In this document: positions 1 to 64,000 of the stretch, one piece after another
Position numbering within the stretch: the first letter of the stretch is position 1
Layout of the letters: each line of letters starts with the position of its first letter
NCBI GenBank assembly: GCA_036253055.1
Contig: GCA_036253055.1_4124.1
Length of the DNA: 64,000 nucleotides
Source: a phage
Reading direction: 5' to 3' (one strand)
Translations under genes and position numbers: made by a program
The notes under the pieces: generated by a model
Seen by the model: the letters and a program-made list of their open reading frames with translations, nothing else
What the model was told of the DNA's origin: nothing
The model's database searches: none

Positions 1-23
1 AGTGTCGATGTTTCCTAAAATAT

Positions 24-542
24 CTAACATAACTTCTCCTTTATAGCTGTCATATTTAGAAGAAATTCAGTAAGCAATTCCTCCGTAACATGCTCTGTAT
101 ACCAGAATATCACAATATCTTTTGAAAGACGGGTATTCATAAAAATATCTACTAACTCTTTGTAGTACTCTAAATCATTAAGATCTTTTAAAATCAATGA
201 GTACTGAAAGAGTAATTCTTCAGTTAGATTAAATTCGGGATAGAGTAAATCATTAAATTCATGTGACGCTGTTTGAACTTTAATTTCTTTGAAATCATTT
301 GTTATTCCTCCACATGTTCCATATAAAGCTGCATAGTCCATGAATCTGGCTTTGGGGTTCAAGTCAAGAACCGTTTCCCCTTTATAGGATAAACGATGGA
401 ACGCAGAGAACTTGGTTAATTCCCACGGTTGCTTAATGCCTAATTCATGTATATCAATCCCACTGTACAAAATATCAGTGAATATCTCACCAATCGTCAA
501 TAATAATTTAGTACGTGCTAGTACTGTCATAGGTTCAATCAT
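24..542 (-). CDS. Family-A FQ-core paralog, function unknown
   Basis: Track ORF 172 aa; core TEELLFQYSLI; tandem same-strand packing. Confidence 0.65.
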   Translation of the reverse strand: MIEPMTVLARTKLLLTIGEIFTDILYSGIDIHELGIKQPWELTKFSAFHRLSYKGETVLDLNPKARFMDYAALYGTCGGITNDFKEIKVQTASHEFNDLLYPEFNLTEELLFQYSLILKDLNDLEYYKELVDIFMNTRLSKDIVIFWYTEHVTEELLTEFLLNMTAIKEKLC

Positions 543-955
543 TATACACCTTCATATTCATCAAGGAAATCTTCGATGATCATTTCAGCTTCATCCATAT
601 GCATCGCATCAACTTCAATAATACGAATTTTAGATGTATCCCAAATCATAAAGCTAGGAACATTGTCTGGCTCGTAATCATTTTTGTACTGAACAGCATC
701 ATAACCTTGAGCCGTGCAATTCTCAATAAGTGAACGCCACTCATCATCACTGCCTAAATCTTCACACAGAAGCACGTTATCAACATCAACTTCTAAGGTA
801 TGCAAGTATACTGTACATGCGTCAACAACGTTTAGTGGGCTTCTCAGCTTGCGTAATGCAGCTTCCAAAGCACTGTGTTTGCCTCCCATATGAAGTCCAC
901 CATACGGGATATAAAAGTTATCAATTTTTACAGTACTCGCATGATACAGTTTCAT
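542..955 (-). CDS. Hypothetical protein (137 aa), no FQ core
   Basis: Track ORF; ATGA overlap with upstream gene; in operon context. Confidence 0.55.
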   Translation of the reverse strand: MKLYHASTVKIDNFYIPYGGLHMGGKHSALEAALRKLRSPLNVVDACTVYLHTLEVDVDNVLLCEDLGSDDEWRSLIENCTAQGYDAVQYKNDYEPDNVPSFMIWDTSKIRIIEVDAMHMDEAEMIIEDFLDEYEGV

Positions 956-964
956 ATTTCATTC

Positions 965-1549
965 CTATTTCAGTACTTTAGTCAATGCTTTCACAGCGGT
1001 TTCGAGTTGAGCATAGTCGTTAATTGTAAGGTAATGAATACCATGTGCATTCATTTCAGCATCTATTTTACTATATAAATCAAACATGTCAAGGATATGA
1101 TTGTATGCATATGAAGTATTTGAAACACACAATTCTTGGAACAAACGTTCTTCCAAGTCATTCACAACTTCTCCATGAATGTCAAGTACTACACCATCTT
1201 TGTAAGTGTAGTATTCTTCACTCCACTCTTCAGAAAGTCGGAACAGTAACGGATTCCCGCCGAACACTTCCATGTCATAGGAATTTATCTCACTAAGTAG
1301 TGTTTCACCTGGTTCTGGTGTGAAGTCGAAATATGCGAGTGTTGAACCATCATAGTCCTTGAGTGATATACCAGCATGATTTAAGCTTACTTCACCATAA
1401 TTATTATTCTTGAACTTGATTTTGATATTAATCTCAATGTATTTTATTGTCTCATCATCACTGAAATTGTAATCAATTTTATACTTTTCCCAAAGAAGTT
1501 TGATATCTTTGAAGTACTTTAATTTACTTTCAATTTCTTTAAAGTCCAT
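965..1549 (-). CDS. Family-A FQ-core paralog
   Basis: Core LEERLFQELCV. Confidence 0.6.
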   Translation of the reverse strand: MDFKEIESKLKYFKDIKLLWEKYKIDYNFSDDETIKYIEINIKIKFKNNNYGEVSLNHAGISLKDYDGSTLAYFDFTPEPGETLLSEINSYDMEVFGGNPLLFRLSEEWSEEYYTYKDGVVLDIHGEVVNDLEERLFQELCVSNTSYAYNHILDMFDLYSKIDAEMNAHGIHYLTINDYAQLETAVKALTKVLK

Positions 1550-2141
1550 CTGGAACCACCATTTCTTGAATGTGCTTACATTTTATATTTGCCATATTAG
1601 TATGCAATATAAGGGTGTGATTACGCAATGATTTTACTTTGTAGCACTCATTGAGTACTGAAATAATTCCCCATAACTCTTCTACACTAATAGTGATAGG
1701 TTCACTTGTACTCAGTTGCATTAGTGCTGCTTCAACATCATCTTTGTTATTAATAGTGAACTGAATTCCTCTTTTGAGAATTTTAGTTTTTGGATTGTAT
1801 TCAGCTAATACATCACCTTCTGGATAACCCTCATGAAGTAATAATGTTGTTTCAAAATCACCGCAGTTGAAGTTAATTTCATCATAATCAGGTACACAAA
1901 TGTTTCCTTCCCCGTACTCATTAGGTTCAGATTCTAGTGTTAAAATACGCTGAGTCTCATTGCTCAGGATGATAGAATCATTCCAGTACTGGGTAGTGAA
2001 TGCTCTACGTTTCTTTTGAAAGCACATACTCGACATTGACCCATACTTCTTGTATATGGACTTCTTGAACTCAATAGCAGCAGGAGCCACCTTGATAACT
2101 TCACGAATTAAGTCAATAGCTTCTTGATAACTTTTTCTCAT
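1539..2141 (-). CDS. Family-A-like paralog (degenerate core)
   Basis: Core-like VEAALMQLSTS; 200-aa ORF. Confidence 0.55.
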   Translation of the reverse strand: MRKSYQEAIDLIREVIKVAPAAIEFKKSIYKKYGSMSSMCFQKKRRAFTTQYWNDSIILSNETQRILTLESEPNEYGEGNICVPDYDEINFNCGDFETTLLLHEGYPEGDVLAEYNPKTKILKRGIQFTINNKDDVEAALMQLSTSEPITISVEELWGIISVLNECYKVKSLRNHTLILHTNMANIKCKHIQEMVVPDGL

Positions 2142-2689
2142 TTATCGTATCCATATAAAATATGATCTAGTGTACTTTGGACTTCTTCATGAAAGAATGA
2201 AGGGTAAACTTGTATTAATTTATCTTTAAGTTCAAGGGAATGGCATAGTTCTAATGTTTTGTAACAATCCTCGTACTGTGCCAGAACATGCAATGTACTT
2301 AACTGAAAATGTTGTTCTTCGGAGTACAATAAATCATAAACCATATTATCGGATAAAAGATTAGATTTGATTGAAGGATCAAGTACTGTCTGATGGTGAC
2401 CAACCCAAAAGATAGCTTTGGAGTTAATGTTATTACAACCCCATCCTTTCCCCATCTTTTGGTGAATAGCAAATACACAGGAATCATACAAATTAATGTT
2501 CAGACGTTCTTCGTCTGCATGGATAGTTACACCATCAATAGATAGTGTATATTTGAAATCCATAGCCCCCTCACTTCGTGCACGGGAACTAAAGACGAGA
2601 TATCGATGAATTATGGTATTGATTTTATCTGCCCATCCTTCAACACATTTGGATGCACATAATGTAAAAAGATCATGATTGTAGTTCAT
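2138..2689 (-). CDS. Family-A FQ-core paralog
   Basis: Core SEEQHFQLSTL; SD AAGGAG before ATG. Confidence 0.65.
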   Translation of the reverse strand: MNYNHDLFTLCASKCVEGWADKINTIIHRYLVFSSRARSEGAMDFKYTLSIDGVTIHADEERLNINLYDSCVFAIHQKMGKGWGCNNINSKAIFWVGHHQTVLDPSIKSNLLSDNMVYDLLYSEEQHFQLSTLHVLAQYEDCYKTLELCHSLELKDKLIQVYPSFFHEEVQSTLDHILYGYDK

Positions 2690-2704
2690 AAAATTCTCCT
2701 TGAG

Positions 2705-2740
2705 AACAATGTATCATACAAAAAAACCAGAGTCAACCCC
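2705..2740 (-). terminator. Intrinsic terminator (hairpin ACCAGGGgttgacTCTGGT + T7)
   Basis: Stem-loop followed by TTTTTTTG on minus strand, just after stop of gene 2751-3332. Confidence 0.5.
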
Positions 2741-2750
2741 TGGTACAAAT

Positions 2751-3332
2751 TTAATCCATCATAAGTGGGATGATTGCCCATATCTTTTTCATAATCATAT
2801 CTTCAGTAAAAACAAATGTTTTAGGAGCAGTATATGATATTGACACACCAAATGGAAGTTTGATTGCATCATCAATTATATTATGAATATCAAACCATGT
2901 TTTAACATAATCATATGGTGGAAGTTCATGAATTGTACTTAACTGAAAGTAATGTTCTTCACCAAAATCATTATATTCAATTTCACAAATTTTAGTGAAT
3001 TGTTGATTCCATTTAGATATAATACTATTTTTATTATTGTACATAGTAGTTCTATGCATAAAACCATTTTTGCTAGTATGATTTGATATTATGTTTTCTT
3101 CAATGTCAGTATCTATTTTAAAATTCATATCAAAGTTGTAGTACGGACTCGAAGATTCTTTGAATTTTAAATGTAAATTACGATTGTTATTAATTTCAAT
3201 TTCAATACAAAACACATCTGAATCAAAACGATTAAACTTGTAATCGTTATCTTCCGGTAGATTCTGTATTTTTTTCATAATACTAAGCATAGGGTGTACT
3301 ACACTTTTAATAAAATCATTTGTTATTTTCAT
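2751..3332 (-). CDS. Family-A FQ-core paralog
   Basis: Core GEEHYFQLSTI. Confidence 0.65.
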   Translation of the reverse strand: MKITNDFIKSVVHPMLSIMKKIQNLPEDNDYKFNRFDSDVFCIEIEINNNRNLHLKFKESSSPYYNFDMNFKIDTDIEENIISNHTSKNGFMHRTTMYNNKNSIISKWNQQFTKICEIEYNDFGEEHYFQLSTIHELPPYDYVKTWFDIHNIIDDAIKLPFGVSISYTAPKTFVFTEDMIMKKIWAIIPLMMD

Positions 3333-3825
3333 AGTATTCCTTTAGAACTTTATATGATTCAACAATACTATCTTGTGTATAATTTGAACTATATACAACA
3401 GCACTTGTTTTAGTTGACCATAGATATGACATAAAGGTTATAACACTACTACATGGACTTAATGTATTGTTTTGAAATTCAATTTCTTCAATGTTATCAG
3501 TACTGGTATAGATGAATTGGAAAGTATCCATTGATTTATTGGACAGCGATACTATAGTAGAATCCGTACCAGGACTATACATGAATGTCTCATTGCTAAT
3601 AGTACTATCATTAGTATATGATGGTTTAGGAATATAAATCAAACGCATGATATCACGCTCCAGACCTGACTTATTACTTTCCACCAAAGAAATCATATCT
3701 ATATTTGTTATATGTTCAACACTGACATGGAACTTTTTGTTTAGAATTACATCTTTTGGAGAATTTTTATATGAAGATAAGATCTCATACATCTCAACTA
3801 ATTCTCGTGCATTTAATAAACTCAT
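3316..3825 (-). CDS. Family-A FQ-core paralog
   Basis: Core EEIEFQNNTL. Confidence 0.6.
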   Translation of the reverse strand: MSLLNARELVEMYEILSSYKNSPKDVILNKKFHVSVEHITNIDMISLVESNKSGLERDIMRLIYIPKPSYTNDSTISNETFMYSPGTDSTIVSLSNKSMDTFQFIYTSTDNIEEIEFQNNTLSPCSSVITFMSYLWSTKTSAVVYSSNYTQDSIVESYKVLKEYYENNK

Positions 3826-4250
3826 GTTTTGTCTCTTAATGAAAGAATATCCTTAGTATAAACTGAAACAGAAATATGATTATATTTCATCATTAATTTA
3901 TACACATAAGAAGCTAGTACTAAATCGTAAATTAATTTAGTATTATATAGTACTTGGTATTGTAACGCAAGTGAATCAATATCATCTTTACTTTCAATAT
4001 CCAGAAATGTACCAAAAATTGTAGTACCGTGGAGATGAAAAGTGGAATTAATGCAATCAATGCATTCATTGTCCAACAGAGTAGATGCTGATGCCCTCGG
4101 TGAATCCCAAATAGTCACTGCGTGTATGCCCTCAACGAACAAATCTATCCATATTTTGTGTCGTTGTCTTTTTTTTGTTTTATAATTTTCTGGATTTGAA
4201 AGTGTAGTTTCAATTATATCCCATATGTACAAACAATCATCTCTTGTCAT
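3822..4250 (-). CDS. Hypothetical protein, family-A-like size and context
   Basis: 142-aa ORF, ATGA overlap both sides. Confidence 0.55.
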   Translation of the reverse strand: MTRDDCLYIWDIIETTLSNPENYKTKKRQRHKIWIDLFVEGIHAVTIWDSPRASASTLLDNECIDCINSTFHLHGTTIFGTFLDIESKDDIDSLALQYQVLYNTKLIYDLVLASYVYKLMMKYNHISVSVYTKDILSLRDKT

Positions 4251-4828
4251 TATAGCACCTTATCCATTGCTGCATTTAATGCTGTTAAACGATCTACATT
4301 CAAATTATTGAAGATGTATGTTCCTAACATGTGGAAATCGAACTGGAACTTTTTGTATTCATGATAAATTAAACTACAAAAAATAACAGTACTAAGAACC
4401 TCTTCAGGTATAACAGTGCTCATCTGGAACAGTTCTTCTTCAACTGTACTTGAATCTGGATTGATAGCTTTTAACACATACTCTTCATCACCGAATAGTA
4501 CTTTAATATTATATAAAACACTAATAGTACTAATATGGAATGGGTGGTGTGAAAAACTTCCATCATCCTTAATTTGTATATCGGTTCTAATCTCACACTC
4601 TTCATTACTTTTATTTTTATTTTTTACAATACAAATATTTCTAGCCCCAGAAATAGTAAGAATACCGTGATCGTAATATTCATTGGACCAACATTTAGAT
4701 GAAATTGCTACATCACGGATGAGGTATTGTTTTTCAATTTCTTTTGCACTACTAACAATTGATAACATTTTTGTACTGATATCATATAATAACTGATGGC
4801 GTTCTGTCATATAACTATAAGCGTTCAT
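4250..4828 (-). CDS. Family-A FQ-core paralog
   Basis: Core VEEELFQMSTV. Confidence 0.65.
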   Translation of the reverse strand: MNAYSYMTERHQLLYDISTKMLSIVSSAKEIEKQYLIRDVAISSKCWSNEYYDHGILTISGARNICIVKNKNKSNEECEIRTDIQIKDDGSFSHHPFHISTISVLYNIKVLFGDEEYVLKAINPDSSTVEEELFQMSTVIPEEVLSTVIFCSLIYHEYKKFQFDFHMLGTYIFNNLNVDRLTALNAAMDKVL

Positions 4829-5399
4829 ATTTTTCCTTAACCGATTCTATATTTTGAAGTAGTGTATTCAGAACATCAGTCTTGTAATTGATAAAATCAT
4901 TGTACATAACTAGTTCACCACAATCAAGAACTTTTGCAGTATCGTAACAAAGCATTAAGTACTCGAATTCTTTGTAATTGTCCAACAATGATTTCTGGAA
5001 AATGAATGCATCTCGAATATCTTCACTTTGGTCTAATTCTGGTGGAACATCCAACCCAATAAAACCATCATCTTCACTGAAATCAGATTCTACAATTTTA
5101 TTCATTTTTTCATGTAATGCATTCGCAAATACCATATTAGAAGAAATAGAACCAATACGTTCACGATTTCTGGATGTGCGAATGTACATAGTAATCGTAT
5201 CCCATGAACTTTTAATTTTTTTAGAAAATTCATAAGTTTTATATACATCCAACTGAACTGAACCAAAACGATGTTTGGATTTGTTTTCAATTTTCAGTCG
5301 ATAATCACCAAATTCAACAATTTCTGTAATGTCATGAATCTCTGAAAGTTCTGCAATGTCATGCATGAGTCTCAAAATTTTAGTTCTGATATGGTTCAT
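4815..5399 (-). CDS. Family-A FQ-core paralog
   Basis: Core RDAFIFQKSLL. Confidence 0.6.
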   Translation of the reverse strand: MNHIRTKILRLMHDIAELSEIHDITEIVEFGDYRLKIENKSKHRFGSVQLDVYKTYEFSKKIKSSWDTITMYIRTSRNRERIGSISSNMVFANALHEKMNKIVESDFSEDDGFIGLDVPPELDQSEDIRDAFIFQKSLLDNYKEFEYLMLCYDTAKVLDCGELVMYNDFINYKTDVLNTLLQNIESVKEKYERL

Positions 5400-5962
5400 T
5401 GTGCATCCTCGAATTTAACAGGTACATGTTCATTAATGAAATTCTTAAGAGCCTGTACTAAATCCTCTAATTCTTTTGTACTGTATTTTAAAATAGTTTT
5501 AAAGTGAATCAAATCTTTTCTTTCCATGATCTTTGGAATTTTATATGCTAACTCTAAACAGCGTACAGTACTGGCATCATACAAAAGGTTTGCGTTGAAC
5601 ATTAGCACATTGTATTCATCAGATGAAATTTTATAATTATATGTATCAATCACTTCATGTGTGTATAAATTCTTATACACAATTTTATTCTCACTGAAGT
5701 TTGAGCAAACACACAGATAATCGTTGTAAAATGAAGAACGATAATCTTGTTTACGTTGTACATCTGCTATGATTTGTAATACTGTATATTTTTCTTCAGA
5801 ATCCAACTCAATGTTAGCATAACTGCTCGCAGTTTCAGATACAAGGATATTGATGTTATATTTCTCATTAACTTTAATGTACTGGCGTGAACCAGTATCA
5901 GGAATGAACTTAAAACAATGCTTCAGAAGTAAGGTAACTTCTTTAATTAATTCAGTACTCAT
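5396..5962 (-). CDS. Hypothetical protein (188 aa), family-A context
   Basis: SD CAGGAGAAGA before ATG; own promoter upstream. Confidence 0.6.
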   Translation of the reverse strand: MSTELIKEVTLLLKHCFKFIPDTGSRQYIKVNEKYNINILVSETASSYANIELDSEEKYTVLQIIADVQRKQDYRSSFYNDYLCVCSNFSENKIVYKNLYTHEVIDTYNYKISSDEYNVLMFNANLLYDASTVRCLELAYKIPKIMERKDLIHFKTILKYSTKELEDLVQALKNFINEHVPVKFEDAQ

Positions 5963-5989
5963 ATCTTCTCCTGTACTCTATTAAAAGCG

Positions 5990-6018
5990 ATTATAACACA
6001 TCTGAATGCTACTGTAAA
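5990..6018 (-). promoter_or_regulatory. Sigma70-like promoter (TTTACA-N17-TATAAT)
   Basis: Hexamers read on minus strand upstream of gene 5396-5962. Confidence 0.5.
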
Positions 6019-6027
6019 GACGTAAAC

Positions 6028-6058
6028 ACAAAAAGACCCAATACGGGTCTTTATTTTG
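6028..6058 (-). terminator. Intrinsic terminator (GACCCgtattGGGTC + T-run), bidirectional
   Basis: Hairpin flanked by A5 and T-rich tracts, directly after stop at 6051. Confidence 0.6.
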
Positions 6059-6569
6059 GTAAAACACTGTCAATGTACGCTAGAGCTTCATCTCTGAGGT
6101 ATGTTCCATCTATCGTTAGGTAATAGTTCATGGGAATATCACTCCCAACCTTCTCATAAATTTTCATACATGATATCACATCTTCATCACAAATGGTACT
6201 CAATTGAAAAAGTACTTCATCAGTTAAAGGTACGATATCATGTTTAGATATAGGATTGGTATTTTCATTTAAAACAATATCAAACAAGTTGGGAGTATTC
6301 TTTGACGAAATGTAACGATGTTTACTACGAATTACCATTCTCGATAGTGAAATACTGGAACTCCATCTTGGGTCCACATCTTCGTATGATAATGAAACTA
6401 ACATTTCATAATAATCTTGGAATTTCATTGATGCATAATATGTTTTTTCCTCACCGTACATTCCAAATGATTTGAATTCAATGTCACCTATATTGTGTGT
6501 ATCACTGGCACTATTCACGAAATTTAACAGACTGTTGATTAGTCTAATTAGAATATCATCTTTATCCAT
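6051..6569 (-). CDS. Family-A FQ-core paralog
   Basis: Core TDEVLFQLSTI; start moved to ATG 6569 (SD GGAG, avoids 56-nt overlap). Confidence 0.6.
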   Translation of the reverse strand: MDKDDILIRLINSLLNFVNSASDTHNIGDIEFKSFGMYGEEKTYYASMKFQDYYEMLVSLSYEDVDPRWSSSISLSRMVIRSKHRYISSKNTPNLFDIVLNENTNPISKHDIVPLTDEVLFQLSTICDEDVISCMKIYEKVGSDIPMNYYLTIDGTYLRDEALAYIDSVLPK

Positions 6570-7125
6570 TCTTAAATAACTCCAAGTGCATGTCGTATAA
6601 ATCTCTGAAGTCTTCATAGAAATCTTTTTCTACCAGAATATCCTTTAAACTAGGAAACTCTTCCATAATTTCTTCTATATCCGATTCTATGAAAAACCCT
6701 GATGGTTTATCGTAGTTTTGTAACAGATAACTGAAAGTAATAATGTAAAGAAGTTCATTAGGATTGTGAATTAAACTTAGCTGGAACATAGCTGATTCTA
6801 AATCGGATTCAGTACTAAGATCAACCCAACGTGAATTTCTATAATCAATTCGTACTTGACTTGTATTTGGATTCCATGTGAAGCAATGTGTACCAATATG
6901 ACCTATACAACCAACCCTTGTACTGTCTCCGGTATCAACACTGATATCAACAAATAGTTCAACACAGATATCGGATGATGTTACACGACCTTTTTTCAGA
7001 AATAAATCATTATCCTTACGAAATTGTTTGGATGAAAGAGTGTCAATGATGCACATCAATGTTTTTGCAAATGCAACACAATGACGAAATTCAAGCCTAT
7101 GAAATTGGTAATCATTGATATTCAT
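6562..7125 (-). CDS. Family-A FQ-core paralog
   Basis: Core LESAMFQLSLI. Confidence 0.65.
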   Translation of the reverse strand: MNINDYQFHRLEFRHCVAFAKTLMCIIDTLSSKQFRKDNDLFLKKGRVTSSDICVELFVDISVDTGDSTRVGCIGHIGTHCFTWNPNTSQVRIDYRNSRWVDLSTESDLESAMFQLSLIHNPNELLYIITFSYLLQNYDKPSGFFIESDIEEIMEEFPSLKDILVEKDFYEDFRDLYDMHLELFKNG

Positions 7126-7664
7126 AATTCAACCCCCAATATTTTATCAGCAATTGATATAACCTTATCATTGAATACATTACCAATCTCAATCCTTATA
7201 TACATAGCAGGTGGAATCTTTCCTTGTAGTGAATAATATGTTTGTATACCTAAGTACTCATTATCTGATAATGAAAATTTGATTCTCTCCATATCAATGT
7301 CTGTTACTGGTAAATCAATCATTTCATAATGGTAGTCAACGTTTTCAGTGTATATTTTATCGAAGTAATTTGAATAATCACTACTAATATAGATGCTATC
7401 ATCACGAATAATCACTTTATAATCAGAAGGTTCAAATTTATCTTTAGAAGAAAAGAATGCATCATCTATCTTCTCTTCTCTTATACCGAATAACATTTTA
7501 CCATCATATTTTACATCAAGAATACTACCTAGTATATTAATGGTACAATGCTCATCAATATTATGACGTAAAGAACGAGTCTTGTATTTTGGGTTAATGA
7601 AAATTTTCATTAATTTTATACAAATGTCAGTAATGCATTTTACATTCTCATTTTCTATGTACAT
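7122..7664 (-). CDS. Hypothetical protein, family-A context
   Basis: 180-aa ORF with ATGA overlaps. Confidence 0.55.
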   Translation of the reverse strand: MYIENENVKCITDICIKLMKIFINPKYKTRSLRHNIDEHCTINILGSILDVKYDGKMLFGIREEKIDDAFFSSKDKFEPSDYKVIIRDDSIYISSDYSNYFDKIYTENVDYHYEMIDLPVTDIDMERIKFSLSDNEYLGIQTYYSLQGKIPPAMYIRIEIGNVFNDKVISIADKILGVEL

Positions 7665-8151
7665 TAAAAGCCCTCTTTAATTCTTTTACATTTTTAATGA
7701 ATACTTTCATTGCAGAAATCTCAAAAGATAATGTATTAAATTTGCAGTACTTTTTAAAGTACGACATTATGAATAACATTTTGAGTTCTTTTTCTGTATA
7801 AATTAAACTGTTTTGAAAGTAACTTTCTTCGGAAATGTCCGTAAGAAAAGAATAAAATGTATTTTGCTTGTGCACAATTTTAATACTATCAGACCAAGAT
7901 TTGTATGAAACGTAATCAGTACGTGCAAAATCATATAGTGAATTAGATGTATCTGTGTATGTTTCCGAGAACACAATCTTATATATCTTATCGTGAATTC
8001 GAGAACATATGTACCTATGGTCATCTGTCTCACTTATTGCAATGTATCTATGGAGTAAATCTTTATGAGCATTGATGAACTCAAACACTTCTAAACACTC
8101 CTTAGCGAACTTCATAGTTTCTCTGTACTTTCGGTTCATTAGTCTCTCCAA
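7648..8151 (-). CDS. Family-A FQ-core paralog
   Basis: Core SEESYFQNSLI. Confidence 0.65.
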   Translation of the reverse strand: MERLMNRKYRETMKFAKECLEVFEFINAHKDLLHRYIAISETDDHRYICSRIHDKIYKIVFSETYTDTSNSLYDFARTDYVSYKSWSDSIKIVHKQNTFYSFLTDISEESYFQNSLIYTEKELKMLFIMSYFKKYCKFNTLSFEISAMKVFIKNVKELKRAFNVHRK

Positions 8152-8552
8152 ACTTTACCAGGGAAGTGTTTTTCGTAGTACTCATCATCACTTAACATAT
8201 AATCAGGAGTTTCTACTTCTATGGTTTTGAAGATTGTTTCTGGAATGTGTGTGACTTTATTGGGTTGTACTTTATGTTCGCGTAAAACCTTCTGTATCGC
8301 TCCTAGACGTTGTAAATCGATACATGTAGGAAGAACTAAGCTGTACTGGAATAACTCATCAGGGGTCATTATAGACACATCCTTAGCTTGTTTGATTTTA
8401 TTGTTGGCATCAATGAATATATCAAATCCATGTACAGCATTATAGCTTACATAGGTTGTTTTATTTTTGTCAATAGGAGCACTTAAACGATATCCATATA
8501 CCCCGTGTTGATCAACAAGACAGCGTTGCATAATTTTAATCATTTCTAACAT
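8139..8552 (-). CDS. Family-A FQ-core paralog
   Basis: Core TPDELFQYSLV. Confidence 0.65.
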   Translation of the reverse strand: MLEMIKIMQRCLVDQHGVYGYRLSAPIDKNKTTYVSYNAVHGFDIFIDANNKIKQAKDVSIMTPDELFQYSLVLPTCIDLQRLGAIQKVLREHKVQPNKVTHIPETIFKTIEVETPDYMLSDDEYYEKHFPGKVWRD

Positions 8553-8898
8553 AATTTACCTCATATGTATTGTAACACCACGGTTTAACAATATCTATTT
8601 GTATATCATTTGCTTCATGAAAATGTTTAAGTACCTTTTGGTATTCCATTATTTCGTACACATCTTCAGTACTTATAGTGTTCTCCTGAAACAATTCCTC
8701 TTCTGATAAAGTACTATAATCAGGGATTTTTATTTCTGAATATATATCATTTATCTTTCCATTATTTTGATAAATCTGAATATAAAATTGATTGTACTCT
8801 GGAATATAGGTTACATAATGGTTGTAGTTGATTACATATCTTGAAACAAAGTATTCAGAACCATCAGTCATGTACTGAATTGTTTTCTTATTTTGCAT
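8536..8898 (-). CDS. Family-A FQ-core paralog
   Basis: Core SEEELFQENTI. Confidence 0.65.
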   Translation of the reverse strand: MQNKKTIQYMTDGSEYFVSRYVINYNHYVTYIPEYNQFYIQIYQNNGKINDIYSEIKIPDYSTLSEEELFQENTISTEDVYEIMEYQKVLKHFHEANDIQIDIVKPWCYNTYEVNYVRND

Positions 8899-9358
8899 TC
8901 AAATAATCCACGCATTTATAGTAGACTGCTAAATCTAAAAAGAATCGTTGATTGTATTTGTAATGATTAAGTAGTGCACCATAAAATAACATAGCATTAA
9001 GTACTTTTACATCATGAATACAAGAACCCTGAAAGTACATTTCCTCTGACATGAAGACTAAATCATTATACGGAACAAATACTGCTTCTCTAAATGTATC
9101 AATATTAATCTTCAAATCAGACCCAGGGCAATATGAAATGTATTCGGCTTTGTAATGAAAGTCATTATCATCAAAGTACTCCGCGTAGATTTGATTACCT
9201 CTACCATTAGTAAATGCTAGTCTTCCTTTAGATGAACTGAACTCATCGTATTGAAACATACCACCAAAAGGCTTAGGACTTCTGAACTCCTTTGCAATGC
9301 GATAGATATTTTCTGTAAATTCTAAAACACCATAGTAATCATATTCTGTAGTAATCAT
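8888..9358 (-). CDS. Family-A FQ-core paralog
   Basis: Core SEEMYFQGSCI. Confidence 0.65.
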   Translation of the reverse strand: MITTEYDYYGVLEFTENIYRIAKEFRSPKPFGGMFQYDEFSSSKGRLAFTNGRGNQIYAEYFDDNDFHYKAEYISYCPGSDLKINIDTFREAVFVPYNDLVFMSEEMYFQGSCIHDVKVLNAMLFYGALLNHYKYNQRFFLDLAVYYKCVDYLNAK

Positions 9359-9831
9359 AAACCATTTTTCTCCAGGTACTCAATAATACAATCGACATTG
9401 TTCAGGTCCAAGTAGAAATGATCACTATCGGAATTTAGTTCATTTTTAAGGGCTGTTAAAATCACTGAACTGAAAACAATCCTCTCTGGATACACAGTAC
9501 TGTACTGGAAGAACTCTTCTTCATTGTTAATTACAATCGTATCAAAGTATTCTCCTATGAGAATACTATTGTAGTATTTGAAATTATCTGAACTTGGAAA
9601 ATGGTATGAAATAAAATCTCCGTTTGGTACAGTATCAAGTACTCTAATACCACAAGATGATTCATCTGAACTATAGAGTAACCCATCCATAAAGGAAAGG
9701 TATCCATTTCGTTTAATAACTTTATTTTTATCAATTAAAAAATCTTCAGTAACATTCGCAAGGAATTTATAAACCCTGATAATGTCTTTTGCTATTTTTT
9801 GTGCATTGGTGAATGTGAGTTCGTTGGACAT
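9355..9831 (-). CDS. Family-A FQ-core paralog
   Basis: Core NEEEFFQYSTV; start moved to internal ATG (MSNELTF..., matches N-termini of paralogs). Confidence 0.55.
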   Translation of the reverse strand: MSNELTFTNAQKIAKDIIRVYKFLANVTEDFLIDKNKVIKRNGYLSFMDGLLYSSDESSCGIRVLDTVPNGDFISYHFPSSDNFKYYNSILIGEYFDTIVINNEEEFFQYSTVYPERIVFSSVILTALKNELNSDSDHFYLDLNNVDCIIEYLEKNGL

Positions 9832-9890
9832 TGTGTTATAACCCTTTACAATTAATATAAAGGGATTATAACACAAAGAATCGGTGGGTG

Positions 9891-10427
9891 TCAAGAGGGA
9901 TTGCGAAGTTCTACCATTTCTTTCCAAACTAATTGGTAATCTTCTAAGTCCAGATAGAAGTCTTCATTCCAGTGCTCATGAAAGTACTTATACATGAATA
10001 GAACTCCTAAATCGTATGCAGGAAACAATAATGATAGTTGAAAGTAGTATTCCTGATTTAAAACTATATCAATGAACTCTAATGTACGTATGCCACCTTT
10101 CGATGAACGTATCTCAATGTGTGAGGTATCCTTTATACTGTAACACATGAAACCGCCTCTGAATTCTGGATCATATTCACATTCGAACTGCTCACTGTTG
10201 TTATAGAAATCTCTCCCACTTTCTTGATCTTTCGGTCTACGTACTGATACATGAATATTTTTATCACGGTACATTGAACGATTTAGTATTTTCAAACATT
10301 TGAACTTATCTTCTTTAATGAACTTGATAATATCAATTATATCTTGTGCTGTACTGATAGCTGATTCGAATGTATCCAACTTAAGATGATTATATTGGGT
10401 TCCAGAGTTCATTTTTTTATCTAACAT
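9891..10427 (-). CDS. Family-A FQ-core paralog
   Basis: Core NQEYYFQLSLL; start moved to ATG 10427 (SD TGAGGT). Confidence 0.55.
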   Translation of the reverse strand: MLDKKMNSGTQYNHLKLDTFESAISTAQDIIDIIKFIKEDKFKCLKILNRSMYRDKNIHVSVRRPKDQESGRDFYNNSEQFECEYDPEFRGGFMCYSIKDTSHIEIRSSKGGIRTLEFIDIVLNQEYYFQLSLLFPAYDLGVLFMYKYFHEHWNEDFYLDLEDYQLVWKEMVELRNPS

Positions 10428-10434
10428 ATAAACC

Positions 10435-10770
10435 TCATAATTCATACATTTTTGATTTGAACTGCATATGACCACCTATTTCACATGGATAACAATTCAT
10501 AATTTTGTTCAATAAAATCTGGTATTTTTTAATAACTTCTATATCAATTTTTATATTACTATTAAAAACTAATGATTCTTGAAATAATTCACCCTCGTCA
10601 AGTGAAGTAAAATCATTTATCTTCAACGGTATATTGTTGCATCGCAAGGAGAATGTATTTTCATCACGAATTAAAGTATAGAAATCATTATGTTTTTTAT
10701 TATAATCAAATTTCACAAGTAGTAGTTTAATATGAGTAGCGTACATTACTTTCACTAATTCAGTCTTCAT
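10435..10770 (-). CDS. Family-A short-form paralog
   Basis: Core DEGELFQESLV. Confidence 0.65.
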   Translation of the reverse strand: MKTELVKVMYATHIKLLLVKFDYNKKHNDFYTLIRDENTFSLRCNNIPLKINDFTSLDEGELFQESLVFNSNIKIDIEVIKKYQILLNKIMNCYPCEIGGHMQFKSKMYEL

Positions 10771-11122
10771 AACGGAATAAAATTCTCCTGTACTGCTCCG
10801 GTCCAGTACTCAATCTCTTCACTGGATAATTATCAAAGATTCTTTTCATTTCTTTCTGGATTAAACATAAGAAATCAAAGTTACAATCGTACTTATTATC
10901 CCATACTAAACTTTCTTGGAATAACTCATCCTCTTGCATTAGTGTAGTGTCAATTACATCTTCACGAACATAGCTATATACTTCATAGCTCTTGAAGCCA
11001 TCTTCTGATAATTCTAATTCATATGCAGCCATATCAAACATATCATCATGGTTTGTCTTCAATGATATTAAACAAGTAACTAATTTTTTAGTTGTATAGT
11101 ATGTAATACTTAATGTGTTCAT
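10760..11122 (-). CDS. Family-A short-form paralog
   Basis: Core QEDELFQESLVWD. Confidence 0.65.
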   Translation of the reverse strand: MNTLSITYYTTKKLVTCLISLKTNHDDMFDMAAYELELSEDGFKSYEVYSYVREDVIDTTLMQEDELFQESLVWDNKYDCNFDFLCLIQKEMKRIFDNYPVKRLSTGPEQYRRILFRYED

Positions 11123-11127
11123 TTGTT

Positions 11128-11730
11128 TTATACCTCAGTATAAAGCTTACAATAGCTTTCATCAAAATCACAAACACTTCTCAAGTACTGACACAGGTCA
11201 TTGAAAATATTTACATTTGATATATATACATTATCAAATTCTGTTCGTTGAAAGAATGTATGCATAGAATTTGTAATATATCGCATTGCATCTTCACGTC
11301 CCATAGTTATATCATTTGTGAACATTGCATCTTCATCAGTACTGATGTGTTCTATTTTAAATGATTTCATAAATGGAATACTCTTTCCTAGGGCATAACC
11401 ATCACCATATGATGCTTCTACTGCACCTTTAGAATAAAGGAATTGATATAAGTCCGAATCACGATTATAAAAAGTACGACATACGGAGGAACATAATTTA
11501 TTATCTATATGAAATAAAAATCTTTTAGCATTTTTGTCTAATACTATTCGCAATGCATCACTCTCTAGAAATATATCACCATCAAGCATAAATGAGAACT
11601 GTACTAATGCTTTTTCTAAATCCGCTCGTTTGTGATAAATCATTTCCTGCATATATATAATATCATTTGCTAATTTCTTAAAAAACAAATGCACATCTGC
11701 ACTACAACATTTATTTGCATTTATTGACAT
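11128..11730 (-). CDS. Hypothetical protein (200 aa), degenerate family-A core
   Basis: Core-like EDAMFTNDIT. Confidence 0.5.
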   Translation of the reverse strand: MSINANKCCSADVHLFFKKLANDIIYMQEMIYHKRADLEKALVQFSFMLDGDIFLESDALRIVLDKNAKRFLFHIDNKLCSSVCRTFYNRDSDLYQFLYSKGAVEASYGDGYALGKSIPFMKSFKIEHISTDEDAMFTNDITMGREDAMRYITNSMHTFFQRTEFDNVYISNVNIFNDLCQYLRSVCDFDESYCKLYTEV

Positions 11731-12281
11731 AATAGTTCCTTATACATATGATGTACTTTACAAATCTCATTATAGTATTTCATATCAATGTCATTTGTAT
11801 TAAAAACGGAAACAGACAATACTGCTAACTTATCAATTAAGTAATTATTATCGGCGTACTCTTTTAACTTATTGAACATATAGATGCATTTTATGCTTAA
11901 TTCATCATGCAACACACTGTTCTGAAAAATATTCTCTTCAGTATTAGGAGATAAGTAATCTTCAATTATATACGATAAACTACTATCGCAATCTTTATAG
12001 ATTGAAATTGATGGATGTAATGTGTCATACATTACACTAAACAGAACACCGTCATATGTGGATATTAAACTATTATTGGAAACAGTAGGATGATAATATT
12101 TCAGTACTGAAAACTTTGAACAATCAGTGCAGTAAAAATGATCCATCCCTCGACGACTTTCGTATGAGAATAGTTTACTTGTATATTCAATCCCTTTGGT
12201 GCGACGGATTGTTTCATGCATTTCTGCACATTGCATTAAAATTACCATACGTTCAAACGCAATATCTAAATCATCGTACAT
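11721..12281 (-). CDS. Family-A FQ-core paralog
   Basis: Core TEENIFQNSVL. Confidence 0.65.
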   Translation of the reverse strand: MYDDLDIAFERMVILMQCAEMHETIRRTKGIEYTSKLFSYESRRGMDHFYCTDCSKFSVLKYYHPTVSNNSLISTYDGVLFSVMYDTLHPSISIYKDCDSSLSYIIEDYLSPNTEENIFQNSVLHDELSIKCIYMFNKLKEYADNNYLIDKLAVLSVSVFNTNDIDMKYYNEICKVHHMYKELLCQ

Positions 12282-12462
12282 AACGGATATCCTTCTTCAG
12301 CGAATTAATATATTCCAAAATAACTTGTTCCTGATATTGGGTTCCCAAGTACATCAGGACTTTCAACTCTTTGAATTCAGTACTATATGAGTCTGTTTGC
12401 ATCATTCTAGTAGAATATATATTGAATAGTTTAGCAATGTCATTTTGGTCTATTATTTTCAT
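12271..12462 (-). CDS. Family-B paralog (dispersed copy)
   Basis: Motif YLGTQYQEQV. Confidence 0.55.
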   Translation of the reverse strand: MKIIDQNDIAKLFNIYSTRMMQTDSYSTEFKELKVLMYLGTQYQEQVILEYINSLKKDIRYVR

Positions 12463-12661
12463 ATATTCTCTTCTGGATTAGTTCCTGTAAGTGCTGAATA
12501 TAACCCTTCATTGCAACATCCTGTTTGTTAGAGCCAACGAAGAACAAGAGCTTAAAGTCATGGTAATCCATTTTTGGTTTAGTAGTGAACCATATGTCCC
12601 ACACTGCACTCACAGTTCTCATGTATTCAATTCGATTAAATGTTTTTGAATACTTCATCAA
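12440..12661 (-). CDS. Family-B-like paralog
   Basis: Motif FVGSNKQDVAM...IQKRI. Confidence 0.5.
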   Translation of the reverse strand: MMKYSKTFNRIEYMRTVSAVWDIWFTTKPKMDYHDFKLLFFVGSNKQDVAMKGYIQHLQELIQKRIYENNRPK

Positions 12662-13172
12662 TGTTAATCGCCAATAAGTTAATATACAAATTACTGTTAA
12701 ATGCTATCTGCAATTCCATATAGAACTGAATGATAGCATAGTCAGGGTCAGTACACGATAGTTGAAAACACTGTTCGTCAAATGCATTGTAATTGTACTT
12801 AGGGATGTGAATTTCACGCTTCAAATCAGGTTGACCCCACTTCATCGCATACACACCAATGTTATTGTTCTTTTTCCTTTTCTTAAATGTTAATTGTTGA
12901 ATATTTCCAGCGTTGTCTAGGAAAATAGTATTATTCGACACAGGTGCACCAATAGAAAACAATGATGTATCAATTACGTGTGTCTCACGCACCTCACACT
13001 TCTGGAATGCCCCAGTACCCTGTAATACATAATGAAAATTGTACTTCTCATTAACAACAGTACTAGGATCGATTAAACCAGTACTGCATTTTTTGAGTAC
13101 TGGTACAATGGTGCGAATCTTTTTTGATAAATCTTGTAATGCATCAAAGTCATTGATGTTAACTTTCATCAC
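12636..13172 (-). CDS. Family-A FQ-core paralog
   Basis: Core FDEQCFQLSCT. Confidence 0.6.
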   Translation of the reverse strand: MMKVNINDFDALQDLSKKIRTIVPVLKKCSTGLIDPSTVVNEKYNFHYVLQGTGAFQKCEVRETHVIDTSLFSIGAPVSNNTIFLDNAGNIQQLTFKKRKKNNNIGVYAMKWGQPDLKREIHIPKYNYNAFDEQCFQLSCTDPDYAIIQFYMELQIAFNSNLYINLLAINIDEVFKNI

Positions 13173-13618
13173 TCGAATGTAGCCTCTTCAGTAGTAACAA
13201 AATTGGTTAGTGTATCCAGTTCAGCAGTGTCAAGATAAAATACATCTAGTACAGATTTCTGATATATTACACTGAATGTGCATAGATTGTCAAGTGTCCC
13301 TTGTTCATAAACAGTACTACCCTGGAAGTACCCTTCTTCAGTACTCAGGGATAAAATATCTGAAATTTTAAAAGATTCTTCAGTTGCATGTCTTTCTATA
13401 TTAACTATATTGCCGTTTCGGTTCAATGAAATATAATCGTATGCTAACTCAATTAGACTATAATTATCCGCATTAGTGTCAAATAAAGCGACAATTTTTC
13501 GTCTCAATCTCTCATCGTGATCATGGTTTTCATCAGCTAAGTATTCAGGATTTTCTTTGAAGAATTTAACGACGCGTAGAATATCATTTGCTTTCTTGAT
13601 TGCACTTTCGTAACTCAT
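13169..13618 (-). CDS. Family-A FQ-core paralog
   Basis: Core TEEGYFQGSTV; N-term MSYESAIKKA. Confidence 0.65.
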   Translation of the reverse strand: MSYESAIKKANDILRVVKFFKENPEYLADENHDHDERLRRKIVALFDTNADNYSLIELAYDYISLNRNGNIVNIERHATEESFKISDILSLSTEEGYFQGSTVYEQGTLDNLCTFSVIYQKSVLDVFYLDTAELDTLTNFVTTEEATFE

Positions 13619-13923
13619 AATAATTCAACCACTCCATCTCTAAAGTACATATAACTACCACCATTGGATACTGTGAATTCTATTGTCCCCAATAATATAT
13701 TATATTTTTTTATTTCACATGTAGTACTTGTAGTGTAAGGCTCACCATCTCCTAAGTACATTGACATATGACATAGAACTTTTCTACCAGCATATTTCTC
13801 TTCAAACGATTGTTCAAAACTATGCATAATTTGATTTAAAGCTGAAATGTAATTAATAAAGTCAGGTATTTCTGTCAATGAATTATAAACCGTACAAAGT
13901 GAATCAAATTCATTTTTAGTCAT
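13615..13923 (-). CDS. Hypothetical protein (102 aa)
   Basis: Track ORF, ATGA overlaps. Confidence 0.5.
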   Translation of the reverse strand: MTKNEFDSLCTVYNSLTEIPDFINYISALNQIMHSFEQSFEEKYAGRKVLCHMSMYLGDGEPYTTSTTCEIKKYNILLGTIEFTVSNGGSYMYFRDGVVELL

Positions 13924-14237
13924 TATATTTCTATCTCAATGTAATCCTGTGTGATTAAGTAATTCCAATGATACTTCACCTGCTTTTGTAATTCAATTAA
14001 CGTAAAGAAGTTGATCGATTTATCCCACACGAGCGATTCCTGGAAAATAAATGATTCATGTTCATCGTAATAATCACACTCTAAAAAATCAGGTATATAT
14101 TCACTATCGTGAATGTATTCAACAAATGAACTAGCTTGGCATTTCTTTACTACTAGTAATAATGAATTATCATGATCAAACAGATACAATAAACTAATTT
14201 CACCAGGGACGTACTGAACACTGAATAAGTTTTTCAT
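13923..14237 (-). CDS. Family-A short-form paralog
   Basis: Core HESFIFQESLVWD. Confidence 0.65.
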   Translation of the reverse strand: MKNLFSVQYVPGEISLLYLFDHDNSLLLVVKKCQASSFVEYIHDSEYIPDFLECDYYDEHESFIFQESLVWDKSINFFTLIELQKQVKYHWNYLITQDYIEIEI

Positions 14238-14686
14238 TCTATACCTTCTGGATCTTTACGAAGTTCTTCGAAATCCAAATAAAATCGAGGACAGTTAACA
14301 CTCTTTAAGTACCACATAATAACTAATGCTTCAAGTACTTCATCATCGTAAACAGTACTGTTTTGGAAGTAATACTCTTCACTATCCCACGGACCTTCCA
14401 GTACTTCATAATTCAAAATTAATGGTTTTTTGCGATTAATAAAACGAATGCTACCATTTTCAACATAACTAATAAATTCTGCATCTCTATTGTATTCAGA
14501 AAACGATATAGGACTATTGGAATTCAACCCAAGAATAACCCTTACACCAACGGAGTTATTATACATTTCATCCTTGTAGTAGTTGCCGTTCTCGGCTTTG
14601 TACACTTCTTTGAACTTTCCTGCCTTTATATCGTCAAAGTATCCATGTAGTTCTTTTGCTTTTTCAAGAGCACTTTGTAATGACAT
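14234..14686 (-). CDS. Family-A FQ-core paralog (MSLQSAL subgroup)
   Basis: Core SEEYYFQNSTV; N-term MSLQSALEKAKE. Confidence 0.7.
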   Translation of the reverse strand: MSLQSALEKAKELHGYFDDIKAGKFKEVYKAENGNYYKDEMYNNSVGVRVILGLNSNSPISFSEYNRDAEFISYVENGSIRFINRKKPLILNYEVLEGPWDSEEYYFQNSTVYDDEVLEALVIMWYLKSVNCPRFYLDFEELRKDPEGIE

Positions 14687-15152
14687 TACCTTCTCCTACA
14701 GTATTCTCTACATATTCATAATCAAAATAGAAACTACTGGAGTCAATACTTTTGAAATACCACATAATTACAATAACATCTAATTCTTCTTCATTGTACA
14801 ACGTACTATTCTGGAAGTAATATTCTTCACTATCCCACGGTCCTTCCAGTACTGAATAAGGAATGATAGTGTCATCAGCATCACTATCTGTGTTGTAGAT
14901 GGTAATATCTTCATTACGACAATAACTAATGTACTGATTGTACATATGATATTCACAGTTATCACTGTCACCAGTATCAGTGTGCAGTACTAATGTTTCT
15001 GCACATATCTCGGACTCGTCATAATCGTCACGGTCTTTTACAAAAAATTCAGTATCAGATGTTTTATATACACCTGGTACTGAACCTTCCTGTACCATAA
15101 TCATGTACTCATGAATCTTCTTTGCTTCTTTCAATGCACTTTGTAATGACAT
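14664..15152 (-). CDS. Family-A FQ-core paralog (MSLQSAL subgroup)
   Basis: Core SEEYYFQNSTL. Confidence 0.7.
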   Translation of the reverse strand: MSLQSALKEAKKIHEYMIMVQEGSVPGVYKTSDTEFFVKDRDDYDESEICAETLVLHTDTGDSDNCEYHMYNQYISYCRNEDITIYNTDSDADDTIIPYSVLEGPWDSEEYYFQNSTLYNEEELDVIVIMWYFKSIDSSSFYFDYEYVENTVGEGNVITKCS

Positions 15153-15595
15153 TACAAATCCCCTGTACTTAAATATTCACATGCTCCCCAGTCAAGAAAG
15201 AATGGTTCAAAATTCAATTCCTTAAAGTACCACAACACAACCAAGGAATCAAGAATTTCTTGGTTAAAAATGAGACTCTGTTGGAAGTAATACTCTTCAG
15301 TACCCCACGGGCCATCAAGTACCCCGAAGTCAACAGGTGTATTTGTTGTGTCAAAAGTAATCTTAGTACCTGGAATATATACAAAAAAATTAGTATATTG
15401 ACTACATGAAGAGTACTGTATAGTATTGTCTTTATCCTGTCCCATAAGTAAAATATCATCAGAGTATGTCTTTATACCTGATAGATAATACTCATCACCA
15501 AATGCACTTACTTTATCACCATAGAACCCACTTTTTATGTTATCGTGGAAGTGATGTATTCTGTGTGCTAGTTCAAGTGCACTTGCTAAACTCAT
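15152..15595 (-). CDS. Family-A FQ-core paralog (MSLQSAL subgroup)
   Basis: Core TEEYYFQQSLI. Confidence 0.7.
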   Translation of the reverse strand: MSLASALELAHRIHHFHDNIKSGFYGDKVSAFGDEYYLSGIKTYSDDILLMGQDKDNTIQYSSCSQYTNFFVYIPGTKITFDTTNTPVDFGVLDGPWGTEEYYFQQSLIFNQEILDSLVVLWYFKELNFEPFFLDWGACEYLSTGDL

Positions 15596-16062
15596 ATATC
15601 CTCTTTAATAACTCGTAGTAGATCCAAGTCCAAATAGAAGCTAGGACAATCTGTATTATTAAAGTACCACAGAATGACAAGCTTGTCAAGTACATCTTCC
15701 TCGTAGATAGTATTCTGCTGGAAGTAGTACTCTTCACTTCCCCAGTCATTATCCAGTACTGAATACGGAAGATGTTTCTCTGCTGCACCAGATATAATGT
15801 CAGAATCTTGTATTAAAATATCAGCATCACGACAGAAGTACATGTAATTATCTTCCAAATTAACATCACACCCATTGAGTGTTGTTTCAGAAGAATCTAA
15901 GTTTTCTTCATACATGTGAATGTACTCACTACTGTCATCGTATCTCATTCGACAATATGATTTACCTTCCTTGAATAGATATCCATTAAGACAATTTGCT
16001 ACAATTTCTTTGCTGCATAAATCAATTAACTTCGCAATCTCTAATGCTCTTTCTAAACTCAT
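15592..16062 (-). CDS. Family-A FQ-core paralog (MSLQSAL subgroup)
   Basis: Core SEEYYFQQNTI. Confidence 0.7.
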   Translation of the reverse strand: MSLERALEIAKLIDLCSKEIVANCLNGYLFKEGKSYCRMRYDDSSEYIHMYEENLDSSETTLNGCDVNLEDNYMYFCRDADILIQDSDIISGAAEKHLPYSVLDNDWGSEEYYFQQNTIYEEDVLDKLVILWYFNNTDCPSFYLDLDLLRVIKEDI

Positions 16063-16063
16063 T

Positions 16064-16555
16064 TCAACCCCTGTTAATACCGTTATCTACAGTTTTCTTT
16101 ACGTATTTGTAATCGAAATAGAAGTTCCCAGAACCAATACTTTTAAAGTACCACATAATTATAATAACATCAAGTACTTCATTATCATATACAGTACTTT
16201 GTTGGAAGTAATACTCTTCACTATCCCACGGACCTTCCAGTACTTCACTCGGAATTATAATGTCATTGGAATCGCTGTCAGTACTGTTGATGGTATCTGT
16301 ATCATTAATATAGACCATGTACTCATTATGCATATTAATGAAGCATTCATAATCATTAGGGTCGGTATCTAGTATGCACGTTTCTGTATCCAGTACGCAC
16401 GTTTCTGTATCTGAGCAGTCATTATAAAGGAGGTTATCCGGTACATAATATTGAGTACTTGTGTCTTTGAAAACACCGTAAACTGAACCTTCTTTTGCCA
16501 TATTCATGTACTCATGAATCTTCTTTGCTTTTTCCAATGAACTCTGTAATGTCAT
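16064..16555 (-). CDS. Family-A FQ-core paralog (MSLQSAL subgroup)
   Basis: Core SEEYYFQQSTV. Confidence 0.7.
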   Translation of the reverse strand: MTLQSSLEKAKKIHEYMNMAKEGSVYGVFKDTSTQYYVPDNLLYNDCSDTETCVLDTETCILDTDPNDYECFINMHNEYMVYINDTDTINSTDSDSNDIIIPSEVLEGPWDSEEYYFQQSTVYDNEVLDVIIIMWYFKSIGSGNFYFDYKYVKKTVDNGINRG

Positions 16556-16564
16556 TTTATAATC

Positions 16565-16924
16565 TCATATATTGAAATAATAATTATTCGTTCTTGATGG
16601 GGATGGATTAAATACGTTTTCTTTTTCAAATCTCTTCATTTCATTTTGCAAAGAAACCATTTCTTCAAATGTACAGGAGTACTTATTCTTATCAAACACT
16701 AATGCAGCCTGAAATAGTTCACCATCGTCCAGTACTGTATAATCTATAAGACTCTCAGATTCATAGTCATAGTCGTCATGTGATACATGAATAAATTTAA
16801 AACAAGAATCTTTGTAATGCATATATAAACTCAACTCATGTTCCGAGTCGCCCTTAATAAGATTACAGCACAAGTCCCATCCTTTAGGTAACTTATAATA
16901 GTACATAGAATAATCATATGTCAT
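16565..16924 (-). CDS. Family-A short-form paralog
   Basis: Core DDGELFQAALVFD. Confidence 0.65.
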   Translation of the reverse strand: MTYDYSMYYYKLPKGWDLCCNLIKGDSEHELSLYMHYKDSCFKFIHVSHDDYDYESESLIDYTVLDDGELFQAALVFDKNKYSCTFEEMVSLQNEMKRFEKENVFNPSPSRTNNYYFNI

Positions 16925-17277
16925 TCTTGAATTCCTAAATTGAATTTGTATTCTTGATTAATACTTGCATTGGGTTTATGCAAAGCAGCATACTCTTTCA
17001 TTTCATTTTGTATTGCAATAACTTCTTCAAATGTACACAAGTACTTCTTATCAAATACTAATGATTCTTGGAATAGTTCTGCGGTATCCATTAATGTATA
17101 GTCCGGCATATCTTGGTGTGGATACTGTAATGAACTGTAATCAATGAATGTAAATTTACCCTGAGTGTAATGAATATACTCATTTGCACTGTGCATTAAA
17201 TCACCTTTGTTTAAATTACAAAAGTACTGATAACTGTGCTTGAAAGTATGTACTGATATTAAAAAATCAAATTCCAT
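16921..17277 (-). CDS. Family-A short-form paralog
   Basis: Core DTAELFQESLVFD. Confidence 0.65.
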   Translation of the reverse strand: MEFDFLISVHTFKHSYQYFCNLNKGDLMHSANEYIHYTQGKFTFIDYSSLQYPHQDMPDYTLMDTAELFQESLVFDKKYLCTFEEVIAIQNEMKEYAALHKPNASINQEYKFNLGIQE

Positions 17278-17648
17278 CAGTACTCAACCTCTACATAAAT
17301 AGATTCAGGAAACTTAGTCATATAATCTTCTGGATAGTTCTGCATTACTTTGATCATTTCTGCCTGTGTAGCACGGACGTATTCAATTGGTGCTCCTGGT
17401 AAATTCCAGACAGTACTTTCCTGAAAGAATTCCTCTTCTGACAGTACTGTCAGATTTACAAAATCATTACGGTAATTTTTTGAATCATCATATGTGAAGA
17501 TTTTAAAAGACCCATTTTCATATAGTACAAGAACAAAATGGGAGAATTTTTGTAATGCACCACCAAGGCTTTCCACGACCGCATGATTCAGTGTACAGAT
17601 GACCTCTCTTTTCCTCATACCGAATTGAATTCTAATTTCTTTTTTCAT
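17277..17648 (-). CDS. Family-A short-form paralog
   Basis: Core SEEEFFQESTVWN; SD GAAGGAG. Confidence 0.65.
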   Translation of the reverse strand: MKKEIRIQFGMRKREVICTLNHAVVESLGGALQKFSHFVLVLYENGSFKIFTYDDSKNYRNDFVNLTVLSEEEFFQESTVWNLPGAPIEYVRATQAEMIKVMQNYPEDYMTKFPESIYVEVEY

Positions 17649-17806
17649 AAAATCTCCTTCAGATTAGTACTGAATTTGTACAGAATATTAGAACTGTATA
17701 CAGCCTCTGTATCTGTATCCATAATCAAATCACCTTTGTTTAAATTACAAAAGTACTGATAACTGTGCTTAAAAGAATGTACTGATATTAAAAAATCAAA
17801 TTCCAT
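17645..17806 (-). pseudogene. Truncated duplicate of the 5' end of gene 16921-17277
   Basis: 80-nt direct repeat (17198-17277 vs 17726-17805, 2 mismatches); ORF keeps first ~27 aa (MEFDFLISVH...) then diverges, 53 aa. Confidence 0.5.
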
Positions 17807-18183
17807 CACACTTCCCCTAGATTGAAATGATTACAAAAATCATCTTCACCAGTACTGCACCAGATATCTATACATTCCCTGTGAATACATTTAATTCTAC
17901 GCTGTAATTCAATCATCTCTTCTAATGTACAGATGTACTTCTTATCAAATACTAATGCCGCCTGAAACAGTGCAGCATCATCAAGTACTGTATAGTCCAA
18001 CATCTCGGTTGCTTTACCCCTAAACCCAGTACTAAAATCCATCAAATAAAAGTCAGCATTCCAGTACTTTAAAATCTTGTCCCTAGCGTAGTTTAAATCA
18101 CCCTTGTATAAGTTAGAGTGCGTAACTAACTCACCAGTGTACATCCATGTCCTTGCACAAAATTCATTATATTTTATTTCCAT
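17806..18183 (-). CDS. Family-A short-form paralog
   Basis: Core DDAALFQAALVFD; start moved to ATG 18183 (MEIKYNEF). Confidence 0.55.
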   Translation of the reverse strand: MEIKYNEFCARTWMYTGELVTHSNLYKGDLNYARDKILKYWNADFYLMDFSTGFRGKATEMLDYTVLDDAALFQAALVFDKKYICTLEEMIELQRRIKCIHRECIDIWCSTGEDDFCNHFNLGEV

Positions 18184-18381
18184 CTTAATCTCTACTATAA
18201 TTAATAAGGTAAACTCCAATATAAGGAGCACGTTCGGCGGCGGGGTATTTTTTGTTTAAGGAAACATGAACTGTACTCTGAAAAACACAATATAAAACTT
18301 TATATTAAACATATACCTTAGCATGTTTTTCAGCGGAAATTTTTTTGACCCCCCCCTGCGGCCTGTCAAAATGAAACGTCT

Positions 18382-18618
18382 CTATTTATTCAGCCTAGAA
18401 ACCTTGATTTCTTCAATCCTTTTCAACGCACAAAGCTTGCGACTCGTATTCCTGTACATATTCATTACACGCTGTAATGCATTGTCCTGATATTCCCTCA
18501 CTGTTGCACGCTCAGGATTGTGTACTAAACACGAACTCTTCAAAATCGAATCCATCATGAATTCAAAACCTTTCATCGTATATGGACTCATTGTTTCTGG
18601 TTCTTCAAACGTAATCAT
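18382..18618 (-). CDS. Hypothetical protein (78 aa)
   Basis: Track ORF. Confidence 0.45.
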   Translation of the reverse strand: MITFEEPETMSPYTMKGFEFMMDSILKSSCLVHNPERATVREYQDNALQRVMNMYRNTSRKLCALKRIEEIKVSRLNK

Positions 18619-18835
18619 TATACCAATCCCCTATTCCCTCTAACCTTCTAAGATATCTTGCGTAAATTATTTCGAAATATCGATGCAACGAAATTACGGA
18701 TTGTTCATAATCATCATTCCTGTACATTGTGCATGTAAGAAAATCATTTAAACCGTAATCTAAACTGCACTTAAACTTCTCCTTTGCAATATCACTATTA
18801 CTTGCACTTTTCATAATAAACCCTTTGTACCGCAT
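18605..18835 (-). CDS. Hypothetical protein, family-A C-terminal-like (possible split gene)
   Basis: Degenerate core DDYEQSVISL; upstream out-of-frame ORF 18798-18968. Confidence 0.4.
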   Translation of the reverse strand: MRYKGFIMKSASNSDIAKEKFKCSLDYGLNDFLTCTMYRNDDYEQSVISLHRYFEIIYARYLRRLEGIGDWYNDYV

Positions 18836-18968
18836 TGGTGTACTGTGAACTCAGCACCACCAATAGGTAATCAATATTGTAAGCACGATTTCCTCGTTGA
18901 CAGGCACGACTGGAATAAAGAATATTATCCACATATGTATTGAACTGATCTTCAAATAACTCTTTCAT
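18798..18968 (-). CDS. Small ORF (56 aa), possible N-terminal half of a frameshifted family member
   Basis: Not in track; ATG-initiated, overlaps 18605-18835 in another frame. Confidence 0.3.
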   Translation of the reverse strand: MKELFEDQFNTYVDNILYSSRACQRGNRAYNIDYLLVVLSSQYTNAVQRVYYEKCK

Positions 18969-18989
18969 TAGCATCATCCCATCACAAAA

Positions 18990-19532
18990 TCATACATTAA
19001 CAACTTTATCGATGTAATCTTCTAACATATCAATATATCTGGTATTGGTTCTAACTAAAAGGTATGCAAATCCAGAAAACTCCTGTGTATAATGCTTTAC
19101 AGCGTACATACAACGAAGCTTATCATTGTCATACATTGTACTGTACTGAAACAAACTCTCGTCTGATAGCTCTAATAACGCTTGGGCTTCACTTCTCGTG
19201 AACTTCATAGGGTCATGTACTGCATCACAAAAACAAACCTGTGTCTCGCTATTGAAACCCTGTGATAGATATATACCTTCACACTCGGAACGCACCGATA
19301 CGGCATTATAACTATGTGTTGCCCCCATCATATCTGAACTCAAAACTAAAATCAACCCATTTTTATTTTTAATCAACAAATCTGACTTAAGGGATTTGAT
19401 CTCCGTATGGGAAATATCACCAAATCTTCCGGGAACCTCAAACTTATCAACGTTGTATACAATCTTTTGTACTTGCTCTTTTAAACGCTTAATTGCACTT
19501 CTGTCTTTTTCTAATGTATCTAATAAACTCAT
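18990..19532 (-). CDS. Family-A FQ-core paralog
   Basis: Core SDESLFQYSTM; start moved to ATG 19532 (MSLLDTLEK). Confidence 0.55.
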   Translation of the reverse strand: MSLLDTLEKDRSAIKRLKEQVQKIVYNVDKFEVPGRFGDISHTEIKSLKSDLLIKNKNGLILVLSSDMMGATHSYNAVSVRSECEGIYLSQGFNSETQVCFCDAVHDPMKFTRSEAQALLELSDESLFQYSTMYDNDKLRCMYAVKHYTQEFSGFAYLLVRTNTRYIDMLEDYIDKVVNV

Positions 19533-19542
19533 TGTACTTTCC

Positions 19543-19884
19543 TTACATATTTGTATCGAACAATACGGAACTGCGAACGTCATTGATCGACAATTCATGT
19601 ACATATATATTTTGTCTGAACAAAGGAACTAATTGAACTAAACTTTGTTGCATAATAATATGCATATGTACATTGTCATATGCCGTTTCGTATTGGAAAC
19701 GTGCTGCTTCATCTTCTATGAAATTAGGAACTTGGACTGGATTTTCAAAATTTGTTCTTGAACTGAACTGCACATCATTGTCCTGTACTTTAATACCATA
19801 TGCATTATCATCATCATATACATCTAATTCAATTAAACTACCATCACTTTTTATGTTTACCACACAAACCGAAAATCGACTCAT
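19543..19884 (-). CDS. Family-A-like short paralog
   Basis: Core DEAARFQYETA. Confidence 0.55.
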   Translation of the reverse strand: MSRFSVCVVNIKSDGSLIELDVYDDDNAYGIKVQDNDVQFSSRTNFENPVQVPNFIEDEAARFQYETAYDNVHMHIIMQQSLVQLVPLFRQNIYVHELSINDVRSSVLFDTNM

Positions 19885-20396
19885 AAACCTATTTCCTCTA
19901 AATCTTTGACAAATGTATCATAATCCGATAATGACAAAAATATGTCTGTACTGATGTTCTGACGTAATGTATTAAACAAATTATGTACCTGTAATAAATC
20001 AGGTGAATAAATCAGGGATTGCTGGAAATACGATTCTTCTGTATCTAATATATCCCTGCACTCAATTTCACGAACTCGTTGGTATATTGAATTTAATAAT
20101 ACATTTTCATCTTTGAGCATTGGAAGGTATCGGATGTACATGTTCTCCATCAACTCATCTTGGATTGAACCCCTGAACTGCAACACGTATTCAAAACACA
20201 TCACTACATCTTGTAGGTAATTGGCACTGTACTGATTACTATACACGATTTTATGACAACTGAACTCGGAATCATTTCTGAACCAATTGTTACCCTCTTT
20301 CCTGTACTTATGACTAAGCTTCCCATCCTCCAACGCTCGAATAAACTTCATAATGTTAATTGCAAAATCATATGAATGATGCTTGTGTTGATGCAT
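19881..20396 (-). CDS. Family-A FQ-core paralog
   Basis: Core TEESYFQQSLI. Confidence 0.65.
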   Translation of the reverse strand: MHQHKHHSYDFAINIMKFIRALEDGKLSHKYRKEGNNWFRNDSEFSCHKIVYSNQYSANYLQDVVMCFEYVLQFRGSIQDELMENMYIRYLPMLKDENVLLNSIYQRVREIECRDILDTEESYFQQSLIYSPDLLQVHNLFNTLRQNISTDIFLSLSDYDTFVKDLEEIGL

Positions 20397-20404
20397 TTTT
20401 TACC

Positions 20405-20599
20405 TCAATTCTGTCCGAAAAAATAACCAAAATGTTTAAAGCAAGAAAGCATTACTATGTTCATCACTCTATCATCAAATTCATCTTGTGTTTCTGCACA
20501 TAATGTTCCACTGATATTCATATGTAATAATTCAAGCTGGAAACTATCGGTGAACCAATCAAACTTACGGTATTTTTGTTTAATATCAATTATAAGCAT
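20405..20599 (-). CDS. Hypothetical protein (64 aa)
   Basis: Track ORF. Confidence 0.4.
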   Translation of the reverse strand: MLIIDIKQKYRKFDWFTDSFQLELLHMNISGTLCAETQDEFDDRVMNIVMLSCFKHFGYFFGQN

Positions 20600-20600
20600 A

Positions 20601-30077: not shown

Positions 30078-30336
30078 TCCTAGTACACCTTAGTGGGCGG
30101 GTCATTTGATGAAAGTACAGCTTACCTCTGATTTCCATTAGTAATTCATTTAATACGAGTTGTACCTCTTGTTCTTGATAGTTAGTTCCTAGCATAGCAC
30201 CCATTATCAACTCACGTATCATAATCATCTTCTTGTCGTGTTTGATTTCTTCGCTGTAATAGATTTCGGTGCGTTTAGTTGAGATTTTTGCACGTCGCTC
30301 GTTATATTCATCTTTACTTAAATTGATCATTTTCAT
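30070..30336 (-). CDS. Family-B paralog
   Basis: Motif MLGTNYQEQEV; start moved to internal ATG (MKMINLSKDEY). Confidence 0.55.
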   Translation of the reverse strand: MKMINLSKDEYNERRAKISTKRTEIYYSEEIKHDKKMIMIRELIMGAMLGTNYQEQEVQLVLNELLMEIRGKLYFHQMTRPLRCTRND

Positions 30337-30337
30337 G

Positions 30338-30568
30338 TTAATTACCCTTACATTTATTTTCAATACTATTCATGAGTTCTTTAAGATAGTTTTTTACCTT
30401 ACCTGCCTGATAGTTCGTCCCTAGAAAGTTGCACAACTCTGCTTCTATGATTTTGATTTTCCTGATATCAGGCTTCAATCTTTTGTTATTGAATATTTGA
30501 ATCCTTATATCTCTGGATGCATTTAAACGTTTTTGATATTCATGGTAAGTTAAATTAATCATTTTCAT
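30338..30568 (-). CDS. Family-B paralog
   Basis: Motif FLGTNYQAGKVKNYL. Confidence 0.6.
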   Translation of the reverse strand: MKMINLTYHEYQKRLNASRDIRIQIFNNKRLKPDIRKIKIIEAELCNFLGTNYQAGKVKNYLKELMNSIENKCKGN

Positions 30569-30783
30569 TTACGTTTAACCTCTCGCTGGAGGGAATCAAT
30601 TAACATCAGTACCGCATTCTCTTGATAGTTTGTTCCTAAGACTGAAAGCATCTTTATCTCATTTACTAAAATCAACTTCTTTGAGGGTTCAATAATGTGA
30701 CTATCATAAACGGCCTTACGTGCTGGATAAGTTTTCGCCAGTATAACATAAAATTCGTCTTTACTTAAATTAATCATTTGCAT
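30565..30783 (-). CDS. Family-B paralog
   Basis: Motif VLGTNYQENAVLMLI. Confidence 0.6.
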   Translation of the reverse strand: MQMINLSKDEFYVILAKTYPARKAVYDSHIIEPSKKLILVNEIKMLSVLGTNYQENAVLMLIDSLQREVKRK

Positions 30784-31031
30784 TTACTTTTAACCTCTTT
30801 CTGTAGTGCATCGATCCATAGGTCTACATAAGTGTGTTGATAGTTTGTGCCTAAGAGTGTTAAGACATAAAGTTCAGTTATCATTATATACTTTCGTTCT
30901 TCGGCAATTTTTTTATCCTTTTGAATCATTCTCCTTCTGATTCCACAGGTTTGTAGAAGCTTAACATATTCGAAACCTATTAATTTTCTCATTTTAAACT
31001 CACCGACTTCAGACGTAAGCTGCTTAACCAT
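30774..31031 (-). CDS. Family-B paralog
   Basis: Motif LLGTNYQHTYVDLWI; true start may be internal ATG near 30992. Confidence 0.55.
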   Translation of the reverse strand: MVKQLTSEVGEFKMRKLIGFEYVKLLQTCGIRRRMIQKDKKIAEERKYIMITELYVLTLLGTNYQHTYVDLWIDALQKEVKSKCK

Positions 31032-31249
31032 GCGTCTATGTAGATACTTTGATAGTTTGTCCCAATGAAGAGTAATAGCTTCATTTCAGCTATTATAACA
31101 CATCGGTCCGCTTCTGCAATAGAATTATCTAAAAAAGTCCACGAGACTTTTCCTTGTATAGTTCTTAACCTATTGTAATACTCATGCTCAGTCAGGATTT
31201 TCATTCTCACGTCTCCATATCTCGGTTCTAATGTGTTGGCAGTGTGCAT
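30989..31249 (-). CDS. Family-B paralog
   Basis: Motif FIGTNYQSIYIDAWL; true start may be internal ATG near 31204. Confidence 0.55.
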   Translation of the reverse strand: MHTANTLEPRYGDVRMKILTEHEYYNRLRTIQGKVSWTFLDNSIAEADRCVIIAEMKLLLFIGTNYQSIYIDAWLSSLRLKSVSLK

Positions 31250-31451
31250 CGATGAACATATCTATAGATTTGGTAATTGCTGTTTTATCAGTGCCTGTCA
31301 TCAGTACAAGCATCTCTGCCTCACTATGAATTAAACGCATGATATCATAGGGTAATATTTCAGATACTGTATCATAGTGTTTTTGTCCTAGATTCTGTAA
31401 TAGTTTAAAATACATTTTGTGATTTAGTCTTTGTTGCATTGTCTCTTCCAT
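31188..31451 (-). CDS. Family-B-like paralog (degenerate)
   Basis: Motif MTGTDKTAITKSIDM; start ambiguous. Confidence 0.5.
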   Translation of the reverse strand: MEETMQQRLNHKMYFKLLQNLGQKHYDTVSEILPYDIMRLIHSEAEMLVLMTGTDKTAITKSIDMFIDAHCQHIRTEIWRRENENPD

Positions 31452-31696
31452 TCTCTTTGGGCTTGGCGGGTTTTATCTGATATTTCGTTTCTCAGTGCAG
31501 AGATATATCGTTGAGTGAACAGTTCTTGATAGTTTGTTCCAATGAATTTCATAAGATAAACATCACCGTTGATAACATCCAATTCAGGTGCACCATGTAA
31601 TGCATAGTTTTTTCTAAGGGTGTTAAGAAGAGAGAAGAGGGCAGTCTGATACTCAGTGCTTGATAAAGTCTTCATATTTTTCCACAATTCGTTCAT
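31424..31696 (-). CDS. Family-B paralog
   Basis: Motif FIGTNYQELFTQRYI; start ambiguous. Confidence 0.55.
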   Translation of the reverse strand: MNELWKNMKTLSSTEYQTALFSLLNTLRKNYALHGAPELDVINGDVYLMKFIGTNYQELFTQRYISALRNEISDKTRQAQREWKRQCNKD

Positions 31697-31910
31697 TTAG
31701 TTTTATCTGTATAAGATCCATTAGTTGTTCAAGATAATCGGTACAATATTTCTCTTGATATTGGGTTCCCACAAAGTACAGCAACCATAGCTCATGAACT
31801 TTAACTTTCATCTCGTTCCATGAAAGTTCACCGTCATCGTAGATTAGTCTTGCTTCTGGGGTGAGCTTTCGAATTCTAAGTGAATATTCATCGTTCGTCA
31901 AGTGTTTCAT
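31653..31910 (-). CDS. Family-B paralog
   Basis: Motif FVGTQYQEKYCTDYL. Confidence 0.6.
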   Translation of the reverse strand: MKHLTNDEYSLRIRKLTPEARLIYDDGELSWNEMKVKVHELWLLYFVGTQYQEKYCTDYLEQLMDLIQIKLNERIVEKYEDFIKH

Positions 31911-32065
31911 TTACATTTATCCCTTATTAGATTTGTGAGTGCAACTATGTGTTCATGGACATAAAAATTCTGATGAGAAGTTCCAAGAAAGTACAGCATC
32001 CATCCCTCACTCTGCTCGACTTTTAGTTTAGTATCGAGTTGGTCAGATATGTTAATGAAAACCAT
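31907..32065 (-). CDS. Family-B paralog (52 aa, below track cutoff)
   Basis: Not in track; ORF MVFINISDQL...YFLGTSHQNFYVHEHIVALTNLIRDKCK; stop/start overlaps with neighbours. Confidence 0.5.
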   Translation of the reverse strand: MVFINISDQLDTKLKVEQSEGWMLYFLGTSHQNFYVHEHIVALTNLIRDKCK

Positions 32066-32289
32066 TAGTTCTTTTCCTTTCTTTCTATTTGTTTCATAAG
32101 AACATTGATATACTCACCCGCAAACCTATTCTGATACTGCGTCCCCATGAATTCCAACATCCATACTTCAGCAACCTTTTCTTCAATTTCAGTCCATTGT
32201 AAGTACATCATAGTGAAGTAAATGGTGTTCTCTTTTTTTCTGGCACTCTTAGCACGGGCCTCGTATTCAAAGTTATTAATGATGTTCAT
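32065..32289 (-). CDS. Family-B paralog
   Basis: Motif FMGTQYQNRFAGEYI. Confidence 0.6.
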   Translation of the reverse strand: MNIINNFEYEARAKSARKKENTIYFTMMYLQWTEIEEKVAEVWMLEFMGTQYQNRFAGEYINVLMKQIERKEKN

Positions 32290-32503
32290 TACATTTGTCC
32301 ATTATGTAATTAGTGAGTGCAACGATGTGCTCATGAACATAGCCTTCTTGGAAGTTAGTCCCCAGTACAGCCAACATGCGAATCTCGGTGGTGTTTATCC
32401 TGTGTTCCCTTATAGATAAACATTCTTTTTGTGGAAGTGTAAAATATTTGTTTATTACAGCAATGATAATTTTATTCTTCTCTATATTACTTAAATGTTT
32501 CAT
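32276..32503 (-). CDS. Family-B paralog
   Basis: Motif VLGTNFQEGYVHEHI. Confidence 0.6.
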   Translation of the reverse strand: MKHLSNIEKNKIIIAVINKYFTLPQKECLSIREHRINTTEIRMLAVLGTNFQEGYVHEHIVALTNYIMDKCNEHH

Positions 32504-32715
32504 AGTTTGCTCCTGACGTATTTCTCAAGAGATGACAAATACTTTTCCTCATAATACTCCTGATAGTCTGTTCCCAAGAATGCACCCAAAAGTATTTCAT
32601 TTTCCAATACCTCGGCTAAGTTTAAATCAGAAGTCTCTTCGTATATTATGAGGATTTCAAGTTGTCTGGCAGCGATGCGTTCAGTATATTGATATGATTT
32701 TTCTAGAATAATCAT
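32500..32715 (-). CDS. Family-B paralog
   Basis: Motif FLGTDYQEYYEEKYL. Confidence 0.6.
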   Translation of the reverse strand: MIILEKSYQYTERIAARQLEILIIYEETSDLNLAEVLENEILLGAFLGTDYQEYYEEKYLSSLEKYVRSKL

Positions 32716-32924
32716 AGTTTACTCTTAATGTGGTTCTGAAGTGCAATAAAGTATTCTCCTACATAATACTCCTGAAAGTCTGTATCCAAAAATGCACCCA
32801 TAAGTAAATCCTTCTCCATTACCCTTGATAAGTTAAGATCTGCATTTGAAAGGTATATAAGTAATATTTCAGCCTGGACAGATTTAAAACGTTTCTTATA
32901 TTCTTCAGGTGTTAATATAATCAT
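32712..32924 (-). CDS. Family-B paralog
   Basis: Motif FLDTDFQEYYVGEYF. Confidence 0.6.
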   Translation of the reverse strand: MIILTPEEYKKRFKSVQAEILLIYLSNADLNLSRVMEKDLLMGAFLDTDFQEYYVGEYFIALQNHIKSKL

Positions 32925-33130
32925 AGTTTACTCTTAATATCTTCTATTAAAAATCGAATCCAATCTTGAACATACTCTTCCTGATGGTTTGTGTTCAGTA
33001 CAGCCAACATACGGATCTCTGCTCTTGCAACTTCAATTTCAGTTTTAGGAAGGTCTTTGCTGATATCCACCATTAAGTCCATGTATTTCAAGATAAGACC
33101 GTATGATTGGGTTCGTGTTATAGTTTTCAT
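32921..33130 (-). CDS. Family-B paralog
   Basis: Motif VLNTNHQEEYVQDWI. Confidence 0.6.
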   Translation of the reverse strand: MKTITRTQSYGLILKYMDLMVDISKDLPKTEIEVARAEIRMLAVLNTNHQEEYVQDWIRFLIEDIKSKL

Positions 33131-33327
33131 TGTTTCCTCGTGGACAAAATTTCATTTTTCAATGTATCCACATATTTCGTTACCCATGCATCCTGATAGT
33201 TAGTTCCCAATGTAATCAAAAGGTATAACTCCATTCGTTCTACGTGTGAGTCTGTATTATAAATCTTTGTGAAGTTTTTACGTAACAGTGCTTGATATTC
33301 TTTTTCGGTTAATTTACGCATTTTCAT
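33127..33327 (-). CDS. Family-B paralog
   Basis: Motif TLGTNYQDAWVTKYV. Confidence 0.6.
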   Translation of the reverse strand: MKMRKLTEKEYQALLRKNFTKIYNTDSHVERMELYLLITLGTNYQDAWVTKYVDTLKNEILSTRKQ

Positions 33328-33521
33328 AGTTTACTCGTTACATCTTCAATTAAATACCAAATCCAATCCTTGACATACCTTTCCTGATAGTTAGTCCCAA
33401 TGAATAGTGCCATAATTAATTCACGCTTATAGGCAATACCACGGTCATGTGACTTATACATTATCATAGCCATGTTATTGATAAGTCTTTCGTGGTGTTC
33501 TGCTTGAGTTAAAATACGCAT
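33324..33521 (-). CDS. Family-B paralog (first gene of array)
   Basis: Motif FIGTNYQERYVKDWI; start moved to ATG 33521 (SD AAGGGAG); promoter just upstream. Confidence 0.6.
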   Translation of the reverse strand: MRILTQAEHHERLINNMAMIMYKSHDRGIAYKRELIMALFIGTNYQERYVKDWIWYLIEDVTSKL

Positions 33522-33551
33522 AGGGACTCCCTTGAAAATAATATCAATCAT

Positions 33552-33579
33552 ATAATATATGAATTGTATAAAAAGTCAA
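33552..33579 (-). promoter_or_regulatory. Sigma70-like promoter (TTGACT-N16-TATTAT) heading the family-B array
   Basis: Hexamers on minus strand ~25 nt upstream of SD/ATG at 33521. Confidence 0.5.
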
Positions 33580-33599
33580 TAACATTTTATTCGTAATAC

Positions 33600-33770
33600 C
33601 CCTTTATCGAAGTCGCTAAGGTTACCCGCCCTTTAGCCCCCTACGCATTTTGCCATAGTCCAATCCCTTTTATTTTAAAAAAGTCAAGGGATTACCTATG
33701 CATTTTTTTAACGCATTATTTTAAAAACGCCTTGACTTTTTTCTGAATCAGTACTAGATCCCTTTACGCA
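33600..33770. promoter_or_regulatory. Intergenic control region with 13-bp inverted repeat and repeated ACGCATT motifs
   Basis: AAAAAAGTCAAGG ...(~40 nt)... CCTTGACTTTTTT; ACGCATT-like motif four times. Confidence 0.4.
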
Positions 33771-33980
33771 TTAATCCTTCGTTACGCTAACGATTATCTG
33801 TGTATCCCCGTAGTCCTGCCATACTTCCACGCCATCCGTCGCCCTGGTTAGTCGTGCTGTCATCTGCTTAACAGTCTTAGGCTTTAGTGGAACCTGTTGC
33901 AGTACTGTACGCATAGCATCACTGACGTTATCATGTACGCCAGCAATAGTACCTAGAACGCTGTATACTGTATAGAACAT
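33771..33980 (-). CDS. Hypothetical protein (69 aa)
   Basis: SD AGGAGGG before ATG; perfect hairpin AGGCCGCTctctAGCGGCCT upstream. Confidence 0.55.
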   Translation of the reverse strand: MFYTVYSVLGTIAGVHDNVSDAMRTVLQQVPLKPKTVKQMTARLTRATDGVEVWQDYGDTQIIVSVTKD

Positions 33981-34048
33981 ATGTATGCCCTCCTGATATA
34001 GTTAAGGCCGCTAGAGAGCGGCCTATGATGTTTGGTGATGTGTAATGC

Positions 34049-34450
34049 TTACAGCCCTAAGATAGTGCGTGCTTCGTTACGTTCCGTCCATAGCTGCATG
34101 ATGTGAGCAAGTAAGTCCTTACTAATGTATCCGGTGTTCATAGCTTCACGGATAGATACATCATAAGCACCGAACCCCGTGCGAACGATACGCACATCAT
34201 TTAGGTTAGTGTTATAGATACCGCCAAGATCAACGGCTTCGAATACTGCATCAACTGAATACTCATTGTTACCATCGTTGAAGTTTTCTAGTGCAATAGT
34301 ATTGGATACCGCCCAACGTTTGCAGTTTCCAATGATGCGGCATTGTTCCGGTTGGAGAGTGCCATTACTTACAGCGTACTCCAGTGCATCTTTACCAAAA
34401 GTCCGAGCCAGTACTAAAACGTCAGCGAAGGAAGTGATTGAGAAGGTCAT
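34049..34450 (-). CDS. Hypothetical protein (133 aa)
   Basis: Start set at ATG 34450 (SD AAGGAG); track start 34483 lies in the cassette hairpin loop. Confidence 0.6.
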   Translation of the reverse strand: MTFSITSFADVLVLARTFGKDALEYAVSNGTLQPEQCRIIGNCKRWAVSNTIALENFNDGNNEYSVDAVFEAVDLGGIYNTNLNDVRIVRTGFGAYDVSIREAMNTGYISKDLLAHIMQLWTERNEARTILGL

Positions 34451-34468
34451 GATAAAACTCCTTAATTT

Positions 34469-34532
34469 AGGAGGGAGAACCATTTCCCCCTCTCTATGTA
34501 AAACATTATACTTGATTCTAAGTACAATGCAA
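34469..34532 (-). promoter_or_regulatory. Class-1 cassette: TTGCAT-N16-TATAAT + GTTTTACAT + hairpin
   Basis: Read on minus strand; hairpin abuts SD of gene 34049-34450. Confidence 0.6.
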
Positions 34533-34539
34533 GTACTTT

Positions 34540-34866
34540 TTACATTTTAATTCCTGGATTCAGGTAACGATGTGATCCGTATTCTGGATCGGTTTCGGTC
34601 CAGTACTGTAAATCGATAGTACCTTTAGCGTTAATCTTGTCTACCAGCTTATTCATCTTACTGTAGACTACTTCGCTAGGGATGTAGTGTAATCCTTTAT
34701 TATAGAAGTAGTGGTTAGCTTCACTATCGTTTAAGATATAGCGTGCACCGTTTGCGGTTTGTGCAACAATGAAAGAGTATTCTACTTCCCGATCATTACC
34801 ATCAACAGTAATGCGGTCGAAATTGGTACGGATGAAAGCTTTAACGATAGCGATTGAAGTACTCAT
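34540..34866 (-). CDS. Hypothetical protein (108 aa)
   Basis: SD AGGAG; cassette upstream. Confidence 0.6.
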   Translation of the reverse strand: MSTSIAIVKAFIRTNFDRITVDGNDREVEYSFIVAQTANGARYILNDSEANHYFYNKGLHYIPSEVVYSKMNKLVDKINAKGTIDLQYWTETDPEYGSHRYLNPGIKM

Positions 34867-34886
34867 GGTGAATCTCCTAACTTTGT

Positions 34887-34948
34887 GGGCCGTCGCACCA
34901 TTGCCGCCCTACGAGATACATTATTGCAGTACTGATATACTTTGTCAA
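34887..34948 (-). promoter_or_regulatory. Class-1 cassette (TTGACA-N17-ATAATG + GC-rich hairpin)
   Basis: Minus-strand promoter hexamers with AGTACT in spacer. Confidence 0.5.
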
Positions 34949-34966
34949 TACTTTTTCTATTAAAAT

Positions 34967-35182
34967 TTATTTACAGAACTGTAGCCCGACTGTGTTCGGA
35001 TAGTACACACATCTTTCACGCTTACCGCTAAACGCAGATATCCAGGATAATTTGTATGCCACTGGTTCCGGTGCAAGAGGATTATTTGAATAATCGAGAA
35101 CTTTAACAATTAAACGGTCCCCAACATACCAGCCAGTTGACTCTTTGATACGGTCGATAATTTCTTGTTTGGTTAACGCCAT
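34967..35182 (-). CDS. Hypothetical protein (71 aa)
   Basis: Start moved to ATG 35182 (MALTKQEI); track start is a GTG inside the cassette. Confidence 0.55.
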   Translation of the reverse strand: MALTKQEIIDRIKESTGWYVGDRLIVKVLDYSNNPLAPEPVAYKLSWISAFSGKRERCVYYPNTVGLQFCK

Positions 35183-35204
35183 TTTATATCTCGCTCTTTT
35201 GGAG

Positions 35205-35265
35205 GTGGGCTGCACTATTGCCGCCCTACGAGATACATTATCTCAGTACTGATATACTTTGTCAA
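35205..35265 (-). promoter_or_regulatory. Class-1-like cassette (TTGACA, weak -10, GC-rich hairpin)
   Basis: Near-duplicate of cassette at 34887-34948. Confidence 0.45.
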
Positions 35266-35289
35266 TACTTTTTTTGAAATAGTTTTGAG

Positions 35290-35440
35290 TACTGGCATTA
35301 CATCCACCAGCAGATAGTTACTCACCGTTATTAACTATCTTATAGATACTTCTCTGCACCCTGTGGGCTAGTTTTTGTCTATGCGTATATAATAGCAAAG
35401 GGACTGACCGGAGTCAATCCCTTTTTTTTATTCTTTTTTG
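35290..35440 (-). repeat. Intergenic repeat copy A (conserved element + intrinsic terminator)
   Basis: ~150-nt unit shared with copies at 37.2, 40.1 and 44.1 kb; terminator GGGACTGACcggaGTCAATCCC + T-run. Confidence 0.6.
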
Positions 35441-35641
35441 TTAGATGATTCTCCAATCTTCTACCAGGATTTTAATATACCGTACCAGTGATTCGAGTGA
35501 TTCCACTTCCCGATAATCGGTAGCCGTTTGCACTGTACAAGTACAGCCGATCAAGCCATTGCCAAGCTCTTTGATCTGTACATCGATGCAGTTGGCTTTT
35601 GCTTCATTCAGTACTGCAACCAATTCGTTAGCGATTGACAT
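35441..35641 (-). CDS. Hypothetical protein (66 aa)
   Basis: SD AGGAG; cassette upstream. Confidence 0.6.
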   Translation of the reverse strand: MSIANELVAVLNEAKANCIDVQIKELGNGLIGCTCTVQTATDYREVESLESLVRYIKILVEDWRII

Positions 35642-35661
35642 AATGTTTTACTCCTAAAGGT

Positions 35662-35722
35662 GCGGGAGAACTATTCCCCCGCTCTATGTAAAACATTATA
35701 CATTATCTTGTAGTACTGTCAA
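35662..35722 (-). promoter_or_regulatory. Class-1 cassette (TTGACA-N16-TATAAT + GTTTTACAT + hairpin CGGGGGAAtagTTCTCCCG)
   Basis: Read on minus strand. Confidence 0.6.
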
Positions 35723-35729
35723 ATAGTTT

Positions 35730-35987
35730 TTATGAAATATCTTCGATATAGTCGGCCCATGTCATTTGTTCAGTACTATCTAGTGCACCAGGATTATTTG
35801 GATCAAACCATTCGCCATCCCCTAAGTACATTGCAGCCGCTACCGCTTTATAGCCATTATAGGCGTTATTCCACTGCATAGCACGATAGATACGGCCTTT
35901 GATTGGTGTCTGTACTGGTAATGTTTTATGGTCTTCTACGTAGGCCATAGCTTGAGGATTTACCCGATATTGTGTGAACTGTTCCAT
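35730..35987 (-). CDS. Hypothetical protein (85 aa)
   Basis: Start moved to ATG 35987 (MEQFTQ; SD AAGGGGAA); promoter TTGACA-N17-TGTAAT upstream. Confidence 0.5.
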   Translation of the reverse strand: MEQFTQYRVNPQAMAYVEDHKTLPVQTPIKGRIYRAMQWNNAYNGYKAVAAAMYLGDGEWFDPNNPGALDSTEQMTWADYIEDIS

Positions 35988-36062
35988 TATGTTTCCCCTT
36001 GTAGTTAGTAAAGTTATTACATCAGTACTATCACGCATTGTCAATAGTACTGAAATAAAACT

Positions 36063-36287
36063 TTAGATTAGATTATTGATGCCGTTGATGGTAGACTCGC
36101 TTTCTTCTTTCTCCCATTGGCGGTAATACTTCCATGCTTCATGATAGGTGGCGATCAGTTCATCTTTTTGATCCTGAGTACATGCCAGTACTGAATCACT
36201 GTAAGCGGTGTTATAGATAGAATCAAATGATTTCTTCTCTTCTGCCAGGGTAGCTACTTCCCGCATCAGTTCATCAAAGTTAGCCAT
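36063..36287 (-). CDS. Hypothetical protein (74 aa)
   Basis: SD AAGGAG; cassette upstream. Confidence 0.6.
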   Translation of the reverse strand: MANFDELMREVATLAEEKKSFDSIYNTAYSDSVLACTQDQKDELIATYHEAWKYYRQWEKEESESTINGINNLI

Positions 36288-36306
36288 TTTAGTACTCCTT
36301 ATTAGT

Positions 36307-36363
36307 GGGGGAGGATATCTCCCCCTATGTAAAACATTATACTTTGTTTTACTTACAATGCAA
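36307..36363 (-). promoter_or_regulatory. Class-1 cassette (TTGCAT-N16-TATAAT + hairpin GGGGGAGgatatCTCCCCC)
   Basis: Read on minus strand. Confidence 0.6.
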
Positions 36364-36370
36364 GTACTTT

Positions 36371-36562
36371 TTAAATTTTATTTCCGATATAGTCCGGCCT
36401 GTTCTTTTCGGTCATACGCTTAAGCATTTTTTGCATATGGCTTATTGCTTGTAGTGTATCCTCTTCCAGCGATGAATCAAGATAATCAGGATCATTCTTC
36501 ACCTTACAATGATTATGATAGCGTAGTACTGCCAGTACTTTTTTAACTTCTTCTACTGTCAT
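36371..36562 (-). CDS. Hypothetical protein (63 aa)
   Basis: ATGA overlap with upstream gene, co-transcribed. Confidence 0.5.
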   Translation of the reverse strand: MTVEEVKKVLAVLRYHNHCKVKNDPDYLDSSLEEDTLQAISHMQKMLKRMTEKNRPDYIGNKI

Positions 36563-36831
36563 AATAAGTATTCCACTTCGTTTGCTTTCAGGTTAGTATC
36601 AATCATCAGTGGTTTTTTGTAGTCCACAAAACGATTAGTTTTCTCGATAGCGAAGCCCATATAATCCAGTTTGCTTACAGTACATTCATTCTTAAAAACT
36701 TCTTTCGCTGCATTGATGGCTGATTCAATTGATAACCGCCCATCTAAATTAATGTTACCAAATGATCCACCAGCAGAAGTAGGATTACCGTTCATATCTT
36801 TAATAATCATAGTAGCGGAGTAGCTGGACAT
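36559..36831 (-). CDS. Hypothetical protein (90 aa)
   Basis: SD AAAGGAAA; cassette upstream. Confidence 0.6.
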   Translation of the reverse strand: MSSYSATMIIKDMNGNPTSAGGSFGNINLDGRLSIESAINAAKEVFKNECTVSKLDYMGFAIEKTNRFVDYKKPLMIDTNLKANEVEYLL

Positions 36832-36852
36832 AATTTTGTTTCCTTTTATTGG

Positions 36853-36912
36853 TGGGGAGAGCTATTCTCCCCTTGATGTAAACTATTATACAGTACTGAT
36901 ATACTTTGTCAA
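36853..36912 (-). promoter_or_regulatory. Class-1 cassette (TTGACA-N16-TATAAT + AGTTTACAT + hairpin GGGGAGAgctaTTCTCCCC)
   Basis: Read on minus strand. Confidence 0.6.
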
Positions 36913-36915
36913 TAC

Positions 36916-37137
36916 TTAATTACGTTTAAAATGATATGTACCGTTATCATCCTGTACGCCCCATACTGATTTACCATCAACACCAGTGAAGCCGGATTGT
37001 AATTCAATATGGAAACCGTTAGCATCAACGACGAAAACTTTTTTATTTTCATCCCGATAGCATTGATATTCTTCACCTGCTTTAAATGCTGCATCATTCA
37101 GAAGATTTGAAGCGTGAACGCAGGTCATAGTAGTCAT
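36916..37137 (-). CDS. Hypothetical protein (73 aa)
   Basis: Start moved to ATG 37137 (MTTMTC, SD AAAGGAA); track N-terminus MFYIERG... is translated cassette. Confidence 0.6.
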   Translation of the reverse strand: MTTMTCVHASNLLNDAAFKAGEEYQCYRDENKKVFVVDANGFHIELQSGFTGVDGKSVWGVQDDNGTYHFKRN

Positions 37138-37160
37138 CGTCTTGATTCCTTTTAGTACCA

Positions 37161-37220
37161 GGGAGAACCATTTCCCCCTCTCGATATAAAACATTATACG
37201 CTCATTGAGATAGTTTGCAA
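37161..37220 (-). promoter_or_regulatory. Class-1 cassette (TTGCAA-N16-TATAAT + hairpin)
   Basis: Read on minus strand. Confidence 0.6.
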
Positions 37221-37224
37221 GTAC

Positions 37225-37360
37225 TTTTTATAAAATAGTTTTCAGTACTGAATACTTATATAATAGATACACTTCCGCACCCTATGGGTCAGTGAGTTAT
37301 CTCTCAATGAATATATAATAGCAAAGGGACTGACTGGAGTCAATCCCTTTTTTAATCTTT
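37225..37360 (-). repeat. Intergenic repeat copy B (conserved element + intrinsic terminator)
   Basis: Element CCGCACCCTATGGGTCAGTG; terminator GGGACTGACtggaGTCAATCCC + T6. Confidence 0.6.
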
Positions 37361-37361
37361 T

Positions 37362-37946
37362 TTATCGTGTTATAGTTATCGCGTTAACATCACGTTTTTT
37401 ATAGTACTGATTCCAGATATTGCGGGTTAAACCGTAATCAAGTACTTTAATCAAGCCGTTGCGATCCTGGCCGATATTCTGTTTTCTGATATCTCTTATC
37501 GTTAGTGTGGATAATGTATCATCAACGTGATTGAGAGCATCAGCGAAATGGTGATGGCGTTCTACCGTATTACGTTTAATATTGTACTTTAACTCATTGC
37601 ACGCGTTTACATGCTTTACACTGCCTTTGCTTGCAGTACTCAAACGATCCATAACAATAAACAGATTATCAGGATCGCATAAATGCATATGCACTTTAGC
37701 AAAGTACTGTTTAAGGTGCGGACGGTCATAATCTAAAAAATTCCATACCTTACATTCAGTTTCATTTTGTTCTACACCCGCATCACAATTCGCGACCTTA
37801 ATCACTAACCGATCATTTAAAGCGAATACAATACGGGAAGAACCCGCACCGACGATCTCCAGTCCAGCTAACCGACAAGCTGAAAGGATCTCTTTGTTGG
37901 TTTCCATTGCATGAAGTGAACGGATGAATTTAGTATAGTTACGCAT
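37362..37946 (-). CDS. Putative protein-kinase-like protein (194 aa)
   Basis: Gly-rich loop VGAGSSRIVF, beta3 Lys in LVIKVA, catalytic-loop-like DIRKQN, DFG-like DYG; SD AAGGAG; start at ATG 37946. Confidence 0.5.
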   Translation of the reverse strand: MRNYTKFIRSLHAMETNKEILSACRLAGLEIVGAGSSRIVFALNDRLVIKVANCDAGVEQNETECKVWNFLDYDRPHLKQYFAKVHMHLCDPDNLFIVMDRLSTASKGSVKHVNACNELKYNIKRNTVERHHHFADALNHVDDTLSTLTIRDIRKQNIGQDRNGLIKVLDYGLTRNIWNQYYKKRDVNAITITR

Positions 37947-37977
37947 TGTGTTGACTCCTTGAGTTAATGAAACTATA

Positions 37978-45041: not shown

Positions 45042-45188
45042 CTATTTTTTAGATTTACGCAAACTTTCTACCATCTCAGGAGTAAGGCCAGGCGGGTAGG
45101 AAACCACTTCATCAACGAAACGTAAAGGGAATACCCCAGCGAAAGGTGAACGTGCTTTCTTAGTATTACTCTTTTTTGATGCTTTCAT
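45042..45188 (-). CDS. Small basic protein (48 aa); paralog of 39497-39631
   Basis: Not in track; MKASKKSNTKKARSPFAG...DEVV; SD AAGGAA. Confidence 0.45.
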   Translation of the reverse strand: MKASKKSNTKKARSPFAGVFPLRFVDEVVSYPPGLTPEMVESLRKSKK

Positions 45189-45207
45189 TTCATATTCCTT
45201 AATTAGT

Positions 45208-45267
45208 GGGGAGAATCATTTCTCCCCTTCATGTAAAACATTATACGCGTTTAAAAACTAATTGCAA
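45208..45267 (-). promoter_or_regulatory. Class-1 cassette (TTGCAA-N16-TATAAT + hairpin GGGGAGAAatgaTTCTCCCC)
   Basis: Read on minus strand. Confidence 0.6.
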
Positions 45268-45467
45268 GTACTATTTGAAAGTAAATGCTCATACGCTGCA
45301 TTAACTACGTTTTCAATAACCGACTGTACAGAAAGATCCCCCACGTCCTGGCTATAGTAGAAATCGCTTACAGTGGTGTCATCGTATGCAAATACTTTAC
45401 CAGGTACTGCATCAATCACATACATATTAACCTTTAAGATGTCGATCTTATCCTGTACAGTAAGCAT
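45258..45467 (-). CDS. Hypothetical protein (69 aa)
   Basis: SD AAAGGT. Confidence 0.5.
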   Translation of the reverse strand: MLTVQDKIDILKVNMYVIDAVPGKVFAYDDTTVSDFYYSQDVGDLSVQSVIENVVNAAYEHLLSNSTCN

Positions 45468-45472
45468 ATTAA

Positions 45473-45745
45473 TTAACCTTTTAAGTACTGGCTTAAGTAG
45501 TCTTGTTGATCTTCGGTGATTGCAGCCATCTTCCCTAGTACTGGATTGATGATATAATCCCCTGTAACGTCCTGTAACGCATTCTCAGGCGGTTTAACGG
45601 CTGGGGTAGCCATAGCCATTGCCTGGACTTGTTCGACGCTGTAACGCTCATAAAGGCGGCATTCTTCCGGTGTTAACATAGCATCAGTACGCTTCATCGG
45701 TTTAATGATGCTTTCGATCTCATTCAGTACTTGATTAACGTTCAT
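45473..45745 (-). CDS. Hypothetical protein (90 aa)
   Basis: SD GGGGA. Confidence 0.55.
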   Translation of the reverse strand: MNVNQVLNEIESIIKPMKRTDAMLTPEECRLYERYSVEQVQAMAMATPAVKPPENALQDVTGDYIINPVLGKMAAITEDQQDYLSQYLKG

Positions 45746-45796
45746 GGTATAATCCCCAATATAAGCGGCCTAAATCGACCGCTAACGATGTTTTGA

Positions 45797-46066
45797 TTAA
45801 TAGGTGTATGGTTGACGCTCAAACAATGAATAGACGTTATACGCCCCGCTTATGGGCTTCGCTGGTAAATCAATTTTATATTGTTCACGCTTAAAGATAA
45901 TAAAACGGCAATTGTTTTTAACATCAAAATTGATTGAACGTTCCAGGAGTTTACCATCGTGCACAAATACAAGATAACCGCTTGGTACTTGTTTTGTAGA
46001 ACTGGTTGCAACCATAGACCGACGAACATGTGTACCTGCATCGATTAAAGTACTGATATTTTTCAT
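45797..46066 (-). CDS. Hypothetical protein (89 aa)
   Basis: SD AAGAGGAT; 7-bp inverted repeat ATGCAGA-N15-TCTGCAT upstream. Confidence 0.55.
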   Translation of the reverse strand: MKNISTLIDAGTHVRRSMVATSSTKQVPSGYLVFVHDGKLLERSINFDVKNNCRFIIFKREQYKIDLPAKPISGAYNVYSLFERQPYTY

Positions 46067-46146
46067 TTTACTATCCTCTTAAGTTGATTTAATTTCTTTC
46101 TCCTATGCAGACACTATATCAAAGTATCTGCATAAAGTAAAGCTAA

Positions 46147-46470
46147 TTAAAGATCTTTTTTGCGTTTAACATTCTGTACAGTACAATGCAACGGGATATT
46201 AAGATCATTGCACAAACGATAGAGGGAGGTTTCAACAGTATCAAGCCCGTCTACTGATTCCTTTAAGAGTGATACCGCCGTTTGTTGATATGCATCCTCA
46301 TAGCCATAAGTAAATGATTCAACCGCCAGATCATTCAAGCCGTTATCCAGTTCAACGCTTACATGACAAGAATGATAAGTATTGCCATATGAATCAGTCC
46401 AACGTTTACCGTCAACATTGATTGCATGGATTGCAGCCAGGGAAACGGTGTTGATGATAGTTTTAGCCAT
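46147..46470 (-). CDS. Hypothetical protein (107 aa); paralog of 39086-39409
   Basis: SD AAGGAA; class-2 promoter upstream. Confidence 0.6.
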   Translation of the reverse strand: MAKTIINTVSLAAIHAINVDGKRWTDSYGNTYHSCHVSVELDNGLNDLAVESFTYGYEDAYQQTAVSLLKESVDGLDTVETSLYRLCNDLNIPLHCTVQNVKRKKDL

Positions 46471-46561
46471 TTTAGTATTCCTTAAATTAATATGTGTCGT
46501 CTTGATAAAATCTATTATGCCAGTACTATCAAACTATGTCAATAGTACTGTGATAATATTT

Positions 46562-46774
46562 TTACTTACTTTCTTTCGCTGCTTTATATGTTGCCACTGC
46601 CATAACCACATCAGCACGAACAAAGTTTTTAACCGTGTCACTGTAATAATTGATCGCATCATCTATATCTGCGAACGTCCGATACATACCGCACCAAGAT
46701 ACTTTATAACCTTCTTTCACTTCTACCAGTTTAACGATAGTCTTGTTAACTTTGATTTTAGTAATGATAGCCAT
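46562..46774 (-). CDS. MAII-family small protein (70 aa)
   Basis: Start moved to ATG 46774 (MAIITKIK, SD TGAGGAAAC); track start MVLP is the cassette hairpin. Confidence 0.55.
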   Translation of the reverse strand: MAIITKIKVNKTIVKLVEVKEGYKVSWCGMYRTFADIDDAINYYSDTVKNFVRADVVMAVATYKAAKESK

Positions 46775-46794
46775 TTTAGTTTCCTCATTATCAG

Positions 46795-46852
46795 GGAGAA
46801 CCATTTCTCCCCTTGATGTAATGTATTATACTTTATTCGATTTACTTTGCAA
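46795..46852 (-). promoter_or_regulatory. Class-1 cassette (TTGCAA-N16-TATAAT + hairpin)
   Basis: Read on minus strand. Confidence 0.6.
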
Positions 46853-46861
46853 GTACTTTTT

Positions 46862-47089
46862 TTAATTTAATTCATCCAGGCAAAGGATACGCTCAACGCC
46901 CAAATCAGTTAAACTAATCGACGGCACTTGATAGGTTTCAATGTATGCTACACTTGCCCACTGACCGAACTCATTAACGGCCCAGGTATTCATTGCATTT
47001 TGCAATTCCGCACCTGCCTTGTTAGTAATGACTGCAACTACTTGTTCGTTGCCAGTAGTACCAGATACGCGAGTAATGATAATAGCCAT
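46862..47089 (-). CDS. MAII-family small protein (75 aa)
   Basis: Start moved to ATG 47089 (MAIIITRV, SD AAAGGAA). Confidence 0.55.
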   Translation of the reverse strand: MAIIITRVSGTTGNEQVVAVITNKAGAELQNAMNTWAVNEFGQWASVAYIETYQVPSISLTDLGVERILCLDELN

Positions 47090-47112
47090 TGTTTTGATTC
47101 CTTTGATTTGGA

Positions 47113-47172
47113 AGGAGAACCGTTTCCCCCTCTCGATGTAAAACATTATACGCTAATCTCTTAATCGTGCAA
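47113..47172 (-). promoter_or_regulatory. Class-1 cassette (TTGCAC-N16-TATAAT + hairpin)
   Basis: Read on minus strand. Confidence 0.55.
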
Positions 47173-47216
47173 GTACTTTTTATTACTTTTTGCAAAATAC
47201 TTTAAACGCTCTCAAT

Positions 47217-47307
47217 CGCATTCTAACGACCTTAACGCCACCAGCTAGGGCGATGTATCAGATAATCAGTTTAATGCGTTAGAATCGATTCTAGGCGGTG
47301 CTGGTGG
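47217..47307. repeat. Interleaved inverted repeats (CGCATTCTAACG / CGTTAGAATCG and CCACCAGC / GCTGGTGG)
   Basis: Two inverted-repeat pairs arranged A-B...A'-B' between a terminator and the next promoter. Confidence 0.5.
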
Positions 47308-47324
47308 ACTGGAATACTACAGAC

Positions 47325-47352
47325 ACAAAAAAGCCCACTGTTTAAGGTGGGC
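47325..47352 (-). terminator. Intrinsic terminator (GCCCACcttaaacaGTGGGC + T6)
   Basis: Hairpin then TTTTTT on minus strand, 20 nt after stop at 47375. Confidence 0.7.
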
Positions 47353-47374
47353 TAGTGATTCAGTACTTTAATTG

Positions 47375-47857
47375 TTATGCTTCAACTTTGCGATGAGCTT
47401 CGATCCATTCCTCGCGAGTCATACCGCTTTCTTTGATAGCGTCCAGTACTACCGCAATGCAGTTACCGCGTACAGGAATCAAATGTTCTTCCCCGTTATC
47501 AAGGACAACAGTAACACGTTCTTGAATCCATTTTTTAGGCTTAGATTCCGGCTTATCTTCACCGTACTTAACCGCCAGGGCTTTATGTGCCATTTCAATA
47601 ACCACTTCCAGATCTAAACCAGACACCGCCGCCTGAATACTTTCTATTGTTGCTTGCAGTTCTGCTTCACGGGCTTTTTTCTGTTCTTCCAGTTCTGCTA
47701 CCTTTTTGGCTTGTAGTTCTTTCGCTTCACTGTAAGCAATGTTAAAATTGTTGCGTACTGCTTTCATGGTATCATTATCCAGGTCAGCCAGCAATTCAGC
47801 AGCAATCACAGTATCGTTAGAAATCAGTGCTTTCAGAAATGATTTTACATTAGCCAT
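47375..47857 (-). CDS. Hypothetical coiled-coil protein (160 aa)
   Basis: Start moved to ATG 47857 (MANVKSF, SD GAGGAT); Lys/Glu-rich heptad-like segment; strong terminator downstream. Confidence 0.6.
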   Translation of the reverse strand: MANVKSFLKALISNDTVIAAELLADLDNDTMKAVRNNFNIAYSEAKELQAKKVAELEEQKKAREAELQATIESIQAAVSGLDLEVVIEMAHKALAVKYGEDKPESKPKKWIQERVTVVLDNGEEHLIPVRGNCIAVVLDAIKESGMTREEWIEAHRKVEA

Positions 47858-48049
47858 TTTATAAATCCTCAATTAAAGTTTAAGTTAGTTTATCAAAGTT
47901 TGTTTGACGTGTCCAGTTTTTCATTCGACTTACTGGCGGTCTACTTAATGTTCCCCGTCTTGATGTAATACATTCTACGCTTTTCCCTGGTAATGTCAAC
48001 TACTTTTTTAAAACTATTTTCAAAGTATACCAGTACTACGATACTACAA

Positions 48050-48078
48050 AAACAAAAAAGCCCACTGTATAAGTGGGC
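48050..48078 (-). terminator. Intrinsic terminator (GCCCACttatacaGTGGGC + T6)
   Basis: Near-duplicate of terminator at 47325; follows stop at 48097. Confidence 0.7.
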
Positions 48079-48096
48079 TAGTGATTCAGTACTATA

Positions 48097-48396
48097 TTAT
48101 AAACAATTAATTACGCCAGTGAATGTAACTTTCTCTGTATCCATTACAGTAACCGAACCGCGTTTACTTTTTGCATCGTAATAGATGGTCGTGCTACCCT
48201 GATCATCTTCTTCATGGTACGGGCCATTAGCAAACATTGCAGGGGCCAGTTCCAGGGATTTGGTAACGATCTCAGCCGTTTCCTCGTTAGTCATTGCAAC
48301 AGTGCACTGAATGAATTTTTCTTTCTGTACATCAACGGAAGCGTTAACAGCGAAAGAGGAAACAGATAAAGCCAGGGCGATGATTGCAGTTTTCAT
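48097..48396 (-). CDS. Putative secreted/periplasmic small protein (99 aa)
   Basis: N-terminal signal-peptide-like MKTAIIALALSVSSFAVNA; SD AAAGGAT; own promoter and terminator. Confidence 0.6.
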   Translation of the reverse strand: MKTAIIALALSVSSFAVNASVDVQKEKFIQCTVAMTNEETAEIVTKSLELAPAMFANGPYHEEDDQGSTTIYYDAKSKRGSVTVMDTEKVTFTGVINCL

Positions 48397-48418
48397 TTGT
48401 ATATCCTTTGTTAGTACT

Positions 48419-48474
48419 AGGGAGTATTCCCGATTAGATGTAAAACATTATACGCGTTTAAAAACTATTATCAA
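48419..48474 (-). promoter_or_regulatory. Class-1 cassette (TTGATA-N16-TATAAT + GTTTTACAT)
   Basis: Read on minus strand; weak hairpin. Confidence 0.5.
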
Positions 48475-48507
48475 GTACTTTAATATAAAAGTATTTGAAA
48501 AAAAGTC

Positions 48508-48640
48508 TTGACAACTGCATCCAGTACTGGCATAATATCTACATAAAGACGAGATAGTCACTAACCCACAGGGTGCATAGATCCGTCTATTAAATGATTC
48601 AGTACTGCAAAATAAAGGGGATCGTTTGATCCCCCTGATT
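48508..48640 (+). ncRNA. Candidate plus-strand small RNA (class-2 promoter + CACTAACCCACAGGGTGCA element + terminator hairpin)
   Basis: TTGACA 48508-13, CATAAT 48531-36, element 48559-77, hairpin GGGGATCgtttGATCCCC 48617-34; no ORF; opposite to all local genes. Confidence 0.35.
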
Positions 48641-48641
48641 A

Positions 48642-48863
48642 TTACTTAGTAAGATATAAACAAAAATCACCTTTCTTTGATACTCCGCAAGTGTAACGCG
48701 ATGAATAGTTAGAAACGTCTTGTACTTCTGCAATGACGAGCGTATCATCATTTAACTCATCGCAAAAACATACTGCGGGATCTTCTACGCCGATATTGTC
48801 GGCATGTTCCCGCATAGATTTAACCAGTGCTTCAAGCTGGGAAAGAGTAGTGATATTAGCCAT
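48642..48863 (-). CDS. Hypothetical protein (73 aa)
   Basis: SD AAGGAG; cassette upstream. Confidence 0.6.
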   Translation of the reverse strand: MANITTLSQLEALVKSMREHADNIGVEDPAVCFCDELNDDTLVIAEVQDVSNYSSRYTCGVSKKGDFCLYLTK

Positions 48864-48882
48864 TGTAAAACTCCTTATTAGT

Positions 48883-48941
48883 GGGGAGAACCATTTCCCC
48901 CTTGATGTAAACTATTATATAGTACTGGAAACTATTTGCAA
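48883..48941 (-). promoter_or_regulatory. Class-1 cassette (TTGCAA-N16-TATAAT + hairpin)
   Basis: Read on minus strand. Confidence 0.6.
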
Positions 48942-48947
48942 GTACTT

Positions 48948-49136
48948 TTAATTAAATTCCATAAAATCATTTTCAACGTGCACAACAATCTGATTATTTT
49001 TAAAGGACGCAGAAAACTCTATACAATCATAAACCGCTTTTTCTGTTACCAGACTATGAGCACCAATCGGATTAATTGGGGATTGAATTGTTTCAATCTC
49101 GTTACCCTGCTCATTTACAATTAAAATATTAAACAT
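48948..49136 (-). CDS. Hypothetical protein (62 aa)
   Basis: SD AGGAG; promoter TTGCAA-N16-TATAAT. Confidence 0.55.
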   Translation of the reverse strand: MFNILIVNEQGNEIETIQSPINPIGAHSLVTEKAVYDCIEFSASFKNNQIVVHVENDFMEFN

Positions 49137-49210
49137 TGTCGTTACTCCTGGATAGTGTTAACTCGATGTAAACAATTATACAGTACTGGAAACTAATTGC
49201 AAGTACTTTT

Positions 49211-49414
49211 TTAATTTAATTGCTTTAAAACAAAATCAAAGACACCACGCACATCATTGATCATCGCCTGGCGGTTAGCAGGTAACGCATCAGGATCGCC
49301 ACTATCCCAGGCATTAATGAAGCCACTTAAATCATGGAATACTTTATTCCGTAACCCGATCAACTGCAATTCTTTTTCTTCAAGCTCTTTGATACGTTCA
49401 ATTAAATCACTCAT
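49211..49414 (-). CDS. Hypothetical protein (67 aa)
   Basis: Start moved to ATG 49414 (MSDLIERIK, SD GAGGAT). Confidence 0.5.
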   Translation of the reverse strand: MSDLIERIKELEEKELQLIGLRNKVFHDLSGFINAWDSGDPDALPANRQAMINDVRGVFDFVLKQLN

Positions 49415-49431
49415 TAGATAATCCTCAGTAC

Positions 49432-49716
49432 TCAATTGTAAGATCCACATCGTTCGCAGTAGTGTTCATCTTCCTCATCTTCTACCACTTGCCCGATGAA
49501 ATGATCTACTTTCGCTTTCAGGTTATTATAATCGTTTTCTACTTCCTGTAAACGTTCCTGGTAGTATTCCAGGGCTTCAACAAATGCAGCTTCCTCTGAT
49601 TTTGCTTGCATCGATAAATTCATCCCGCGTGTTTCATCATATAGCCAAAAACCATCGGTGCATTCAGTTATAGATAACGTGTTAGTCAGTACTTTACTAT
49701 TAATTACTTTGCTCAT
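49432..49716 (-). CDS. Hypothetical protein (94 aa), Cys-containing C-terminus
   Basis: SD GAGGAT; C-terminal HYCERCGSYN. Confidence 0.55.
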   Translation of the reverse strand: MSKVINSKVLTNTLSITECTDGFWLYDETRGMNLSMQAKSEEAAFVEALEYYQERLQEVENDYNNLKAKVDHFIGQVVEDEEDEHYCERCGSYN

Positions 49717-49735
49717 TAGATAATCCTCATTAAAG

Positions 49736-49794
49736 GCGGGAACTATTCCCGCTCTCGATATAAAGTATTATACGTTAATCTAATTACTTTGCAA
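49736..49794 (-). promoter_or_regulatory. Class-1 cassette (TTGCAA-N16-TATAAT + hairpin GCGGGAAtagTTCCCGC)
   Basis: Read on minus strand. Confidence 0.6.
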
Positions 49795-49801
49795 GTACTT
49801 T

Positions 49802-50039
49802 TTAGTGCTTTTTATAAAACATCTCAGCGGTGATATTTTTACCCGTTGGTTGTACTTTATCCAGGATCTTTTGGTGTGCACTACGCCCGAAAGAATAAGA
49901 ACCGTAAACCGTTAGCCAGTAGTCGCCATTTTGGTTTACATGTACCGCACAATAAGGAACGCCCCGCGAATCGTCACCAATGAAGTGTGATACTGTACCC
50001 GTTACGTTTGGCGTTGTAGTTTTGATTTGTTCGATCATT
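49802..50039 (-). CDS. Hypothetical protein (78 aa)
   Basis: Start moved to ATG 50039 (MIEQIK, SD AGGAG) downstream of hairpin GGCGGGGAAtggTTCCCGCC. Confidence 0.5.
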
Positions 50040-50096
50040 TCTCTTACTCCTGGGATATAGGCGGGAACCATTCCCCGCCATTGATTCAGTACTGAA

Positions 50097-50708
50097 TTAA
50101 TATTCGATAGATTCTACTACATCGTCGATAACGTTAAATTGATATTCGTTACCCTCAATCAGTCCTACAATGTTTTCAGTAGTAAACTGGTCTTCATAAG
50201 CATTTTCTAAATCACGGTACAGCTTACAAGATAATTCTCGGATAGTATCAGTCAGTAAGTTTTCCAGATCCTCAGCCAATGCAGCCTGTTTTACAGTTAA
50301 ATCAGTGTAGCGAGTATCAACGCAACCGCCTACCGTGTTTTCGTGAGCGTAGCGTGATTGGGAACGTTCTACACTCATTTCCAAATCATCTTCGTTCAAC
50401 AGGTGACGGATGGAACGATATTTCGTTAACGCCTTAACCTTGCGTAAAAACTTCTCAGCGTCAACGTGGTCAGTACTGATTGATGCACCGTCACCTTGCG
50501 ACCAAAAACCACTGTATTGCAATTCAGCTTCATCTATGCCGTATTCTGGCAGTACTGTTTCTTTATAGTATTCCAGTACTGATTCAGCAAAGAAATTATC
50601 CTCACTTGCACGTTCCCGATCCCGAACCAGTTCGATAGCCGCCGCTTGTTGTTCTGCGTTCAGTTCAGAAAAATCCATAACGAAAGTAGTAGTAGTGATA
50701 GTTTTCAT
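50097..50708 (-). CDS. Hypothetical acidic protein (203 aa)
   Basis: SD TGAGGGT; tandem promoters with structured element X copy 2 between them. Confidence 0.65.
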   Translation of the reverse strand: MKTITTTTFVMDFSELNAEQQAAAIELVRDRERASEDNFFAESVLEYYKETVLPEYGIDEAELQYSGFWSQGDGASISTDHVDAEKFLRKVKALTKYRSIRHLLNEDDLEMSVERSQSRYAHENTVGGCVDTRYTDLTVKQAALAEDLENLLTDTIRELSCKLYRDLENAYEDQFTTENIVGLIEGNEYQFNVIDDVVESIEY

Positions 50709-50778
50709 TTTGTAACCCTCATTCAGTAGTTGATGTAAGTATTATACGCTTTTAAAAACAATTGTCAAACTATTTTAT

Positions 50779-50886
50779 CAGGGGAGTTTTTCGTGTGCCT
50801 TACTCCTGGGCTACTTAACGGGAAGTTACTTATTTCGTTCCCCGTCCTGATGTAAAACATTATACGCCTTTAAACATAGTTTGCAA
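50779..50886 (-). ncRNA. Candidate structured leader/sRNA element X (copy 2)
   Basis: About 90% identical to 39968-40074; frame-disrupting differences argue against a peptide. Confidence 0.35.
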
Positions 50887-50931
50887 GTACTTTTTGAAAA
50901 TAGTTTTTATCTCTTTCATATAGATACATTC

Positions 50932-51001
50932 CCGCACCCTATGGGCTATCGCCTTGTGTCCGGCTTGTAAGTATTATCTCACTAAGCCGGATAACGGTCA
51001 A
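50932..51001 (-). promoter_or_regulatory. Class-2-like promoter (TTGACC..TAATAC) + conserved CCCATAGGGTGCGGG element + hairpin CCGGCTT-N17-AAGCCGG
   Basis: Same promoter-to-element arrangement as 42498-42567. Confidence 0.4.
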
Positions 51002-51007
51002 GTACTT

Positions 51008-51274
51008 TTATTCAAGTACTGCAATCTTTTTAGTACTGTACACAGTAACGCGGTTGCCCTTGCGGTCGTGCTTTATTTCTACCACGCGACGCGATACACT
51101 ATCAGGACGCTTTAAAGCAGATAGCCAGTACTGAATTGATCGGGCTGTACTTTGCTTTACTACGGCCCAACGTTTACCACGTTCAGATTGTACGCCCATA
51201 TCTTTAAACGTTGCCCCGTCCTGGCGTGCTGCAATCCGAGCTAGTTCACGCGTCGCAAAATATGTAATAGTCAT
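51008..51274 (-). CDS. Hypothetical protein (88 aa); paralog of 38591-38986
   Basis: Start moved to ATG 51274 (MTITYFATREL, SD AGGGGT). Confidence 0.55.
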   Translation of the reverse strand: MTITYFATRELARIAARQDGATFKDMGVQSERGKRWAVVKQSTARSIQYWLSALKRPDSVSRRVVEIKHDRKGNRVTVYSTKKIAVLE

Positions 51275-51357
51275 GCTGTTACCCCTATCGTTGATGTACA
51301 AAAAGAACTTTATTATAAAGTACTATCACCGTGCAATAGTACTTTTAATCTATTCTC

Positions 51358-51597
51358 TTACATTCCAACCATCGCCGCACGGATCGCAGTAGTACTATAC
51401 TTAAAGCCGTCCGGTGTTTTATCTTGTCCAGTCTGTTCTAAAAATAGCATCATATGACGGGCCGCATCATTACGATTAGTGTTAGCGGCAATAAAGTCCT
51501 GGGCCAACCGGTATAATGATTCGTCGTTATTAATCCAAAGGCTTACATTCCATTGAGTTTTGTTTTTGTGTCCTAAGAACATTTTTGATTTAGCCAT
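51358..51597 (-). CDS. Hypothetical protein (79 aa)
   Basis: Start moved to ATG 51597 (MAKSKMF, SD AAGAGGAT). Confidence 0.55.
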   Translation of the reverse strand: MAKSKMFLGHKNKTQWNVSLWINNDESLYRLAQDFIAANTNRNDAARHMMLFLEQTGQDKTPDGFKYSTTAIRAAMVGM

Positions 51598-51618
51598 TTT
51601 TAAATCCTCTTTATTATA

Positions 51619-51677
51619 GTGGGGAACTATTCCCCACCTGATGTAAAACATTATACGCTTTTAAACTTAGTTTGCAA
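51619..51677 (-). promoter_or_regulatory. Class-1 cassette (TTGCAA-N16-TATAAT + hairpin GTGGGGAAtagTTCCCCAC)
   Basis: Read on minus strand. Confidence 0.65.
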
Positions 51678-51691
51678 GTACTTTATTAAAC

Positions 51692-52054
51692 TTATTCGTA
51701 AATCTTGCCACTGTCAGCCCATACCAGGAAACGAGGCATATTATCCCATGCATCTTGTTTTAAGTTTAAGCCGTGTAATACTTCTGTACTTTCCATTCCT
51801 GGTACTGGCTTGCTATACACTGCAAACATTTCGCCCATGTACTGATAAGCCATCGTTAAATCAGTCTGGATCATCTTATGGATCATTGCATCCAGCATTG
51901 CAGTAGCGGCATACTGTTCACGCTTAAGCGGCAGCATTGCAATCAATTCCCGATAAGCTGCAATGTGAATCCGTACAGTCTCAGCGGGAAGATCTTTCAT
52001 CTCTTCACGGAAAGAAACCAGGTTAAGCATGATAGTATTGATTTGAGTCGCCAT
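51692..52054 (-). CDS. Hypothetical protein (120 aa)
   Basis: Start moved to ATG 52054 (MATQINT); first gene of the middle module. Confidence 0.55.
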   Translation of the reverse strand: MATQINTIMLNLVSFREEMKDLPAETVRIHIAAYRELIAMLPLKREQYAATAMLDAMIHKMIQTDLTMAYQYMGEMFAVYSKPVPGMESTEVLHGLNLKQDAWDNMPRFLVWADSGKIYE

Positions 52055-52077
52055 CGTTTTAATCTCTTTTAAAGTGT

Positions 52078-52137
52078 AGCGGGAAGTGTTCCCGCTCTCG
52101 ATGTAAAACATTCTACACCTTTCCCAATACTTTGCAA
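52078..52137 (-). promoter_or_regulatory. Class-1 cassette (TTGCAA-N16-TAGAAT + hairpin AGCGGGAAcacTTCCCGCT)
   Basis: Read on minus strand; most upstream cassette of the module. Confidence 0.6.
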
Positions 52138-52879
52138 GTACTTTCTACAAATACTTTTAAAATAGTTTTCTTTCTATATAGGGGAACTATCTTTCAGTAC
52201 TGCAACCATCCAGGGGAACTATCTTTCTATATAGTAGTACTATGATTCAGTACTGAATCAATCCACCAAATCATCCCGATACCCCGTAAAACGGCCTCAG
52301 ACGCATTCTAACGCATTAATACACCTAAGCTATACATTTGCACCATTCCAATCATTCCAGGGCTTTACAGGCCGTTTAAACGCGTTAAATTATTTTCAAT
52401 TATTTTGTTTTTAGCTATTGACTCAGTACTAAAAAAGCGTATAATTACTACATAGACGCGAGAAAGCGGATACCCCAGGGGGTGGGAAGATCCGTCCAAA
52501 ATTCAAGATATAAAAAAAGGATACACTCCCGCACCCTAGCAGGTTAACGCACTTTCTCAGTACTGAATTATAGTACCATAGTCCGGCCCAGGATGGCAAG
52601 CAAATTAATTAAAACTTTTTTCATCCAGGGTATTGCTTTATTTTTCCAGTACTGTATAATAGTTCCATCAAGTCGAGAAAGACTCAAGCCCACCGGGTGC
52701 ATAGTTACGCCCAAAATTCAGTACTGAAAAAATTTTTAAAAATATCCGTCCAGGCCGTTGACATTGCCCCCAGTTTATAAGATAATGATTCCAGATTCAG
52801 AAAAATCTAACTCCAGATACTGCGGGGAAACTATCCCCACGCGGTAGGGGAACTATTGGAAAAAACAAAATAAAATTTT

Positions 52880-53040
52880 GATTTAGCCGTCTATACTTCC
52901 AGACGTGTAACCATCTAGCCGTTTAGCCGTCCAAACGTCTAGCAATCCAGCCATCCAGAAATCTAGCCGTTTAGCCGTCTAGATGGATAGCCATCTTTAC
53001 TTCCAGACTTCTGGAGGGCTAGACATATCTACGTCCAAAA
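52880..53040. repeat. GC-richer block of short direct repeats (TAGCCGTTTAGCCGTC x2, CCATCCAG, TCCAGAC) with small hairpins
   Basis: Visible direct repeats; AGATGGatagCCATCT and CCAGActTCTGG palindromes. Confidence 0.5.
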
Positions 53041-53193
53041 TCCACCCAGGGTAACTACGCCCAAAATCCGTCAGTACTATACCATAGATCTATCTTTTGA
53101 AAGGGAGTATTCAGTACTGTCATCATAGCCCTCACTATGTTACCCTAGGAGGATGAAGACTATCATGTAGTACTGAATACTGTTAGAGGGAAT

Positions 53194-53213
53194 CCACCAG
53201 CACAAGCTGGTGG
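53194..53213. repeat. Perfect palindrome CCACCAGCacaaGCTGGTGG
   Basis: 8-bp arms; same CCACCAGC motif recurs at 47.24 kb, 35.30 kb and 40.12 kb. Confidence 0.6.
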
Positions 53214-53700
53214 CATAATGCTTTAGATTAAAATCAGTACTGACACCATTCTGTTAATATCAGTACTGTTATTACGATTTTCATATGAGGTTCAAAAAGA
53301 TGTACCACCACAGGAGGAACTATCTTTTCTGTACTGTCTCACGACAGGAGGTAGAGTAAATGAATTGTTCGCAGCAACTCATCACCCTATGTAGAACATT
53401 ATACAGTACTGAATCATAATGTCAATAGCTTTCTTTCATTATTCAGTACTGAAATCGTATAATCTGTATCGCTACAAAACTCATTATATCCCACAAATCC
53501 TATATGTCCCAACGTAAATTTCAACTTTCGAAGATCCAACTTTTATTTCATAGGTACTCCAAAATTTTTAGGATCGAGATTTAGGATGGAGTACTAACCA
53601 ACTTTTTGCTGGAGCCTCAAGGGGTAATTGAATTTTACCCCGAAGGGTAAAAGGGTAATTGAAATTAAGGTGAAAGTAATAATTCAGTACTAATCATTGC

Positions 53701-53729
53701 GTGATTACTTTTGATTACATTTGATGTAA
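53701..53729. repeat. Iteron cluster 1: TGATTAC-like repeats at exact 10-bp spacing (x3)
   Basis: TGATTACTTT TGATTACATT TGATGTAATT. Confidence 0.55.
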
Positions 53730-53867
53730 TTTGCAAAATGGAAAAGGAGCTTGGAAACTACAAAGTACGGCAGACTTCCTCTGCCTACTTAGTGGCATAT
53801 CAGTACTGCTACGTTCTTGATTAAACGTGAACATTCCTGTACTCTAGTACTCACTACTGATCACTAC

Positions 53868-53929
53868 AGTGATTATAAATGATTACTTAAATGTTTATAT
53901 ATGATTACTTATGACTACCTATGATTACG
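53868..53929. repeat. Iteron cluster 2: ATGATTAC(TT) repeats (x5, 10/22-bp spacing)
   Basis: gtgATTATaaATGATTACTT...ATGATTACTTATGACTACCTATGATTACgg. Confidence 0.55.
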
Positions 53930-53978
53930 GGGTTTAGCCTGGGGAGAATCCTAGTGATCGCATTTGTCCAGGCTGAAT

Positions 53979-54001
53979 TTTAACATATGCAACATATGTT
54001 A
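53979..54001. repeat. Perfect 10-bp-arm palindrome TTAACATATGcaaCATATGTTAA
   Basis: Directly downstream of the last family-C gene; possible operator or terminator. Confidence 0.55.
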
Positions 54002-54044
54002 AAGCCTGTATAATGCTTCCACTACGGAGCTTCCCCTAGCTATA

Positions 54045-54236
54045 TTACTTCCTATATATAATCATTAAGATATAGTAGTACTGATTATACTGTACATTCT
54101 CTTTAATATTATAAGGGTCTATAGCAATCTCGGTACATCTGTTAAATGCATATCTATTAAATGCCAGTGGAATTATAGATCTAATCCATACTTGTTCATT
54201 TTCTTTTAGTTTACTTATATAGAAGTTTTTATACAT
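54045..54236 (-). CDS. Family-C paralog (~60 aa)
   Basis: MYKNFYISKL...YYYILMIIYRK. Confidence 0.55.
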   Translation of the reverse strand: MYKNFYISKLKENEQVWIRSIIPLAFNRYAFNRCTEIAIDPYNIKENVQYNQYYYILMIIYRK

Positions 54237-54251
54237 AGTATTCTCTATTAA

Positions 54252-54434
54252 TTAATATGATAGTACTAGTGTTAGTACTGAGCACAATTGTTCTTTGTAG
54301 TTCTTAGGGTATATAGAATCTTTTATGCACTCATTGAAGTGCCATAGGTATAATCTTGGGTCGCATTCTTTATATATTCTTACGGGGACGAATGTTAGTT
54401 TTCTTATATAGAATTCTTTATGTTCTTTATTCAT
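54252..54434 (-). CDS. Family-C paralog
   Basis: MNKEHKEFYIRKL...LTLVLSY. Confidence 0.55.
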   Translation of the reverse strand: MNKEHKEFYIRKLTFVPVRIYKECDPRLYLWHFNECIKDSIYPKNYKEQLCSVLTLVLSY

Positions 54435-54439
54435 ATTAG

Positions 54440-54625
54440 TTAGTGTCTGTATATAAGTAATAGTAAGAATACGTACTGCACATCTTCATCTTTAGTATTG
54501 AGTACTGTACGTATTGCGTCATTAAACAAGAATATAGTACTTGGGTCATGAGAATTTAAAGGGGTTCTGGGTACGGCATGTTTGTAGTTCCCTTTAACAA
54601 ATTGTGTGTAGTATTCTCTATGCAT
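54440..54625 (-). CDS. Family-C paralog
   Basis: MHREYYTQF...FLLLLIYRH. Confidence 0.6.
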   Translation of the reverse strand: MHREYYTQFVKGNYKHAVPRTPLNSHDPSTIFLFNDAIRTVLNTKDEDVQYVFLLLLIYRH

Positions 54626-54626
54626 A

Positions 54627-54812
54627 TTAGTACCTATATATTAGGGCGAGAATGTAGTACAATTCATATGGAATGTAATTTGGGGTGATCGCACACTGTG
54701 TATGGTAAATGAATTGTTCGGTATTTTTCTTATCCTTGATATCTATTGGGATTAGTGGTATAAGCATTTGGGAGTTTAGATCCAGATGGCTTAAGTAGAA
54801 TTCTTTATGCAT
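54627..54812 (-). CDS. Family-C paralog
   Basis: MHKEFYLSHL...YILALIYRY. Confidence 0.6.
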   Translation of the reverse strand: MHKEFYLSHLDLNSQMLIPLIPIDIKDKKNTEQFIYHTQCAITPNYIPYELYYILALIYRY

Positions 54813-54821
54813 ATTGTTCTC

Positions 54822-55010
54822 TTAGAATACGAAAGCTAGGTACAGGGTATGATACAGTACTCGATGGTAGCTGTCAAAATCTAGTATACATGCTTTAGTG
54901 CACATAGTAAAATACACTTTATCATTTTGTGCATTGATACCGCGAGGTTTATCTAATAGATTAGTTCTGAGGTACATTGGGAAATATTTTGTGTAGTATT
55001 CTTTATGCAT
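54822..55010 (-). CDS. Family-C paralog
   Basis: Start moved to internal ATG (MHKEYYTKYF); ...YHTLYLAFVF. Confidence 0.5.
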   Translation of the reverse strand: MHKEYYTKYFPMYLRTNLLDKPRGINAQNDKVYFTMCTKACILDFDSYHRVLYHTLYLAFVF

Positions 55011-55011
55011 G

Positions 55012-55194
55012 TTAGTACCTGAATATAAGTAGGATAGTGTTATATAGCTGGTCATAACTACTACTATTTTCTATACTTCGTTCTATGCAGTTATTGAATC
55101 CCAGTACTGCCAAATCGTTATCCAGAGGGACTTTATATCTGGCGTAGTGTTCAAAAATGCTGGGGAGAAATTGTGTGTAGTATTCTTTGTGCAT
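55012..55194 (-). CDS. Family-C paralog
   Basis: MHKEYYTQFLP...NTILLIFRY. Confidence 0.6.
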   Translation of the reverse strand: MHKEYYTQFLPSIFEHYARYKVPLDNDLAVLGFNNCIERSIENSSSYDQLYNTILLIFRY

Positions 55195-55195
55195 A

Positions 55196-55381
55196 TTAGT
55201 ACCTATATATTAGTAAAAGGATGTGATACAGTACTCGATTATAGTCTTCAATATATATCGAGGATTTAGTGCACTGAATGAAGTAGTCTTTTTCGTAGTT
55301 TTTTTCTATACCCAATGGTTCTGTTGGTACAAGGTGTTGGAGATACATTGGGAGTTTCTCTATGTAGTATTCTTTATGCAT
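55196..55381 (-). CDS. Family-C paralog
   Basis: MHKEYYIEKLPMYL...HILLLIYRY. Confidence 0.6.
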   Translation of the reverse strand: MHKEYYIEKLPMYLQHLVPTEPLGIEKNYEKDYFIQCTKSSIYIEDYNRVLYHILLLIYRY

Positions 55382-55382
55382 G

Positions 55383-55571
55383 TTAGTACTTAAATGTTAG
55401 GGCGAGGATGTAATACAGTTTATATGTTCTATCCTCATACATTAGGGTGTACTTAGTACATTCCTGGAACATTGTTTTTGCGTCATCTTTTATGCCCAAT
55501 GCAACGTTTGGTATATGGCTCTGTAGATACATTGGGAGTTTCTCTATGTAGTATTCTTTGTGGTTATTCAT
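55383..55571 (-). CDS. Family-C paralog
   Basis: MNNHKEYYIEKLPMYL...YILALTFKY. Confidence 0.6.
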   Translation of the reverse strand: MNNHKEYYIEKLPMYLQSHIPNVALGIKDDAKTMFQECTKYTLMYEDRTYKLYYILALTFKY

Positions 55572-55572
55572 A

Positions 55573-55755
55573 TTAGTACCTGAATGTTAGCATTACTACG
55601 TAGTACAGCATATATGGATTATCATCGTATATGAGCGTGTACTTAGTACATTGTTGGAACATTATCTTTGCGTGATCTTTTATTCCTATTGGTTCTGTTG
55701 GTATATGGTGCTGGAGATGCATAGGGATTTTATCCCTGTAGTATTCTTTGTGCAT
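55573..55755 (-). CDS. Family-C paralog
   Basis: MHKEYYRDKIPMHL...YVVMLTFRY. Confidence 0.6.
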   Translation of the reverse strand: MHKEYYRDKIPMHLQHHIPTEPIGIKDHAKIMFQQCTKYTLIYDDNPYMLYYVVMLTFRY

Positions 55756-55765
55756 GTTGTTCTCT

Positions 55766-55945
55766 TTAGTACTTATATATTAGGAGTAAAATGTTATAGT
55801 ACTGGTTCATTGCGTCATCATTTTCTATAGCACGTTTTACGCTATTCATGTAGTTAGATCGAGCGGCACGAGTTATGAGAAGAACTTTGTATGCAGCAAA
55901 GTATTTTTGCTGCACGGGTAGTTTAGAGATATAGTATTCTTTATA
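55766..55945 (-). CDS. Family-C paralog
   Basis: Start moved to internal ATG (MYKEYYISKLP); ...YNILLLIYKY. Confidence 0.5.
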   Translation of the reverse strand, partial: YKEYYISKLPVQQKYFAAYKVLLITRAARSNYMNSVKRAIENDDAMNQYYNILLLIYKY

Positions 55946-56612
55946 CATAGTTTGTAATATACGTAATGAGGTGATGCATTTTCTTATTAGTACTGATAAT
56001 TTCCTGTACATGTTTTGTCAGATTGTACGCGTTTTTATAGAGTACTGGATTATCGATTACAGTACTGTACATGAATAGTTCTTCTTCCTGTAGTTCTTTG
56101 TGTTCTAGTTCTTTGAGGAAATCTACAATTGATTTAGTTTCTTCTGTACGTTGTGCTTGCCAGAAGTGCATATTCTCGTGTACTTTTTTTGAACCCATAT
56201 TGTATATGCCACCCATTTGGAATTGTGCTGTATTGACATCGTGGGAGGTGTTACAATTCCCGAAGAAGTATGTATTCCCGAAGTATAGCATTAAAGTGCA
56301 CGGGGTATTATCCAACTGCATATGGATGATGAAGGATGCGTTCTTTAGTACCTTTGTGCTCGTATTAGTACTCAATACTTTTAAATCAGTATTATAGATA
56401 TTCATATAATGAACAGCTATATTATTTTTTTTCATATACAAATCAAGGTTCTTTGATACGTTAACACCATTTGTACTGGATTTTTCCTTTTTATTTCGTT
56501 TCTTTAGTACATTCGGGTGATACGTATATGCAGATGTAACTGATTCTGCCTGAATACTATTGAGGTACTTAAAGTGCTTAAGGTATTGTTTGCTGTGTGC
56601 ATTAAGTTTCAT
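55941..56612 (-). CDS. Larger protein (223 aa) embedded in the family-C array, with family-A-like C-terminal core
   Basis: C-terminal EEELFMYSTVIDNPVLY resembles the family-A core (FM for FQ); SD AAAGGAAACC. Confidence 0.6.
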   Translation of the reverse strand: MKLNAHSKQYLKHFKYLNSIQAESVTSAYTYHPNVLKKRNKKEKSSTNGVNVSKNLDLYMKKNNIAVHYMNIYNTDLKVLSTNTSTKVLKNASFIIHMQLDNTPCTLMLYFGNTYFFGNCNTSHDVNTAQFQMGGIYNMGSKKVHENMHFWQAQRTEETKSIVDFLKELEHKELQEEELFMYSTVIDNPVLYKNAYNLTKHVQEIISTNKKMHHLITYITNYV

Positions 56613-56622
56613 TTGGTTTCCT

Positions 56623-56802
56623 TTATATAGATGCCAGGGCGAGGATTTCCCTGTAGGGATTATCTTGTGTTAGTACAGCATAAATGCAGCTATTGAGATT
56701 AATATTTTTAGTACTTTTTGTTCCTAGGTTGTAGTAATCAACGAAGGTGTCGTACATGAAACGGTCTTTTATGGTTATACGTTCTATATAGAATTGTTGC
56801 AT
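56623..56802 (-). CDS. Family-C-like paralog (59 aa)
   Basis: Not in track; MQQFYIERITIKDRF...EILALASI. Confidence 0.45.
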   Translation of the reverse strand: MQQFYIERITIKDRFMYDTFVDYYNLGTKSTKNINLNSCIYAVLTQDNPYREILALASI

Positions 56803-56810
56803 AGTATTCC

Positions 56811-56993
56811 TTAAATAGCGATTAGTTTCATTACTTCTCTGTATGTGTACTTTTCGTTTTGTGCATCTCTTGTGACGACATATAGGAAGGTGTGTTTATC
56901 TTTTTTGTTCCCGCAATTGTAGAAAATATTGAACTTATTGAAGTTGAATCTTTCGGCGTGTTGTAGTTTAGTTAAATAGAATTCTATGTTCAT
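56811..56993 (-). CDS. Family-C-like paralog (divergent)
   Basis: MNIEFYLTKL...YREVMKLIAI. Confidence 0.5.
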   Translation of the reverse strand: MNIEFYLTKLQHAERFNFNKFNIFYNCGNKKDKHTFLYVVTRDAQNEKYTYREVMKLIAI

Positions 56994-57001
56994 TTTCTTC
57001 C

Positions 57002-57187
57002 TTACATTTCAATAAGTTTAAGTACTGCTCGGTACGTGTACTTAGTTGTTAGTGCTTCTTTAATAGAAATACAGAAGTAATGTTGTTTGTCTCTTATACT
57101 GCCGCGTTTGTAGTACCACACATGGGAGTTGTGACTGTACTTGTCTCTGTCGGATAGTTGTTGGTAGTAGTAGCTTATATGATTCAT
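57002..57187 (-). CDS. Family-C-like paralog (divergent)
   Basis: ...TKYTYRAVLKLIEM. Confidence 0.5.
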   Translation of the reverse strand: MNHISYYYQQLSDRDKYSHNSHVWYYKRGSIRDKQHYFCISIKEALTTKYTYRAVLKLIEM

Positions 57188-57239
57188 TATAATGTAATTA
57201 GCCTTACTATATTAAAGTACTCGGTCCCTGGTGTACCTT

Positions 57240-57434
57240 TTAGAACTTAAAGATGAGGTTCAGGATAGAGCGGTACTTAGTTGCAGGGAACGTATGTTCT
57301 ATTGCATCACGTGTCTCCATCCTGAAATCGTAATTGTAATATAGATTATTCTTTCTCATAGGTCGTGCTAAAGAGAATGATAGCTGTTCTTGCTTGTGTA
57401 GTTTACTACAATAGAAATCTTTATGATTATTCAT
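57240..57434 (-). CDS. Family-C paralog
   Basis: MNNHKDFYCSKL...YRSILNLIFKF. Confidence 0.55.
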   Translation of the reverse strand: MNNHKDFYCSKLHKQEQLSFSLARPMRKNNLYYNYDFRMETRDAIEHTFPATKYRSILNLIFKF

Positions 57435-57636
57435 AGAAATATATTAGTCCTATTAAACCTGAGTACTGAATATTTTTGTTATTGCATTCGATTGCTTCTA
57501 GAGTACTACGTATACAATTATTAAAGCAATCTCTGGCGTGTGGTGTATCTATACTTAAAGGTGATACACTCCTTAGAAACAATTGTTCTTCGTTGCTAAG
57601 GTATTTGGTGTAGAATTCTTTATGTTCAGTATTCAT
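57427..57636 (-). CDS. Family-C paralog
   Basis: MNTEHKEFYTKYL...YSGLIGLIYFYE. Confidence 0.55.
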   Translation of the reverse strand: MNTEHKEFYTKYLSNEEQLFLRSVSPLSIDTPHARDCFNNCIRSTLEAIECNNKNIQYSGLIGLIYFYE

Positions 57637-57637
57637 A

Positions 57638-57847
57638 TTAGTACTCGATTAATAGTGTTAAGATGAAATAGTACTGCATAGACTCGTTACCTTCAAGGAA
57701 ATTCCTTATGAGGTTATTTCTGACTGAGTTAAGCAGAAGTGCCGAACGTTTTGCATTTGCAAGTATAATTTGTTGATGCTCTATGCTATTCTGTTCACCT
57801 TTTGACAGAGCACATAGGTAGTACTGCATAATTTGTTCTTGGGTCAT
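57638..57847 (-). CDS. Family-C-like paralog
   Basis: ...MQYYFILTLLIEY. Confidence 0.5.
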   Translation of the reverse strand: MTQEQIMQYYLCALSKGEQNSIEHQQIILANAKRSALLLNSVRNNLIRNFLEGNESMQYYFILTLLIEY

Positions 57848-58089
57848 ATAGATGCCAGTACTAAAAGGTTAATGAATCGTTTACTTTCGTCAGGGTTTTG
57901 AAGTCCCTCAAAGATGTCCTCTATAAAGCAATTCAACATAAGTGCATTTGTTGGGGTAGTACTTTTTTTGAGGGTATTGATTGCACAGAATTTTGAGAGG
58001 AAGAATGCGAAGTCTTCTGCGTTCATGTAGCTCATATAGTTCTTAGTACTTTGGCTAAGTGCTTGGTAGTGATCTATTACATTGTTCAT
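57844..58089 (-). CDS. Family-C-like protein (81 aa), first gene of array
   Basis: SD AGGAG; consensus promoter directly upstream. Confidence 0.55.
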   Translation of the reverse strand: MNNVIDHYQALSQSTKNYMSYMNAEDFAFFLSKFCAINTLKKSTTPTNALMLNCFIEDIFEGLQNPDESKRFINLLVLASI

Positions 58090-58112
58090 GAATTTCTCCT
58101 TATATTTTTTCT

Positions 58113-58142
58113 ATTATAAATGAGTCCAGAAAGGATGTCAAG
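58113..58142 (-). promoter_or_regulatory. Consensus sigma70 promoter (TTGACA-N17-TATAAT) heading the family-C array
   Basis: Read on minus strand; followed by SD AGGAG and ATG 58089. Confidence 0.65.
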
Positions 58143-58190
58143 GGTTTTCTTTTTGTGGTAAATATGATATAACAAATAAAGGAGGGAAAT

Positions 58191-59393
58191 ATGTTACCTT
58201 TTGGAAGAATGATTAAGTACGCAAATATTGCACCAGGTCCAGAACCTGTAGAGTTCTCAGATGTTTTACAACAACATTATACAAACTGTATGTATCTACA
58301 TAACCCAACTAATACTTTATATGGTTATGGTAGTAATAACTTTTATCAATTTGGTCTTGGGAATTCAGCAGCAGTTTCGTCATTTACAGTACTTGCAAGG
58401 AACTGTGCAGCCTTTTGGCTTGGTGTTCAAGGTTCATTGATGATTGATTTGGATAATAAAATATACTACACTGGATCGGTTGGTGCATTTTCTGATTATG
58501 GAGATGCAACACCTGTTAATGGTTTTTTGACAACATGGACTGATGTTACTGTTGCATTTAATAAAATTGGTGTTATGGCTAATATGATCAAGAGTGTATA
58601 TATAGGTGAAAGTACTAGAATATTATTAACCGATGGTAGAGTAATTGCGTGTGGAAGAAATACTAATGGTGAATGTGGCTCTGGTAATAAAAATTCCATC
58701 CCTACACTCACAGTTATGACTAATATGGGTGAAGTTACACATATGGCATGTTCATTACAAGGAACGCACTATATCAAATCAAATAAAGATGCATGGTTTT
58801 GTGGTAAGGATAACTTTGGTGAAAGTGGATGTGGTGGTAGTTCTGTTGTATATTTGAACAAATTCGTGATTAGTAATGTAGAACATATTAGTACTACATA
58901 CGATGTTACTTGGTGGTTTACTACTGGTGGGTCTGTATATTATAGCGGGGCTAACAGTACTGGACAAGCTGGTAATGGTACGACTACATCGGTAAATCAG
59001 CTAACACCAATTAGGAACACATCGGTCACGGTTGATGTAAGTAAGTACAGTACTTTTATTTGTCCAAGTAATATGGGAAATGCATCAATTGGTGCACCTA
59101 TGGCACAATACGCACCATATGTTAGAAGTAGTGGTGCTAACTCATATGGTCAAGAAGGTAATGGAACTAATACATTAGTTAGAACTTGGAATATTTTTAA
59201 TCTTAGTGCAATAAGTGGTGGTTATGACAATGTTCTTATGGCATCTAAAGATTGGAGCAGAACCATAATAATTACTAAAGATTATAAATTATATGCATGT
59301 GGTGGCTGGAATGGAAATGGTGGTAGATTGCCAGATGGCACTTATAGTATTACTACACTAACATTAATGCCAACGCAGTTATGGCAACAATAG
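58191..59393 (+). CDS. RCC1-like beta-propeller repeat protein, paralog 1 (400 aa)
   Basis: Repeated G-x-N-x-x-G-Q/E-x-G-x-G blade signatures; conserved N-terminus MLPFGRMIKYANIAPG; SD AAAGGAGGG. Confidence 0.7.
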   Translation: MLPFGRMIKYANIAPGPEPVEFSDVLQQHYTNCMYLHNPTNTLYGYGSNNFYQFGLGNSAAVSSFTVLARNCAAFWLGVQGSLMIDLDNKIYYTGSVGAFSDYGDATPVNGFLTTWTDVTVAFNKIGVMANMIKSVYIGESTRILLTDGRVIACGRNTNGECGSGNKNSIPTLTVMTNMGEVTHMACSLQGTHYIKSNKDAWFCGKDNFGESGCGGSSVVYLNKFVISNVEHISTTYDVTWWFTTGGSVYYSGANSTGQAGNGTTTSVNQLTPIRNTSVTVDVSKYSTFICPSNMGNASIGAPMAQYAPYVRSSGANSYGQEGNGTNTLVRTWNIFNLSAISGGYDNVLMASKDWSRTIIITKDYKLYACGGWNGNGGRLPDGTYSITTLTLMPTQLWQQ

Positions 59394-59401
59394 GAGGGAA
59401 T

Positions 59402-60511
59402 ATGTTACCTTTTGGAAGAATGATTAGGTATGGAAATATTGTCCCTGGTCCTAAAAAAATAATTAAAGTTGGTGCTTCTACCCAAGGCCAATTCTTATTG
59501 ACTGATTCACATGATTTATATTACATAGGTAGAAATCAAGGTGGTGAATCTGGAAATGGTAATACCAACACGGTATCTTCATGGATATTAGTAAGTGCAG
59601 ATGTTTCTAATTTTTTCGTGGGTGATCGTACACTTGTTATTATTAAAAATGATAATACGATATGGACATCAGGTCAAACGTACTGGTTCTCATCTTCTAC
59701 AACTACTTCTTACAGTACTGTATTAGTTGAAAGAACTAATTGGTTTACCAATGCTATACCAGTAAGTGAAATTGCTAATATTGTATGTACAAATGGTTTA
59801 ATATTTGTACTTAGCACTAATTCAGTACTCTATGGTGCAGGAGATAATGGATATCGTGGTTCTTTGGGTATTGGTTCCTCATCAATTTACACATTAACTC
59901 AATGTGCTACGAACGTTCGTAAAGTAATGACCAATGCGAATGATAGTATGTATCTTACATTAGATAATAAGCTATATAGTTCTGGATGGAATAGTAGTGG
60001 GCAGCATGGTACGGGGAACCAAACACAAATTAACACTTGGGGATTGCGTAGTTCTGGTGTAATCGATGCAGCCATTGGTGGTAATGCATTAAATTACTAT
60101 AATGGTACATCATATTTCGTATGTGGTCAAACTCCAAACTTTCTTAGTTCAGGTACGACTACATTCCGTGCAGTTCCTGTAAGTACTTTGCCTAATAGTT
60201 CTCCATTGTTTATGACGAATTCACCTGCCTTAAATACTGCTACACAAATGGTAATTACTAGTACATATCAGAAGGGTGTTGGGGCGAACCGTGGTTTGGG
60301 ATTAAACAATTCTCAAACTGGTGCTATATATAGTGCTACCAATTTACAATTACCCGTTGAAGTTAGTGAGATTAGGGATGTTCTTTTTAGTGATGGTTTG
60401 ACATCGATATTAACCAAAAATGGAGATGTGTATAGTACTGGATCGTATTACGCCATTCCAGGTGCAATCGAGGATGTTGCAGTCTTTACTAAAATTGATT
60501 TACCAAAATAA
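59402..60511 (+). CDS. RCC1-like repeat protein, paralog 2
   Basis: Start at conserved MLPFGRMIRYGNIVPG (SD TAGGAGGGAA overlapping upstream stop); blade motifs. Confidence 0.7.
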   Translation: MLPFGRMIRYGNIVPGPKKIIKVGASTQGQFLLTDSHDLYYIGRNQGGESGNGNTNTVSSWILVSADVSNFFVGDRTLVIIKNDNTIWTSGQTYWFSSSTTTSYSTVLVERTNWFTNAIPVSEIANIVCTNGLIFVLSTNSVLYGAGDNGYRGSLGIGSSSIYTLTQCATNVRKVMTNANDSMYLTLDNKLYSSGWNSSGQHGTGNQTQINTWGLRSSGVIDAAIGGNALNYYNGTSYFVCGQTPNFLSSGTTTFRAVPVSTLPNSSPLFMTNSPALNTATQMVITSTYQKGVGANRGLGLNNSQTGAIYSATNLQLPVEVSEIRDVLFSDGLTSILTKNGDVYSTGSYYAIPGAIEDVAVFTKIDLPK

Positions 60512-60517
60512 CATAAT

Positions 60518-60546
60518 GCCAGTACACTGTACTGGCTTTCTTATTT
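60518..60546 (+). terminator. Intrinsic terminator (GCCAGTACactGTACTGGC + TTTCTTATTT)
   Basis: Perfect 8-bp stem and T-rich tail after stop of paralog 2. Confidence 0.7.
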
Positions 60547-60581
60547 GTATTAAATATAGTATAACAAATAAAGGAGGGAAT

Positions 60582-64000: not shown

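Follow-up and report, generated by a model that had tools for sequence, protein, structure and literature searches.

How does the 5' end of one gene come to stand twice, almost letter for letter, in a tandem gene array whose neighbouring members are far less alike? The question is raised by a direct repeat of about 80 nt in the window, that is, the whole stretch of 64,000 nucleotides of phage DNA analysed here. The original prediction, made from the sequence alone, answered it with a recent partial duplication that had left a truncated copy of a family-A gene. Comparison with related genomes points to a different history, in which a gene and part of its upstream neighbour were acquired from another phage lineage.

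The array and its direct repeat

The window derives from an Asteriusvirus, a Rak2-like jumbo coliphage, and the 3 kb round the repeat are 99.6% identical to Escherichia phage BF17. Thirty-six records match this 3-kb region, each being an Asteriusvirus, a jumbo phage of E. coli or Salmonella akin to 121Q and PBECO4. Every gene in this part of the window lies on the minus strand, which is called the sense strand below, and the sense order is A3 (17806-18183), a chimeric open reading frame (ORF) of 53 codons (17645-17806), gene B (17277-17648), A2 (16921-17277) and A1 (16565-16924). A1, A2 and A3 are family-A genes with full-length matches to phrog_15629. A2 is intact and is the gene whose 5' end is duplicated, while A3 lies upstream of the cassette formed by the chimeric tail and gene B and makes up the right flank of the corresponding empty site.

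These genes are part of a much longer series. Between 24 and 27910, on the minus strand, about 45 of some 55 consecutive genes encode the motif acidic-x-[FYWL]-F-Q-x-[S/hydrophobic], for instance as EEYYFQNS, EEEFFQES or GELFQAAL, and the PHROG families of this acidic-FQ array (15629, 13866, 9317, 12674 and 34600) cross-match one another. The array is one very large, lineage-restricted tandem superfamily. A profile search of 1.8 billion proteins recovered only 38 representatives of the wider family, which is confined to this lineage and has no informative relatives. No significant Pfam family was found for A1, A2, A3, B, the chimeric ORF or A4_364 (the gene of phage A4 discussed below), no Rfam match was found in the whole window, and the window contained no tRNA genes that could be detected. 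The acidic-FQ motif lies at the start of a helix in the structural model of B. Its resemblance to a TEV-type cleavage site is superficial, with no conservation at P1'.

A repeat search paired 17195-17279 with 17724-17808 as a direct repeat of 85 nt (96% identity, three mismatches, 529 nt from start to start), which is the only pair in a self-comparison of the window round the cassette. The segment common by descent is 82 nt long and 97.6% identical. Its first copy, R1 (17198-17279, minus strand), comprises the stop codon of gene B and the start codon and codons 1-27 of A2, and its second, R2 (17727-17808, minus strand), the stop codon of A3 and the start codon and first 27 codons of the chimeric ORF. 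The two mismatches within the 82 nt, at 17242 (G/A) and 17247 (T/A), define a "G..T" allele in R1 and an "A..A" allele in R2, and the third, at 17197/17726, lies just outside the junction J1 described below. The original prediction had set 17198-17277 against 17726-17805, as 80 nt with two mismatches; the repeat is there, but its register was wrong, as the pair so written differs at 51 of 80 positions and the pairing with 17727-17806 at 2 of 80. Three details of its description hold: the repeat covers the 5' end of gene 16921-17277; in the second copy, the ATG and about 27 codons are retained; and the TGA that closes the ORF of that copy overlaps the following ATG, that of B, as ATGA at 17645-17648.

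Among A1, A2 and A3, identity over the first 82 nt is no more than about 53-58%, and R1 and R2 are therefore not a case of ordinary similarity between paralogues. A partial tandem duplication of a family-A 5' end, with the copy drifting thereafter, would account for 82 nt at 97.6% identity that cover the start codon and 27 codons, and for an N-terminus that matches phrog_15629. The layout, however, is repeat-insert-repeat instead of unit-unit: the 444-nt insert occurs once per genome, and blastn, with a sensitivity of about 65-70% identity, finds no paralogue of it. Nor does the second copy simply diverge after codon 27, as had been supposed, but it switches in frame to the tail of another gene, similar to A4_364 at 88-90% nucleotide identity, which is not drifted family-A sequence. 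Gene B is likewise of a different family, phrog_13866, and is absent from about two-thirds of the relatives. The 53-aa product of the chimeric ORF aligns with phrog_15629 through residues 1-39 only (profile positions 1-39, E = 1.2e-9); over the whole profile of about 120 residues there is no match, and the FQ core and C-terminal helices are absent. A truncated family-A copy produced by duplication within the array is thus very improbable.

Two further observations concern the surroundings of these genes. The intergenic region upstream of A3 (18184-18381) is 96.5% identical even to phage A4, and the A4 genes next to its counterpart do not exceed 87% identity or cannot be aligned. It holds G-runs and C-runs, gives no Rfam match and has a predicted fold no better than that of shuffled sequence (z = -0.75), and it may be a conserved promoter or regulatory region of the array. 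On the other side, gene 16064-16555 contains a 21-nt tandem duplication (16362-16403, 86% identity) encoding a repeated TETC(V/I)LD heptapeptide, and its length varies among relatives, with 444 nt in SD-15 and SHEFM2K and 492-495 nt in others.

The chimeric ORF, gene B and the two junctions

In the chimeric ORF, codons 1-27 of A2 pass without a change of frame into 26 codons of an A4_364-like 3' tail. This remnant of the donor's upstream gene (17645-17726, minus strand) includes AAGGAG, the ribosome-binding site of gene B. The translations past the junction align end to end, A4_364 finishing in ...FQQDLIMDVDSAATYSSNVLCKEFQNSKILELLYIADCNILYKFCTHLKEIL, 121Q in ...NKGDLIMDTDTEVVYSSNVLCKEFQNSKMLELLCIADCNILYKFSTNLKEIL and the window in ...NKGDLIMDTDTEAVYSSNILYKFSTNLKEIL, each directly before the stop codon. 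In 121Q the ORF has 74 codons, and the tail of this long form, about the last 48 codons of 364, is 88-90% identical at the nucleotide level to the 364 tails of A4 and of the five independent contigs L019, L020, L022, L023 and L026. The window differs from 121Q by an in-frame deletion of 63 nt (21 codons) between two copies of TAAT(G/A)TTCTGT, of which the surviving copy marks the scar at 17680-17690 (minus strand, given in gene sense). The long form is retained by 121Q and by contigs L021 and L024, and it is the older one because its 63 extra nt are homologous to A4_364.

A 162-nt CDS is annotated for this ORF in BF17, G17, SHEFM2K and others. The "hypothetical protein" CDS of 162 or 225 nt in at least 11 GenBank phages is accordingly a chimeric remnant and no member of the family, which may be of use in annotation. 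That the ORF is open is largely automatic, the junction and the deletion being both in frame with about one chance in nine. The ORF does keep B's AAGGAG and the ATGA overlap; a role in translational coupling is possible. The "MDT..." that follows the junction was also considered as a relic of "LMDTAELFQ" in A2, left by an internal deletion of A2, and this was ruled out by the match of 88-90% of nucleotides to the A4_364 tail along its full length.

Gene B, the cargo of the cassette, encodes 123 aa and belongs to phrog_13866 (E = 5.6e-41, residues 2-118 against profile positions 1-112 of 115) and hence to the acidic-FQ superfamily. Its pN/pS of 0.1-0.6 between contexts is consistent with a gene under constraint. 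An AlphaFold2 model of medium confidence (pLDDT 73) predicts a beta-sheet followed by helices; similarities in the PDB are weak, and the model resembles uncharacterised proteins of RaK2 and PBECO4. B has neither a Pfam match nor a nuclease- or recombinase-like fold. Homologues of B make up only five clusters among 5.8 billion proteins, an IMG/VR scan returned only 121Q itself and one distant match, and every contig recovered from the B search carries the gene either in an A4-type context or in the cassette context. A 1-nt frameshift interrupts B at the FQ motif in two ENA metagenome contigs from different assemblies, L024 (3001-3294) and L025 (68-361). Apart from it, these contigs match the window at 99.7-99.8% identity, and the frameshift represents either a null allele that occurs in nature or a sequencing error common to both.

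The A4-type context shows what the cassette was taken from. Phage A4 has no short ORF; instead, A4_365, a B homologue with 95% nucleotide identity, is directly preceded by the full-length 192-aa A4_364. A full-length 364-like gene (192-198 aa) directly upstream of B was found only in A4-type genomes, namely A4 and contigs L019, L020, L022, L023 and L026, and B of the cassette is 94-97% identical to A4-type B. The family-A orthologue of A4 is A4_350, which adjoins the counterpart of 18184-18381, and the 364-B pair stands about 5.5 kb further along. The window has a collinear 364 orthologue of its own at that position (11128-11730, minus strand) with 24% amino acid identity to A4_364 over 191 aa, directly followed by a 366-like gene without B in between. 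Since A4-type tails and the tail in the cassette share 88-90% DNA identity and the window's own orthologue reaches only 24% at the protein level, the donor belonged to a foreign A4-like lineage and the transfer was not intragenomic. The direction from the A4 type to the cassette is fixed, as a full-length 364 gene cannot derive from a fragment. It speaks against the insertion set out below that the exact donor tail is present in no sampled genome, the best match being 90%.

Both junctions were located by a three-way comparison of a recipient (SD-15), a donor (A4) and the product (the window and 121Q), which bears out the earlier suggestion of a recombination junction inside the array. At J1 (17727-17731, minus strand), codon 26/27 of A2 is joined to the A4_364-like tail through the 5-nt microhomology GATTT (gene sense): recipient A2 reads ...AAAGGT GATTT AATGCAC, donor 364 ...CAACAG GATTT GATTATGGAT and the product ...AAAGGT GATTT GATTATGGAT. 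At J2 (17273-17279, minus strand), the end of B is joined to the start of A2 through the 7-nt microhomology TGATGGA (gene sense), which lies at the stop/start overlap: the donor end of B reads ...GAGTAC TGATGGA TTTAG, the recipient A3 end and A2 start ...GAAGTG TGATGGA ATTTG and the product ...GAGTAC TGATGGA ATTTG. The bases flanking these 5 and 7 nt differ between donor and recipient, with no longer homology at either joint. Empty sites are shorter by exactly 529 nt, and the interval in A2 from J2 to J1 is 82 nt, which is the duplicated stretch.

Probably, then, the cassette originated by microhomology-mediated ectopic insertion of an A4-like fragment, consisting of the 364 tail and B, into a family-A array of the PBECO4/SD-15 type, and was subsequently spread and lost by homologous recombination. 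The fragment would have carried the last 48 or so codons of 364 and the complete gene B, about 510 nt at first and 447 nt in the window. Synthesis or strand exchange would have left A2 at codon 27 through GATTT and entered the donor, and would have left the donor at the end of B through TGATGGA to return to the recipient where A2 begins; since this point precedes that of exit by 82 nt, the stretch between them is present twice. A duplication of this form is the signature of template switching, and two illegitimate crossovers during co-infection could equivalently have produced it, the two being alike in the sequence that they leave. By chance J1 would have fallen in frame and created a short chimeric ORF, originally of 74 codons and now of 53 in the window, which ends in ATGA on the start of B and keeps B's native ribosome-binding site, with the tight stop/start coupling of the operon presumably preserved on both sides. 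The 63-nt in-frame deletion between the 11-nt repeats would have come later, as would allele exchange between the repeat copies, and the 82-nt copies together with the homologous flanks would allow homologous recombination to delete the unit precisely or to transfer it to phages of another background.

The in-frame chimera and the repeat could both be obtained in another way, namely from an ancestral order A3 - A2x - ... - 364 - B - A2, where A2x is a full duplicate of A2, by a deletion from codon 27 of A2x to about codon 145 of 364, with the cassette-less phages later losing the rest through the repeats. Deletions between short repeats do occur at the locus, the 63-nt deletion being an example, and a divergent patch in R2 of 121Q and CRJP21 (see below) could then be taken as an old difference between paralogues. 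Such an intermediate, however, is present in no genome or contig, B is seen only in the A4-type or the cassette context, and the A4-type 364-B pair belongs about 5.5 kb away, where the window has the divergent 364 orthologue without B. R1 and R2 moreover cease to be homologous exactly at the upstream stop codon and at J1, which fits a template switch and not an old tandem paralogue, and J2, which is also a microhomology joint, would need a second independent event. Fusion by deletion is thus an unlikely origin of the chimeric ORF.

Gain, loss and exchange among related phages

Of about 36 related records, 13 have the 444 nt that separate the repeats, always as a single copy per genome; these 13 comprise 11 cassette phages (BF17, SHEFM2K, G17, phAPEC6, CRJP21, slurp01, Turkey3, 121Q, ECO103 4-12-1, EC22.5-2 and Sharanji), a duplicate record of 121Q and A4. 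Three metagenomic contigs, L021, L024 and L025, also contain the cassette. The 5' end of A2 was found in 35 records and is present twice in 12 of these, and about two-thirds of the relatives are without B and lack precisely the 529-nt unit. In E9.1, PBECO4, UB, SD-15_S21, WPEC3 and CMSTMSU, A3 is followed by A2 with a single copy of the repeat and exactly 529 nt fewer. A comparison with related genomes for copy-number variation had been proposed as a check, and the relatives do differ in content at precisely this point.

The same comparison bears on the concern, raised with the original prediction, that the repeat might be an assembly artefact. A repeat of this length is short enough to confuse short-read assemblers, which could collapse or mis-join it, and the Sharanji record ends inside R2. 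Against this, 11 phages sequenced independently and the metagenomic contigs L021, L024 and L025 all show an identical architecture, and an artefact would not yield lineage-specific variants such as the long and short forms of the chimeric ORF and the patch in R2; its probability is practically nil. The linear Sharanji record (GenBank OR545507) ends at 350079, about 47 nt past the cassette interior, which may be coincidental or may reflect a break made by the assembler at the repeat. The Sharanji paper reports a 20.7-kb direct terminal repeat. We found nothing in the literature on this cassette, the CBB and Sharanji papers dealing with paralogues, or with the 20.7-kb terminal repeat, in general terms only.

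Two phages illustrate how the unit moves. Across 16565-18228 (about 1.1 kb), Salmonella phage SD-15_S21 has the sequence of the window without 17198-17726 and is otherwise unchanged. It fits equally well as the product of a crossover between R1 and R2 in a window-like genome and as a pre-insertion site of the A..A type. In Turkey3, the flanking genes A1, A2 and A3 are about 80-90% identical to the window and resemble those of CMSTMSU and WPEC3, and the cassette is 99.7-100% identical to that of the window, with one differing position across 17198-17759, to which the window-like tract is roughly confined. The exact absence in SD-15 and the tract within divergent flanks in Turkey3 imply that the unit is gained and lost by homologous recombination, and much faster than the flanks diverge. 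A given cassette-less close relative such as SD-15 may have lost the unit or may never have had it.

A polymorphism of presence and absence with exact boundaries, and a cassette nearly unchanged in the divergent Turkey3 background, would also be expected of an active mobile element, be it a transposon, a homing-endonuclease cassette or an integrase-driven island, in which the repeat would be a target-site duplication or an attachment site. The sole complete gene of the unit is nevertheless B, a 123-aa member of the local acidic-FQ superfamily, with no Pfam match and no fold of a nuclease or recombinase type. No terminal inverted repeats bound the unit, the 82-nt duplication far exceeds the target duplications of transposons (2-15 bp), and a single insertion site is used in all genomes. 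The 529-nt unit thus has no transposase or recombinase gene, inverted repeats, short duplication or variety of sites by which a transposable element would be recognised, and we regard an active element as extremely improbable.

The alleles of the repeat sit less easily with the insertion by microhomology. Two alleles of the A2 5' end occur among the empty-site phages, G..T in UB and WPEC3 and A..A in PBECO4, SD-15 and E9.1. R1 of the window is the same 82 nt as the single copy of cassette-less UB and WPEC3, and R2 is 100% identical to that of cassette-less PBECO4 and SD-15_S21. Because R1 and R2 in the window hold two different alleles that already existed, further allele exchange must be assumed, and the near-identity of the two copies in the window is partly due to such later exchange. 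In 121Q and CRJP21, R2 differs from A2 at 12 of 82 positions. In the forms that look oldest, namely 121Q (L003 4791-4872), CRJP21 (L012 3231-3312), L021 and L024, R2 has a 28-nt patch with 10 substitutions, encoding VKGAPQYL in place of FKHSYQYF; searches with the peptide (tblastn) and with the patch itself (blastn) gave no source in any full-length A2 or other phage sequence. The patch may be the allele that the recipient originally had and that is now unsampled, or the outcome of a later local event. Since a one-step switch predicts identical copies, this patch calls for either an extra event or an unsampled recipient allele.

The duplication had also been described as recent, and this applies only in part. 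The insertion predates the split of 121Q, BF17 and Turkey3, the copies in 121Q and CRJP21 differ as just described, and the chimera tail is about 12% diverged from extant donors.

A further, rather speculative extension is that the tail and B behave as a passive cassette, in which the 82-nt repeats loop out a circle that could re-enter at the A2 5' end of any related phage. The conserved TGATG and ATGA overlaps of the 45-gene array might then serve as in-phase microhomology joints at which co-infecting jumbo phages exchange whole genes with translational coupling intact, and B might recently have swept through Asteriusviruses as an advantageous gene, for example against host defence.

Another change in the array was seen in Turkey3 (L008 1252-1778) and WPEC3 (L009 2869-3467), where a 186-nt ORF and a gene of 345-417 nt replace the last phrog_9317 gene. 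This replacement is a further rearrangement of the acidic-FQ array.

Relation to known processes and other repeats of the window

In the Hendrix/Hatfull model of phage mosaicism, illegitimate recombination joins sequences at identities of a few bases, often at gene boundaries, and homologous recombination in the flanks then spreads the joint. The cassette agrees with this in its joints at few bases and in a gene that is present or absent among close relatives. The case is unlike the usual one in that both parental arrangements and the product have been sampled, and unlike joints at gene boundaries in that one of its joints lies inside a gene, resulting in an in-frame chimeric ORF and an 82-nt target duplication. 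What we describe is ordinary phage mosaicism, a known process and not a new kind of system, in an unusually complete case.

Insertion-duplications by template switching are known from FoSTeS/MMBIR-type rearrangements and from copy-choice recombination in T4-like phages. The cassette resembles them as a foreign insert flanked by a duplication of the stretch that separates exit and re-entry, with 5-7 nt of microhomology at each switch. Here, however, the mechanism is deduced from the joints, two sequential break-joins would give the same product, and the R2 patch of 121Q and CRJP21 is not predicted by template switching.

As a single accessory gene in the same orientation as its neighbours, present or absent among close relatives, the cassette is also reminiscent of morons. 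Within 16400-18500, however, promoter- and terminator-like sites were not above the shuffled expectation, and none brackets B. Unlike a moron, B is tied into the operon by the stop/start overlaps ATGA and TGATG, its composition matches the surroundings, and it is a paralogue of neighbouring genes instead of an alien one. Arrays that evolve by unequal crossing-over are similar in being large and made of tandem paralogues, with direct repeats that permit precise loss; the gained unit here, in contrast, comes from another locus of another phage lineage and is no copy of a neighbour.

The genomes compared show directly the sequences of donor, recipient and product, the two junctions, the polymorphism in the presence of the unit, and the mosaic tracts. 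With the donor arrangement, the empty site, the primary product (the long form of the 121Q type) and the secondary products (the 63-nt deletion, allele swaps, precise loss and introgression into a divergent background) all sampled, the locus is a clean natural example of its kind. It shows how members are gained and lost in the very large arrays of small paralogues of Rak2-like jumbo phages.

Repeats were seen elsewhere in the window as well. Three copies of about 120 nt, 90-92% identical, stand at 60506-60627, 61716-61838 and 62937-63056, at the boundaries of tandem plus-strand genes (58191-64002) that encode 376-433 aa each; this region looks like another paralogous array with conserved gene ends. 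Between 34895 and 51690, many repeats of 41-78 nt with 88-95% identity lie among small genes and may be repeated regulatory or intergenic elements. After 33 kb the G+C content climbs from about 0.31 to about 0.38; at about 53000-54000 the sign of the GC skew is inverted and the genes pass from the minus to the plus strand.

Follow-up and report, generated by a model that had tools for sequence, protein, structure and literature searches.

A repeated promoter and stem-loop cassette in the terminal-repeat module of an Asteriusvirus-type jumbo phage

The window, a 64,000-nt stretch of phage DNA, contains 22 simple copies of a compact cassette in which a strong sigma70-type promoter is followed by a G-rich stem-loop, a Shine-Dalgarno sequence (SD) and an ATG. 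In the explanation that we favour, with somewhat better than even confidence, the cassettes belong to early units of a direct terminal repeat (DTR), in which a transcribed 5'UTR stem-loop would promote expression post-transcriptionally and the cassette would also provide portable homology.

The terminal-repeat module

By nucleotide comparison, the window is from an Asteriusvirus-type jumbo phage of E. coli, related to 121Q and G17; Asteriusvirus genomes match it at 92-95% nucleotide identity. The DTR is annotated in vB_Ec-M-J, Muenster and fENko-Kae01, and restriction digests confirmed it in fEgEco12 (PMC13070987). Position 1 of the vB_Ec-M-J DTR corresponds to window position 53,789 and its end (21,525) to ~33,619, and the G17 record begins where the DTR does.

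33619-53789, minus strand: module equivalent to the ~20-21 kb DTR of Asteriusvirus phages, mapped from relatives

The module contains ~50 small genes, all co-oriented, and a promoter census gives ~48 strong near-consensus sigma70-type promoters. Judged by analogy, it is probably an immediate-early or host-takeover region. Early or host-takeover modules lie in the terminal redundancy of SPO1 and the first-step-transfer region of T5. These share with the window a long direct terminal repeat and many small co-oriented genes, (nearly) each with a very strong host-RNAP promoter, but belong to other phage lineages and hosts, and we know of no report of a conserved 5'UTR hairpin cassette or AGTACT-type motif in their repeats.

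Architecture of the cassette

Each unit runs from an A-rich upstream tract through a near-consensus sigma70 promoter, a conserved TTTACAT start region, the stem-loop and a linker to the SD and ATG. The individual copies are as follows.

52052-52137, minus strand: cassette 1, AAAGTAC-TTGCAA-N16-TAGAAT, GTTTTACAT; hairpin AGCGGGAA-cac-TTCCCGCT (52096-52078), SD, ATG at 52054
51595-51677, minus strand: cassette 2, hairpin GGTGGGGAA-tag-TTCCCCACT (51638-51618), ATG at 51597
50036-50079, minus strand: promoter-less hairpin and ribosome-binding-site copy, GGCGGGGAA-tgg-TTCCCGCC, placed 17 nt beyond the upstream stop and 24 nt short of its ATG
49714-49794, minus strand: cassette 3, hairpin GAGAGCGGGAA-tag-TTCCCGCCTT (49756-49733)
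48861-48941, minus strand: cassette 4, AGTACT at both promoter positions; GGGGGAA-atgg-TTCTCCC with internal G·U (48901-48884)
48394-48474, minus strand: cassette 5, degenerate; weak hairpin CGGGA-atac-TCCCT
47087-47173, minus strand: cassette 6, hairpin GAGGGGGAA-acgg-TTCTCCTTC (47132-47111)
46772-46852, minus strand: cassette 7, hairpin GGGGAGAA-atgg-TTCTCCCT (46812-46793)
45186-45267, minus strand: cassette 8, hairpin GGGGAGAA-atga-TTCTCCCC (45227-45208)
44957-45038, minus strand: cassette 9, hairpin AAGGGGAA-aacg-TTCCCCTT (45000-44981)
44619-44699, minus strand: cassette 10, hairpin GGGGAGAA-atgg-TTCTCCCC (44659-44640)
44026-44107, minus strand: cassette 11, hairpin AGGGGAAA-cgg-TTTCCCCT (44066-44048)
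43591-43672, minus strand: cassette 12, type copy of the earlier note, GGGGAGAA-tag-TTCTCCCC (43632-43614)
41483-41562, minus strand: cassette 13, GGGGAGAA-tag-TTCTCCCC (41521-41503); AGTACT at both promoter positions
40860-40939, minus strand: cassette 14, GGGGAGAA-atga-TTCTCCCC (40899-40880); top covariance-model match
39407-39493, minus strand: cassette 15, AGTGAGGGGAA-tgg-TTCCCCTCCT (39454-39431)
38549-38567, minus strand: true intrinsic terminator of the same stem family, GGCGGGAA-tag-TTCCCGCC followed by TTTTTT
37135-37220, minus strand: cassette 16, AGGGGGAA-atgg-TTCTCCCT (37179-37160)
36829-36912, minus strand: cassette 17, GGGGAGA-atagc-TCTCCCC (36872-36854)
36285-36364, minus strand: cassette 18, GGGGGAG-atatc-CTCCCCC (36325-36307)
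35639-35722, minus strand: cassette 19, GCGGGGGAA-tag-TTCTCCCGC (35682-35662)
35180-35265, minus strand: cassette 20, diverged; extended -10 (TGaGATAAT); hairpin GGGCGGCA-atag-TGCAGCCC
34864-34948, minus strand: cassette 21, diverged; GGGCGGCA...GGCCC
34448-34533, minus strand: cassette 22, TAGAGAGGGGGAA-atgg-TTCTCCCTCCTA (34496-34468); stem nearly at the predicted transcription start

A covariance model trained on 11 copies finds 21 in the window at E<0.003, every one on the minus strand, from 34,467 to 52,115. With the diverged copies at 35,265 and 34,948 the census comes to 22 simple cassettes plus 3 long-loop variants, so the earlier note was right to count about 22 copies. This is far above chance: GGGGAGAA-N3-TTCTCCCC with up to 2 mismatches has 4 matches (0.00 expected), and TTGACA-N9-AGTACT-N-TATAAT with up to 3 has 15 (0.28 expected). 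The same note went too far in giving the cassette to most small genes and the hairpin to every transcript of the module; the stem-loop lies behind 22 of the ~48 promoters (~45%), and the hairpin-less promoters, about half, have leaders of 22-30 nt. The false N-termini that it suspected in the ORF track are real; MFYIERG arises at the ATG of TATA-ATG and MVLP at the hairpin loop AAUGG.

The geometry is quite constant. Stems are G-rich and 7-10 bp long, with loops of 3 to 6 nt. The hairpin starts 10-13 nt 3' of the -10 hexamer and ends 16-24 nt 5' of the ATG. Taking the A of CAT as the predicted transcription start leaves ~5 (3-7) unpaired 5' nucleotides before the stem, and the 10-13 nt distance after TATAAT predicts a hairpin span of ~+4..+7 to +25, not the +10 to +30 given before. 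Nor does the palindrome abut the SD as described; an A-rich linker of 5-12 nt separates the two.

The hexamer AGTACT occurs in 18 of 20 hairpin cassettes, which bears out an AGTACT-containing promoter, although not with one fixed site: it overlaps the upstream edge of the -35 in 12, lies at -19..-14 in 9 and takes both positions in 3. AGTACT is over-represented 8-21 times across Rak2-like phage loci, and the hexamers of the module promoters are lineage-specific. They look like protein sites and are a better operator candidate than the palindrome.

RNA structure or DNA operator

The stem-loop appears to act as a sense-strand RNA structure and not as a protein operator, because of its covariation, its G·T pairs without A·C pairs and the same geometry with unrelated stems. 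The exact GGGGAGAA-N3-TTCTCCCC occurs only twice; the other copies form ~15 different stems. In an alignment of 56 distinct rows (A4), pairing is found in 95.6% of cells, double changes in 6 of 8 pairs and compensatory changes in 48 cells; these counts are not independent events, because the rows were fitted to the model and come from paralogous copies. None of 500 shuffles reaches the observed values, and the signal is lost once the 3' partner is slid. The covariation analysis that the earlier note proposed thus finds compensatory changes, and its remark that the stems vary yet stay self-complementary is borne out. The 46 distinct stems contain G·T pairs 26 times and A·C pairs never (the scoring weights both equally), and the purine arm comes first in all 46. 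The G·T/A·C asymmetry is likewise compatible with a sense-strand single-stranded DNA hairpin. Loops are unconserved among copies.

The comparison with other phages points the same way. In Klebsiella phage K64-1 a hairpin occupies the corresponding position although its stems are unrelated (for example AGGAGATTCCA, GGGAATGAAT and AGGAGGT), and the phi92-like VEcB has the same geometry, its stem being of the GCGGGAA type and akin to that at window position 49,794. In both, the distances from hairpin to promoter and to ATG are those of the window. A DNA operator for a dimeric regulator, the other half of the choice offered by the earlier note, would suit a dyad just 3' of the promoter in ~22 repeats, and the RNA half is the one that the results support. 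For the G-rich palindrome the operator is effectively refuted by the ~15 different half-sites with compensatory changes in one genome, the tolerance of G·T but never A·C, the 3 to 6 nt range of loop length, the unrelated K64-1 stems at the same position and AGTACT as a far better candidate.

Proposed role in the 5'UTR

In the favoured explanation, the DTR module would be built of autonomous one-gene expression units. The stem-loop would be transcribed as ~+5 to +25 of its own transcript and would also be internal to read-through transcripts. It would cap mRNA 5' ends against decay and, after processing, form a 3' barrier for the upstream cistron. The stem would also keep its CU-rich 3' arm off the SD, which would leave the ribosome site ~20 nt downstream unpaired. 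The analysis shows the repeat with its geometry, covariation, strand asymmetry, lack of a T-run, association with breakpoints and presence in several phage families; where transcription starts, whether it is early and how the stem-loop affects mRNA stability or translation are inferred. In the predicted 5'UTRs, the hairpin is both the minimum-energy and the centroid structure, with SD and AUG unpaired. When the 5' arm is removed in folding, the 3' arm pairs with the SD (mean 4.5 of 10 SD nucleotides, versus 0.9 in the full UTR).

This pairing is also what a translational gate would use, with the CU-rich 3' arm as anti-SD and the G-rich 5' arm as anti-anti-SD; loss or cleavage of the 5' arm (RegB-like or by RNase E) would free the 3' arm to sequester the SD and so turn the early genes off jointly. 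Without the 5' arm, pairing of 3' arm and SD forms in most of 37 cassettes, up to -11 kcal/mol. The uniform purine-first order and the GGAG in many 5' arms also fit a gate, and T4 RegB cleaves GGAG in early mRNAs. However, the alternative helix, at a mean of -3.5 kcal/mol, is weak and arises automatically wherever a pyrimidine arm adjoins any SD, and many stems are not SD-like (GCGGGAA and GGGAATGAAT, for example). We regard the gate as quite improbable.

For the favoured post-transcriptional role, the 5' stem-loop of T7 gene 10 is a precedent. Like the stabiliser hairpins ompA hp1, papA and the T7 gene 10 leader (GGGAGACC...GGTTTCCC), the window element is a G/C-rich stem-loop near the 5' end of a transcript (in those cases a highly expressed one), with an unstructured leader and a strong SD after it, and it shares with T7 phi10 the purine-rich arm first. 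It differs in its 5 (3-7) predicted unpaired 5' nucleotides, against 0-4 in the characterised cases, and in being part of a mobile cassette of ~22 copies. Precedents for 5' stem-loop stabilisers are Emory 1992 and Bouvet & Belasco 1992, both listed in PMC3997798. RNase E, whose scanning is little impeded by a simple orthogonal stem-loop, is efficient at cleaving pAUCA-stem substrates (PMC11194081). Because of this behaviour and the marginal length of ~5 unpaired nucleotides, classical 5'-end protection by the cassette hairpin is doubtful. The hairpin would be dispensable for expression as such, since about half of the module promoters work with a hairpin-less leader. The constant spacing may come from common descent of duplicated cassettes, not selection. 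In the literature searched, we found no transcript mapping or expression measurement for these phages.

Relation to PeSLs and to terminators

Promoter-early stem-loops (PeSLs) are described in the T4-type phages RB49/phi1, PST/T4 and nt-1/KVP40 (Arbiol et al. 2010, PMC2839356; Comeau et al. 2014, PMC4122927). Judged by its layout, the window cassette is a variant of the PeSL cassettes of T4-like phages. Both pack a near-perfect sigma70 promoter with an A/T-rich tract before it, a stem-loop of the form G(n)-loop-C(n), and the SD and ATG into about 100 bp; both cluster in regions of small ORFans and bound indels between close relatives. Canonical composite forms also occur in the window, with a stem that overlaps the -35 and carries a T-run (AAAGGGATTGACTCCGGTCAGTCCCTTT). 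We call the cassette a variant because in RB49 the PeSL stem mostly falls within the promoter, between -35 and -10 (GGGGATC...GATCCCC), so that the transcript of the unit does not include it. In the window, by contrast, the stem has a fixed 5'UTR site, no T-run and RNA-type covariation. The genome is also that of a Rak2-like jumbo phage whose terminal repeat is filled by the elements, and its promoters carry AGTACT.

The original reading of PeSLs is that of a terminator or attenuator, in which the stem-loop stops or damps incoming upstream transcription and insulates gene units. A PeSL stem-loop of RB49 lowered lacZ expression as much as rrnB T1 (PMC2839356). The composite hairpins with T-runs, the ARNOLD terminator calls in G17 at comparable spacing and the terminator at 38,567-38,549, a stem of the same family with T6, agree with such a role. 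None of the 22 hairpins is followed by a T-run, however, and the terminator scan flags other hairpins and passes over all of these, as expected from the earlier description of a palindrome without a U-tract. As the hairpin is 3' of the start predicted for its own unit, it would end that unit's transcript just as readily, and the constant ~20 nt to the ATG has no use in termination. Termination is thus an improbable function for the simple cassettes.

Cassettes and recombination

Of 14 indel junctions against G17, 12 are bounded by cassettes, as are 4 of 5 between SE_PL and fENko-Kae01, and many junctions show overlapping alignment ends. The gene of cassette 9 (44708-44959), for example, is absent from G17 and is bounded by cassettes 9 and 10. 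Units of cassette plus gene recur in Vequintavirinae phage A73 at 78-91% identity in changed order (86% for cassette 6 and its gene), some are in common with VEcB at 72-79% nucleotide identity, and rV5-like and phi92-like phages contain such units in a shuffled order. The A73 orthologue of the promoter-less copy at 50036-50079 has a promoter. Single genes would be gained, lost and swapped between cassettes, within the lineage and with unrelated coliphage families, in a PeSL-type modular shuffling. The cassette would serve as portable homology because ~80 bp are repeated dozens of times in direct orientation. That the module is the DTR, that the cassette is of the PeSL kind and that cassettes mark recombination breakpoints are points on which the earlier note was silent.

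The inverted repeat could also act purely as DNA, as part of a recombination hot spot or a hitch-hiker without RNA function, as a single-stranded hairpin in replication or recombination, or as a target at which a recombinase moves gene cassettes. The coincidence of cassettes with indel junctions, their presence in different phage families, the PeSL mini-circles of RB49/phi1 with crossovers in or near the stem-loop (PMC2839356) and the G·T over A·C bias, which fits a one-strand hairpin, all suit this reading. But a repeat of ~80 bp suffices for homologous recombination with no need of a hairpin, and hairpin-less cassettes bound junctions too. The strict place between start site and SD, the ~20 nt to the ATG that are kept across families despite different stems, and the promoter-less copy of hairpin and ribosome-binding site all speak for the transcript. 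We consider a role in DNA alone to be unlikely.

The units also resemble morons (Hendrix et al. 2000), single genes with their own promoter inserted between resident genes, but their regulatory flanks are conserved repeats that themselves supply the recombination homology.

Terminal repeat and cassette organization

The cassettes lie in the terminal repeat of a jumbo phage. A 5-kb piece of the region is 92–95% identical to the Asteriusvirus jumbo coliphages 121Q, G17 and BAU.Micro_ELP-22, and a direct terminal repeat (DTR) is annotated over the homologous stretch in vB_Ec-M-J (1–21,525), Klebsiella phage Muenster (1–20,030) and fENko-Kae01 (1–19,736). In fEgEco12 the DTR of 20,993 bp was verified with restriction digestion (PMC13070987). 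The ends of the vB_Ec-M-J DTR, located by BLAST, map the repeat to window 33,619–53,789 with its genes on the minus strand, so the module placed by the earlier note at 33,552–52,150 is essentially the DTR. The G17 record starts at the same point as the mapped repeat end (53,789). By homology this point corresponds to the left physical end of the genome; the GC skew reverses at ~54 kb. There is essentially no coding sequence in the initial ~1.6 kb of the DTR (52,200–53,789), which has promoters on both strands and many hairpins and may contain packaging or terminus signals. The region shows the DTR location, co-oriented small genes and host-type promoters of a terminal-repeat early module, early timing being assigned by analogy. 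Pfam matches among the ten largest module products are limited to a DksA/TraR zinc finger, a GNAT acetyltransferase and a kinase-like protein that stays below threshold. A 213-aa DTR protein (37,362–38,003, minus strand) shows weak sub-threshold protein-kinase matches (E about 0.002), and the DTRs of relatives carry an annotated 'putative protein kinase'. The kinase-like protein is reminiscent of the early kinase gp0.7 of T7. No tRNAs were found.

The minus strand of the module carries about 48 strong sigma70-type promoters in 20 kb, 12 of them perfect (12/12). The repeated cassette reported in the earlier note is confirmed, with corrections to its details. Both of its patterns exceed chance, the exact palindrome with 4 matches (0.00 in shuffles) and the AGTACT promoter with 15 (0.28 in shuffles). 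A covariance model made from 11 copies detects 21 window copies with E<0.003, none of them outside 34,467–52,115; after two diverged copies are added to these matches there are 22 simple cassettes, in agreement with the earlier count of about 22. Three long-loop variants and one promoter-less copy occur besides. All copies are inside the DTR module, whose genes encode roughly 40–210 aa. In Rfam no match reaches the gathering thresholds, and what appears at E<1 is sub-threshold noise; an IMG/VR scan for TATAAT-N3-TTACAT-N3-GGGG returns only 121Q itself and single chance matches.

An A/T-rich tract, AAAA(A)GTAC or AAAATAGT, stands upstream of the -35 element. Of 20 cassettes, 18 contain AGTACT, which lies over the upstream edge of the -35 (AAAGTAC-TTGCAA) or at -19 to -14 (AGTACTG-TATAAT). 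The hairpin starts 10–13 nt (mode 12) past TATAAT, within the unit's own 5'UTR, and ends 16–24 nt (median 20) before the ATG. Stems are 7–10 bp long with ΔG of -7 to -15 kcal/mol, and the G-rich arm comes first in 46 of 46 distinct stems. The ATG of TATA-ATG and the AAUGG loop are the sources of the false N-termini noticed earlier in the ORF track. Annotation is affected accordingly, as the cassettes are also missing from published promoter and terminator lists. The promoter-less copy is the following; the A73 orthologue of its gene does have a promoter.

50,079–50,036, minus strand: promoter-less hairpin-SD-ATG unit, 17 nt past the upstream stop codon

The stem-loop as a probable RNA structure

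The earlier note had offered two readings of the palindrome, an RNA structure and a shared operator; the first is supported and the second is not. Across 65 copies, 56 of them distinct and taken from the window, G17, SE_PL, fENko-Kae01, K64-1 and A73, 95.6% of cells are standard pairs and 6 of 8 pairs are changed on both sides (48 cells), in a covariance-model alignment that is fitted to the model and made of paralogues. The observed covariation values are reached in 0 of 500 shuffles, and the signal is lost when the 3' partner is slid. A plain MAFFT alignment of 20 copies leaves the arms out of register, and RNAalifold then gives 3 pairs only. Some rows of the covariance-model alignment are mis-registered as well, and the 'AC' cells in it are artefacts of this.

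The arms of 46 distinct hairpins were aligned by per-hairpin dynamic programming with G·T and A·C scored alike. They contain 26 G·T or T·G pairs, 13 of which are internal with Watson-Crick pairs on both flanks, and 0 A·C pairs. A looser ungapped scan, too noisy for A·C counts, shows two decayed A·C-bearing copies in relatives. Transitions yield G·T and A·C equally, and a duplex or cruciform is harmed by either, so that the asymmetry speaks for a structure formed by the single sense strand, most simply RNA.

A hairpin in this position recurs in other phages. In K64-1 (a Klebsiella phage, Alcyoneusvirus) the stems found there are unrelated (AGGAGATTCCA, GGGGATACA, GGGAATGAAT, AGGAGGT, GGGGCAA) and the loops differ, and in the phi92-like phage VEcB GGCGGGAAA-tgg-TTTCCCGCC and similar stems are found at equal distances. 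In the predicted 5'UTRs the hairpin is both the minimum-energy and the centroid structure, with SD and AUG unpaired. Structure rather than sequence is conserved, as in hairpins that stabilize mRNA. About 15 stem sequences and loops of 3–6 nt occur in one genome, with compensatory changes. Stems and loops this variable exclude a sequence-specific operator with a conserved half-site and fixed spacing; they also rule out a boxB/nut-like protein-binding hairpin, whose loop would be conserved. Overall we regard an operator role of the palindrome as highly improbable. The stems are too short for an RNase III site.

Proposed function of the 5'UTR hairpin

Transcription typically starts 7±1 nt past the -10 element, with a pyrimidine at -1 and a purine at +1. 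The A of the conserved CAT, 8 nt past the -10, is therefore the predicted start, which places the hairpin at about +6 to +25. Stabilizing hairpins leave about 0–4 unpaired 5' nucleotides, and the value predicted here is 3–7 (mode 5). Stabilization of E. coli mRNAs by a 5' stem-loop has reportedly been described by Emory (1992), Bouvet and Belasco (1992) and Arnold (1998), as listed in PMC3997798. Among phages, the leader of T7 gene 10 offers a precedent with identical arm polarity. With a pAUCA overhang ahead of a stem, RNase E still cuts efficiently, and its scanning is little hindered by a simple orthogonal stem-loop (PMC11194081). Protection of the mRNA 5' end by the hairpin is thus plausible, not secure.

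The ribosome-binding site is the other candidate beneficiary. The spacing of ~20 nt between hairpin and ATG is kept across phage families. If the 5' arm is omitted, the CU-rich 3' arm turns to the SD instead, and 4.5 of 10 SD nucleotides are paired rather than 0.9. Together with the promoter-less copy, this suggests that the hairpin may also, or instead, serve the ribosome-binding site. A translational gate, in which the hairpin would control access to the start site, could draw on the same pairing of 3' arm and SD; we consider it quite improbable. In read-through transcripts, the hairpin could form a 3' barrier for the upstream cistron. We lean towards a cis-acting 5'UTR RNA element that would raise expression through mRNA end protection and insulation of the ribosome-binding site. 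This 5'UTR RNA reading would also affect how the cassettes might be reused as compact strong expression parts.

Comparison with promoter-early stem-loops

The closest known system is the promoter-early stem-loop (PeSL) of T4-like phages, in which a near-perfect sigma70 promoter with an A/T-rich tract is combined with a stem-loop of the form G(n)-loop-C(n) (PMC2839356; PMC4122927). PeSLs are clustered among ORFans, lie at the limits of indels and give rise to mini-circles through recombination of neighbouring elements, with the stem read as a terminator or attenuator (PMC2839356; PMC4122927); a minority subclass with the stem 'downstream of -10' is mentioned (PMC2839356). The window cassettes resemble them in the near-consensus sigma70 early promoters with an A/T-rich tract above the -35, in the stable poly-G-then-poly-C stem-loop, and in the hyperplastic region of small ORFans with its indel association. 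However, the 22 window hairpins lie below the -10 rather than upstream of, within or overlapping a promoter, where they would act on incoming transcripts. In the PeSL-rich region of RB49 (ORFs 185–211), the stem GGGGATC...GATCCCC is in the -35/-10 spacer, and thus outside the unit's own transcript; a downstream stem is seen in one copy only.

The stem also differs in its ending. As the earlier note remarked, no U-tract follows the palindrome: a T-run is found after 0 of 22 hairpins, whose tails are ACTAA, ACAAA or GGTAA, and the same scan flags genuine terminators of the module. All 22 copies thus lack the signature of an intrinsic (Rho-independent) terminator. An attenuator, as read for PeSL stems, is rather unlikely. 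The relocated-stem cassette is without terminator features and with RNA-type covariation. It is a PeSL-like cassette with the stem moved to a fixed 5'UTR site in the DTR of a Rak2-like jumbo phage, and the stem-loop of this subclass would be a 5'UTR RNA element, neither terminator nor operator. The range of PeSL-type mobile promoter cassettes thus widens beyond T4-like phages and takes in the terminal repeats of Rak2-like jumbo phages. Papers on the latter (CBB, fEgEco12, fENko-Kae01) describe RpoD-like promoters with UP-like elements and DTRs; the hairpin cassette and AGTACT motif were not found in them.

The canonical composite PeSL form is also present, in four copies on the minus strand (40,212–40,185; 37,350–37,323; 35,424–35,397; 44,236–44,209). 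It is a 28-nt hairpin, AAAGGGATTGACTCCGGTCAGTCCCTTT, with A-runs and T-runs at its flanks, which holds the -35 of the next promoter and looks like a bidirectional terminator. Unlike the 22 cassette hairpins, these 28-nt hairpins do have the promoter-overlapping placement of PeSLs. In G17, ARNOLD terminators are annotated across the homologous module with a comparable spacing. In the SE_PL/fENko-Kae01 group, many cassettes have a GGGG...CCCC stem across the -10 hexamer and not in the 5'UTR (in SE_PL, our locus L002, stems overlap the -10 at 15851, 18408, 22147 and 27301), and a hairpin-less leader (ACTTACATCAATTAAGCAAAGAGAGAAACAAAATG) is found at most promoters.

Recombination and exchange of cassette-gene units

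Between the window and G17 (92% identity), 12 of 14 indel or replacement junctions are cassette-bounded on both sides, including those of the window genes at 48,948–49,136 and 44,708–44,959 and of the GNAT gene at 41,565–41,921. Likewise, 4 of 5 junctions between SE_PL and fENko-Kae01 are cassette-bounded. As a cassette is present in nearly every intergenic gap, such an association is expected for any viable indel. More specific evidence comes from the alignment ends, which overlap by 12–99 bp at 8 of the 14 G17 junctions, a signature of direct-repeat deletion or insertion. That the hairpin is a DNA-only recombination element we consider unlikely.

A73 (Vequintavirinae) shares cassette-plus-gene units with the window at 78–91% nucleotide identity, in a different order:

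47,151–46,772: unit matching A73
51,597–51,358: unit matching A73
50,067–49,811: unit matching A73
43,612–43,318: unit matching A73

Some units are also common to VEcB (Stephanstirmvirinae), at 72–79%. The same promoter-hairpin-gene units are thus carried by rV5-like and phi92-like coliphages, which suggests that plug-and-play early genes move, as a shared pool, among unrelated virulent phages of one host.

AGTACT enrichment

The enrichment of AGTACT is the most surprising by-product of this analysis. It is the top hexamer outlier of the window, with 256 copies in 64 kb against 46.9 expected (order-2 Markov, z = 30). Genes contain 156 of these copies, compared with 47.7±5.4 after synonymous-codon shuffling, which is three times above expectation, and all three frames are involved. 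The hexamer is found by preference in the context CAGTACTG. Conservation between the window and G17 reaches 88.5% (108 of 122 aligned sites), compared with 68% for all hexamers. In all Rak2-like loci examined, DTR and non-DTR (the whole window and loci L001, L002, L003, L004, L026 and L027, covering Asteriusvirus, Alcyoneusvirus, the SE_PL group and Eneladusvirus), AGTACT is 8–21 times the mononucleotide expectation. It is not enriched in A73 (6 in 12 kb), VEcB (0 in 20 kb) or RB49 (0 in 20 kb). The DksA/TraR-like protein, used as module locator, reached a paralogue outside the DTR in A4 and fHe-Yen9-03, and these loci are usable only as AGTACT controls and as covariance-model controls, which are near-negative with one weak match, in L003. 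In the window, AGTACT 'deserts' at 18,000–24,000 and 30,000–32,000 have 0–2 copies per 2 kb and may be recently acquired DNA.

At promoters, palindromes containing AGTACT (such as CAGTACTA-TTGACA-N8-TAGTACTG and ATTATGCCAGTACTGGCATAAT) bracket the -35 and adjoin the -10. AGTACT is a better candidate than the hairpin palindrome for the shared operator suggested earlier. A more tentative reading takes the cassette as a two-layer, lineage-specific unit: a putative AGTACT-recognizing phage protein, DNA-binding or DNA-modifying, would mark the entire genome and turn the ~50 promoters of the terminal repeat off or on together, and the 5'UTR hairpin would be an anti-anti-SD whose loss would silence translation. 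We hold this to be possible but doubtful. If AGTACT is a protein recognition site, it would offer a handle on the organization or timing of transcription in these poorly understood 350-kb phages.

Other repeated elements

A second repeated element has the conserved core CCCA(C/T)AGGGTGC...GTATCTAT. Its motif starts are:

50945, minus strand: second element
44174, minus strand: second element
42510, minus strand: second element
40155, minus strand: second element
37288, minus strand: second element
35367, minus strand: second element
48565, plus strand: second element
52689, plus strand: second element

A promoter of its own (often TTGACT-N17-TATTAT) lies ~30 nt upstream, and downstream of the element comes the next promoter, with no ORF between. 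It is common to SE_PL, fENko-Kae01 and K64-1. Covariation is absent, and there is no match in Rfam or in E. coli genomes; the element could correspond to a short non-coding RNA or mark a protein site.

In a tandem-promoter arrangement, the first promoter leads into a structured leader of ~85 nt, ACAUCAGG-ACGGGGAA...CUCCCCGU-...-CCCCUGAU, which runs as far as a second promoter, immediately upstream of the gene:

50886–50770, minus strand: tandem-promoter arrangement
40075–39960, minus strand: tandem-promoter arrangement
47999–47880, minus strand: variant of the arrangement

This element is 86–90% identical in A73. One intrinsic terminator carries a stem of the 5'UTR family:

38,567–38,549, minus strand: intrinsic terminator, GGCGGGAA-tag-TTCCCGCC followed by TTTTTT

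The shared stem suggests that terminator and 5'UTR hairpins may interconvert.

Follow-up and report, generated by a model that had tools for sequence, protein, structure and literature searches.

Several short DNA words are known to occur far above chance across whole genomes. Chi (RecBCD), DUS/USS and KOPS (FtsK) are asymmetric 8-12-mers with strand polarity and known readers, and all belong to cellular genomes. Phage operators are few, 14-20 bp in length and confined to regulatory DNA; at OR, lambda CI represses PR and activates PRM from about -42, and the sites of SPO1 TF1 lie on early promoters. Dam GATC, with SeqA and MutH, combines a short palindrome with enzyme-like precision, sub-kilobase spacing and control of promoters via methylation state.

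The DNA analysed here, a stretch of 64,000 nucleotides (the window) from a Rak2/121Q-like E. coli jumbo phage, was dense in the hexamer AGTACT. The initial annotation had called this palindrome pervasive in positions 33552-54040, and the counts proved stronger than that claim. The window contained 256 copies against 18.6 +/- 4.2 (maximum 28) in dinucleotide-preserving shuffles, and the interval 33552-54040 contained 128 against 5.9 +/- 2.3 (maximum 13) in first-order Markov simulations, so that the observed/expected ratio, the check proposed with the annotation, was far from 1 after composition was controlled. When all 4096 hexamers were ranked, AGTACT was the most over-represented in the window. 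The annotation's six example positions were right to within a few bases (true sites at 52249, 52559, 52720, 53113, 53405 and 53445), and its premise that restriction-type palindromes are depleted held, with about 25 GC-containing 6-bp palindromes and GCGC at zero copies. The 256 sites lay in 226 independent sequence contexts, and repeated cassettes therefore cannot account for the count. Sites were evenly spread with little regard to gene boundaries, and no helical phasing was found apart from a 20-24 bp promoter pair.

The word occurred at about 12 times the chance frequency across this phage and its relatives. Genome-wide, Asteriusvirus had 903 copies against 118, with every 10-kb bin enriched and 1-2.5 sites per kb in late genes. 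RaK2, GAP32 and an Eneladusvirus were also enriched, and the enrichment was common to four enterobacterial genera, late-gene regions included. PA5oct, a Pseudomonas relative, showed no enrichment, and in T4 the word was depleted. AGTACT enrichment is thus a clade-inherited trait. A 100 kb sample of E. coli K-12 held 6 copies versus 23 expected, a depletion of about 4-fold, and phage DNA had 40-100 times the AGTACT density of the host DNA sampled. No published description of AGTACT enrichment was found in the literature.

The interval 33552-54040 corresponded essentially to a direct terminal repeat. Using the published genome termini of fEgEco12 (PMC13070987), the left terminus (position 1) aligned at window position 53,789 and the end of the repeat (20,993) at about 33,614. 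Within the repeat the density of AGTACT was 4-10 per kb, dropping to 0 per kb just past it. The features of the window, apart from two modules listed further below, were as follows.

1-18,200, unstranded: block of closely packed early-type genes, with 69 AGTACT, 68 of them within ORFs and about 6 expected.
33,614-53,789, unstranded: direct terminal repeat of about 20-21 kb, a sigma70 early-gene region, with 126 AGTACT at about 6 per kb, the highest density in the window.
52,112-54,040, unstranded: non-coding block of about 1.9 kb at the physical left genome end, with 19 AGTACT, mostly as the extended palindrome TTCAGTACTGAA.
53,790-58,100, unstranded: array of genes of about 60 aa adjoining the repeat, with 28 AGTACT (26 in 54,040-58,100 plus those at 53,802 and 53,846).
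58,100-64,000, unstranded: plus-strand genes for RCC1-repeat proteins, with 16 AGTACT against 2 expected.

GAP32 had an analogous non-coding block, 1.9 kb long and with 21 sites. Several sites in the array of small genes formed a TAC TAA stop directly before the next ATG, and the RCC1-repeat region extends the enrichment beyond the early region and to genes of the opposite orientation.

Sites within genes indicated that selection acts on the word itself. ORFs of the window held 160 of the 256 sites where 17.5 were expected, in frames 56/39/65. The placement of AGTACT at regulatory and intergenic positions therefore stood only in part: promoters are enriched, but the word is found well beyond them and beyond intergenic DNA. 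Coding DNA was 9-fold enriched in all three frames, and the enrichment extended genome-wide through genes of every functional class and to the four genera. In the relative 121Q, Ser-Thr dipeptides were spelled AGT-ACT in 306 of 587 cases (52%) versus 90 expected, Val-Leu was spelled GTA-CTN 224 times versus 104 expected, and the Tyr codon TAC was used in 76% of motif-completing contexts versus 29% overall. The use of three frames and the synonymous codon choice show that the target of selection is the DNA and not the protein. Between genomes at 96% identity, 91.7% of AGTACT sites were kept versus 84.8% of hexamers of the same composition. Between 121Q and an Erwinia phage (68% nucleotide identity), 15 of 33 sites were kept at the same codon position, whereas 14.5% of all hexamers were, and between genera the word was preserved about three times better than control hexamers. 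AGTACT sites are under purifying selection.

Promoters of the interval 33552-54040 were collected with a stringent pattern (TTGNNN-N15-18-TATAAT; 30 matches). The statement that the word marks essentially every promoter cassette was nearly right, as 25 of the 30 carried AGTACT and five did not. In 24 of the 30 it lay in one of two exact registers, abutting the -35 or 1 nt before the -10. The type I register, with AGTACT 27 nt before TATAAT, comprised 17 promoters, and the type II register, with the word starting 7 nt before TATAAT, comprised 12. One example of each, and one promoter with both sites, are given here.

51,650-51,687, minus strand: type I promoter, a AAAAGTACT-TGCAA -35 region followed by GCG-TATAAT; the word abuts the -35 with 1 nt overlap.
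53,398-53,425, minus strand: type II promoter, TTGACA, 9 nt, AGTACT, G, TATAAT; the word lies in the spacer at about -19 to -14.
49,175-49,212, minus strand: composite promoter, AGTACTTGCAA-N9-AGTACTGTATAAT, with both sites 20 bp apart.

The dyads were centred near -38.5 and -16.5 and, when paired, lay about two helical turns apart. The promoter offsets were the same in GAP32 and RaK2, and the exact composite pattern recurred in RaK2-, 121Q- and other contigs of about 350 kb (IMG/VR). Density was similar in promoter regions and in other non-coding DNA of the repeat (about 10-12 sites per kb each). The fixed registers might thus stem from shared ancestry of the cassettes, together with the few positions in them that are unconstrained, rather than from operator function.

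The word was sharply bounded. All six positions were strictly specified, and no one-mismatch neighbour exceeded 2.2-fold enrichment, versus 7.6-fold for AGTACT. Flank preferences were symmetric, with about 1 bit at the +/-1 positions (flank logo); at -1, C or T was preferred and G was rarest (18/256). In unconstrained non-coding DNA the site was extended to TTCAGTACTGAA. From this pattern the putative reader looks like a symmetric reader of duplex DNA, and information held almost wholly in six positions is more typical of restriction/modification enzymes than of transcription factors.

The explanation that we tentatively favour, at a confidence short of even, is that AGTACT is a clade-specific, positively selected duplex-DNA word for a symmetric, phage-encoded putative reader, marking phage DNA and serving as an operator at early promoters. 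The annotation's proposal of a recognition site for a phage factor remains the best-supported reading, given the six sharp positions, symmetric flanks, synonymous selection and cross-genus conservation, but its promoter-centred framing was too narrow. A twofold-symmetric protein encoded by Rak2-like phages would read AGTACT on duplex DNA, and it would be binding rather than catalysis that matters. Since the word is so much denser in phage than in host DNA, such a reader would be directed to phage DNA, and AGTACT would label that DNA as 'self' by sequence, in a phage without hypermodified DNA. With sites reaching over the upstream edge of the -35 and into the spacer before the -10, the same reader could be an operator-type regulator of sigma70 early transcription. 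As to its direction, shut-off would be the most likely effect at consensus TTGACA promoters, and the position of the site at promoters with the weaker TTGCAA -35 would allow class-II-type activation. A Pfam search of the 150 window ORFs found no HTH, RHH, nuclease or methyltransferase domains, none of the nine early proteins shared with GAP32 had an assigned function, and the predicted fold of a basic candidate reader protein was not interpretable.

A less probable alternative is that AGTACT is the target of an orphan methyltransferase of the clade and that the methylated or hemimethylated word is the signal. It could work as a Dam GATC-like mark that tells the strands apart after replication, sets the timing of early promoters through methylation state or is bound by a SeqA-like reader, with protection from ScaI/Eco255I-type restriction as a by-product. 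The six-position specificity with scant flank information resembles restriction/modification enzymes, methyl-directed processes require a spacing similar to the observed one site per 0.4-1 kb, and this ScaI-type word has persisted although the genome is otherwise cleared of palindromes. Genes of the clade specify an N6-adenine methyltransferase of the Dam family (PF05869) and a C5-cytosine methyltransferase (PF00145), and RaK2 DNA is reported to be methylated; however, the reported methylation is in a CpG context, and AGTACT has no CpG (PMC3622015). Protection by itself exerts no selection for extra sites, and modification against restriction, the annotation's second proposal, would even if real explain tolerance of the site but not a 12-fold enrichment. 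The 121Q annotation contains no MutH- or SeqA-like partner, and the extended TTCAGTACTGAA preference is less expected of a methyltransferase. Asteriusvirus DNA was cut normally by ten ordinary enzymes, ScaI not among them (PMC13070987), which indicates that it is not globally hypermodified.

A symmetric binder fails to explain the strand-oriented AGTACA variants found in two modules of the window.

18,200-27,650, minus strand: module A, with the one-sided variant AGTACA almost only on the minus strand.
27,968-33,550, plus strand: module B, with one-sided variants only on the plus strand though all genes are on the minus strand.

Module A had no AGTACT in 18.2-25.6 kb, where AGTACA occurred 43 times on the minus strand versus 0 on the other; nine AGTACT followed at 25.6-27.6 kb, with the oriented variant persisting there. 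Across 18-28 kb, all one-sided variants numbered 54 on the minus strand versus 1. The module A variants used all three frames, and homologues at 75-78% nucleotide identity kept the same pattern. Module B had nine AGTACT at 28.1-29.1 kb and none in 29.2-33.5 kb, and its one-sided variants were 11 plus versus 0 minus (27,968 to 33.5 kb). The polarity flipped between 27,645 and 27,968, the sole flip in the genome. In module A the oriented variants were on the coding strand, in module B on the non-coding one.

This orientation counts in favour of an explanation that we consider unlikely, in which an enzyme of phage DNA transactions prefers AGTACT, or the half-word AGTAC, as its site. It could be a primase with an unusually long recognition sequence (GTA start, pppAC primer as in T4 and T7), a T4-type topoisomerase II or a nickase; genes for a primase, a gp41-like helicase and topoisomerase II are present in the phage. 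The strict orientation where the palindrome is missing, with a flip at about 27.8 kb independent of transcription, would place AGTAC on the template of the lagging strand if forks moved apart from there. If a workable spacing is needed on both strands, a palindrome is favoured; the sites are evenly distributed and largely ignore gene boundaries, and the density of 1-2.5 per kb in late genes is on the scale of Okazaki fragments. A 4-bp staggered symmetric cut by topoisomerase II would fit A/GTAC/T, and local relief of supercoiling would be needed at strong early promoters. Known phage primases, however, need only trinucleotides, and selection on a hexamer is without precedent. Homologous enzymes are present in T4 and PA5oct, yet neither shows enrichment. 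At 27.8 kb no origin signature or non-coding gap was found, a divergent pattern has a 50% chance expectation given a single flip, and the genome termini are not at AGTACT.

Recruitment or titration of a host (enterobacterial) DNA-binding protein, as Chi acts for RecBCD, appears doubtful. The 4-fold under-representation in the E. coli sample would fit a word with some host function or cost, the four enriched genera all infect Enterobacterales whereas the Pseudomonas relative lacks enrichment, and the phage accumulates another host-read word, as E. coli Chi (GCTGGTGG) had 18 + 11 copies in 121Q against 1.1 + 0.7 expected. The dyad-symmetric SlmA-binding sequence of E. coli (GTGAGTACTCAC) has the same central hexamer (PMC3020112). 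SlmA was nonetheless rejected as the reader, as it requires G-T-purine 5' of this core, where the phage sites prefer C or T at -1, and GTNAGTACTNAC had 0 matches. LexA boxes and TrpR-type sites were likewise absent from the window, so that the known candidates fail, and T4 has the same host but is depleted in AGTACT.

Action of AGUACU in RNA, as an endoribonuclease processing or decay site comparable to that of T4 RegB on GGAG, is highly improbable. Transcription covers nearly all of the DNA, a strong promoter at 53.4 kb lies upstream of the non-coding block, and UUCA-GUAC-UGAA could form a small tetraloop hairpin, but a single-strand signal needs neither a perfect palindrome nor symmetric flanks, the oriented variant lies on opposite strands relative to coding in modules A and B, and sites just upstream of the -35 fall outside the transcripts of those promoters. 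Least credible is that AGTACT is not independent but part of the sigma70 consensus or a by-product of duplicated cassettes, paralogues or base composition: the cassettes are visibly related, with the word at fixed offsets, and we take AAAAAGTAC to resemble a proximal UP-element, yet this reading is refuted by the coding-region and cross-genus statistics, including the sites in ORFs, the number of independent contexts, synonymous bias in unique core genes, enriched late regions in four genera, promoters lacking the word and an expectation of only 6-19 from shuffles and Markov models.

Compared with the known systems, AGTACT shares with Chi, DUS/USS and KOPS its excess genome-wide, its presence in every frame of coding sequences, where it constrains synonymous choice, and its lineage specificity and rarity in foreign DNA, by which it marks 'self'. 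It differs in being viral, only 6 bp long and perfectly palindromic, with its peak density on the terminal repeat and a reader that is putative, and only a variant, in two modules, shows polarity. Like the operators of lambda CI and SPO1 TF1, the sites are dyad-symmetric and lie on early promoters, but they are 6 bp long, number about 900 per genome and lie mostly in ORFs, and a cognate regulator gene was not found. The likeness to Dam GATC extends to the Dam-family methyltransferase of the phage clade, whereas GATC is not strongly enriched genome-wide and a SeqA- or MutH-like partner is not annotated in the phage. As a ScaI/Eco255I type II target, AGTACT belongs to the class of words subject to restriction-site avoidance, most of which this phage purges, but its deviation has the opposite sign, a 12-fold enrichment. 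The first-step-transfer repeat of T5 is likewise a long direct terminal repeat with sigma70 pre-early/early promoters, and because T5 DNA is unmodified it raises the question of how a phage distinguishes its own DNA from that of the host (bioRxiv 10.1101/866236; 10.64898/2026.04.02.716235). An AGTACT-type word is not described for T5, and two-step injection of the T5 kind is only hypothetical for Rak2-like phages.

The palindromic hexamer AGTACT, the ScaI site, was found 256 times in the window, whereas dinucleotide-preserving shuffles of the window gave 18.6 ± 4.2 copies, and it ranked first in over-representation among all 4096 hexamers (~12-fold). The initial annotation had proposed that the word is enriched across 33552-54040. 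That interval held 128 sites against 5.9 ± 2.3 expected, and the example coordinates offered with the proposal were right to within a few bases. The 40-nt flanking contexts of the 256 sites fell into 226 unrelated clusters at 70% identity, and in only 33 sites did the flank reach 75% identity with that of another site. With 226 of 256 contexts independent, the count is therefore not explained by duplicated promoter cassettes or paralogous genes. Inflation by a dispersed repeat, a duplicated cassette or paralogues was rejected, as extended flanks are not common to the copies, and a composition or shuffle artefact was rejected by the shuffle and simulation expectations. A restriction-avoided palindrome would show an observed/expected ratio well below 1; the ratio was ~12 in the window and 7.6 genome-wide in the related phage 121Q. 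No helical phasing was detected between neighbouring sites apart from a 20-24 bp promoter pair.

The window has ~92-98% identity with Escherichia jumbo phages classified as Asteriusvirus (121Q, PBECO4, G17, phAPEC6 and fEgEco12), a genus of the Rak2-like group, and its minus strand holds nearly every gene up to 58.1 kb. To place the genome termini, the window was aligned to fEgEco12, a phage with experimentally mapped termini and a direct terminal repeat of 20,993 bp (PMC13070987). In the alignment, window position 53,789 corresponded to the left physical end of fEgEco12 and ~33,614 to the inner edge of its repeat, so that the interval 33,552-54,040 is essentially the terminal repeat. This interval carries ~60 small early genes, most with a σ70 promoter of their own, and, at the genome end, a 1.9-kb non-coding block with 19 AGTACT sites, mainly as the 12-bp palindrome TTCAGTACTGAA. 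The equivalent 1.9-kb block of Cronobacter phage GAP32 is unrelated in sequence and holds 21 AGTACT sites. The termini themselves do not lie at AGTACT, and a role at the genome ends of the kind that would suggest a terminase or nickase was rejected. A consensus promoter at ~53,398-53,425 (minus strand) reads into ~1.3 kb without a convincing ORF (block 52112-53400), a stretch that might be transcribed as a long non-coding leader RNA; short direct repeats also occur in the block, namely GAAAGATAGTTCCCC and GGACGGCTAAACGGCTAGAT-like units at ~52.9-53.0 kb. Three tandem arrays of paralogous small genes (54045-58089, 29185-33551 and 24-18183) were also observed, with overlapping stop and start codons and protein sizes of ~60 aa, ~70-75 aa and ~120-200 aa. 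Within the 54-58 kb array, AGTACT often makes a ...TAC TAA stop right before the next ATG.

On the minus strand, promoters in the repeat were defined stringently as TTGNNN-N15-18-TATAAT. Thirty were identified, 28 of them with a 16-bp spacer. The word had been described as a feature of essentially every promoter; it was present in 25 of the 30, and in 24 it occupied one or both of two exact registers. In 17 promoters AGTACT starts 27 nt before TATAAT and abuts a TTGCAA -35 element with a 1-nt overlap (AAAAAGTACT-TGCAA), and in 12 it starts 7 nt before TATAAT (TTGACA-N9-AGTACT-G-TATAAT), within the spacer at ~-19 to -14. Five promoters carry both sites, 20 bp apart, and five have no AGTACT at all. 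GAP32 promoters have AGTACT at the same two offsets, and the exact composite AGTACTTGCAA-N9-AGTACTGTATAAT also occurs in RaK2 and in other contigs of ~350 kb. AGTACT was rejected as a σ70 core element (-35, -10, extended -10 TG or UP element), its positions being ~-19 to -14 or -40 to -35; the spacer site gives T at -14 and G at -13 and is therefore not an extended -10. As in an operator, a dyad-symmetric site overlaps promoter elements in 24 of the 30 repeat promoters; two further marks of an operator, an encoded cognate regulator and confinement to regulatory DNA, were not seen: the 150 window ORFs yielded no DNA-binding domain, and most sites are coding. Along 33614-52111 (minus strand), many early promoters are followed by TATAATAGTTTACAT, a conserved 5'-UTR stem-loop and a Shine-Dalgarno sequence. 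The stem-loop is GGGGAGA-ATAG-TTCTCCCC and variants, as at 41485-41540, 40862-40917 and 43593-43650, and promoter, stem-loop and Shine-Dalgarno sequence form a reusable promoter-leader cassette.

AGTACT is not a promoter motif. The association with promoters and intergenic DNA proved too narrow, as 160 of the 256 window sites lie inside ORFs (17.5 expected), in all three frames (56/39/65) and spread along gene length. Across the complete 121Q genome 903 sites were counted against 118 expected, and every 10-kb bin was enriched (11-65 sites against 3.3), including those with replication, structural and tail genes; the maximum falls over the terminal-repeat region. The metagene profile was near flat, departing from this only in the promoter zone and in a mild excess immediately downstream of stop codons. 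Beyond the early promoters and this post-stop excess, neither gene starts or stops nor two other promoter types, TGAAACG and T4-like late (TATAAATA), showed a positional link to the word.

Selection on the AGTACT nucleotide sequence itself was demonstrated by three codon-level tests in 121Q. Ser-Thr dipeptides were spelled AGT-ACT in 306 of 587 cases (90 expected from codon usage), Val-Leu was encoded as GTA-CTN 224 times (104 expected), and Tyr was encoded by TAC in 76% of cases where TAC completes AGTACT compared with 29% overall. Between the window and 121Q (96.4% identity), 91.7% of AGTACT sites were intact compared with 84.8% of same-composition hexamers. In codon alignments of 26 core genes of 121Q and an Erwinia Eneladusvirus (68% nucleotide identity), 15 of 33 AGTACT sites were retained at the exact same position, compared with 14.5% of all hexamers and 12.9% of same-composition hexamers. 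None of the 18 one-mismatch neighbours of AGTACT was strongly depleted or exceeded 2.2-fold (range 0.5-2.2), the latter indicating that all six positions matter. A VSP-type mutational or repair drive was rejected, as no strongly depleted donor was present among the neighbours, the lowest being only 0.5-fold; the variants that replace sites between strains were varied and not of one kind. The flanks carry low information: C is favoured at -1 and, symmetrically, G at +1, and the base least often found at -1 is G (18 of 256 window sites).

In four genera AGTACT ranked first or second among hexamers; Asteriusvirus was represented by 121Q as a whole genome and the other three by sampled regions.

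AGTACT counts, observed and expected, in Rak2-like and contrast phages
Asteriusvirus (121Q, whole genome): 903 observed, 118 expected
Alcyoneusvirus (RaK2): 119 observed, 16.9 expected
Mimasvirus (GAP32): 253 observed, 16.7 expected
Eneladusvirus (pEa_SNUABM_19): 83 observed, 13.8 expected
PA5oct, a more distant Pseudomonas relative: 4 observed, 17 expected
T4: 4 observed, 14 expected

E. coli K-12, sampled over 100 kb, showed a 4-fold depletion of AGTACT (6 against 23 expected; 0.06 per kb). GCGC was absent from the window (0 against 56 expected), from the whole of 121Q (0 against 291) and from the sampled RaK2, GAP32 and Eneladusvirus regions, while PA5oct had 110 copies (50 expected), T4 a normal count and the K-12 sample an abundant 7.2 per kb. 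The contrasting counts of the two words thus separate phage from host DNA almost completely in these samples. Zero copies were found for ~25-32 of the 64 six-bp palindromes, in the window for most of the GC-containing ones. The absence of GCGC could reflect extreme restriction avoidance or mark the sequence cut by a phage nuclease in degrading host DNA. Ten ordinary enzymes cut Asteriusvirus DNA as predicted (PMC13070987), and global base hypermodification is therefore excluded. The Chi octamer GCTGGTGG was ~16-fold over-represented on both strands of 121Q (18 + 11 against 1.1 + 0.7 expected), and CTGGTG and TGGTGG were among the top hexamers of RaK2 and the Erwinia phage; Chi abundance may protect the linear phage genome from RecBCD.

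Two adjacent gene blocks carry the one-sided variant AGTACA in a strand-oriented manner:

18200-27650, minus strand, module A, strand-oriented AGTACA
27968-33550, plus strand, module B, one-sided variant with polarity opposite to module A

Between 18.2 and 25.6 kb, AGTACT was absent and AGTACA occurred 43 times on the minus (coding) strand and 0 times on the other; the module A copies lie in all frames and in varied contexts. Between 29.2 and 33.5 kb, AGTACT was again absent and one-sided variants were confined to the plus strand (10 against 0). The polarity flips between 27,645 and 27,968, although gene direction is identical in the two modules. AGTACA polarity is thus independent of transcription, which makes a role at the mRNA level unlikely. 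The oriented region is the only one in the 348-kb 121Q genome, and homologues at 75-78% nucleotide identity retain the pattern. AGTACT, being a palindrome, cannot itself be polar; the polarity of AGTACA possibly reflects a process with polarity on DNA, for example translocation or the direction of forks. At ~28 kb, coincident with the flip, GC skew shifts from ~-0.18 to ~-0.06 and AT skew from ~-0.03 to ~-0.18.

Pfam detected no DNA-binding domain among 150 window ORFs, returning only RCC1, a DksA/TraR zinc finger, a ParE-like domain, GNAT and DUFs. All nine early proteins common to the window and GAP32 matched PHROGs without an assigned function. Within the terminal repeat, 38277-38528 (minus strand) encodes the protein with the ParE-like toxin domain (Pfam E = 3e-10); this protein is conserved in GAP32. 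A pair of phrog_8127 paralogues was also observed:

51011-51274, minus strand, phrog_8127 paralogue of 88 aa
38594-38995, minus strand, second phrog_8127 paralogue

In both, the N-terminal domain is of the form FATRExAR...RWAV and the C-terminal part bears the motif HDRKGNRVTVYS. The 88-aa protein, which is strongly basic, has only 21 homologues, confined to the genus, and a Foldseek search of the PDB with its AlphaFold model (pLDDT 72, pTM 0.36) returned no hit with E below 0.025. Pfam, PHROGs and this one structure prediction yielded no candidate for an AGTACT-reading machine.

The data show that AGTACT is a positively selected, clade-specific word that is read on duplex DNA with twofold symmetry. 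Our best explanation, held tentatively and at somewhat less than even likelihood, is that AGTACT is the binding word of a putative phage-encoded symmetric reader and also an operator in the repeat. The word would concentrate the reader on phage DNA, and in the terminal repeat it would double as an operator overlapping the σ70 early promoters. Consensus promoters would be repressed from the spacer site, and promoters with the weaker TTGCAA -35 element might be activated, in a class-II-type manner, from the abutting site. A symmetric reader is favoured by the dyad-symmetric core and flanks, the extension of the site to TTCAGTACTGAA in unconstrained DNA, the conservation of exact promoter registers across genera and the contrast between phage and host. 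It is weakened by the failure to find a DNA-binding protein among the 150 window ORFs, the enzyme-like specificity for AGTACT, the finding that other non-coding repeat DNA is as site-dense as promoter DNA, and the polar AGTACA variants that are left over.

The clade encodes Dam-family and C5 methyltransferases, and AGTACT may be the target of one of these, the methylated word being the signal; we regard this as unlikely but credible. A preferred site of primase, topoisomerase II or a nickase best accounts for sites being evenly spaced and for the flip in polarity, but is without precedent, and the enrichment is absent from T4 and PA5oct, leaving this proposal rather doubtful. Similarly doubtful is a two-word code in which Rak2-like phages, which are not hypermodified, tell self from host by AGTACT and GCGC content alone. 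As soon as the terminal repeat enters the cell, AGTACT would bring to phage DNA a factor of the phage that acts in transcription, replication or protection; a host-destroying phage nuclease would target GCGC, which numbers 0 in ~350 kb of the phage and ~7 per kb in the host; and the AGTACA modules beside the repeat would use the half-word to mark a polar process, such as origin or translocation direction. Capture of a host protein is improbable. The phage does hoard E. coli Chi (29 copies against ~2 expected), but SlmA, LexA and TrpR sites were excluded. The SlmA site is a 12-bp palindrome in which AGTACT is directly preceded by G, T and a purine (PMC3020112); GTNAGTACTNAC had 0 matches in the window, and the SlmA-type GAGTACTC was found at 0 window sites and at 3 of the 903 in 121Q. 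The LexA SOS box (CTGT-N8-ACAG) had 0 window matches, with AGTACTGTATAAT fitting the left half only, and TrpR-type sites likewise had 0. An RNA-level signal is very improbable, and a promoter, repeat or composition artefact is effectively refuted.

Short palindromes are usually viewed in phage genomics as purged liabilities. Here, one palindrome is actively maintained at ~900 copies per genome, in four giant-phage genera and at a measurable cost in codon choice, a conserved effect of very large size that comes at a cost to the phage. If AGTACT is a 'self' mark, it would provide a testable answer to how a phage with unmodified DNA directs its machinery to, or spares, its own genome, a self-recognition problem that is still unsolved in T5 (10.64898/2026.04.02.716235). 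The word is also a handle for a new sequence-specific DNA reader via oligonucleotide pull-down, with TTCAGTTCTGAA as the contrast duplex to the extended site, and it aids the dissection of how early promoters are controlled in a clade that is used in phage therapy and is poorly understood. High AGTACT with zero GCGC is a simple diagnostic signature of the clade, and synonymous recoding or engineering of Rak2-like phages may delete functional sites.

A full-text literature search, with the GAP32 paper outside its coverage, returned no paper joining AGTACT with a jumbo phage, and the genome papers of RaK2, CBB, Sharanji and fEgEco12 do not mention the word. AGTACT combines the genome-wide over-representation and synonymous-site selection of a genomic signal word, and we class it as a functional over-represented genomic word, a known class, for which no published description was found. 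The nearest known systems in behaviour are Chi, DUS/USS and KOPS; unlike these, AGTACT is viral, a 6-bp palindrome and without a known reader. Restriction-site avoidance is of the opposite sign. The SlmA site has the same AGTACT core, but the phage flanks fail the SlmA requirement. In promoter geometry AGTACT resembles phage operators, from which it differs in being genome-wide.

Follow-up and report, generated by a model that had tools for sequence, protein, structure and literature searches.

The window analyzed here is a stretch of 64,000 nucleotides of phage DNA in which a non-coding region (33600-33770) separates a module of small genes from an array of tandem paralogs. An earlier note, made from the sequence alone, had described a 13-bp inverted repeat and four ACGCATT-like repeats immediately upstream of the promoter of a 26-gene array, and had proposed that the region is well placed to act as an operator or a bidirectional terminator governing expression of the array. 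The window belongs to Asteriusvirus; over 1.8 kb, its identity to Escherichia phage 121Q is 97.9%. All genes in the neighborhood lie on the minus strand for many kb, and phage orientation in the following text is that of the minus strand. Our comparisons with related phages suggest that the boundary probably reflects the architecture of the chromosome end rather than a regulatory switch for the array. To our knowledge, how ends are recognized and regenerated in phages with very long exact terminal repeats (10-66 kb) is poorly understood.

Placement of the boundary at the end of a long terminal repeat

Seven linear GenBank records (CRJP21, vB_Ec-M-J, G17, E9.1, fEgEco12, BF17, and WPEC3) end exactly at window position 33619; some of them may have been re-oriented to match earlier records, and perhaps not all seven are independent. 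Taken with the end of the G17 record, position 1 of fEgEco12 leads to window position 53789 (80/80 nucleotides identical), and the end of the feature annotated as 'Direct Terminal Repeats' in vB_Ec-M-J (1..21525) maps into the junction studied here. Because the records end at 33619 and the mapped left end of fEgEco12 falls at 53789, the direct terminal repeat (DTR) of the present phage can be assigned to 33619..53789 (20,171 bp, minus strand); it is present once, in a collapsed assembly. In phage orientation, its physical ends are 53789 (left) and 33619 (right), and the right terminus, i.e., the junction between the DTR and unique DNA (33618..33619), reads ...GGGTAACCT and then TAGCGAC....

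The ends of several relatives have been characterized previously. Repeats of 20,993 bp were determined in fEgEco12 by PhageTerm and restriction digests (PMC13070987), redundancies of ~20 kb were recognized from coverage in G17 (PMC6563267), repeats of ~20.5 kb and 20,668 bp were reported for BF17 (PMC10059673) and Sharanji (PMC11895373), respectively, the DTR of fENko-Kae01 was placed at 1..19736 by PhageTerm (PMC11218385), and the repeat end of CBB was located from read depth (PMC5259590). As far as repeats and their ends are concerned, the identity of the boundary is already public for these relatives, and it is by homology with their mapped ends that the DTR end of this phage is placed at 33619. 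On this placement, the small-gene module is the repeat itself, the array is the first operon of unique DNA, and the studied region crosses the physical right terminus of the virion chromosome.

The last gene of the DTR (33771..33980, minus strand; 69 aa) belongs to the 121Q gp318 family according to the 121Q annotation and a phrog match (phrog_17833), and position 33619 lies 152 nt beyond its stop codon. Homologs of gp318 are also the last DTR genes in fENko-Kae01 (38% identical to gp318, E = 4e-14) and CBB, and in GAP32, XbC2, Serratia BF, Yen9-04, and Hallingskeid they are found at the corresponding place; by tblastn, a gp318-family gene was detected in 69 phage records. The AF2 model of the gp318 protein (pLDDT 95.4) had no match in the PDB (best E = 0.32) and only uncharacterized homologs in BFVD, and comparison of the protein with Pfam gave DUF7217 below the cut-off.

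A homologous element spans the junction in several genera

Reading from the gp318 stop codon (33771) in phage orientation, the DTR closes with a 152-nt non-coding tail (33619..33770, minus strand), at the end of which the chromosome terminates in ...GGGTAACCT (33619). Past this point follow ~30 nt of conserved sequence (TAGC ... GGTATTAC), a sigma70-type promoter (33579-33552), and the operon of the 26-gene array. The tail is part of a conserved junction element, as several comparisons indicate. When both strands (128 kb) were searched by nhmmer with a profile built from seven non-Asteriusvirus tails (from phages of Klebsiella, Erwinia, Pectobacterium, Cronobacter, Xanthomonas, Serratia, and Yersinia), a single match was found in the window, at 33764-33593 on the minus strand (E = 4.8e-16). 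Five further metagenomic loci matched the element with E values of 1e-21 to 1e-36. A 95-nt core is 61-68% identical to the sequences of other genera, compared with 57-61% for the adjacent coding gene and a background of 51 ± 3% for random 99-mers taken from the window.

An alignment across genera, which comprised CBB, GAP32, XbC2 (Mimasvirus), Serratia BF and Yen9-04 (both Eneladusvirus), Erwinia Hallingskeid, EJP2, and five metagenomic contigs, resolved one element with three conserved parts, namely AAATGnRTAGGTAATcCCTTGACTTTT, GGACTATGCAAAAtTTTTTGCTTAGTAAAGGCCAGTAAYGCT/TAGC (the slash here and below marks the cut), and GGTATTAC ~20 nt past the cut. The element extends from ~-145 to +30 relative to the cut (~180 bp), and its cut motif is ...GTAAYNCT followed by TAGY. 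In the window, box A (AAATGCATAGGTAATCCCTTGACTTTT, 33679..33705, minus strand) contains the second arm of the inverted repeat (33677-33689) and ATGCAT (33698-33703), and it is recognizable in CBB, GAP32, XbC2, EJP2, fENko, Hallingskeid, Serratia BF, and Yen9-04. Box B (TTGGACTATGGCAAAATGCGTAGGGGGCTAAAGGGCGGGTAACCT, 33619..33663, minus strand) runs up to the cut, contains ACGCATT repeat 4 (33643-33649), and has GGACTATG, TAAAGG, and GTAAYNCT in common with other genera. Just outside the DTR, a further conserved stretch (33593..33618, minus strand) includes TAGC(G) at 33615-33618 and GGTATTAC at 33593-33600.

A single column of the alignment holds the ends of Asteriusvirus, fENko-Kae01 (GCCT/TAGCC, by PhageTerm), CBB (ACGCT/TAGCG, by read depth), Hallingskeid (record end), and an unrelated NCBI contig (L158). 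In fENko-Kae01, which belongs to a different genus cluster, the same architecture is found, with a 145-nt tail that carries AAGTCAA..TTGACTT and GATTGGACTATG and a flanking direct repeat of another sequence (ATTTTTACCTwAGT, present twice). RaK2 is an exception in that another gene comes immediately after its gp318 homolog and the tail is missing. As judged from these alignments, the element is homologous in at least five other lineages, where it follows the same gp318-family gene.

Conservation within Asteriusvirus and the inverted repeat

The repeats that had been pointed out at this boundary are indeed present. The inverted repeat consists of perfect arms, AAAAAAGTCAAGG (33677-33689) and CCTTGACTTTTTT (33730-33742), which are complementary at 13/13 positions with 40 nt between them; its informative core is GTCAAGG/CCTTGAC (here the slash separates the arms), A/T runs filling six positions per arm. 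In the 64-kb window, a perfect inverted repeat of 13 nt or more with a loop of 3-60 nt occurs only twice, where 0.3 ± 0.75 are expected under a first-order Markov model, and the other instance (53106/53169) is made of AGTACT, a palindrome that is hyper-abundant. A 219-nt sequence of local composition would contain one or more such repeats with a probability of ~8e-4. ACGCATT is found exactly at 33643, 33711, and 33766, and as ATGCATT at 33698. These four AYGCATT copies (33643..33772, minus strand; AATGCRT on the sense strand) are spaced 55/13/55 nt and are nearly centered on the inverted repeat, and the presence of four AYGCAT in 153 nt is the densest cluster of the window and its unique maximum (corrected P ~0.016). 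In addition, TTGACTTTTT has three exact copies in the window, all of which are inside 33570-33741.

Alignment of nine Asteriusvirus versions of the region revealed three types: type A (the window, 121Q, CRJP21, PBECO4, and the Salmonella SD phages), type B (vB_Ec-M-J, TH47, Turkey3, CMSTMSU, and three metagenome contigs), and type C (Turkey5 and JNE01; ~72% identical). The inverted repeat is kept in types A and B, between which box A is unchanged. Differences between these two types are concentrated ahead of the first arm, within the loop's 5' half (five substitutions vs one in the arms), and in and after the U tract, which is weakened to UUUUAU in type B; no changes are seen in the loop's 3' half or over the final 57 nt. 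AYGCATT copy 2 is lost in type B. In type C, the inverted-repeat region is replaced, the helix is absent, and box A is lost, but box B and the cut motif are kept, and type C also retains AATGCGTAAARGGATYTAGTACTGA after the stop codon, AGGGATTGGACTATG, ATGCGTRGGGG, GGGTAACCT/TAGC, and the promoter TATTGACTTTTTATA. Three sequences, AGGGATTGGACTATG, ATGCGTRGGGG, and GGGTAACCTTAGC, are invariant in Asteriusvirus, type C included. Scans of IMG/VR returned chance matches and 121Q with a 14-nt pattern and 121Q only with a 30-nt degenerate pattern, and one metagenome scan gave three identical type-B copies, so that little new diversity was added by these sources.

It might be argued that local duplication in an A/T-rich spacer produced the inverted repeat and the ACGCATT copies and that they have no function. 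The region is prone to duplication, as seen from an 80-nt tandem duplication in Turkey5, the expectation of 0.3 inverted repeats of 13 nt per 64 kb is non-negligible, and one ACGCATT copy has been lost in type B. We nevertheless regard such an origin as very improbable: the element, with one arm and one repeat copy, is conserved across genera, and the arms are nearly unchanged between types A and B while the flanking spacer varies.

The two arms differ in how widely they are conserved. The second arm in phage orientation (33689 to 33677) falls within the conserved box GGTAATCCCTTGACTTTT, whereas the first arm (33742 to 33730, minus strand, reading AAAAAAGTCAAGG) occurs only in the Asteriusvirus A and B lineages and lies in a column that is not conserved outside Asteriusvirus. 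Other lineages have a looser inverted box, AAGTCA(A/G)A (AAGTCAGA, AGGTCAAAAAA, or AATTCAAAAAA), ~20 nt farther upstream, and often a second direct copy of TTGACTTTT. Judging from this distribution, what had been noticed as an inverted repeat is a deeply conserved TTGAC box together with a lineage-specific inverted copy of that box.

The region had also been considered as a bidirectional terminator, a suggestion that does not fit the gene order: with all genes on the minus strand for many kb, there is no convergent transcription to stop. Termination in one direction is conceivable, and a stable sense-strand hairpin followed by U6 is indeed found in the 121Q-like version. The inverted repeat could then be a non-canonical rho-independent terminator or 3'-end stabilizer that insulates the array from DTR transcription, a role compatible with the location of the region at a junction site. 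In an 81-nt fold of the sense strand (-19.9 kcal/mol, z = -4.25), the 13-bp stem with an inner 7-bp hairpin runs directly into U6, and an extended fold reaches -32.6 kcal/mol on the sense strand vs -17.2 kcal/mol on the antisense strand. The position, 29 nt after the stop codon and ~100 nt before the next promoter, is suitable, and the sense strand of the DTR carries 12 perfect TTGACA-16-TATAAT sites, besides many near-perfect ones, implying high read-through pressure. The bias of A/B substitutions against the arms points the same way, as does a likeness to a terminator-containing leader in Rfam (RF03530, bglG-cis-reg, the only match obtained), which is structural only and, at 30 bits (E = 0.0013-0.0026), below the 80-bit gathering threshold, so that the region is assigned to no Rfam family.

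However, the loop of 40 nt, with its inner stems, departs from the compact form (~3-10 nt), the inverted repeat was not called in a consensus terminator scan, and compact canonical terminators are used elsewhere in the DTR. The weakened U tract of type B and the replacement of the helix in type C also argue against termination. In an alignment of 15 homologous sequences, positions of the 13-bp helix could pair in 53.8% of cells vs 53.9% after shuffling, with no covariation, and RNAalifold returned 0 consensus pairs for the homologous elements. Moreover, CBB-like phages have no sigma70 promoter past the junction, so that the next gene there probably needs read-through. Considering both sides, we find a terminator or stabilizer role unlikely.

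Two other candidate structures were rejected. A G-quadruplex in the G-rich terminal block was discarded, the G tracts being not conserved in 121Q or type C. A 130-nt nested hairpin, formed by pairing between the outer ATGCGT copies, is specific to the sense strand, but type-B substitutions break its pairs and it is not conserved.

A conserved predicted promoter just outside the repeat

The claim that an array promoter lies just downstream of a boundary between two gene modules holds. The boundary promoter (33552..33592, minus strand) comprises an A/T-rich upstream stretch, a -35 element TTGACT (33574-33579), a 16-nt spacer, and a -10 element TATTAT (33552-33557); it is of sigma70 type, matches the consensus at 10/12 positions, and is located ~40 nt outside the DTR end. 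It is kept in all three Asteriusvirus types as well as in EJP2, and fENko-Kae01 has TTGACA-17-TATACT at the equivalent place, 27 nt outside its repeat. In PBECO4 and BF17, a different 121-aa gene is inserted directly after the promoter. Because the promoter is retained there in front of a different gene, it is tied to the junction and not to the array gene.

The array itself (27900..33521, minus strand) consists of 26 tandem paralogous genes of ~70 aa (phrog_4148, LGTNYQ motif). Its first gene is 33324-33521, with ATG at 33521 and a Shine-Dalgarno sequence AAGGGAG at 33527-33533, in agreement with the 121Q annotation; a start at 33551 offered by the ORF caller was rejected, as it falls within the -10 element. 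Within the array, promoter-like sites are no more frequent than chance would give (50 vs an expected 47 ± 7). The transcriptional make-up of the repeat and array sides is sharply different.

An operator at the inverted repeat is hard to reconcile with these distances: the nearer arm is 98 bp upstream of the -35 element (33677 vs 33579), and the half-sites are 53 bp apart from center to center. The arms were also considered as divergent sigma70 promoters and rejected, as no acceptable -10 element is found 16-18 nt from either TTGACT. A role of AGTACT as a promoter spacer element, by which its copy in the region might have been explained, was likewise dismissed; only ~10/256 copies are in the TTGACA-N8-CAGTACTG-TATAAT register, and the copy at 33750 is outside it.

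Control at the RNA level was a further possibility. In read-through transcripts, pairing of the tail (33684-33712) with 33508-33535, where the ribosome-binding site and start codon of the first array gene lie, might block translation or create a processing site. The two segments show 84% complementarity over 25 nt and are paired in the minimum-free-energy fold of the 311-nt read-through RNA, and the duplex (-32.8 kcal/mol) is stronger than those with shuffled partners (-19.9 ± 3.1 kcal/mol; 0/500 as good), with z scores of -4.3 (type A) and -3.8 (a single metagenomic sequence of type B). Nevertheless, the pairing is weaker and shifts to another partner in the remaining type B phages (z ~-2.4), is absent in type C (z ~-0.4), and is weak in PBECO4 and the Salmonella phages. 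It is largely a by-product of the quasi-palindromic ATGCRT motif present in both places, and the start region's accessibility drops only from 0.46 to 0.27. We regard such control as very unlikely. Transcripts starting at the array promoter would escape the pairing.

A candidate element for generation of the right terminus

Considering the above, we think it fairly probable that the region is the junction at the right (inner) end of the DTR in a 121Q-like Asteriusvirus and that it carries a conserved terminus-generation element. The tail and the sequence past the cut would together make up a single cis-acting DNA element of ~180 bp that several genera of Rak2-like jumbo phages have inherited, and its most likely role is to be recognized when concatemeric DNA is cut or nicked for the right genome end, in the manner of a pac- or cos-like site. 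The TTGACTTTT-type boxes, GGACTATG, and TAAAGG..GTAAYNCT/TAGY may represent determinants of protein recognition and cleavage, with /TAGY marking the scissile position. It is the sequence, not the pairing, that is conserved across the cut, which favors protein-recognized DNA boxes over an RNA hairpin, and the fact that conservation spans the cut fits a DNA site recognized on uncut concatemers. The role in cutting or packaging and the binding of proteins are what we infer from this conservation; a conserved regulatory role or another DNA transaction would yield the same pattern.

The observations that type C is without box A and that RaK2 is without the tail run against a role in end formation. 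No terminase small subunit has been identified in this group of phages (PMC10059673), and no packaging or end-formation signal is described for the Rak2/121Q/CBB group in the literature that we examined.

Alternatively, the element could act in DNA entry, as a T5-like stop or pause of injection, or in recombination or circularization of the repeat, and not in packaging. A conserved untranslated region with repeats and inverted repeats has been described at the inner end of the 10-kb terminal repeat of T5, where it overruns into unique DNA and has been proposed to be an injection stop signal (bioRxiv 10.1101/866236). Similarly, the element in the present phage is non-coding and conserved and extends across the inner end of the repeat, which is itself dense in early promoters of the host type. 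On the other hand, no DnaA box (TTWTNCACA) was detected in 33540-33790, except for one site with one mismatch inside the promoter spacer, the element measures ~180 bp vs 1.2 kb in T5, and two-step injection is unreported for these phages in the literature examined. In addition, a mapped cut at a fixed position within the element would be needless for a pure entry signal. A function in entry or recombination thus appears quite improbable, and we return to the generation of the terminus as the preferred reading.

The best local alignment between the left and right DTR boundaries scored below the shuffle mean, with no extended similarity, and the profile of non-Asteriusvirus tails had no match near 53789. 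As the boundaries are dissimilar and the left one is not matched by the profile, one element cannot explain both cuts. The outer flanks of both boundaries are nevertheless inverted copies of each other, RCTA on the top strand at the left boundary and TAGY at the right one, a motif of 4 nt only that was seen in two phages. In the window, they read CCACTA/AGTAGG... on the left (CCACTA at 53790-53795) and ...AACCT/TAGCGA on the right (TAGCGA at 33618-33613), and in fENko-Kae01, CCGCTA/TATC... and ...GCCT/TAGCCA, respectively. It is possible, but rather doubtful, that the ~180-bp element defines the right end in Rak2-like jumbo phages generally and that the inverted RCTA/ and /TAGY outside both boundaries provide the geometry for staggered nicks on opposite strands; the nick geometry in particular, being read from the 4-nt flank motif, is tentative. 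In the T7-type model, opposite-strand nicks are followed by displacement synthesis through the repeat. Strand-displacement synthesis from such staggered nicks would duplicate the 20-kb repeat according to this Watson/T7-type model, and, if true, this would be a T7-type duplication at a scale two orders of magnitude larger.

The junction element could serve as a defined DNA substrate in assays of terminase or nicking activity. It also suggests a rule by which true ends may be located in collapsed or permuted assemblies, i.e., ...TAAAGGnnnGTAAYnCT/TAGY after a gp318-family gene, and it could be a starting point for engineering or in-vitro packaging of therapy-candidate phages.

Comparison with known systems

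The DTR ends of relatives (G17, BF17, Sharanji, fEgEco12, vB_Ec-M-J, fENko-Kae01, and CBB) are at the same genomic position, and their repeats are ~20-22 kb. The published accounts examined deal with the existence and length of these repeats only; none of them covers the sequence of the junction, its cut motif, or the promoter at the boundary (PMC13070987, PMC6563267, PMC5259590, PMC11895373, PMC10059673, and PMC11218385); the words 'promoter' and 'terminator' are absent from the papers on fEgEco12 (PMC13070987) and Sharanji (PMC11895373). The conserved junction element, the shared cut column, and the boundary promoter may thus be new, in that they are undescribed in the literature on these phages that we examined, which is not proof of novelty.

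Like rho-independent terminators, the tail has an A-tract, a stem, and a U-tract on the transcribed strand past a stop codon, but, unlike them, its loop is a substructured 40 nt and its helix is not conserved. As in Repeat Region 3 of T5, an untranslated conserved element with an inverted repeat straddles the inner end of a repeat rich in early genes; it is, however, much shorter, is without paired DnaA boxes, and has the terminus inside the element. Terminase sites of phages with exact ends include lambda cos with R3/R2/R1 of cosB, SPP1 pacL/pacC/pacR, and the pac sites at the concatemer junctions of T7 and T3. The element has no sequence similarity to the lambda, SPP1, and T7 sites, is a predicted site only, and adjoins a repeat of 20 kb, compared with 160 bp in T7 and 12-nt cohesive ends in lambda. 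Even so, it resembles them in being composite and ~150-200 bp in size, in having short boxes (one of them inverted) beside a fixed cut, in spanning that cut, and in being conserved among relatives.

Predicted pairing and variation at the right end of the DTR

The DTR tail, the 152-nt non-coding stretch (33619-33770) that follows the gp318-family gene and runs up to the cut at the right end of the direct terminal repeat (DTR, 33619-53789), contains a segment (33684-33712) strongly complementary to 33508-33535, where the first gene of the 26-gene array has its ribosome-binding site and start. The energy of this duplex is -32.8 kcal/mol, a value matched by none of 500 shuffles, and the read-through RNA contains the pairing when folded to its minimum free energy. 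Among the junction versions of Asteriusvirus, it is seen in type A (to which the window belongs), and the other types show weaker pairing or lack it.

The junction also varies among relatives. In four Salmonella phages, all from one study (such as SD-15_S21), about 75 nt equivalent to window 33525-33600 are absent, from 19 nt past the cut to the first array gene; this gap, which may be genuine or may have arisen in assembly at the DTR edge, takes out the boundary promoter (TTGACT-16-TATTAT, 33579-33552) and leaves AAAAGG as the sole ribosome-binding site. The tail region of Turkey5 carries an 80-nt tandem duplication comprising the end of the gp318 homolog and the first half of the tail. PBECO4 and BF17 have an additional 121-aa gene between the cut and the array, directly after the boundary promoter, and the junction is therefore a hot spot for gene insertion. 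This inserted gene has its own promoter downstream (TTGACA-17-TATGAT).

Promoters and repeated elements

Judged from its sequence, the DTR is densely filled with predicted host-type promoters: its minus strand contains 12 perfect (12/12) TTGACA-16/17-TATAAT sites together with approximately 10 TTGCAA-16-TATAAT sites, all oriented along the gene direction. Promoter sites are not above chance in the neighboring 26-gene array. An intergenic element of about 100 nt is present in four copies on the minus strand (35330-35470, 37256-37396, 40118-40258, and 44142-44282) and holds a 12-bp hairpin (AAAGGGATTGAC-TCCG-GTCAGTCCCTTT), in which a TTGACT -35 hexamer is embedded, followed by TATTAT. In the copy at 44236, two pairs have changed in a compensatory way (GGGA/TCCC to GTGG/CCAT), a pattern suggesting selection on this hairpin.

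AGTACT is by far the commonest hexamer of the window (256 copies in 64 kb), frequently as CAGTACTG; copies occur throughout (e.g., 33750-33755), with a density peak at 36000-56000, and the 4-kb bin 20001-24000 has none. With at most one mismatch, CAGTACTG occurs 212 times in the whole window vs 21 +/- 4.8 expected. The hexamer is found both inside and outside coding DNA, the promoter register TTGACA-N8-CAGTACTG-TATAAT accounts for just some 10 of its copies, and the flanking logo of the window copies revealed nothing further than C-1/G+1.

Additional members of the array family are located outside the 26-gene run (25697-25482 and 25512-25246), and a 269-aa protein (26801-25992) likewise has the LGTNYQE motif as its N-terminus.

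Left end of the DTR

The left DTR end (53789) is surrounded by a region of about 1.9 kb without ORFs (52112-54044), which could be the site of a left-end packaging signal or origin. It includes an array with an 8-bp period (CGTCTAGC / CGTTTAGC / CGTCCAAA, 52888-53039), numerous TTCAGTACTGAA palindromes, and GATTAC-type repeats. Right at the start of the left chromosome end is a hairpin-capable palindrome (53764-53789, AGTAGGCAGA-GGAAG-TCTGCCGTACT). The left end of Klebsiella phage fENko-Kae01 (positions 251-275 of L153, its sequence here) also has a palindrome, TATCTTCT-CTGTATA-AGAAGATA, whose sequence is unlike that of the window, and CCRCTA forms the outer flank of the left end in both.

Follow-up and report, generated by a model that had tools for sequence, protein, structure and literature searches.

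The window analyzed here is a stretch of 64,000 nucleotides from an Asteriusvirus-type jumbo coliphage, whose best matches (121Q, PBECO4, G17, and CRJP21) are 90–97% identical to it in patchy blocks. The region from 33 to 53 kb is densely packed with ORFs of 40–140 aa on the minus strand. Each of these small ORFs is preceded by a repeated early-promoter cassette that comprises an A-rich upstream region, TTGCAA or TTGACA, a 16-bp spacer, TATAAT, a 5′-UTR hairpin, and an RBS (families D1, D2, D3, and D5). There are ~32 promoter cassettes in 14.5 kb of such ORFs, and the genes downstream of them fall into PHROGs of unknown function. In relatives with mapped ends the region lies inside the direct terminal repeat (the match is at 9467–9617 of fEgEco12), and this repeat is ~20–21 kb long in such relatives (PMC13070987).

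An intergenic repeat of ~150 nt had been predicted to occur in this region in four copies, here called A (35290–35440), B (37225–37360), C (40100–40235), and D (44110–44240), and all four are indeed present at these positions. A sequence that covers the conserved −10 element and the 5′ stem arm, TATAATAGCAAARKGRCTGAC, has exactly four matches (35388, 37314, 40176, and 44200), against 0.02 expected from shuffles. Copies A, C, and D match GCACCCTGTGGG exactly, whereas copy B reads GCACCCTATGGG instead; on the plus strand, A and C have the hairpin GGGACTGAC-cgga-GTCAATCCC unchanged, but the loop is tgga in B and the stem differs in D. The count of four applies to the full hairpin-bearing form only; four further units in the window have the same CCCAYNGGGTGC leader without the hairpin, two on the minus strand (at 42499–42510 and 50934–50945) and two on the plus strand (at 48565–48576 and 52689–52700). 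The 3′ third of the repeat is the ordinary early-promoter cassette, with ~30 occurrences across 33–53 kb.

Reverse-complemented to the gene strand, the copies have the following order: the stop codon of the upstream gene, an A-tract, the hairpin GGGAUUGAC-UCCG-GUCAGUCCC, UUUGCUAUUAUAUA, ~20–26 variable nt, CCCAYAGGGUGC, 6 nt, GUAUCUAUUAUAU, a variable insert, and then an ordinary early promoter, a UTR hairpin, an RBS, and the gene. The original prediction described the repeat as ending in an intrinsic terminator, a hairpin followed by a T-run. Read along transcription, however, the hairpin is the start of the element, and the T6–8 run, which is a tail in the plus-strand reading, is on the minus strand the A-tract that precedes the hairpin. 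The actual gene-strand tail is UUU(U)GCUAUUAU, or UUU(U)G(C/U)UAUUAU in general form, with only 3–4 contiguous U and with 6–7 U of 9 in most copies (range 4–7). The T-run thus belongs to the other strand, so that the refutation test offered for the terminator, 3′ ends failing to map to the T-run, was mis-aimed. On the minus strand, 3′ ends are predicted a few nt beyond the 3′ side of the stem (~35393–35390 in copy A), outside the plus-strand T-run. Two further features had been overlooked. TATATAATAGCAAA is a TG-extended −10 element 17 bp from a TTGAC −35 box in the 5′ arm of the hairpin, and hairpin and TATATAATAGCAAA together give a conserved σ70 promoter, TTGACT-17-TGcTATTAT (P1). CACCCTGTGGG would belong to the RNA made by P1, as the core of a leader, starting ~15–20 nt into the transcript.

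All features of the four copies are on the minus strand. In copy A the hairpin core GGGATTGAC-UCCG-GUCAGUCCC, the predicted terminator, occupies 35400–35421, with the A-tract (35422–35430) on its higher-coordinate side and the tail UUUGCUAUUAU at 35399–35389. P1 (35389–35417) consists of a −35 box TTGACT at 35417–35412, a 17-bp spacer, and the TG-extended TGcTATTAT, with the −10 box at 35394–35389. The leader (35342–35382) has a short A-rich 5′ segment AUAGACAAAAACUAG, the box CCCACAGGGUGC at 35367–35356, and GUAUCUAU at 35349–35342, and a second promoter, P2 (35237–35265, TTGACA-17-GATAAT), lies before the ORF at 35215–34967. Copy B has its hairpin core at 37326–37347 with a UCCA loop, P1 at 37315–37343, and a leader at 37263–37308 that contains a short stem (stem 1, (U)GAG-AGAUAA-CUC(A)), the box CCCAUAGGGUGC at 37288–37277, and GUAUCUAU; its P2 (37193–37220, TTGCAA-16-TATAAT) precedes an ORF ending at 36916. 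In copy C the hairpin core is at 40188–40209, P1 at 40177–40205, the leader at 40130–40170 (a short A-rich 5′ segment, the box CCCACAGGGUGC at 40155–40144, and GUAUCUAU), and P2 at 40048–40075 (TTGCAA-16-TATAAT). The hairpin core of copy D (44212–44233) is the variant with compensatory changes, GUGGUUGAC-UCCG-GUCAGCCAU; P1 is at 44201–44229, the leader at 44149–44194 has stem 1 (U)GAG-AGAUAG-CUC(A), the box CCCACAGGGUGC at 44174–44163, and GUAUCUAU, and P2 (44080–44107, TTGCAA-16-TATAAT) precedes the ORF at 44028–43687. P1 is TTGACT-17-TATTAT with a TG-extended −10 in all four copies.

The hairpin-less unit at 42499–42567 on the minus strand has a TTGACA-17-CATAAT promoter, stem 1 GACG-AGAA-CGUC, and the box CCCAUAGGGUGC at 42510–42499. 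The other minus-strand unit (50934–51000) has TTGACC-17-GATAAT, stem 1 GCC-GGACACAA-GGC, and the box CCCAUAGGGUGC at 50945–50934, followed by an ordinary early promoter. On the plus strand, a stand-alone unit at 48508–48643 contains a promoter (TTGACA at 48508–48513, a 17-bp spacer, and CATAAT at 48531–48536), the leader box at 48565–48576, and a hairpin, GGGGAUC-GUUU-GAUCCCC, at 48617–48634. Read on the minus strand, this last hairpin has a UUUAUUUUG tail, and we predict from this that it is a bidirectional terminator shared with the convergent minus-strand gene. The second plus-strand unit (52640–52720) has a variant box, CCCACCGGGUGC, at 52689–52700 behind a TGTATAAT-type promoter.

A search with the 151-nt element gave 282 matches in 64 phage records. 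Matches at 72–80% identity include Klebsiella phages RaK2 and K64-1, Cronobacter phage GAP32, and Pectobacterium phage CBB, and also jumbo phages of Serratia, Erwinia, Yersinia, and Salmonella. Homologue regions were taken from G17, K64-1, CBB, and GAP32, and loci from IMG/VR were gathered with a leader-only pattern that left the hairpin and the promoter unconstrained. This leader-anchored pattern matches phage contigs of 345–378 kb several times each. A control pattern with a box-to-TCTRT spacing of N8 (N9 in the element) returned 124 chance loci, none of them fitting the element profile. When 596 Gb of bacterial genomes were scanned with the pattern, 60 scattered single matches were obtained, none enterobacterial, and host mimicry was rejected on these grounds. 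Among 87 classified homologous promoter-leader units, 41 carry the hairpin and 46 do not. The basic unit is the promoter with its leader, onto which the putative terminator is optionally overlaid where a co-directional gene ends just upstream.

The leader was recovered in at least 97 non-redundant copies, and its CCCAYAGGGUGC box is invariant. For 89 of 97 non-redundant boxes, a promoter of the form TTGAC(N)-17/18-TAnnnT ends 20–29 nt upstream, with or without the hairpin and across genera. Stem 1, of 3–5 bp, is found in 59 of 82 distinct leaders, in 21 sequence versions around a purine-rich loop (AGAUAA, AGAACAA, or GCGAAA), and the remaining 23 have an unstructured GA(A/C)AACAA segment instead. 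Scored on a hand-anchored alignment (the MAFFT leader alignment loses the register of short stems), stem 1 yields 221 Watson-Crick, 6 G·U, and 0 A·C cells, with a pairing percentage that is to some extent circular, the stems having been chosen sequence by sequence, a circularity that the shuffle control addresses. The mean leader MFE is −4.25 versus −1.35 for shuffles, and RNAalifold recovers both stem 1 and an R-CCC-AYA-GGG-U mini-hairpin. A cmscan of 33000–53000 against Rfam at E ≤ 1 gave four weak unrelated matches, none on any copy, and a search for the box sequence in the searchable literature gave unrelated primer matches only. We rejected a pseudoknot that would pair the loop of stem 1 (AGAUAA) with the GUAUCUAU farther downstream, which is compatible with some Asteriusvirus copies, because loops such as GCGAAA and AGAACAA lack a partner.

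The box might act as DNA rather than as RNA. On this account CCCAYAGGGTGC and the downstream TCTATTAT would be the activator box and −10 element of a phage-specific (middle-type, MotA-like) promoter, or else an operator or a roadblock immediately after the early promoter. A box followed by a hexamer 11 nt on recalls the geometry of T4 middle promoters, and the window copies do have a −10-like hexamer exactly 11 nt past the box (TATTAT, TATTAA, TATATA, and CAAAAT). The box is, moreover, invariant and not covarying, like protein-binding DNA sites. Across genera, however, the hexamer often lacks the essential T6 (TATAGG, TATTAA, CATAGC, and CAGTAC), and a middle-type promoter made of the box and a downstream −10 was rejected because this −10 is not conserved. 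The covariation of the adjacent stem 1, with its G·U cells and lack of A·C cells, argues for a role as single-stranded RNA on the transcribed strand, and the box is tied to the upstream σ70 promoter at a fixed distance in both orientations. There is also no match to the second and third promoter classes of CBB and GAP32 (TGAAACG-TATA and ATAAATA; PMC5259590). We consider a DNA site of this kind unlikely and treat the leader as an RNA.

The contexts downstream of the leader vary. Hairpin-bearing units mostly precede a second promoter, as all four window copies do, and three units lead directly into an RBS and an ORF of 172–178 aa that belongs to a "virion structural protein" PHROG. Of the hairpin-less units, 25 of 46 continue into a stable hairpin, which in ~20 lies at a fixed 33–41 nt past the box and has a T-rich opposite-strand tail; this tail suggests that the downstream hairpin is a bidirectional terminator shared with the convergent flanking gene. 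Only 4 of the 41 hairpin-bearing units have such a downstream hairpin. The leader unit tends to adjoin a main-strand terminator, in either orientation.

It is possible, and we propose it only tentatively, that the leader represents a structured RNA family, not described before and confined to RaK2/121Q/GAP32-like jumbo phages, consisting of a 5′ stem with a purine-rich loop, the invariant R-CCC-AYA-GGG-U-GC mini-hairpin, and RUCURU. Some 20 of the 46 hairpin-less units would make it as a discrete ~95-nt RNA ending at the bidirectional terminator, and in most hairpin-bearing units it would be a 5′-UTR module. If so, its coupling to a σ70 promoter, with the box 20–29 nt after the −10, and to a main-strand terminator would fit an RNA acting on the transcribing polymerase; alternatively, a phage or host protein that binds the leader could control how early transcripts are read through, stabilized, or processed. 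Known promoter-proximal leaders whose RNA acts on the polymerase transcribing it include λ nut (boxA/boxB) and HK022 put. In common with these, the leader has a small hairpin with a purine-rich loop and a conserved linear or mini-hairpin box, which would lie within the first ~50 nt of early transcripts in a terminator-dense region. In contrast to them, it has no sequence match to boxA/boxB or put and no Rfam match, no N-like protein was identified, and ~20 hairpin-less leader units lie ~40 nt before a terminator hairpin. We draw this likeness as a resemblance only and claim no membership. The covariation of stem 1, with no match in databases or literature, makes the leader motif a testable candidate for a phage regulatory RNA.

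For the hairpin, the original prediction pointed to copy D, in which both arms would be changed with minus-strand pairing retained, and took this as covariation specific to the minus strand. Copy D reads (A)TGGCTGAC/GTCAACCA(C) on the plus strand, as claimed. Compared with the other copies it has two true double (compensatory) changes, G-C to U-A and A-U to G-C, and additionally one G-C to G·U change. The orientation-specific covariation is fully borne out by the homologue alignment, the asymmetry between G·U and A·C, the folding, and the loops. Across 30 distinct hairpins from RaK2/121Q-like jumbo phages, 95% of cells are paired in the standard geometry, whereas pairing falls to 26–63% in slid controls. 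All four outer pairs have compensatory changes, switching among GC, AU, UA, and CG; double-change cells number 25 in these 4 pairs versus 3.5 in shuffles, and none of 500 shuffles reaches 25, although shuffle controls overstate independence because the copies are related by descent. In the inner pairs the 5′ side is the invariant TTGAC, the T's of which pair with G, and the partner toggles solely between Watson-Crick and G·U.

The 9-bp core has 53 G·U cells and no A·C cells, and it is therefore 98.9% paired on the gene strand but only 79.3% paired on the opposite strand. The folding energy is −12 to −19 kcal/mol on the gene strand versus −5 to −14 kcal/mol on the opposite strand, with every copy better on the gene strand. 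For copy D, the minus-strand RNA folds at −17.3 kcal/mol (z = −5.6, with 0 of 200 shuffles as good), and the plus-strand sequence at −6.4 kcal/mol (z = −0.8, with 45 of 200 shuffles as good). Stable tetraloops of the UNCG or GNRA type account for 22 of 34 loops on the gene strand and for 0 of 34 on the opposite strand. Together, these results indicate that selection maintains the hairpin as a structure of the minus-strand (gene-strand) RNA.

We also weighed the plus strand, on which the element would be either a canonical terminator (hairpin and T6–8) ending a small RNA antisense to the leader or a truly bidirectional terminator. That strand does have the better T-run (5–8 T of 8), copies A–C still fold to −12.7 kcal/mol on it, and copy C contains TTGATA-16-TATAAT at 40104–40131 (+), aimed at the hairpin. 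The fraction of A upstream is 0.63 with the hairpin versus 0.44 for hairpin-less promoters (p = 4e-7; background 0.32), as expected if the tract were part of a terminator. The asymmetry of G·U over A·C would, however, leave one or two C·A mismatches on the plus strand in nearly all homologues, the stable tetraloops are lost there, and copy D folds no better than its shuffles. The promoter is present in copy C only, its TATAAT is not conserved in other genera, and there are no plus-strand genes nearby. The G·U/A·C asymmetry and the loops, and also the absence of any plus-strand promoter that is conserved, led us to reject a plus-strand sRNA with a canonical terminator, and we regard the plus-strand reading in general as decidedly unlikely, although stray antisense transcripts may be weakly terminated at the hairpin.

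On the gene strand, a co-directional ORF lies directly before 40 of 41 hairpin copies, with a median gap of 14.5 nt, in contrast to 25 of 46 hairpin-less units (Fisher p = 2.6e-6); this is a crude comparison, made with open frames of at least 40 codons and not with curated genes. T-richness of the distal spacer is confined to units that have the hairpin (3.4 versus 2.2 T of 5, p = 3e-6). Because the A-tract is stronger in the hairpin copies, it also belongs to the terminator: it is UP-like and at the same time a terminator A-tract by which the stem is lengthened (columns 6–8 with 31–33), and its interpretation as wholly an UP element was rejected. The element resembles canonical intrinsic terminators, with a GC-rich stem, a stable tetraloop, an A-tract upstream, a position right after a gene, and a U-rich tract downstream, this last weaker than in a canonical terminator. 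It differs from the canonical terminator at 38567–38549 of the same strand, which has the unconstrained tail UUUUUUAUAG, in that the U-tract of the cassette is interrupted (UUU(U)GC/UUAUUAU), because it doubles as the promoter spacer and −10. Such a U-tract is poor for a strong intrinsic terminator, and the hairpin may attenuate transcription or stabilize 3′ ends rather than terminate efficiently. Termination of the upstream gene at the hairpin is a prediction from sequence.

The same DNA is predicted to contain a promoter, and in a mechanical scan identical bases were flagged as a terminator-like hairpin and as the TTGACT-17-TATTAT promoter. Most copies have TGn in front of the −10. As their −35 hexamer, 25 of 34 hairpin promoters have TTGACT, versus the consensus TTGACA in 32 of 44 hairpin-less ones; we interpret this as a compromise of dual coding, with the UNCG loop claiming the sixth −35 position for its U. 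From its sequence, P1 would be a strong σ70 (RpoD-type) early promoter at which transcription is expected to initiate. The related phage PA5oct depends on host RNA polymerase and has TTGAC/TATAATA promoters (PMC7318152), and the paper on CBB lists RpoD-like promoters with UP elements and does not mention the leader (PMC5259590).

Could the hairpin be a terminator and nothing more, with the TTGAC and TATTAT hexamers incidental to an AT-rich hairpin and tail and the rest conserved because the copies are recent duplicates? The hairpins are already annotated, by ARNold prediction, as a putative terminator in G17 (MK327931) and as a stem_loop in GAP32 (JN882285), that is, as a terminator or stem-loop alone, and promoter-like hexamers are common in AT-rich DNA, with 62 found versus 43 expected. 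However, all 30 distinct hairpins share TTGAC without exception while their four outer pairs covary and vary freely, the same promoter geometry and the leader are present in 46 hairpin-less homologues, and the leader box keeps its fixed distance from the −10. Conservation across genera at 72–80% identity argues against recent duplicates. A terminator without a promoter is, in our judgment, very unlikely. With a promoter included, hairpins labeled as plain terminators or stem-loops would be dual-coded sites, and operon boundaries and early-promoter counts would consequently be mis-stated in more than 60 jumbo-phage genomes. One 40-bp stretch meets the constraints of RNA folding and of σ70 recognition together, with G·U pairs absorbing the fixed TTGAC.

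Taken together, these data suggest that each copy is probably a composite terminator/early-promoter cassette of the minus (gene) strand, of the type known as PeSL. The structure, its strand, the covariation, the conservation of the promoter, and the position relative to the ORFs are observed, and from them we infer where transcripts would end and begin. The first part of the cassette would be an intrinsic-terminator-type hairpin for the gene just upstream, with its A-tract, 9-bp stem, UNCG tetraloop, and U-rich tail. P1 would be the second part, laid over the same DNA: the 5′ arm of the stem would serve as the −35 TTGAC, the first base of the loop as the sixth −35 base, and the 3′ arm and U-tail as the 17-bp spacer, with the tail running into the TG-extended −10 (TGcTATTAT). 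Transcribed from P1, the third part would be the leader, with its short stem and purine-rich loop or unstructured A-rich segment, the CCCAYAGGGUGC mini-hairpin, and GUAUCUAU. The fourth would be the ordinary early promoter P2 with its own 5′-UTR hairpin, RBS, and gene. Host RNA polymerase arriving from upstream would form the hairpin and would stop or be attenuated within the P1 spacer, so that read-through presumably does not pass over P1, and transcription would start anew at P1 and P2.

The design, in which a terminator hairpin is written over a −35 box, is already known from T4-like phages, and the new part is only the conserved leader RNA. In PeSLs of T4-like phages, a σ70-like early promoter with AT-rich DNA upstream is combined with a stem-loop, which can lie between or overlap the −35 and −10 boxes and contains G-T pairs; one tested example terminated in vivo (Arbiol et al. 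2010, PMC2839356). Through PeSLs, ORFans are shuffled in modular fashion (PMC2839356; Comeau et al. 2014, PMC4122927). The cassette likewise joins a stem-loop to a σ70-type early promoter, with an A/T-rich upstream region and G-T pairs, its 5′ arm being the −35 box. It is sited after the stop codons of small ORFan genes in a hyperplastic region with many repeats, and it sits at the ends of gene indels and replacements between close relatives. It differs in belonging to RaK2/121Q-like jumbo phages and not to Tevenvirinae, and in keeping one fixed register across genera, with TTGAC in the 5′ arm and the UNCG loop starting at the sixth −35 base. Whereas PeSLs run straight into a Shine-Dalgarno sequence, the promoter of the cassette is predicted to drive a conserved ~45-nt leader with an invariant 12-nt box, and most hairpin-bearing cassettes have a second promoter after the leader. 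By this comparison the cassette appears to be an analogue of the PeSL in another lineage, set apart by that lineage, and not a family member by descent.

The arrangement of the repeats relative to G17 suggests that they lie at points where related phages have recombined, a property also of the PeSL cassettes in T4-like phages. Inside cassettes, which cover 46% of the region, lie 19 of 21 synteny-block ends (p = 3e-5). PeSL-style cassette shuffling, described only for T4-like phages, also appears to be active in the terminal-repeat early region of an unrelated jumbo-phage clade. That the repeat is instead a small non-autonomous (MITE-like) mobile element that happens to carry a hairpin, as its several dispersed copies in both orientations and their place at synteny breakpoints might suggest, is scarcely credible, since the alignments contain no terminal inverted repeats or target-site duplications, the copies are always in one functional slot (after a stop codon and before a promoter or gene), and homologous recombination between cassettes, as for PeSLs (PMC2839356), explains the breakpoints without transposition. 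The single-gene indels at 41546–41947 and 44709–44995 relative to G17 are each bracketed by two cassettes, and the 121Q homologue of copy C is mosaic, carrying a segment of copy A between the −10 and the box.

The window as a whole contains 256 copies of the palindromic hexamer AGTACT, against an expectation of 18.6 ± 4.2 (an approximately 14-fold excess), and only the stretches at ~18.1–25.6 kb and ~29.1–33.7 kb are free of it. Examples lie at 35245, 35288, 37220, 37244, 40075, 40099, 44107 and 44130. Its position in the early promoters is fixed, with one occurrence falling within AAAAAGTACTTGCAA at the -35 element and a second within CAGTACTG, immediately ahead of the -10 element. A further fixed place is ~25 nt past the box, the invariant CCCAYAGGGUGC of the leader (the conserved RNA segment predicted to be transcribed from P1, a sigma-70-type promoter that overlaps the hairpin of each terminator-promoter cassette). 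AGTACT could be the operator of a regulator.

Two of the four minus-strand cassettes, copy B (37193–37315) and copy D (44080–44201), carry an inverted repeat in which the P1 -10 element and leader start (ATTATATATTCATTGAGAGATAG) are matched, at a separation of ~85 nt, by the spacer and -10 element (CTATCTCAATGAGCGTATAAT) of P2, the ordinary early promoter farther downstream. The repeat was recognized from the predicted fold of the P1 transcript in copy D, where the paired arms enclose the entire leader, and by sequence inspection in copy B; none was seen in copies A and C.

A stand-alone unit of promoter and leader was found on the plus strand at 48508–48643, surrounded by minus-strand genes. 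It consists of a TTGACA-17-CATAAT promoter, a leader containing the box and a hairpin, GGGGATC-GTTT-GATCCCC, and its predicted RNA is ~95 nt long with a fold z-score of -2.7. Because the hairpin carries the tail TTTATTTTG when read on the minus strand, we regard it as a putative bidirectional terminator. In relatives, leader units also occur as convergent pairs on either side of a palindrome, GAGAATGATAATCATTCTC (L004 ~6060–6200; L132 ~6175 and ~8049; L005 ~11321). This palindrome resembles the E. coli Fur-box consensus, and no copy of it was found within the 64-kb window. In three related phages the leader runs straight into a ribosome-binding site and a conserved ORF of 172–178 aa (MPGQFRSKAGATLAGHS...; L002 2073, L004 12616 and L145 920). 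The PHROG that this ORF matches, phrog_16530, is labeled "virion structural protein," and one would not expect such a gene behind an early sigma-70-type promoter.

Comparison with the related phage G17 revealed two small genes that it lacks, one at 41546–41947 and one at 44709–44995, each bracketed by two early-promoter cassettes. These single-gene differences are ORFan indels in the style of PeSL, the promoter-early stem-loop cassette of T4-like phages.

Other repeats were also observed in the window. Directly downstream of the early region, 52888–53039 (family D8) has an 8-bp periodicity with units of the CGTCTAGC/CATCCAGA type. Five tandem paralogous units spaced ~1.2 kb apart at 58115–63058 (families D6 and D9) have a ribosome-binding site and N terminus (ATGTTACCTTTTGGAAGAATGATTAAGTA...) in common, and the region appears to encode a family of plus-strand genes duplicated in tandem. 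At 14267–16295 (families D4 and D12), a 145-nt repeat recurs in five copies at a spacing of ~440–480 nt; these copies probably represent small paralogous genes or domains arranged in tandem.

Follow-up and report, generated by a model that had tools for sequence, protein, structure and literature searches.

A predicted protein-kinase-like fold with an extremely truncated C-lobe, encoded in a run of small genes of a 121Q-like jumbo phage

The window, which is the whole stretch of DNA analyzed here, is 64 kb (64,000 nucleotides) long and shares 98% identity with Escherichia phage 121Q (Asteriusvirus; a Rak2-like jumbo phage). On its minus strand, a 585-nt open reading frame at 37362..37946 (stop codon included) encodes a protein of 194 residues with the N-terminus MRNYTKF. 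The orthologues are gene 308 of 121Q and gp063 of phage Sharanji (WNN14351.1). In 121Q the same coding sequence is annotated as hypothetical, and it lies within a long same-strand run of small genes, nearly all of which are also hypothetical. We refer to it as the mini-kinase gene.

By direct reading of the sequence, a Shine-Dalgarno element AAGGAG is located at 37955..37960 on the minus strand, 8 nt upstream of the ATG at 37946. In a consensus scan, a candidate sigma70-like promoter with TTGCCA and TAATAT 17 nt apart was placed at 37975..38003 on the minus strand, shortly before the start of the kinase gene, and a stronger candidate at 38277-38249. The same scan found 10 sigma70-like sites compared with 6.5 +/- 2.5 in shuffles; such sequence matches barely exceed the shuffled controls. 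Directly after the kinase stop codon, a 12-pair, terminator-like hairpin with a weak T tail is found at 37323..37350 (minus strand), where it overlaps the promoter-like site of the next gene.

Immediately upstream of the kinase, an 80-aa gene at 37978..38220 (minus strand) has no PHROG or Pfam match and is left without a family assignment. Its homologues also adjoin the kinase on the upstream side in phage Munch, in a Munch-like contig and in Erwinia phage Hallingskeid (E 6e-6 to 1e-5), while no homologue is adjacent to the kinase in RaK2 or in the two metagenomic relatives L014 and L017. The 80-aa protein is a possible partner of the kinase. Pfam and PHROG scans of ten neighbouring genes gave no functional theme except for one ParE-like domain two genes upstream of the kinase, and no metabolic or biosynthetic genes were seen among these scanned neighbours. 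There are no tRNA genes anywhere in the 64-kb window. A family HMM search of all 366 window ORFs detected no kinase paralogues; an array of ORFs of about 190 aa at 24-24,539 is unrelated.

The similarity to kinases was evaluated with progressively larger alignments. As a single sequence, the product matches the Pfam families PK_Tyr_Ser-Thr (E 0.0015) and Pkinase (PF00069, E 0.0028), both under the curated cut-offs; the Pkinase score is 17.5 bits against a gathering threshold of 31.7. A phmmer search of the PDB with the single sequence gave MKK4 (E 0.0018), aligned at HRDxKxxN...DFG, and most of the other weak matches were also kinases. When a 12-sequence profile was used, the values became 1.6e-4 for MKK4 and 3e-4 for MKK7, with the MKK7 alignments spanning the region from the Gly loop to DFG. 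With a 65-sequence profile, MKK4 was matched at E 4.7e-7 and 216 PDB sequences were found at E<=0.01; among the 60 matches listed of these 216, 58 are kinases by name. The kinases matched by the sequence profiles include MKK4, MKK6, MKK7, STE20-like and PknB-like proteins. The only Pfam families matched by the 65 family members are Pkinase (best E 5.7e-6), ABC1 and PK_Tyr. Residues 1-190 match PHROG 4301, a phage family with no function assigned, at E 2.6e-42, and a PHROG scan at E<=1 returned otherwise just two insignificant matches. The NCBIfam scan gave no match. The defence kinases of PADLOC (PD-T4-6 and others) gave weak local matches only, at E 2e-3 to 4e-2, in the catalytic loop and the DFG region.

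AlphaFold2 with the shallow 12-sequence alignment reached a pLDDT of 50.6. This model is superseded by the one from the 65-sequence alignment, with a pLDDT of 95.7 and a pTM of 0.91. The Foldseek matches in the PDB are MEK1, OSR1, Legionella Lpg2603, APH(2''), PRPK/Bud32 (best TMq, 0.48), Rio2 and the SAICAR synthetase fold, and ArkI scores no better in the fold search than dozens of protein kinases. The sequence-only reading had proposed a compact protein-kinase-like protein and had named fold prediction as the check; the predicted fold is indeed protein-kinase-like by both the AlphaFold2 model and Foldseek, so that the proposal is borne out by the profiles, the predicted fold and the residue conservation described below.

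Conservation was counted over 212 complete modules aligned, which come from 184 collected proteins. The Gly-rich ATP-binding loop G33-A-G35-S-S-R38-I-V40 (37827..37850, minus strand) lies within IVGAGSSRIVF at residues 31-41. Where the canonical GxGxxG has its third Gly, this loop has an Arg that is near-invariant across the family (R38 in 211/212 modules, compared with G35 in 202/212 and G33 in 183/212). The beta3 Lys, K50, is found in the VIK motif within LVIKVA (37797..37799, minus strand) in 212/212 modules, and in the alignments from the Gly loop to DFG this segment is aligned with VIAVK of MKK7. The alphaC segment Q60-N61-E-T-E64 (37755..37769, minus strand) belongs to a helix at 55-73 in the model. 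Its Glu, which the sequence-only reading did not mention, is present and invariant (E64, 212/212), and we infer that it is the salt-bridge partner of K50. One turn ahead of E64, Q60 (208/212) and N61 (207/212) are conserved residues specific to this family.

The catalytic loop D152-I-R-K-Q-N157 (37476..37493, minus strand) is of the D-x-x-x-x-N type and is aligned to RDIKPSN of MKK4. D152 is present in 203/212 modules, with Glu in 6 more, and G159 is present in 208/212. The position of N157 is more variable (N in 80, H in 65, S in 35 and Q in 24 of the 212 modules): its conservation is limited to the close Rak2-type relatives, and the wider family has N, H, S or Q. In the MKK4 alignments, R154 takes the place of the canonical catalytic-loop Lys, but neither R154 nor K155 is conserved; the residue at D+2 is R, G, T, H, A or S across the family, and that at D+3 is R, K, E or A. 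The loop had been read as D-x-K-x-x-N, which is out of register, since the Lys of DIRKQN is at D+3 and is not conserved. The His and Arg of HRD show no conservation in the mini-kinase family either, and the consensus is without the catalytic His. The DFG equivalent D170-Y-G172 (37431..37439, minus strand), aligned to the DFG of kinases, is presumably the Mg-binding loop. D170 is found in 212/212 modules and G172 in 210/212, and the residue between the two is Y in 154 modules and F in 35 of the 212. After it, a C-terminal tail of 22 residues (37365..37430, minus strand) has one helix at 175-182 in the secondary structure of the confident model and a conserved aromatic pattern W/Y..Y-Y, with Y182 in 157/212.

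The family signature is GxGSSR...K...QNxxE...D....N/H.G...DYG, and the consensus reads GxGSSRxVF...FxVMER...D. Thus the Gly-rich segment, the segment with K50 and the DYG of the sequence-only reading are all present and conserved in homologues, and the check it named, a conserved Lys and Asp in homologues, is answered by K50 and D170 in 212/212 modules and D152 in 203/212. Because K50, E64 and D170 are kept in all 212 modules and D152 in 203 of them, the residue pattern indicates a catalytic centre under constraint, and a pseudokinase is unlikely.

In the model, the N-terminal extension of 28 residues forms helices at 4-12 and 17-26. The five-stranded N-lobe comprises beta1, the Gly loop and beta2 (30-42), beta3 with K50 (47-52), alphaC with E64 (55-73), and beta4 and beta5, which end at residue 100; the hinge is at about residues 99-102. 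The C-lobe is minimal and consists of helix D (109-120), helix E (130-145), the catalytic loop (150-157), beta7 and beta8 (158-168), D170-Y-G172 and the helix at 175-182. Since the chain ends 22 residues after DYG, the protein is without an activation segment and helices F-I, and the P+1 loop and the APE motif are likewise absent. The features of the protein-kinase-like (PKL) superfamily are nevertheless found together: a bilobal fold, with the five-stranded N-lobe plus alphaC and the helical C-lobe core of D, E, catalytic loop and beta7-beta8, and the Gly-rich loop, beta3 Lys, alphaC Glu, catalytic Asp and Mg-binding Asp. The 194-aa product is therefore shown, at the level of the predicted model, to have a protein-kinase-like fold with the full conserved set of ATP, Mg and catalytic-Asp residues and an extreme truncation of the C-lobe. 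With the catalytic centre kept in about 165-190 residues, it is among the smallest kinase-fold domains. As far as sequence and model can tell, the missing peptide-binding parts (activation segment, P+1 loop, helices F and G) and the missing Ser/Thr-type catalytic-loop Lys count against a protein-kinase role, as does the variation at the catalytic-loop Asn in the wider family.

At E<=1e-3 the exhaustive profile search gave 2,070 cluster representatives, of which 248 reach E<=1e-10; the majority are 160-270 aa long. These profile matches show that the mini-kinase gene belongs to a large phage family of mini-kinases, and in BFVD the same fold is found in many small phage proteins. Many relatives have tandem arrays of two to four complete modules per polypeptide, with the catalytic residues kept in every copy. 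Some members are embedded in much longer proteins. For example, P0134 is a 3,248-aa tape-measure protein with two kinase modules in a phage tail gene cluster, and P0115 (2,130 aa), a distant homologue, joins a kinase module to a 2H phosphoesterase, to the head domain of a CCA-adding/poly(A) polymerase, and also to GNAT and further kinase modules. Eight more long homologues were scanned with Pfam and showed no additional domains. In a T4-like contig of 189 kb, a kinase copy is located between gp23 and gp13. One protein from a Firmicute-like contig (P0184, E 8e-3) was set aside as a family member because its match is marginal and unreliable.

The tblastn search of phage genomes gave 60 records; among the records listed, all are jumbo phages of 310-386 kb except for one 52-kb Klebsiella phage record. 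Identity is 90-98% in the Asteriusviruses and 72% in the CMSTMSU record. It is 35-41% in EJP2, Munch/7t3, RaK2/K64-1/Muenster and the Erwinia and Xanthomonas phages, and about 27% in the Yersinia and Pectobacterium phages. With the 12-sequence alignment, no close relatives were found in the GTDB bacterial genomes, and only 121Q itself was found in IMG/VR.

The kinase gene is present twice in records that span both terminal repeats. In fEgEco12, the orthologue is at 16.2 kb, inside a direct terminal repeat of 20,993 bp that has been confirmed by restriction digests (PMC13070987), and the annotated terminal-repeat features also cover the orthologue in vB_Ec-M-J, fENko-Kae01 and Muenster. The earlier placement of the gene in a small-gene module thus stands: the kinase lies within a same-strand run of small genes, which in relatives is inside the direct terminal repeat. 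This location is consistent with an early module or one for host takeover. Phage CBB has two paralogues of the kinase side by side in a cluster of tRNA genes. For the mini-kinase gene, neither a transcriptome entry nor an entry in a virion proteome was found.

The kinase annotation is not new: the orthologue already figures as a protein kinase in one paper and in several records of GenBank and UniProt. Orthologues are annotated as "putative protein kinase" in Munch, SE_PL, Muenster and fENko-Kae01, as "protein kinase" in K64-1 and as "serine/threonine-protein kinase" in Turkey5, in Turkey3 (there as PknA) and in fEgEco12 (there as PRP4). The label "protein kinase domain-containing protein" is used for ph0011 and for UniProt L7TKF0 of PBECO4. 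The Sharanji paper lists the orthologue WNN14351.1 as "another protein kinase ... which function is unknown". The mini-kinase is not discussed in the comparative jumbo-phage analysis of 2021, and no experimental work on it was found.

Our main reading, with a probability of about 0.5, is that the product is a PKL-superfamily enzyme, extremely truncated and competent for catalysis, which is probably expressed very early and phosphorylates host, possibly phage, proteins for takeover or counter-defence. In the proposed mechanism, ATP would be held between the lobes, with K50 and E64 positioning its alpha and beta phosphates, D170 and N157 holding Mg2+, and D152 acting as the base for transfer of the gamma-phosphate. 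The gamma-phosphate contact of the canonical catalytic-loop Lys would probably be replaced by R38 with Q60 and N61. Because the activation loop is absent, the enzyme should be constitutively active with an open substrate site. Very early expression from host-type (sigma70-like) promoters is probable, because in relatives the gene is located in the direct terminal repeat of about 21 kb, among small same-strand genes with sigma70-like promoters. The phosphorylation of host, possibly phage, proteins would then aid takeover or counter defence. The position in the terminal repeat and the tape-measure and polyvalent fusions point to action at the very start of infection. By analogy only, such a host-directed role would parallel that of the unrelated T7 kinase and of the T7K-like second kinase of these phages. 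The embedding in P0134 and P0115 is the architecture of the injected "polyvalent" conflict proteins, for which a role as kinases of host proteins has been proposed (PMC5512222).

Several other readings have to be weighed against this one. That the motifs are a chance pattern in an unrelated small phage protein, or mark a ligase fold like that of SAICAR synthetase, is very hard to credit. The single sequence does fall under the Pfam thresholds, and the 12-sequence AlphaFold2 run was poor, but the E-value of the kinase profile improves as sequences are added (from 1.8e-3 through 1.6e-4 to 4.7e-7), and the motifs, in canonical order and spacing, rank highest in conservation among the columns of a family with over 2,000 clusters; SAICAR synthetase shares the ancestral ATP-binding fold, yet it gave no sequence-profile match. 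The protein may also perform no phosphotransfer in vivo; it would then be a pseudokinase, a scaffold that binds ATP, or an ATPase like Bud32 that works only with a partner such as the 80-aa upstream protein. The extreme truncation of the C-lobe removes helix F, the usual hydrophobic anchor, the best TM-score (0.48) is to the partner-dependent ATPase PRPK/Bud32, and the small upstream gene adjoins the kinase in three diverged lineages. On the other hand, the upstream gene is not beside the kinase in RaK2, L014 and L017, and the catalytic residues are all kept at the counts given above, even in each module of the tandem arrays, as is typical of active enzymes. We regard a protein without phosphotransfer in vivo as distinctly unlikely.

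The remaining alternatives accept phosphotransfer and differ in the substrate. The catalytic loop of APH, Rio and Bud32-type enzymes is D-x-x-x-x-N without the Ser/Thr-kinase Lys, as in the mini-kinase, and the protein might work like the aminoglycoside phosphotransferases on a small molecule, such as a nucleotide-derived immune signal, a metabolite, a sugar or lipid precursor, or an antibiotic-like compound. The loss of every canonical peptide-binding element, the conserved polar cluster of R38, Q60 and N61 beside the predicted gamma-phosphate site, and the APH-like structural matches would agree with this. However, all the sequence-profile matches are to protein kinases or Pfam Pkinase and none to APH or choline kinase, the protein also lacks the helical C-terminal subdomain in which APH-type enzymes form their substrate pocket, and there are no metabolic or biosynthetic genes nearby; a small-molecule substrate is possible but doubtful. 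A quite improbable variant is a kinase of RNA or tRNA, or another RNA-directed enzyme, with an RNA end or a hydroxyl of ribose as the acceptor; the small tRNA kinase ArkI of archaea, which shares the fold, would be the model. This variant draws on the similarity to ArkI, on the tRNA gene cluster around the two CBB paralogues, and on the fusion of P0115 to the phosphoesterase and polymerase head domains. Yet ArkI scores no better than dozens of protein kinases, the window has no tRNA genes, and the P0115 fusion more likely reflects the general polyvalent-protein pattern, because it is a single case and the protein also carries GNAT and extra kinase modules.

Recent work has shown that kinases of phages can be broad weapons against defence, T7K being an example (PMC13645617). 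If targets of the mini-kinase were identified, they could account for some of the host-takeover programme in jumbo phages considered for therapy, and they would give PHROG 4301 a function. The mini-kinase is also a natural test of the least fold needed for catalysis and substrate choice. The case is of moderate interest through features of the family: it is minimal in size, forms tandem arrays, occurs fused to injected proteins, and supplies a second kinase beside a T7K homologue. A bolder idea, which we hold only tentatively and think unlikely, is that the family forms a very large clade of ultra-minimal kinases without a Pfam family that serve as first-strike effectors of phages, in terminal repeats, in tandem modules and in tape-measure or polyvalent proteins that enter with the DNA. 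Without any canonical element for substrate binding, these would recognise their substrates by a new mode, through the N-terminal helices, a small partner or R38, Q60 and N61, and perhaps act on non-protein targets such as immune nucleotide signals or tRNA. If true, this clade would be a new counter-defence mechanism of phages alongside T7K.

When compared with the eukaryotic-like Ser/Thr kinases (PF00069; MKK4, MKK7, PknB), the mini-kinase has in common the Gly loop, the beta3 Lys, the alphaC Glu, the Asp...Asn loop and the DFG-type Mg loop, in equal order and spacing. In contrast to them, it is without the activation segment, APE, helices F-I, the HRD conservation and the catalytic-loop Lys, and it has an invariant Arg for the third Gly. 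Bud32/PRPK, Rio1/Rio2 and ArkI resemble it in structure: their kinase-like domain is likewise small and has no activation loop, and their D-x-x-x-x-N loop lacks the Ser/Thr-kinase Lys. The mini-kinase differs from them in that it gives no sequence-family match to them, is shorter (194 aa), and is a phage protein without a KEOPS or ribosome-biogenesis context.

Among phage proteins, T7 gp0.7 had been suggested as a parallel, but kinship is not seen: the mini-kinase does not match PHROG 2828, and hhalign gives a probability of 2.5% against the T7K-like protein of this phage group. That protein is gp144 in Sharanji, a 224-aa T7K homologue (phrog_15752 at 1e-97, PHROG 2828 at 7e-16) encoded about 46 kb from gp063, and the T7K-like gene falls outside the 64-kb window. 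It belongs to the jumbo-phage T7K clade described in PMC13645617. The Rak2/121Q-type jumbo phages thus carry two unrelated mini-kinases. The T7K group has a D-P-(V) motif (PMC13645617) where the mini-kinase has D-Y-G, and the mini-kinase lacks the shut-off domain of T7 gp0.7. Both are small kinases of phages, and neither has the canonical regulation by an activation loop. T7K has many substrates among host proteins, and it disarms defences (PMC13645617). For the mini-kinase, an action on RNA polymerase or RNase E, as the sequence-only reading cited for gp0.7, and a reprogramming of the host are conjectural.

Iyer et al. 2017 (PMC5512222) described kinases in polyvalent proteins of phages and conjugative elements that have lost the whole C-terminal subdomain, and proposed that they modify host proteins; this kinase clade has been reported mainly from (pro)phages of Verrucomicrobia-Chlamydia and Bacteroidetes. 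The mini-kinases resemble them in the C-terminal truncation, in the catalytic residues kept, and in occurring either alone or embedded in giant injected proteins, as in P0134 and P0115. In the Iyer clade, a Glu precedes strand 2, the last N-lobe strand has a Gln, and the catalytic His and Asp are separated by an insert; this signature is missing from the mini-kinase consensus, the clades being compared by verbal description only (PMC5512222). Because these signature residues are not seen in the family consensus, we provisionally place the mini-kinase family, on this comparison by description, as a parallel or sister clade to the polyvalent-protein kinases. The kinases of Iyer et al. 2017 are its closest conceptual precedent.

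Directly upstream of the kinase gene lies an 80-aa gene (window 37978-38220, minus strand), for which the PHROG and Pfam scans returned no family. Its adjacency to the kinase is kept in Munch (L010), in a Munch-like contig (L016) and in Erwinia phage Hallingskeid (L011), where the homologue is annotated as a 'virion structural protein'. The gene two positions upstream of the kinase, on the minus strand at window 38277-38528, encodes an 84-aa product that matches the Pfam ParE_like toxin domain (PF24732) with an E value of 3e-10, a match that scores above the curated cut-off. In 5 related loci, homologues of the ParE_like gene are again found upstream of the kinase, at a distance of 0-2.5 kb, and in the metagenomic relative L014 the homologue directly adjoins it.

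The motif AGTACTGAATACTT, with up to 2 mismatches allowed, occurs 20 times in the window compared with 1.3 expected occurrences. Its core is the perfect 12-bp palindrome TTCAGTACTGAA. Exact copies are located at 37244-37257 and 38050-38063, and clusters at 53105-53691 and 57462-57833; some of the copies are intergenic. The motif may represent a phage operator or promoter element.

Two gene arrays are present elsewhere in the window. At 24-24539, the minus strand carries an uninterrupted run of about 25 ORFs, each 150-224 aa long, which looks like a paralogous multigene array; when the kinase-family HMM was run against the 366 ORFs of the window, no relatives of the kinase were found among them. 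Four further ORFs, each 376-433 aa long, stand in tandem on the plus strand at 58191-62941. Their orthologues in the related jumbo phage Sharanji, gp106-gp117, constitute an array in which most genes encode ~380 aa and one carries the annotation RCC1-repeat protein.

Relatives of the kinase itself are found as repeated or fused modules. P0021, P0023, P0030, P0032 and other metagenomic proteins carry 2-4 complete kinase modules of ~190 aa in tandem within one predicted polypeptide, which may reflect either genuine fusion or gene calls that read through. Two mini-kinase modules are embedded in P0134, a phage tape-measure protein of 3,248 aa (L008:2318-12064). In P0115 (2,130 aa), a mini-kinase module shares the polypeptide with a 2H phosphoesterase domain and a CCA-adding/poly(A)-polymerase domain. 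In Pectobacterium phage CBB, the two mini-kinase paralogues CBB_444 and CBB_445 are neighbours (L012:2374-3483), and a tRNA gene cluster surrounds them.

Outside the window, Sharanji encodes a second kinase, gp144 (224 aa, L004:6186-6857), which is labelled 'hypothetical' in GenBank and is assigned to the T7 gp0.7 family by its matches to phrog_15752 (1e-97) and PHROG 2828 (7e-16). One phage group carries two unrelated mini-kinases, gp144 of the T7 gp0.7 family and the kinase of the window.
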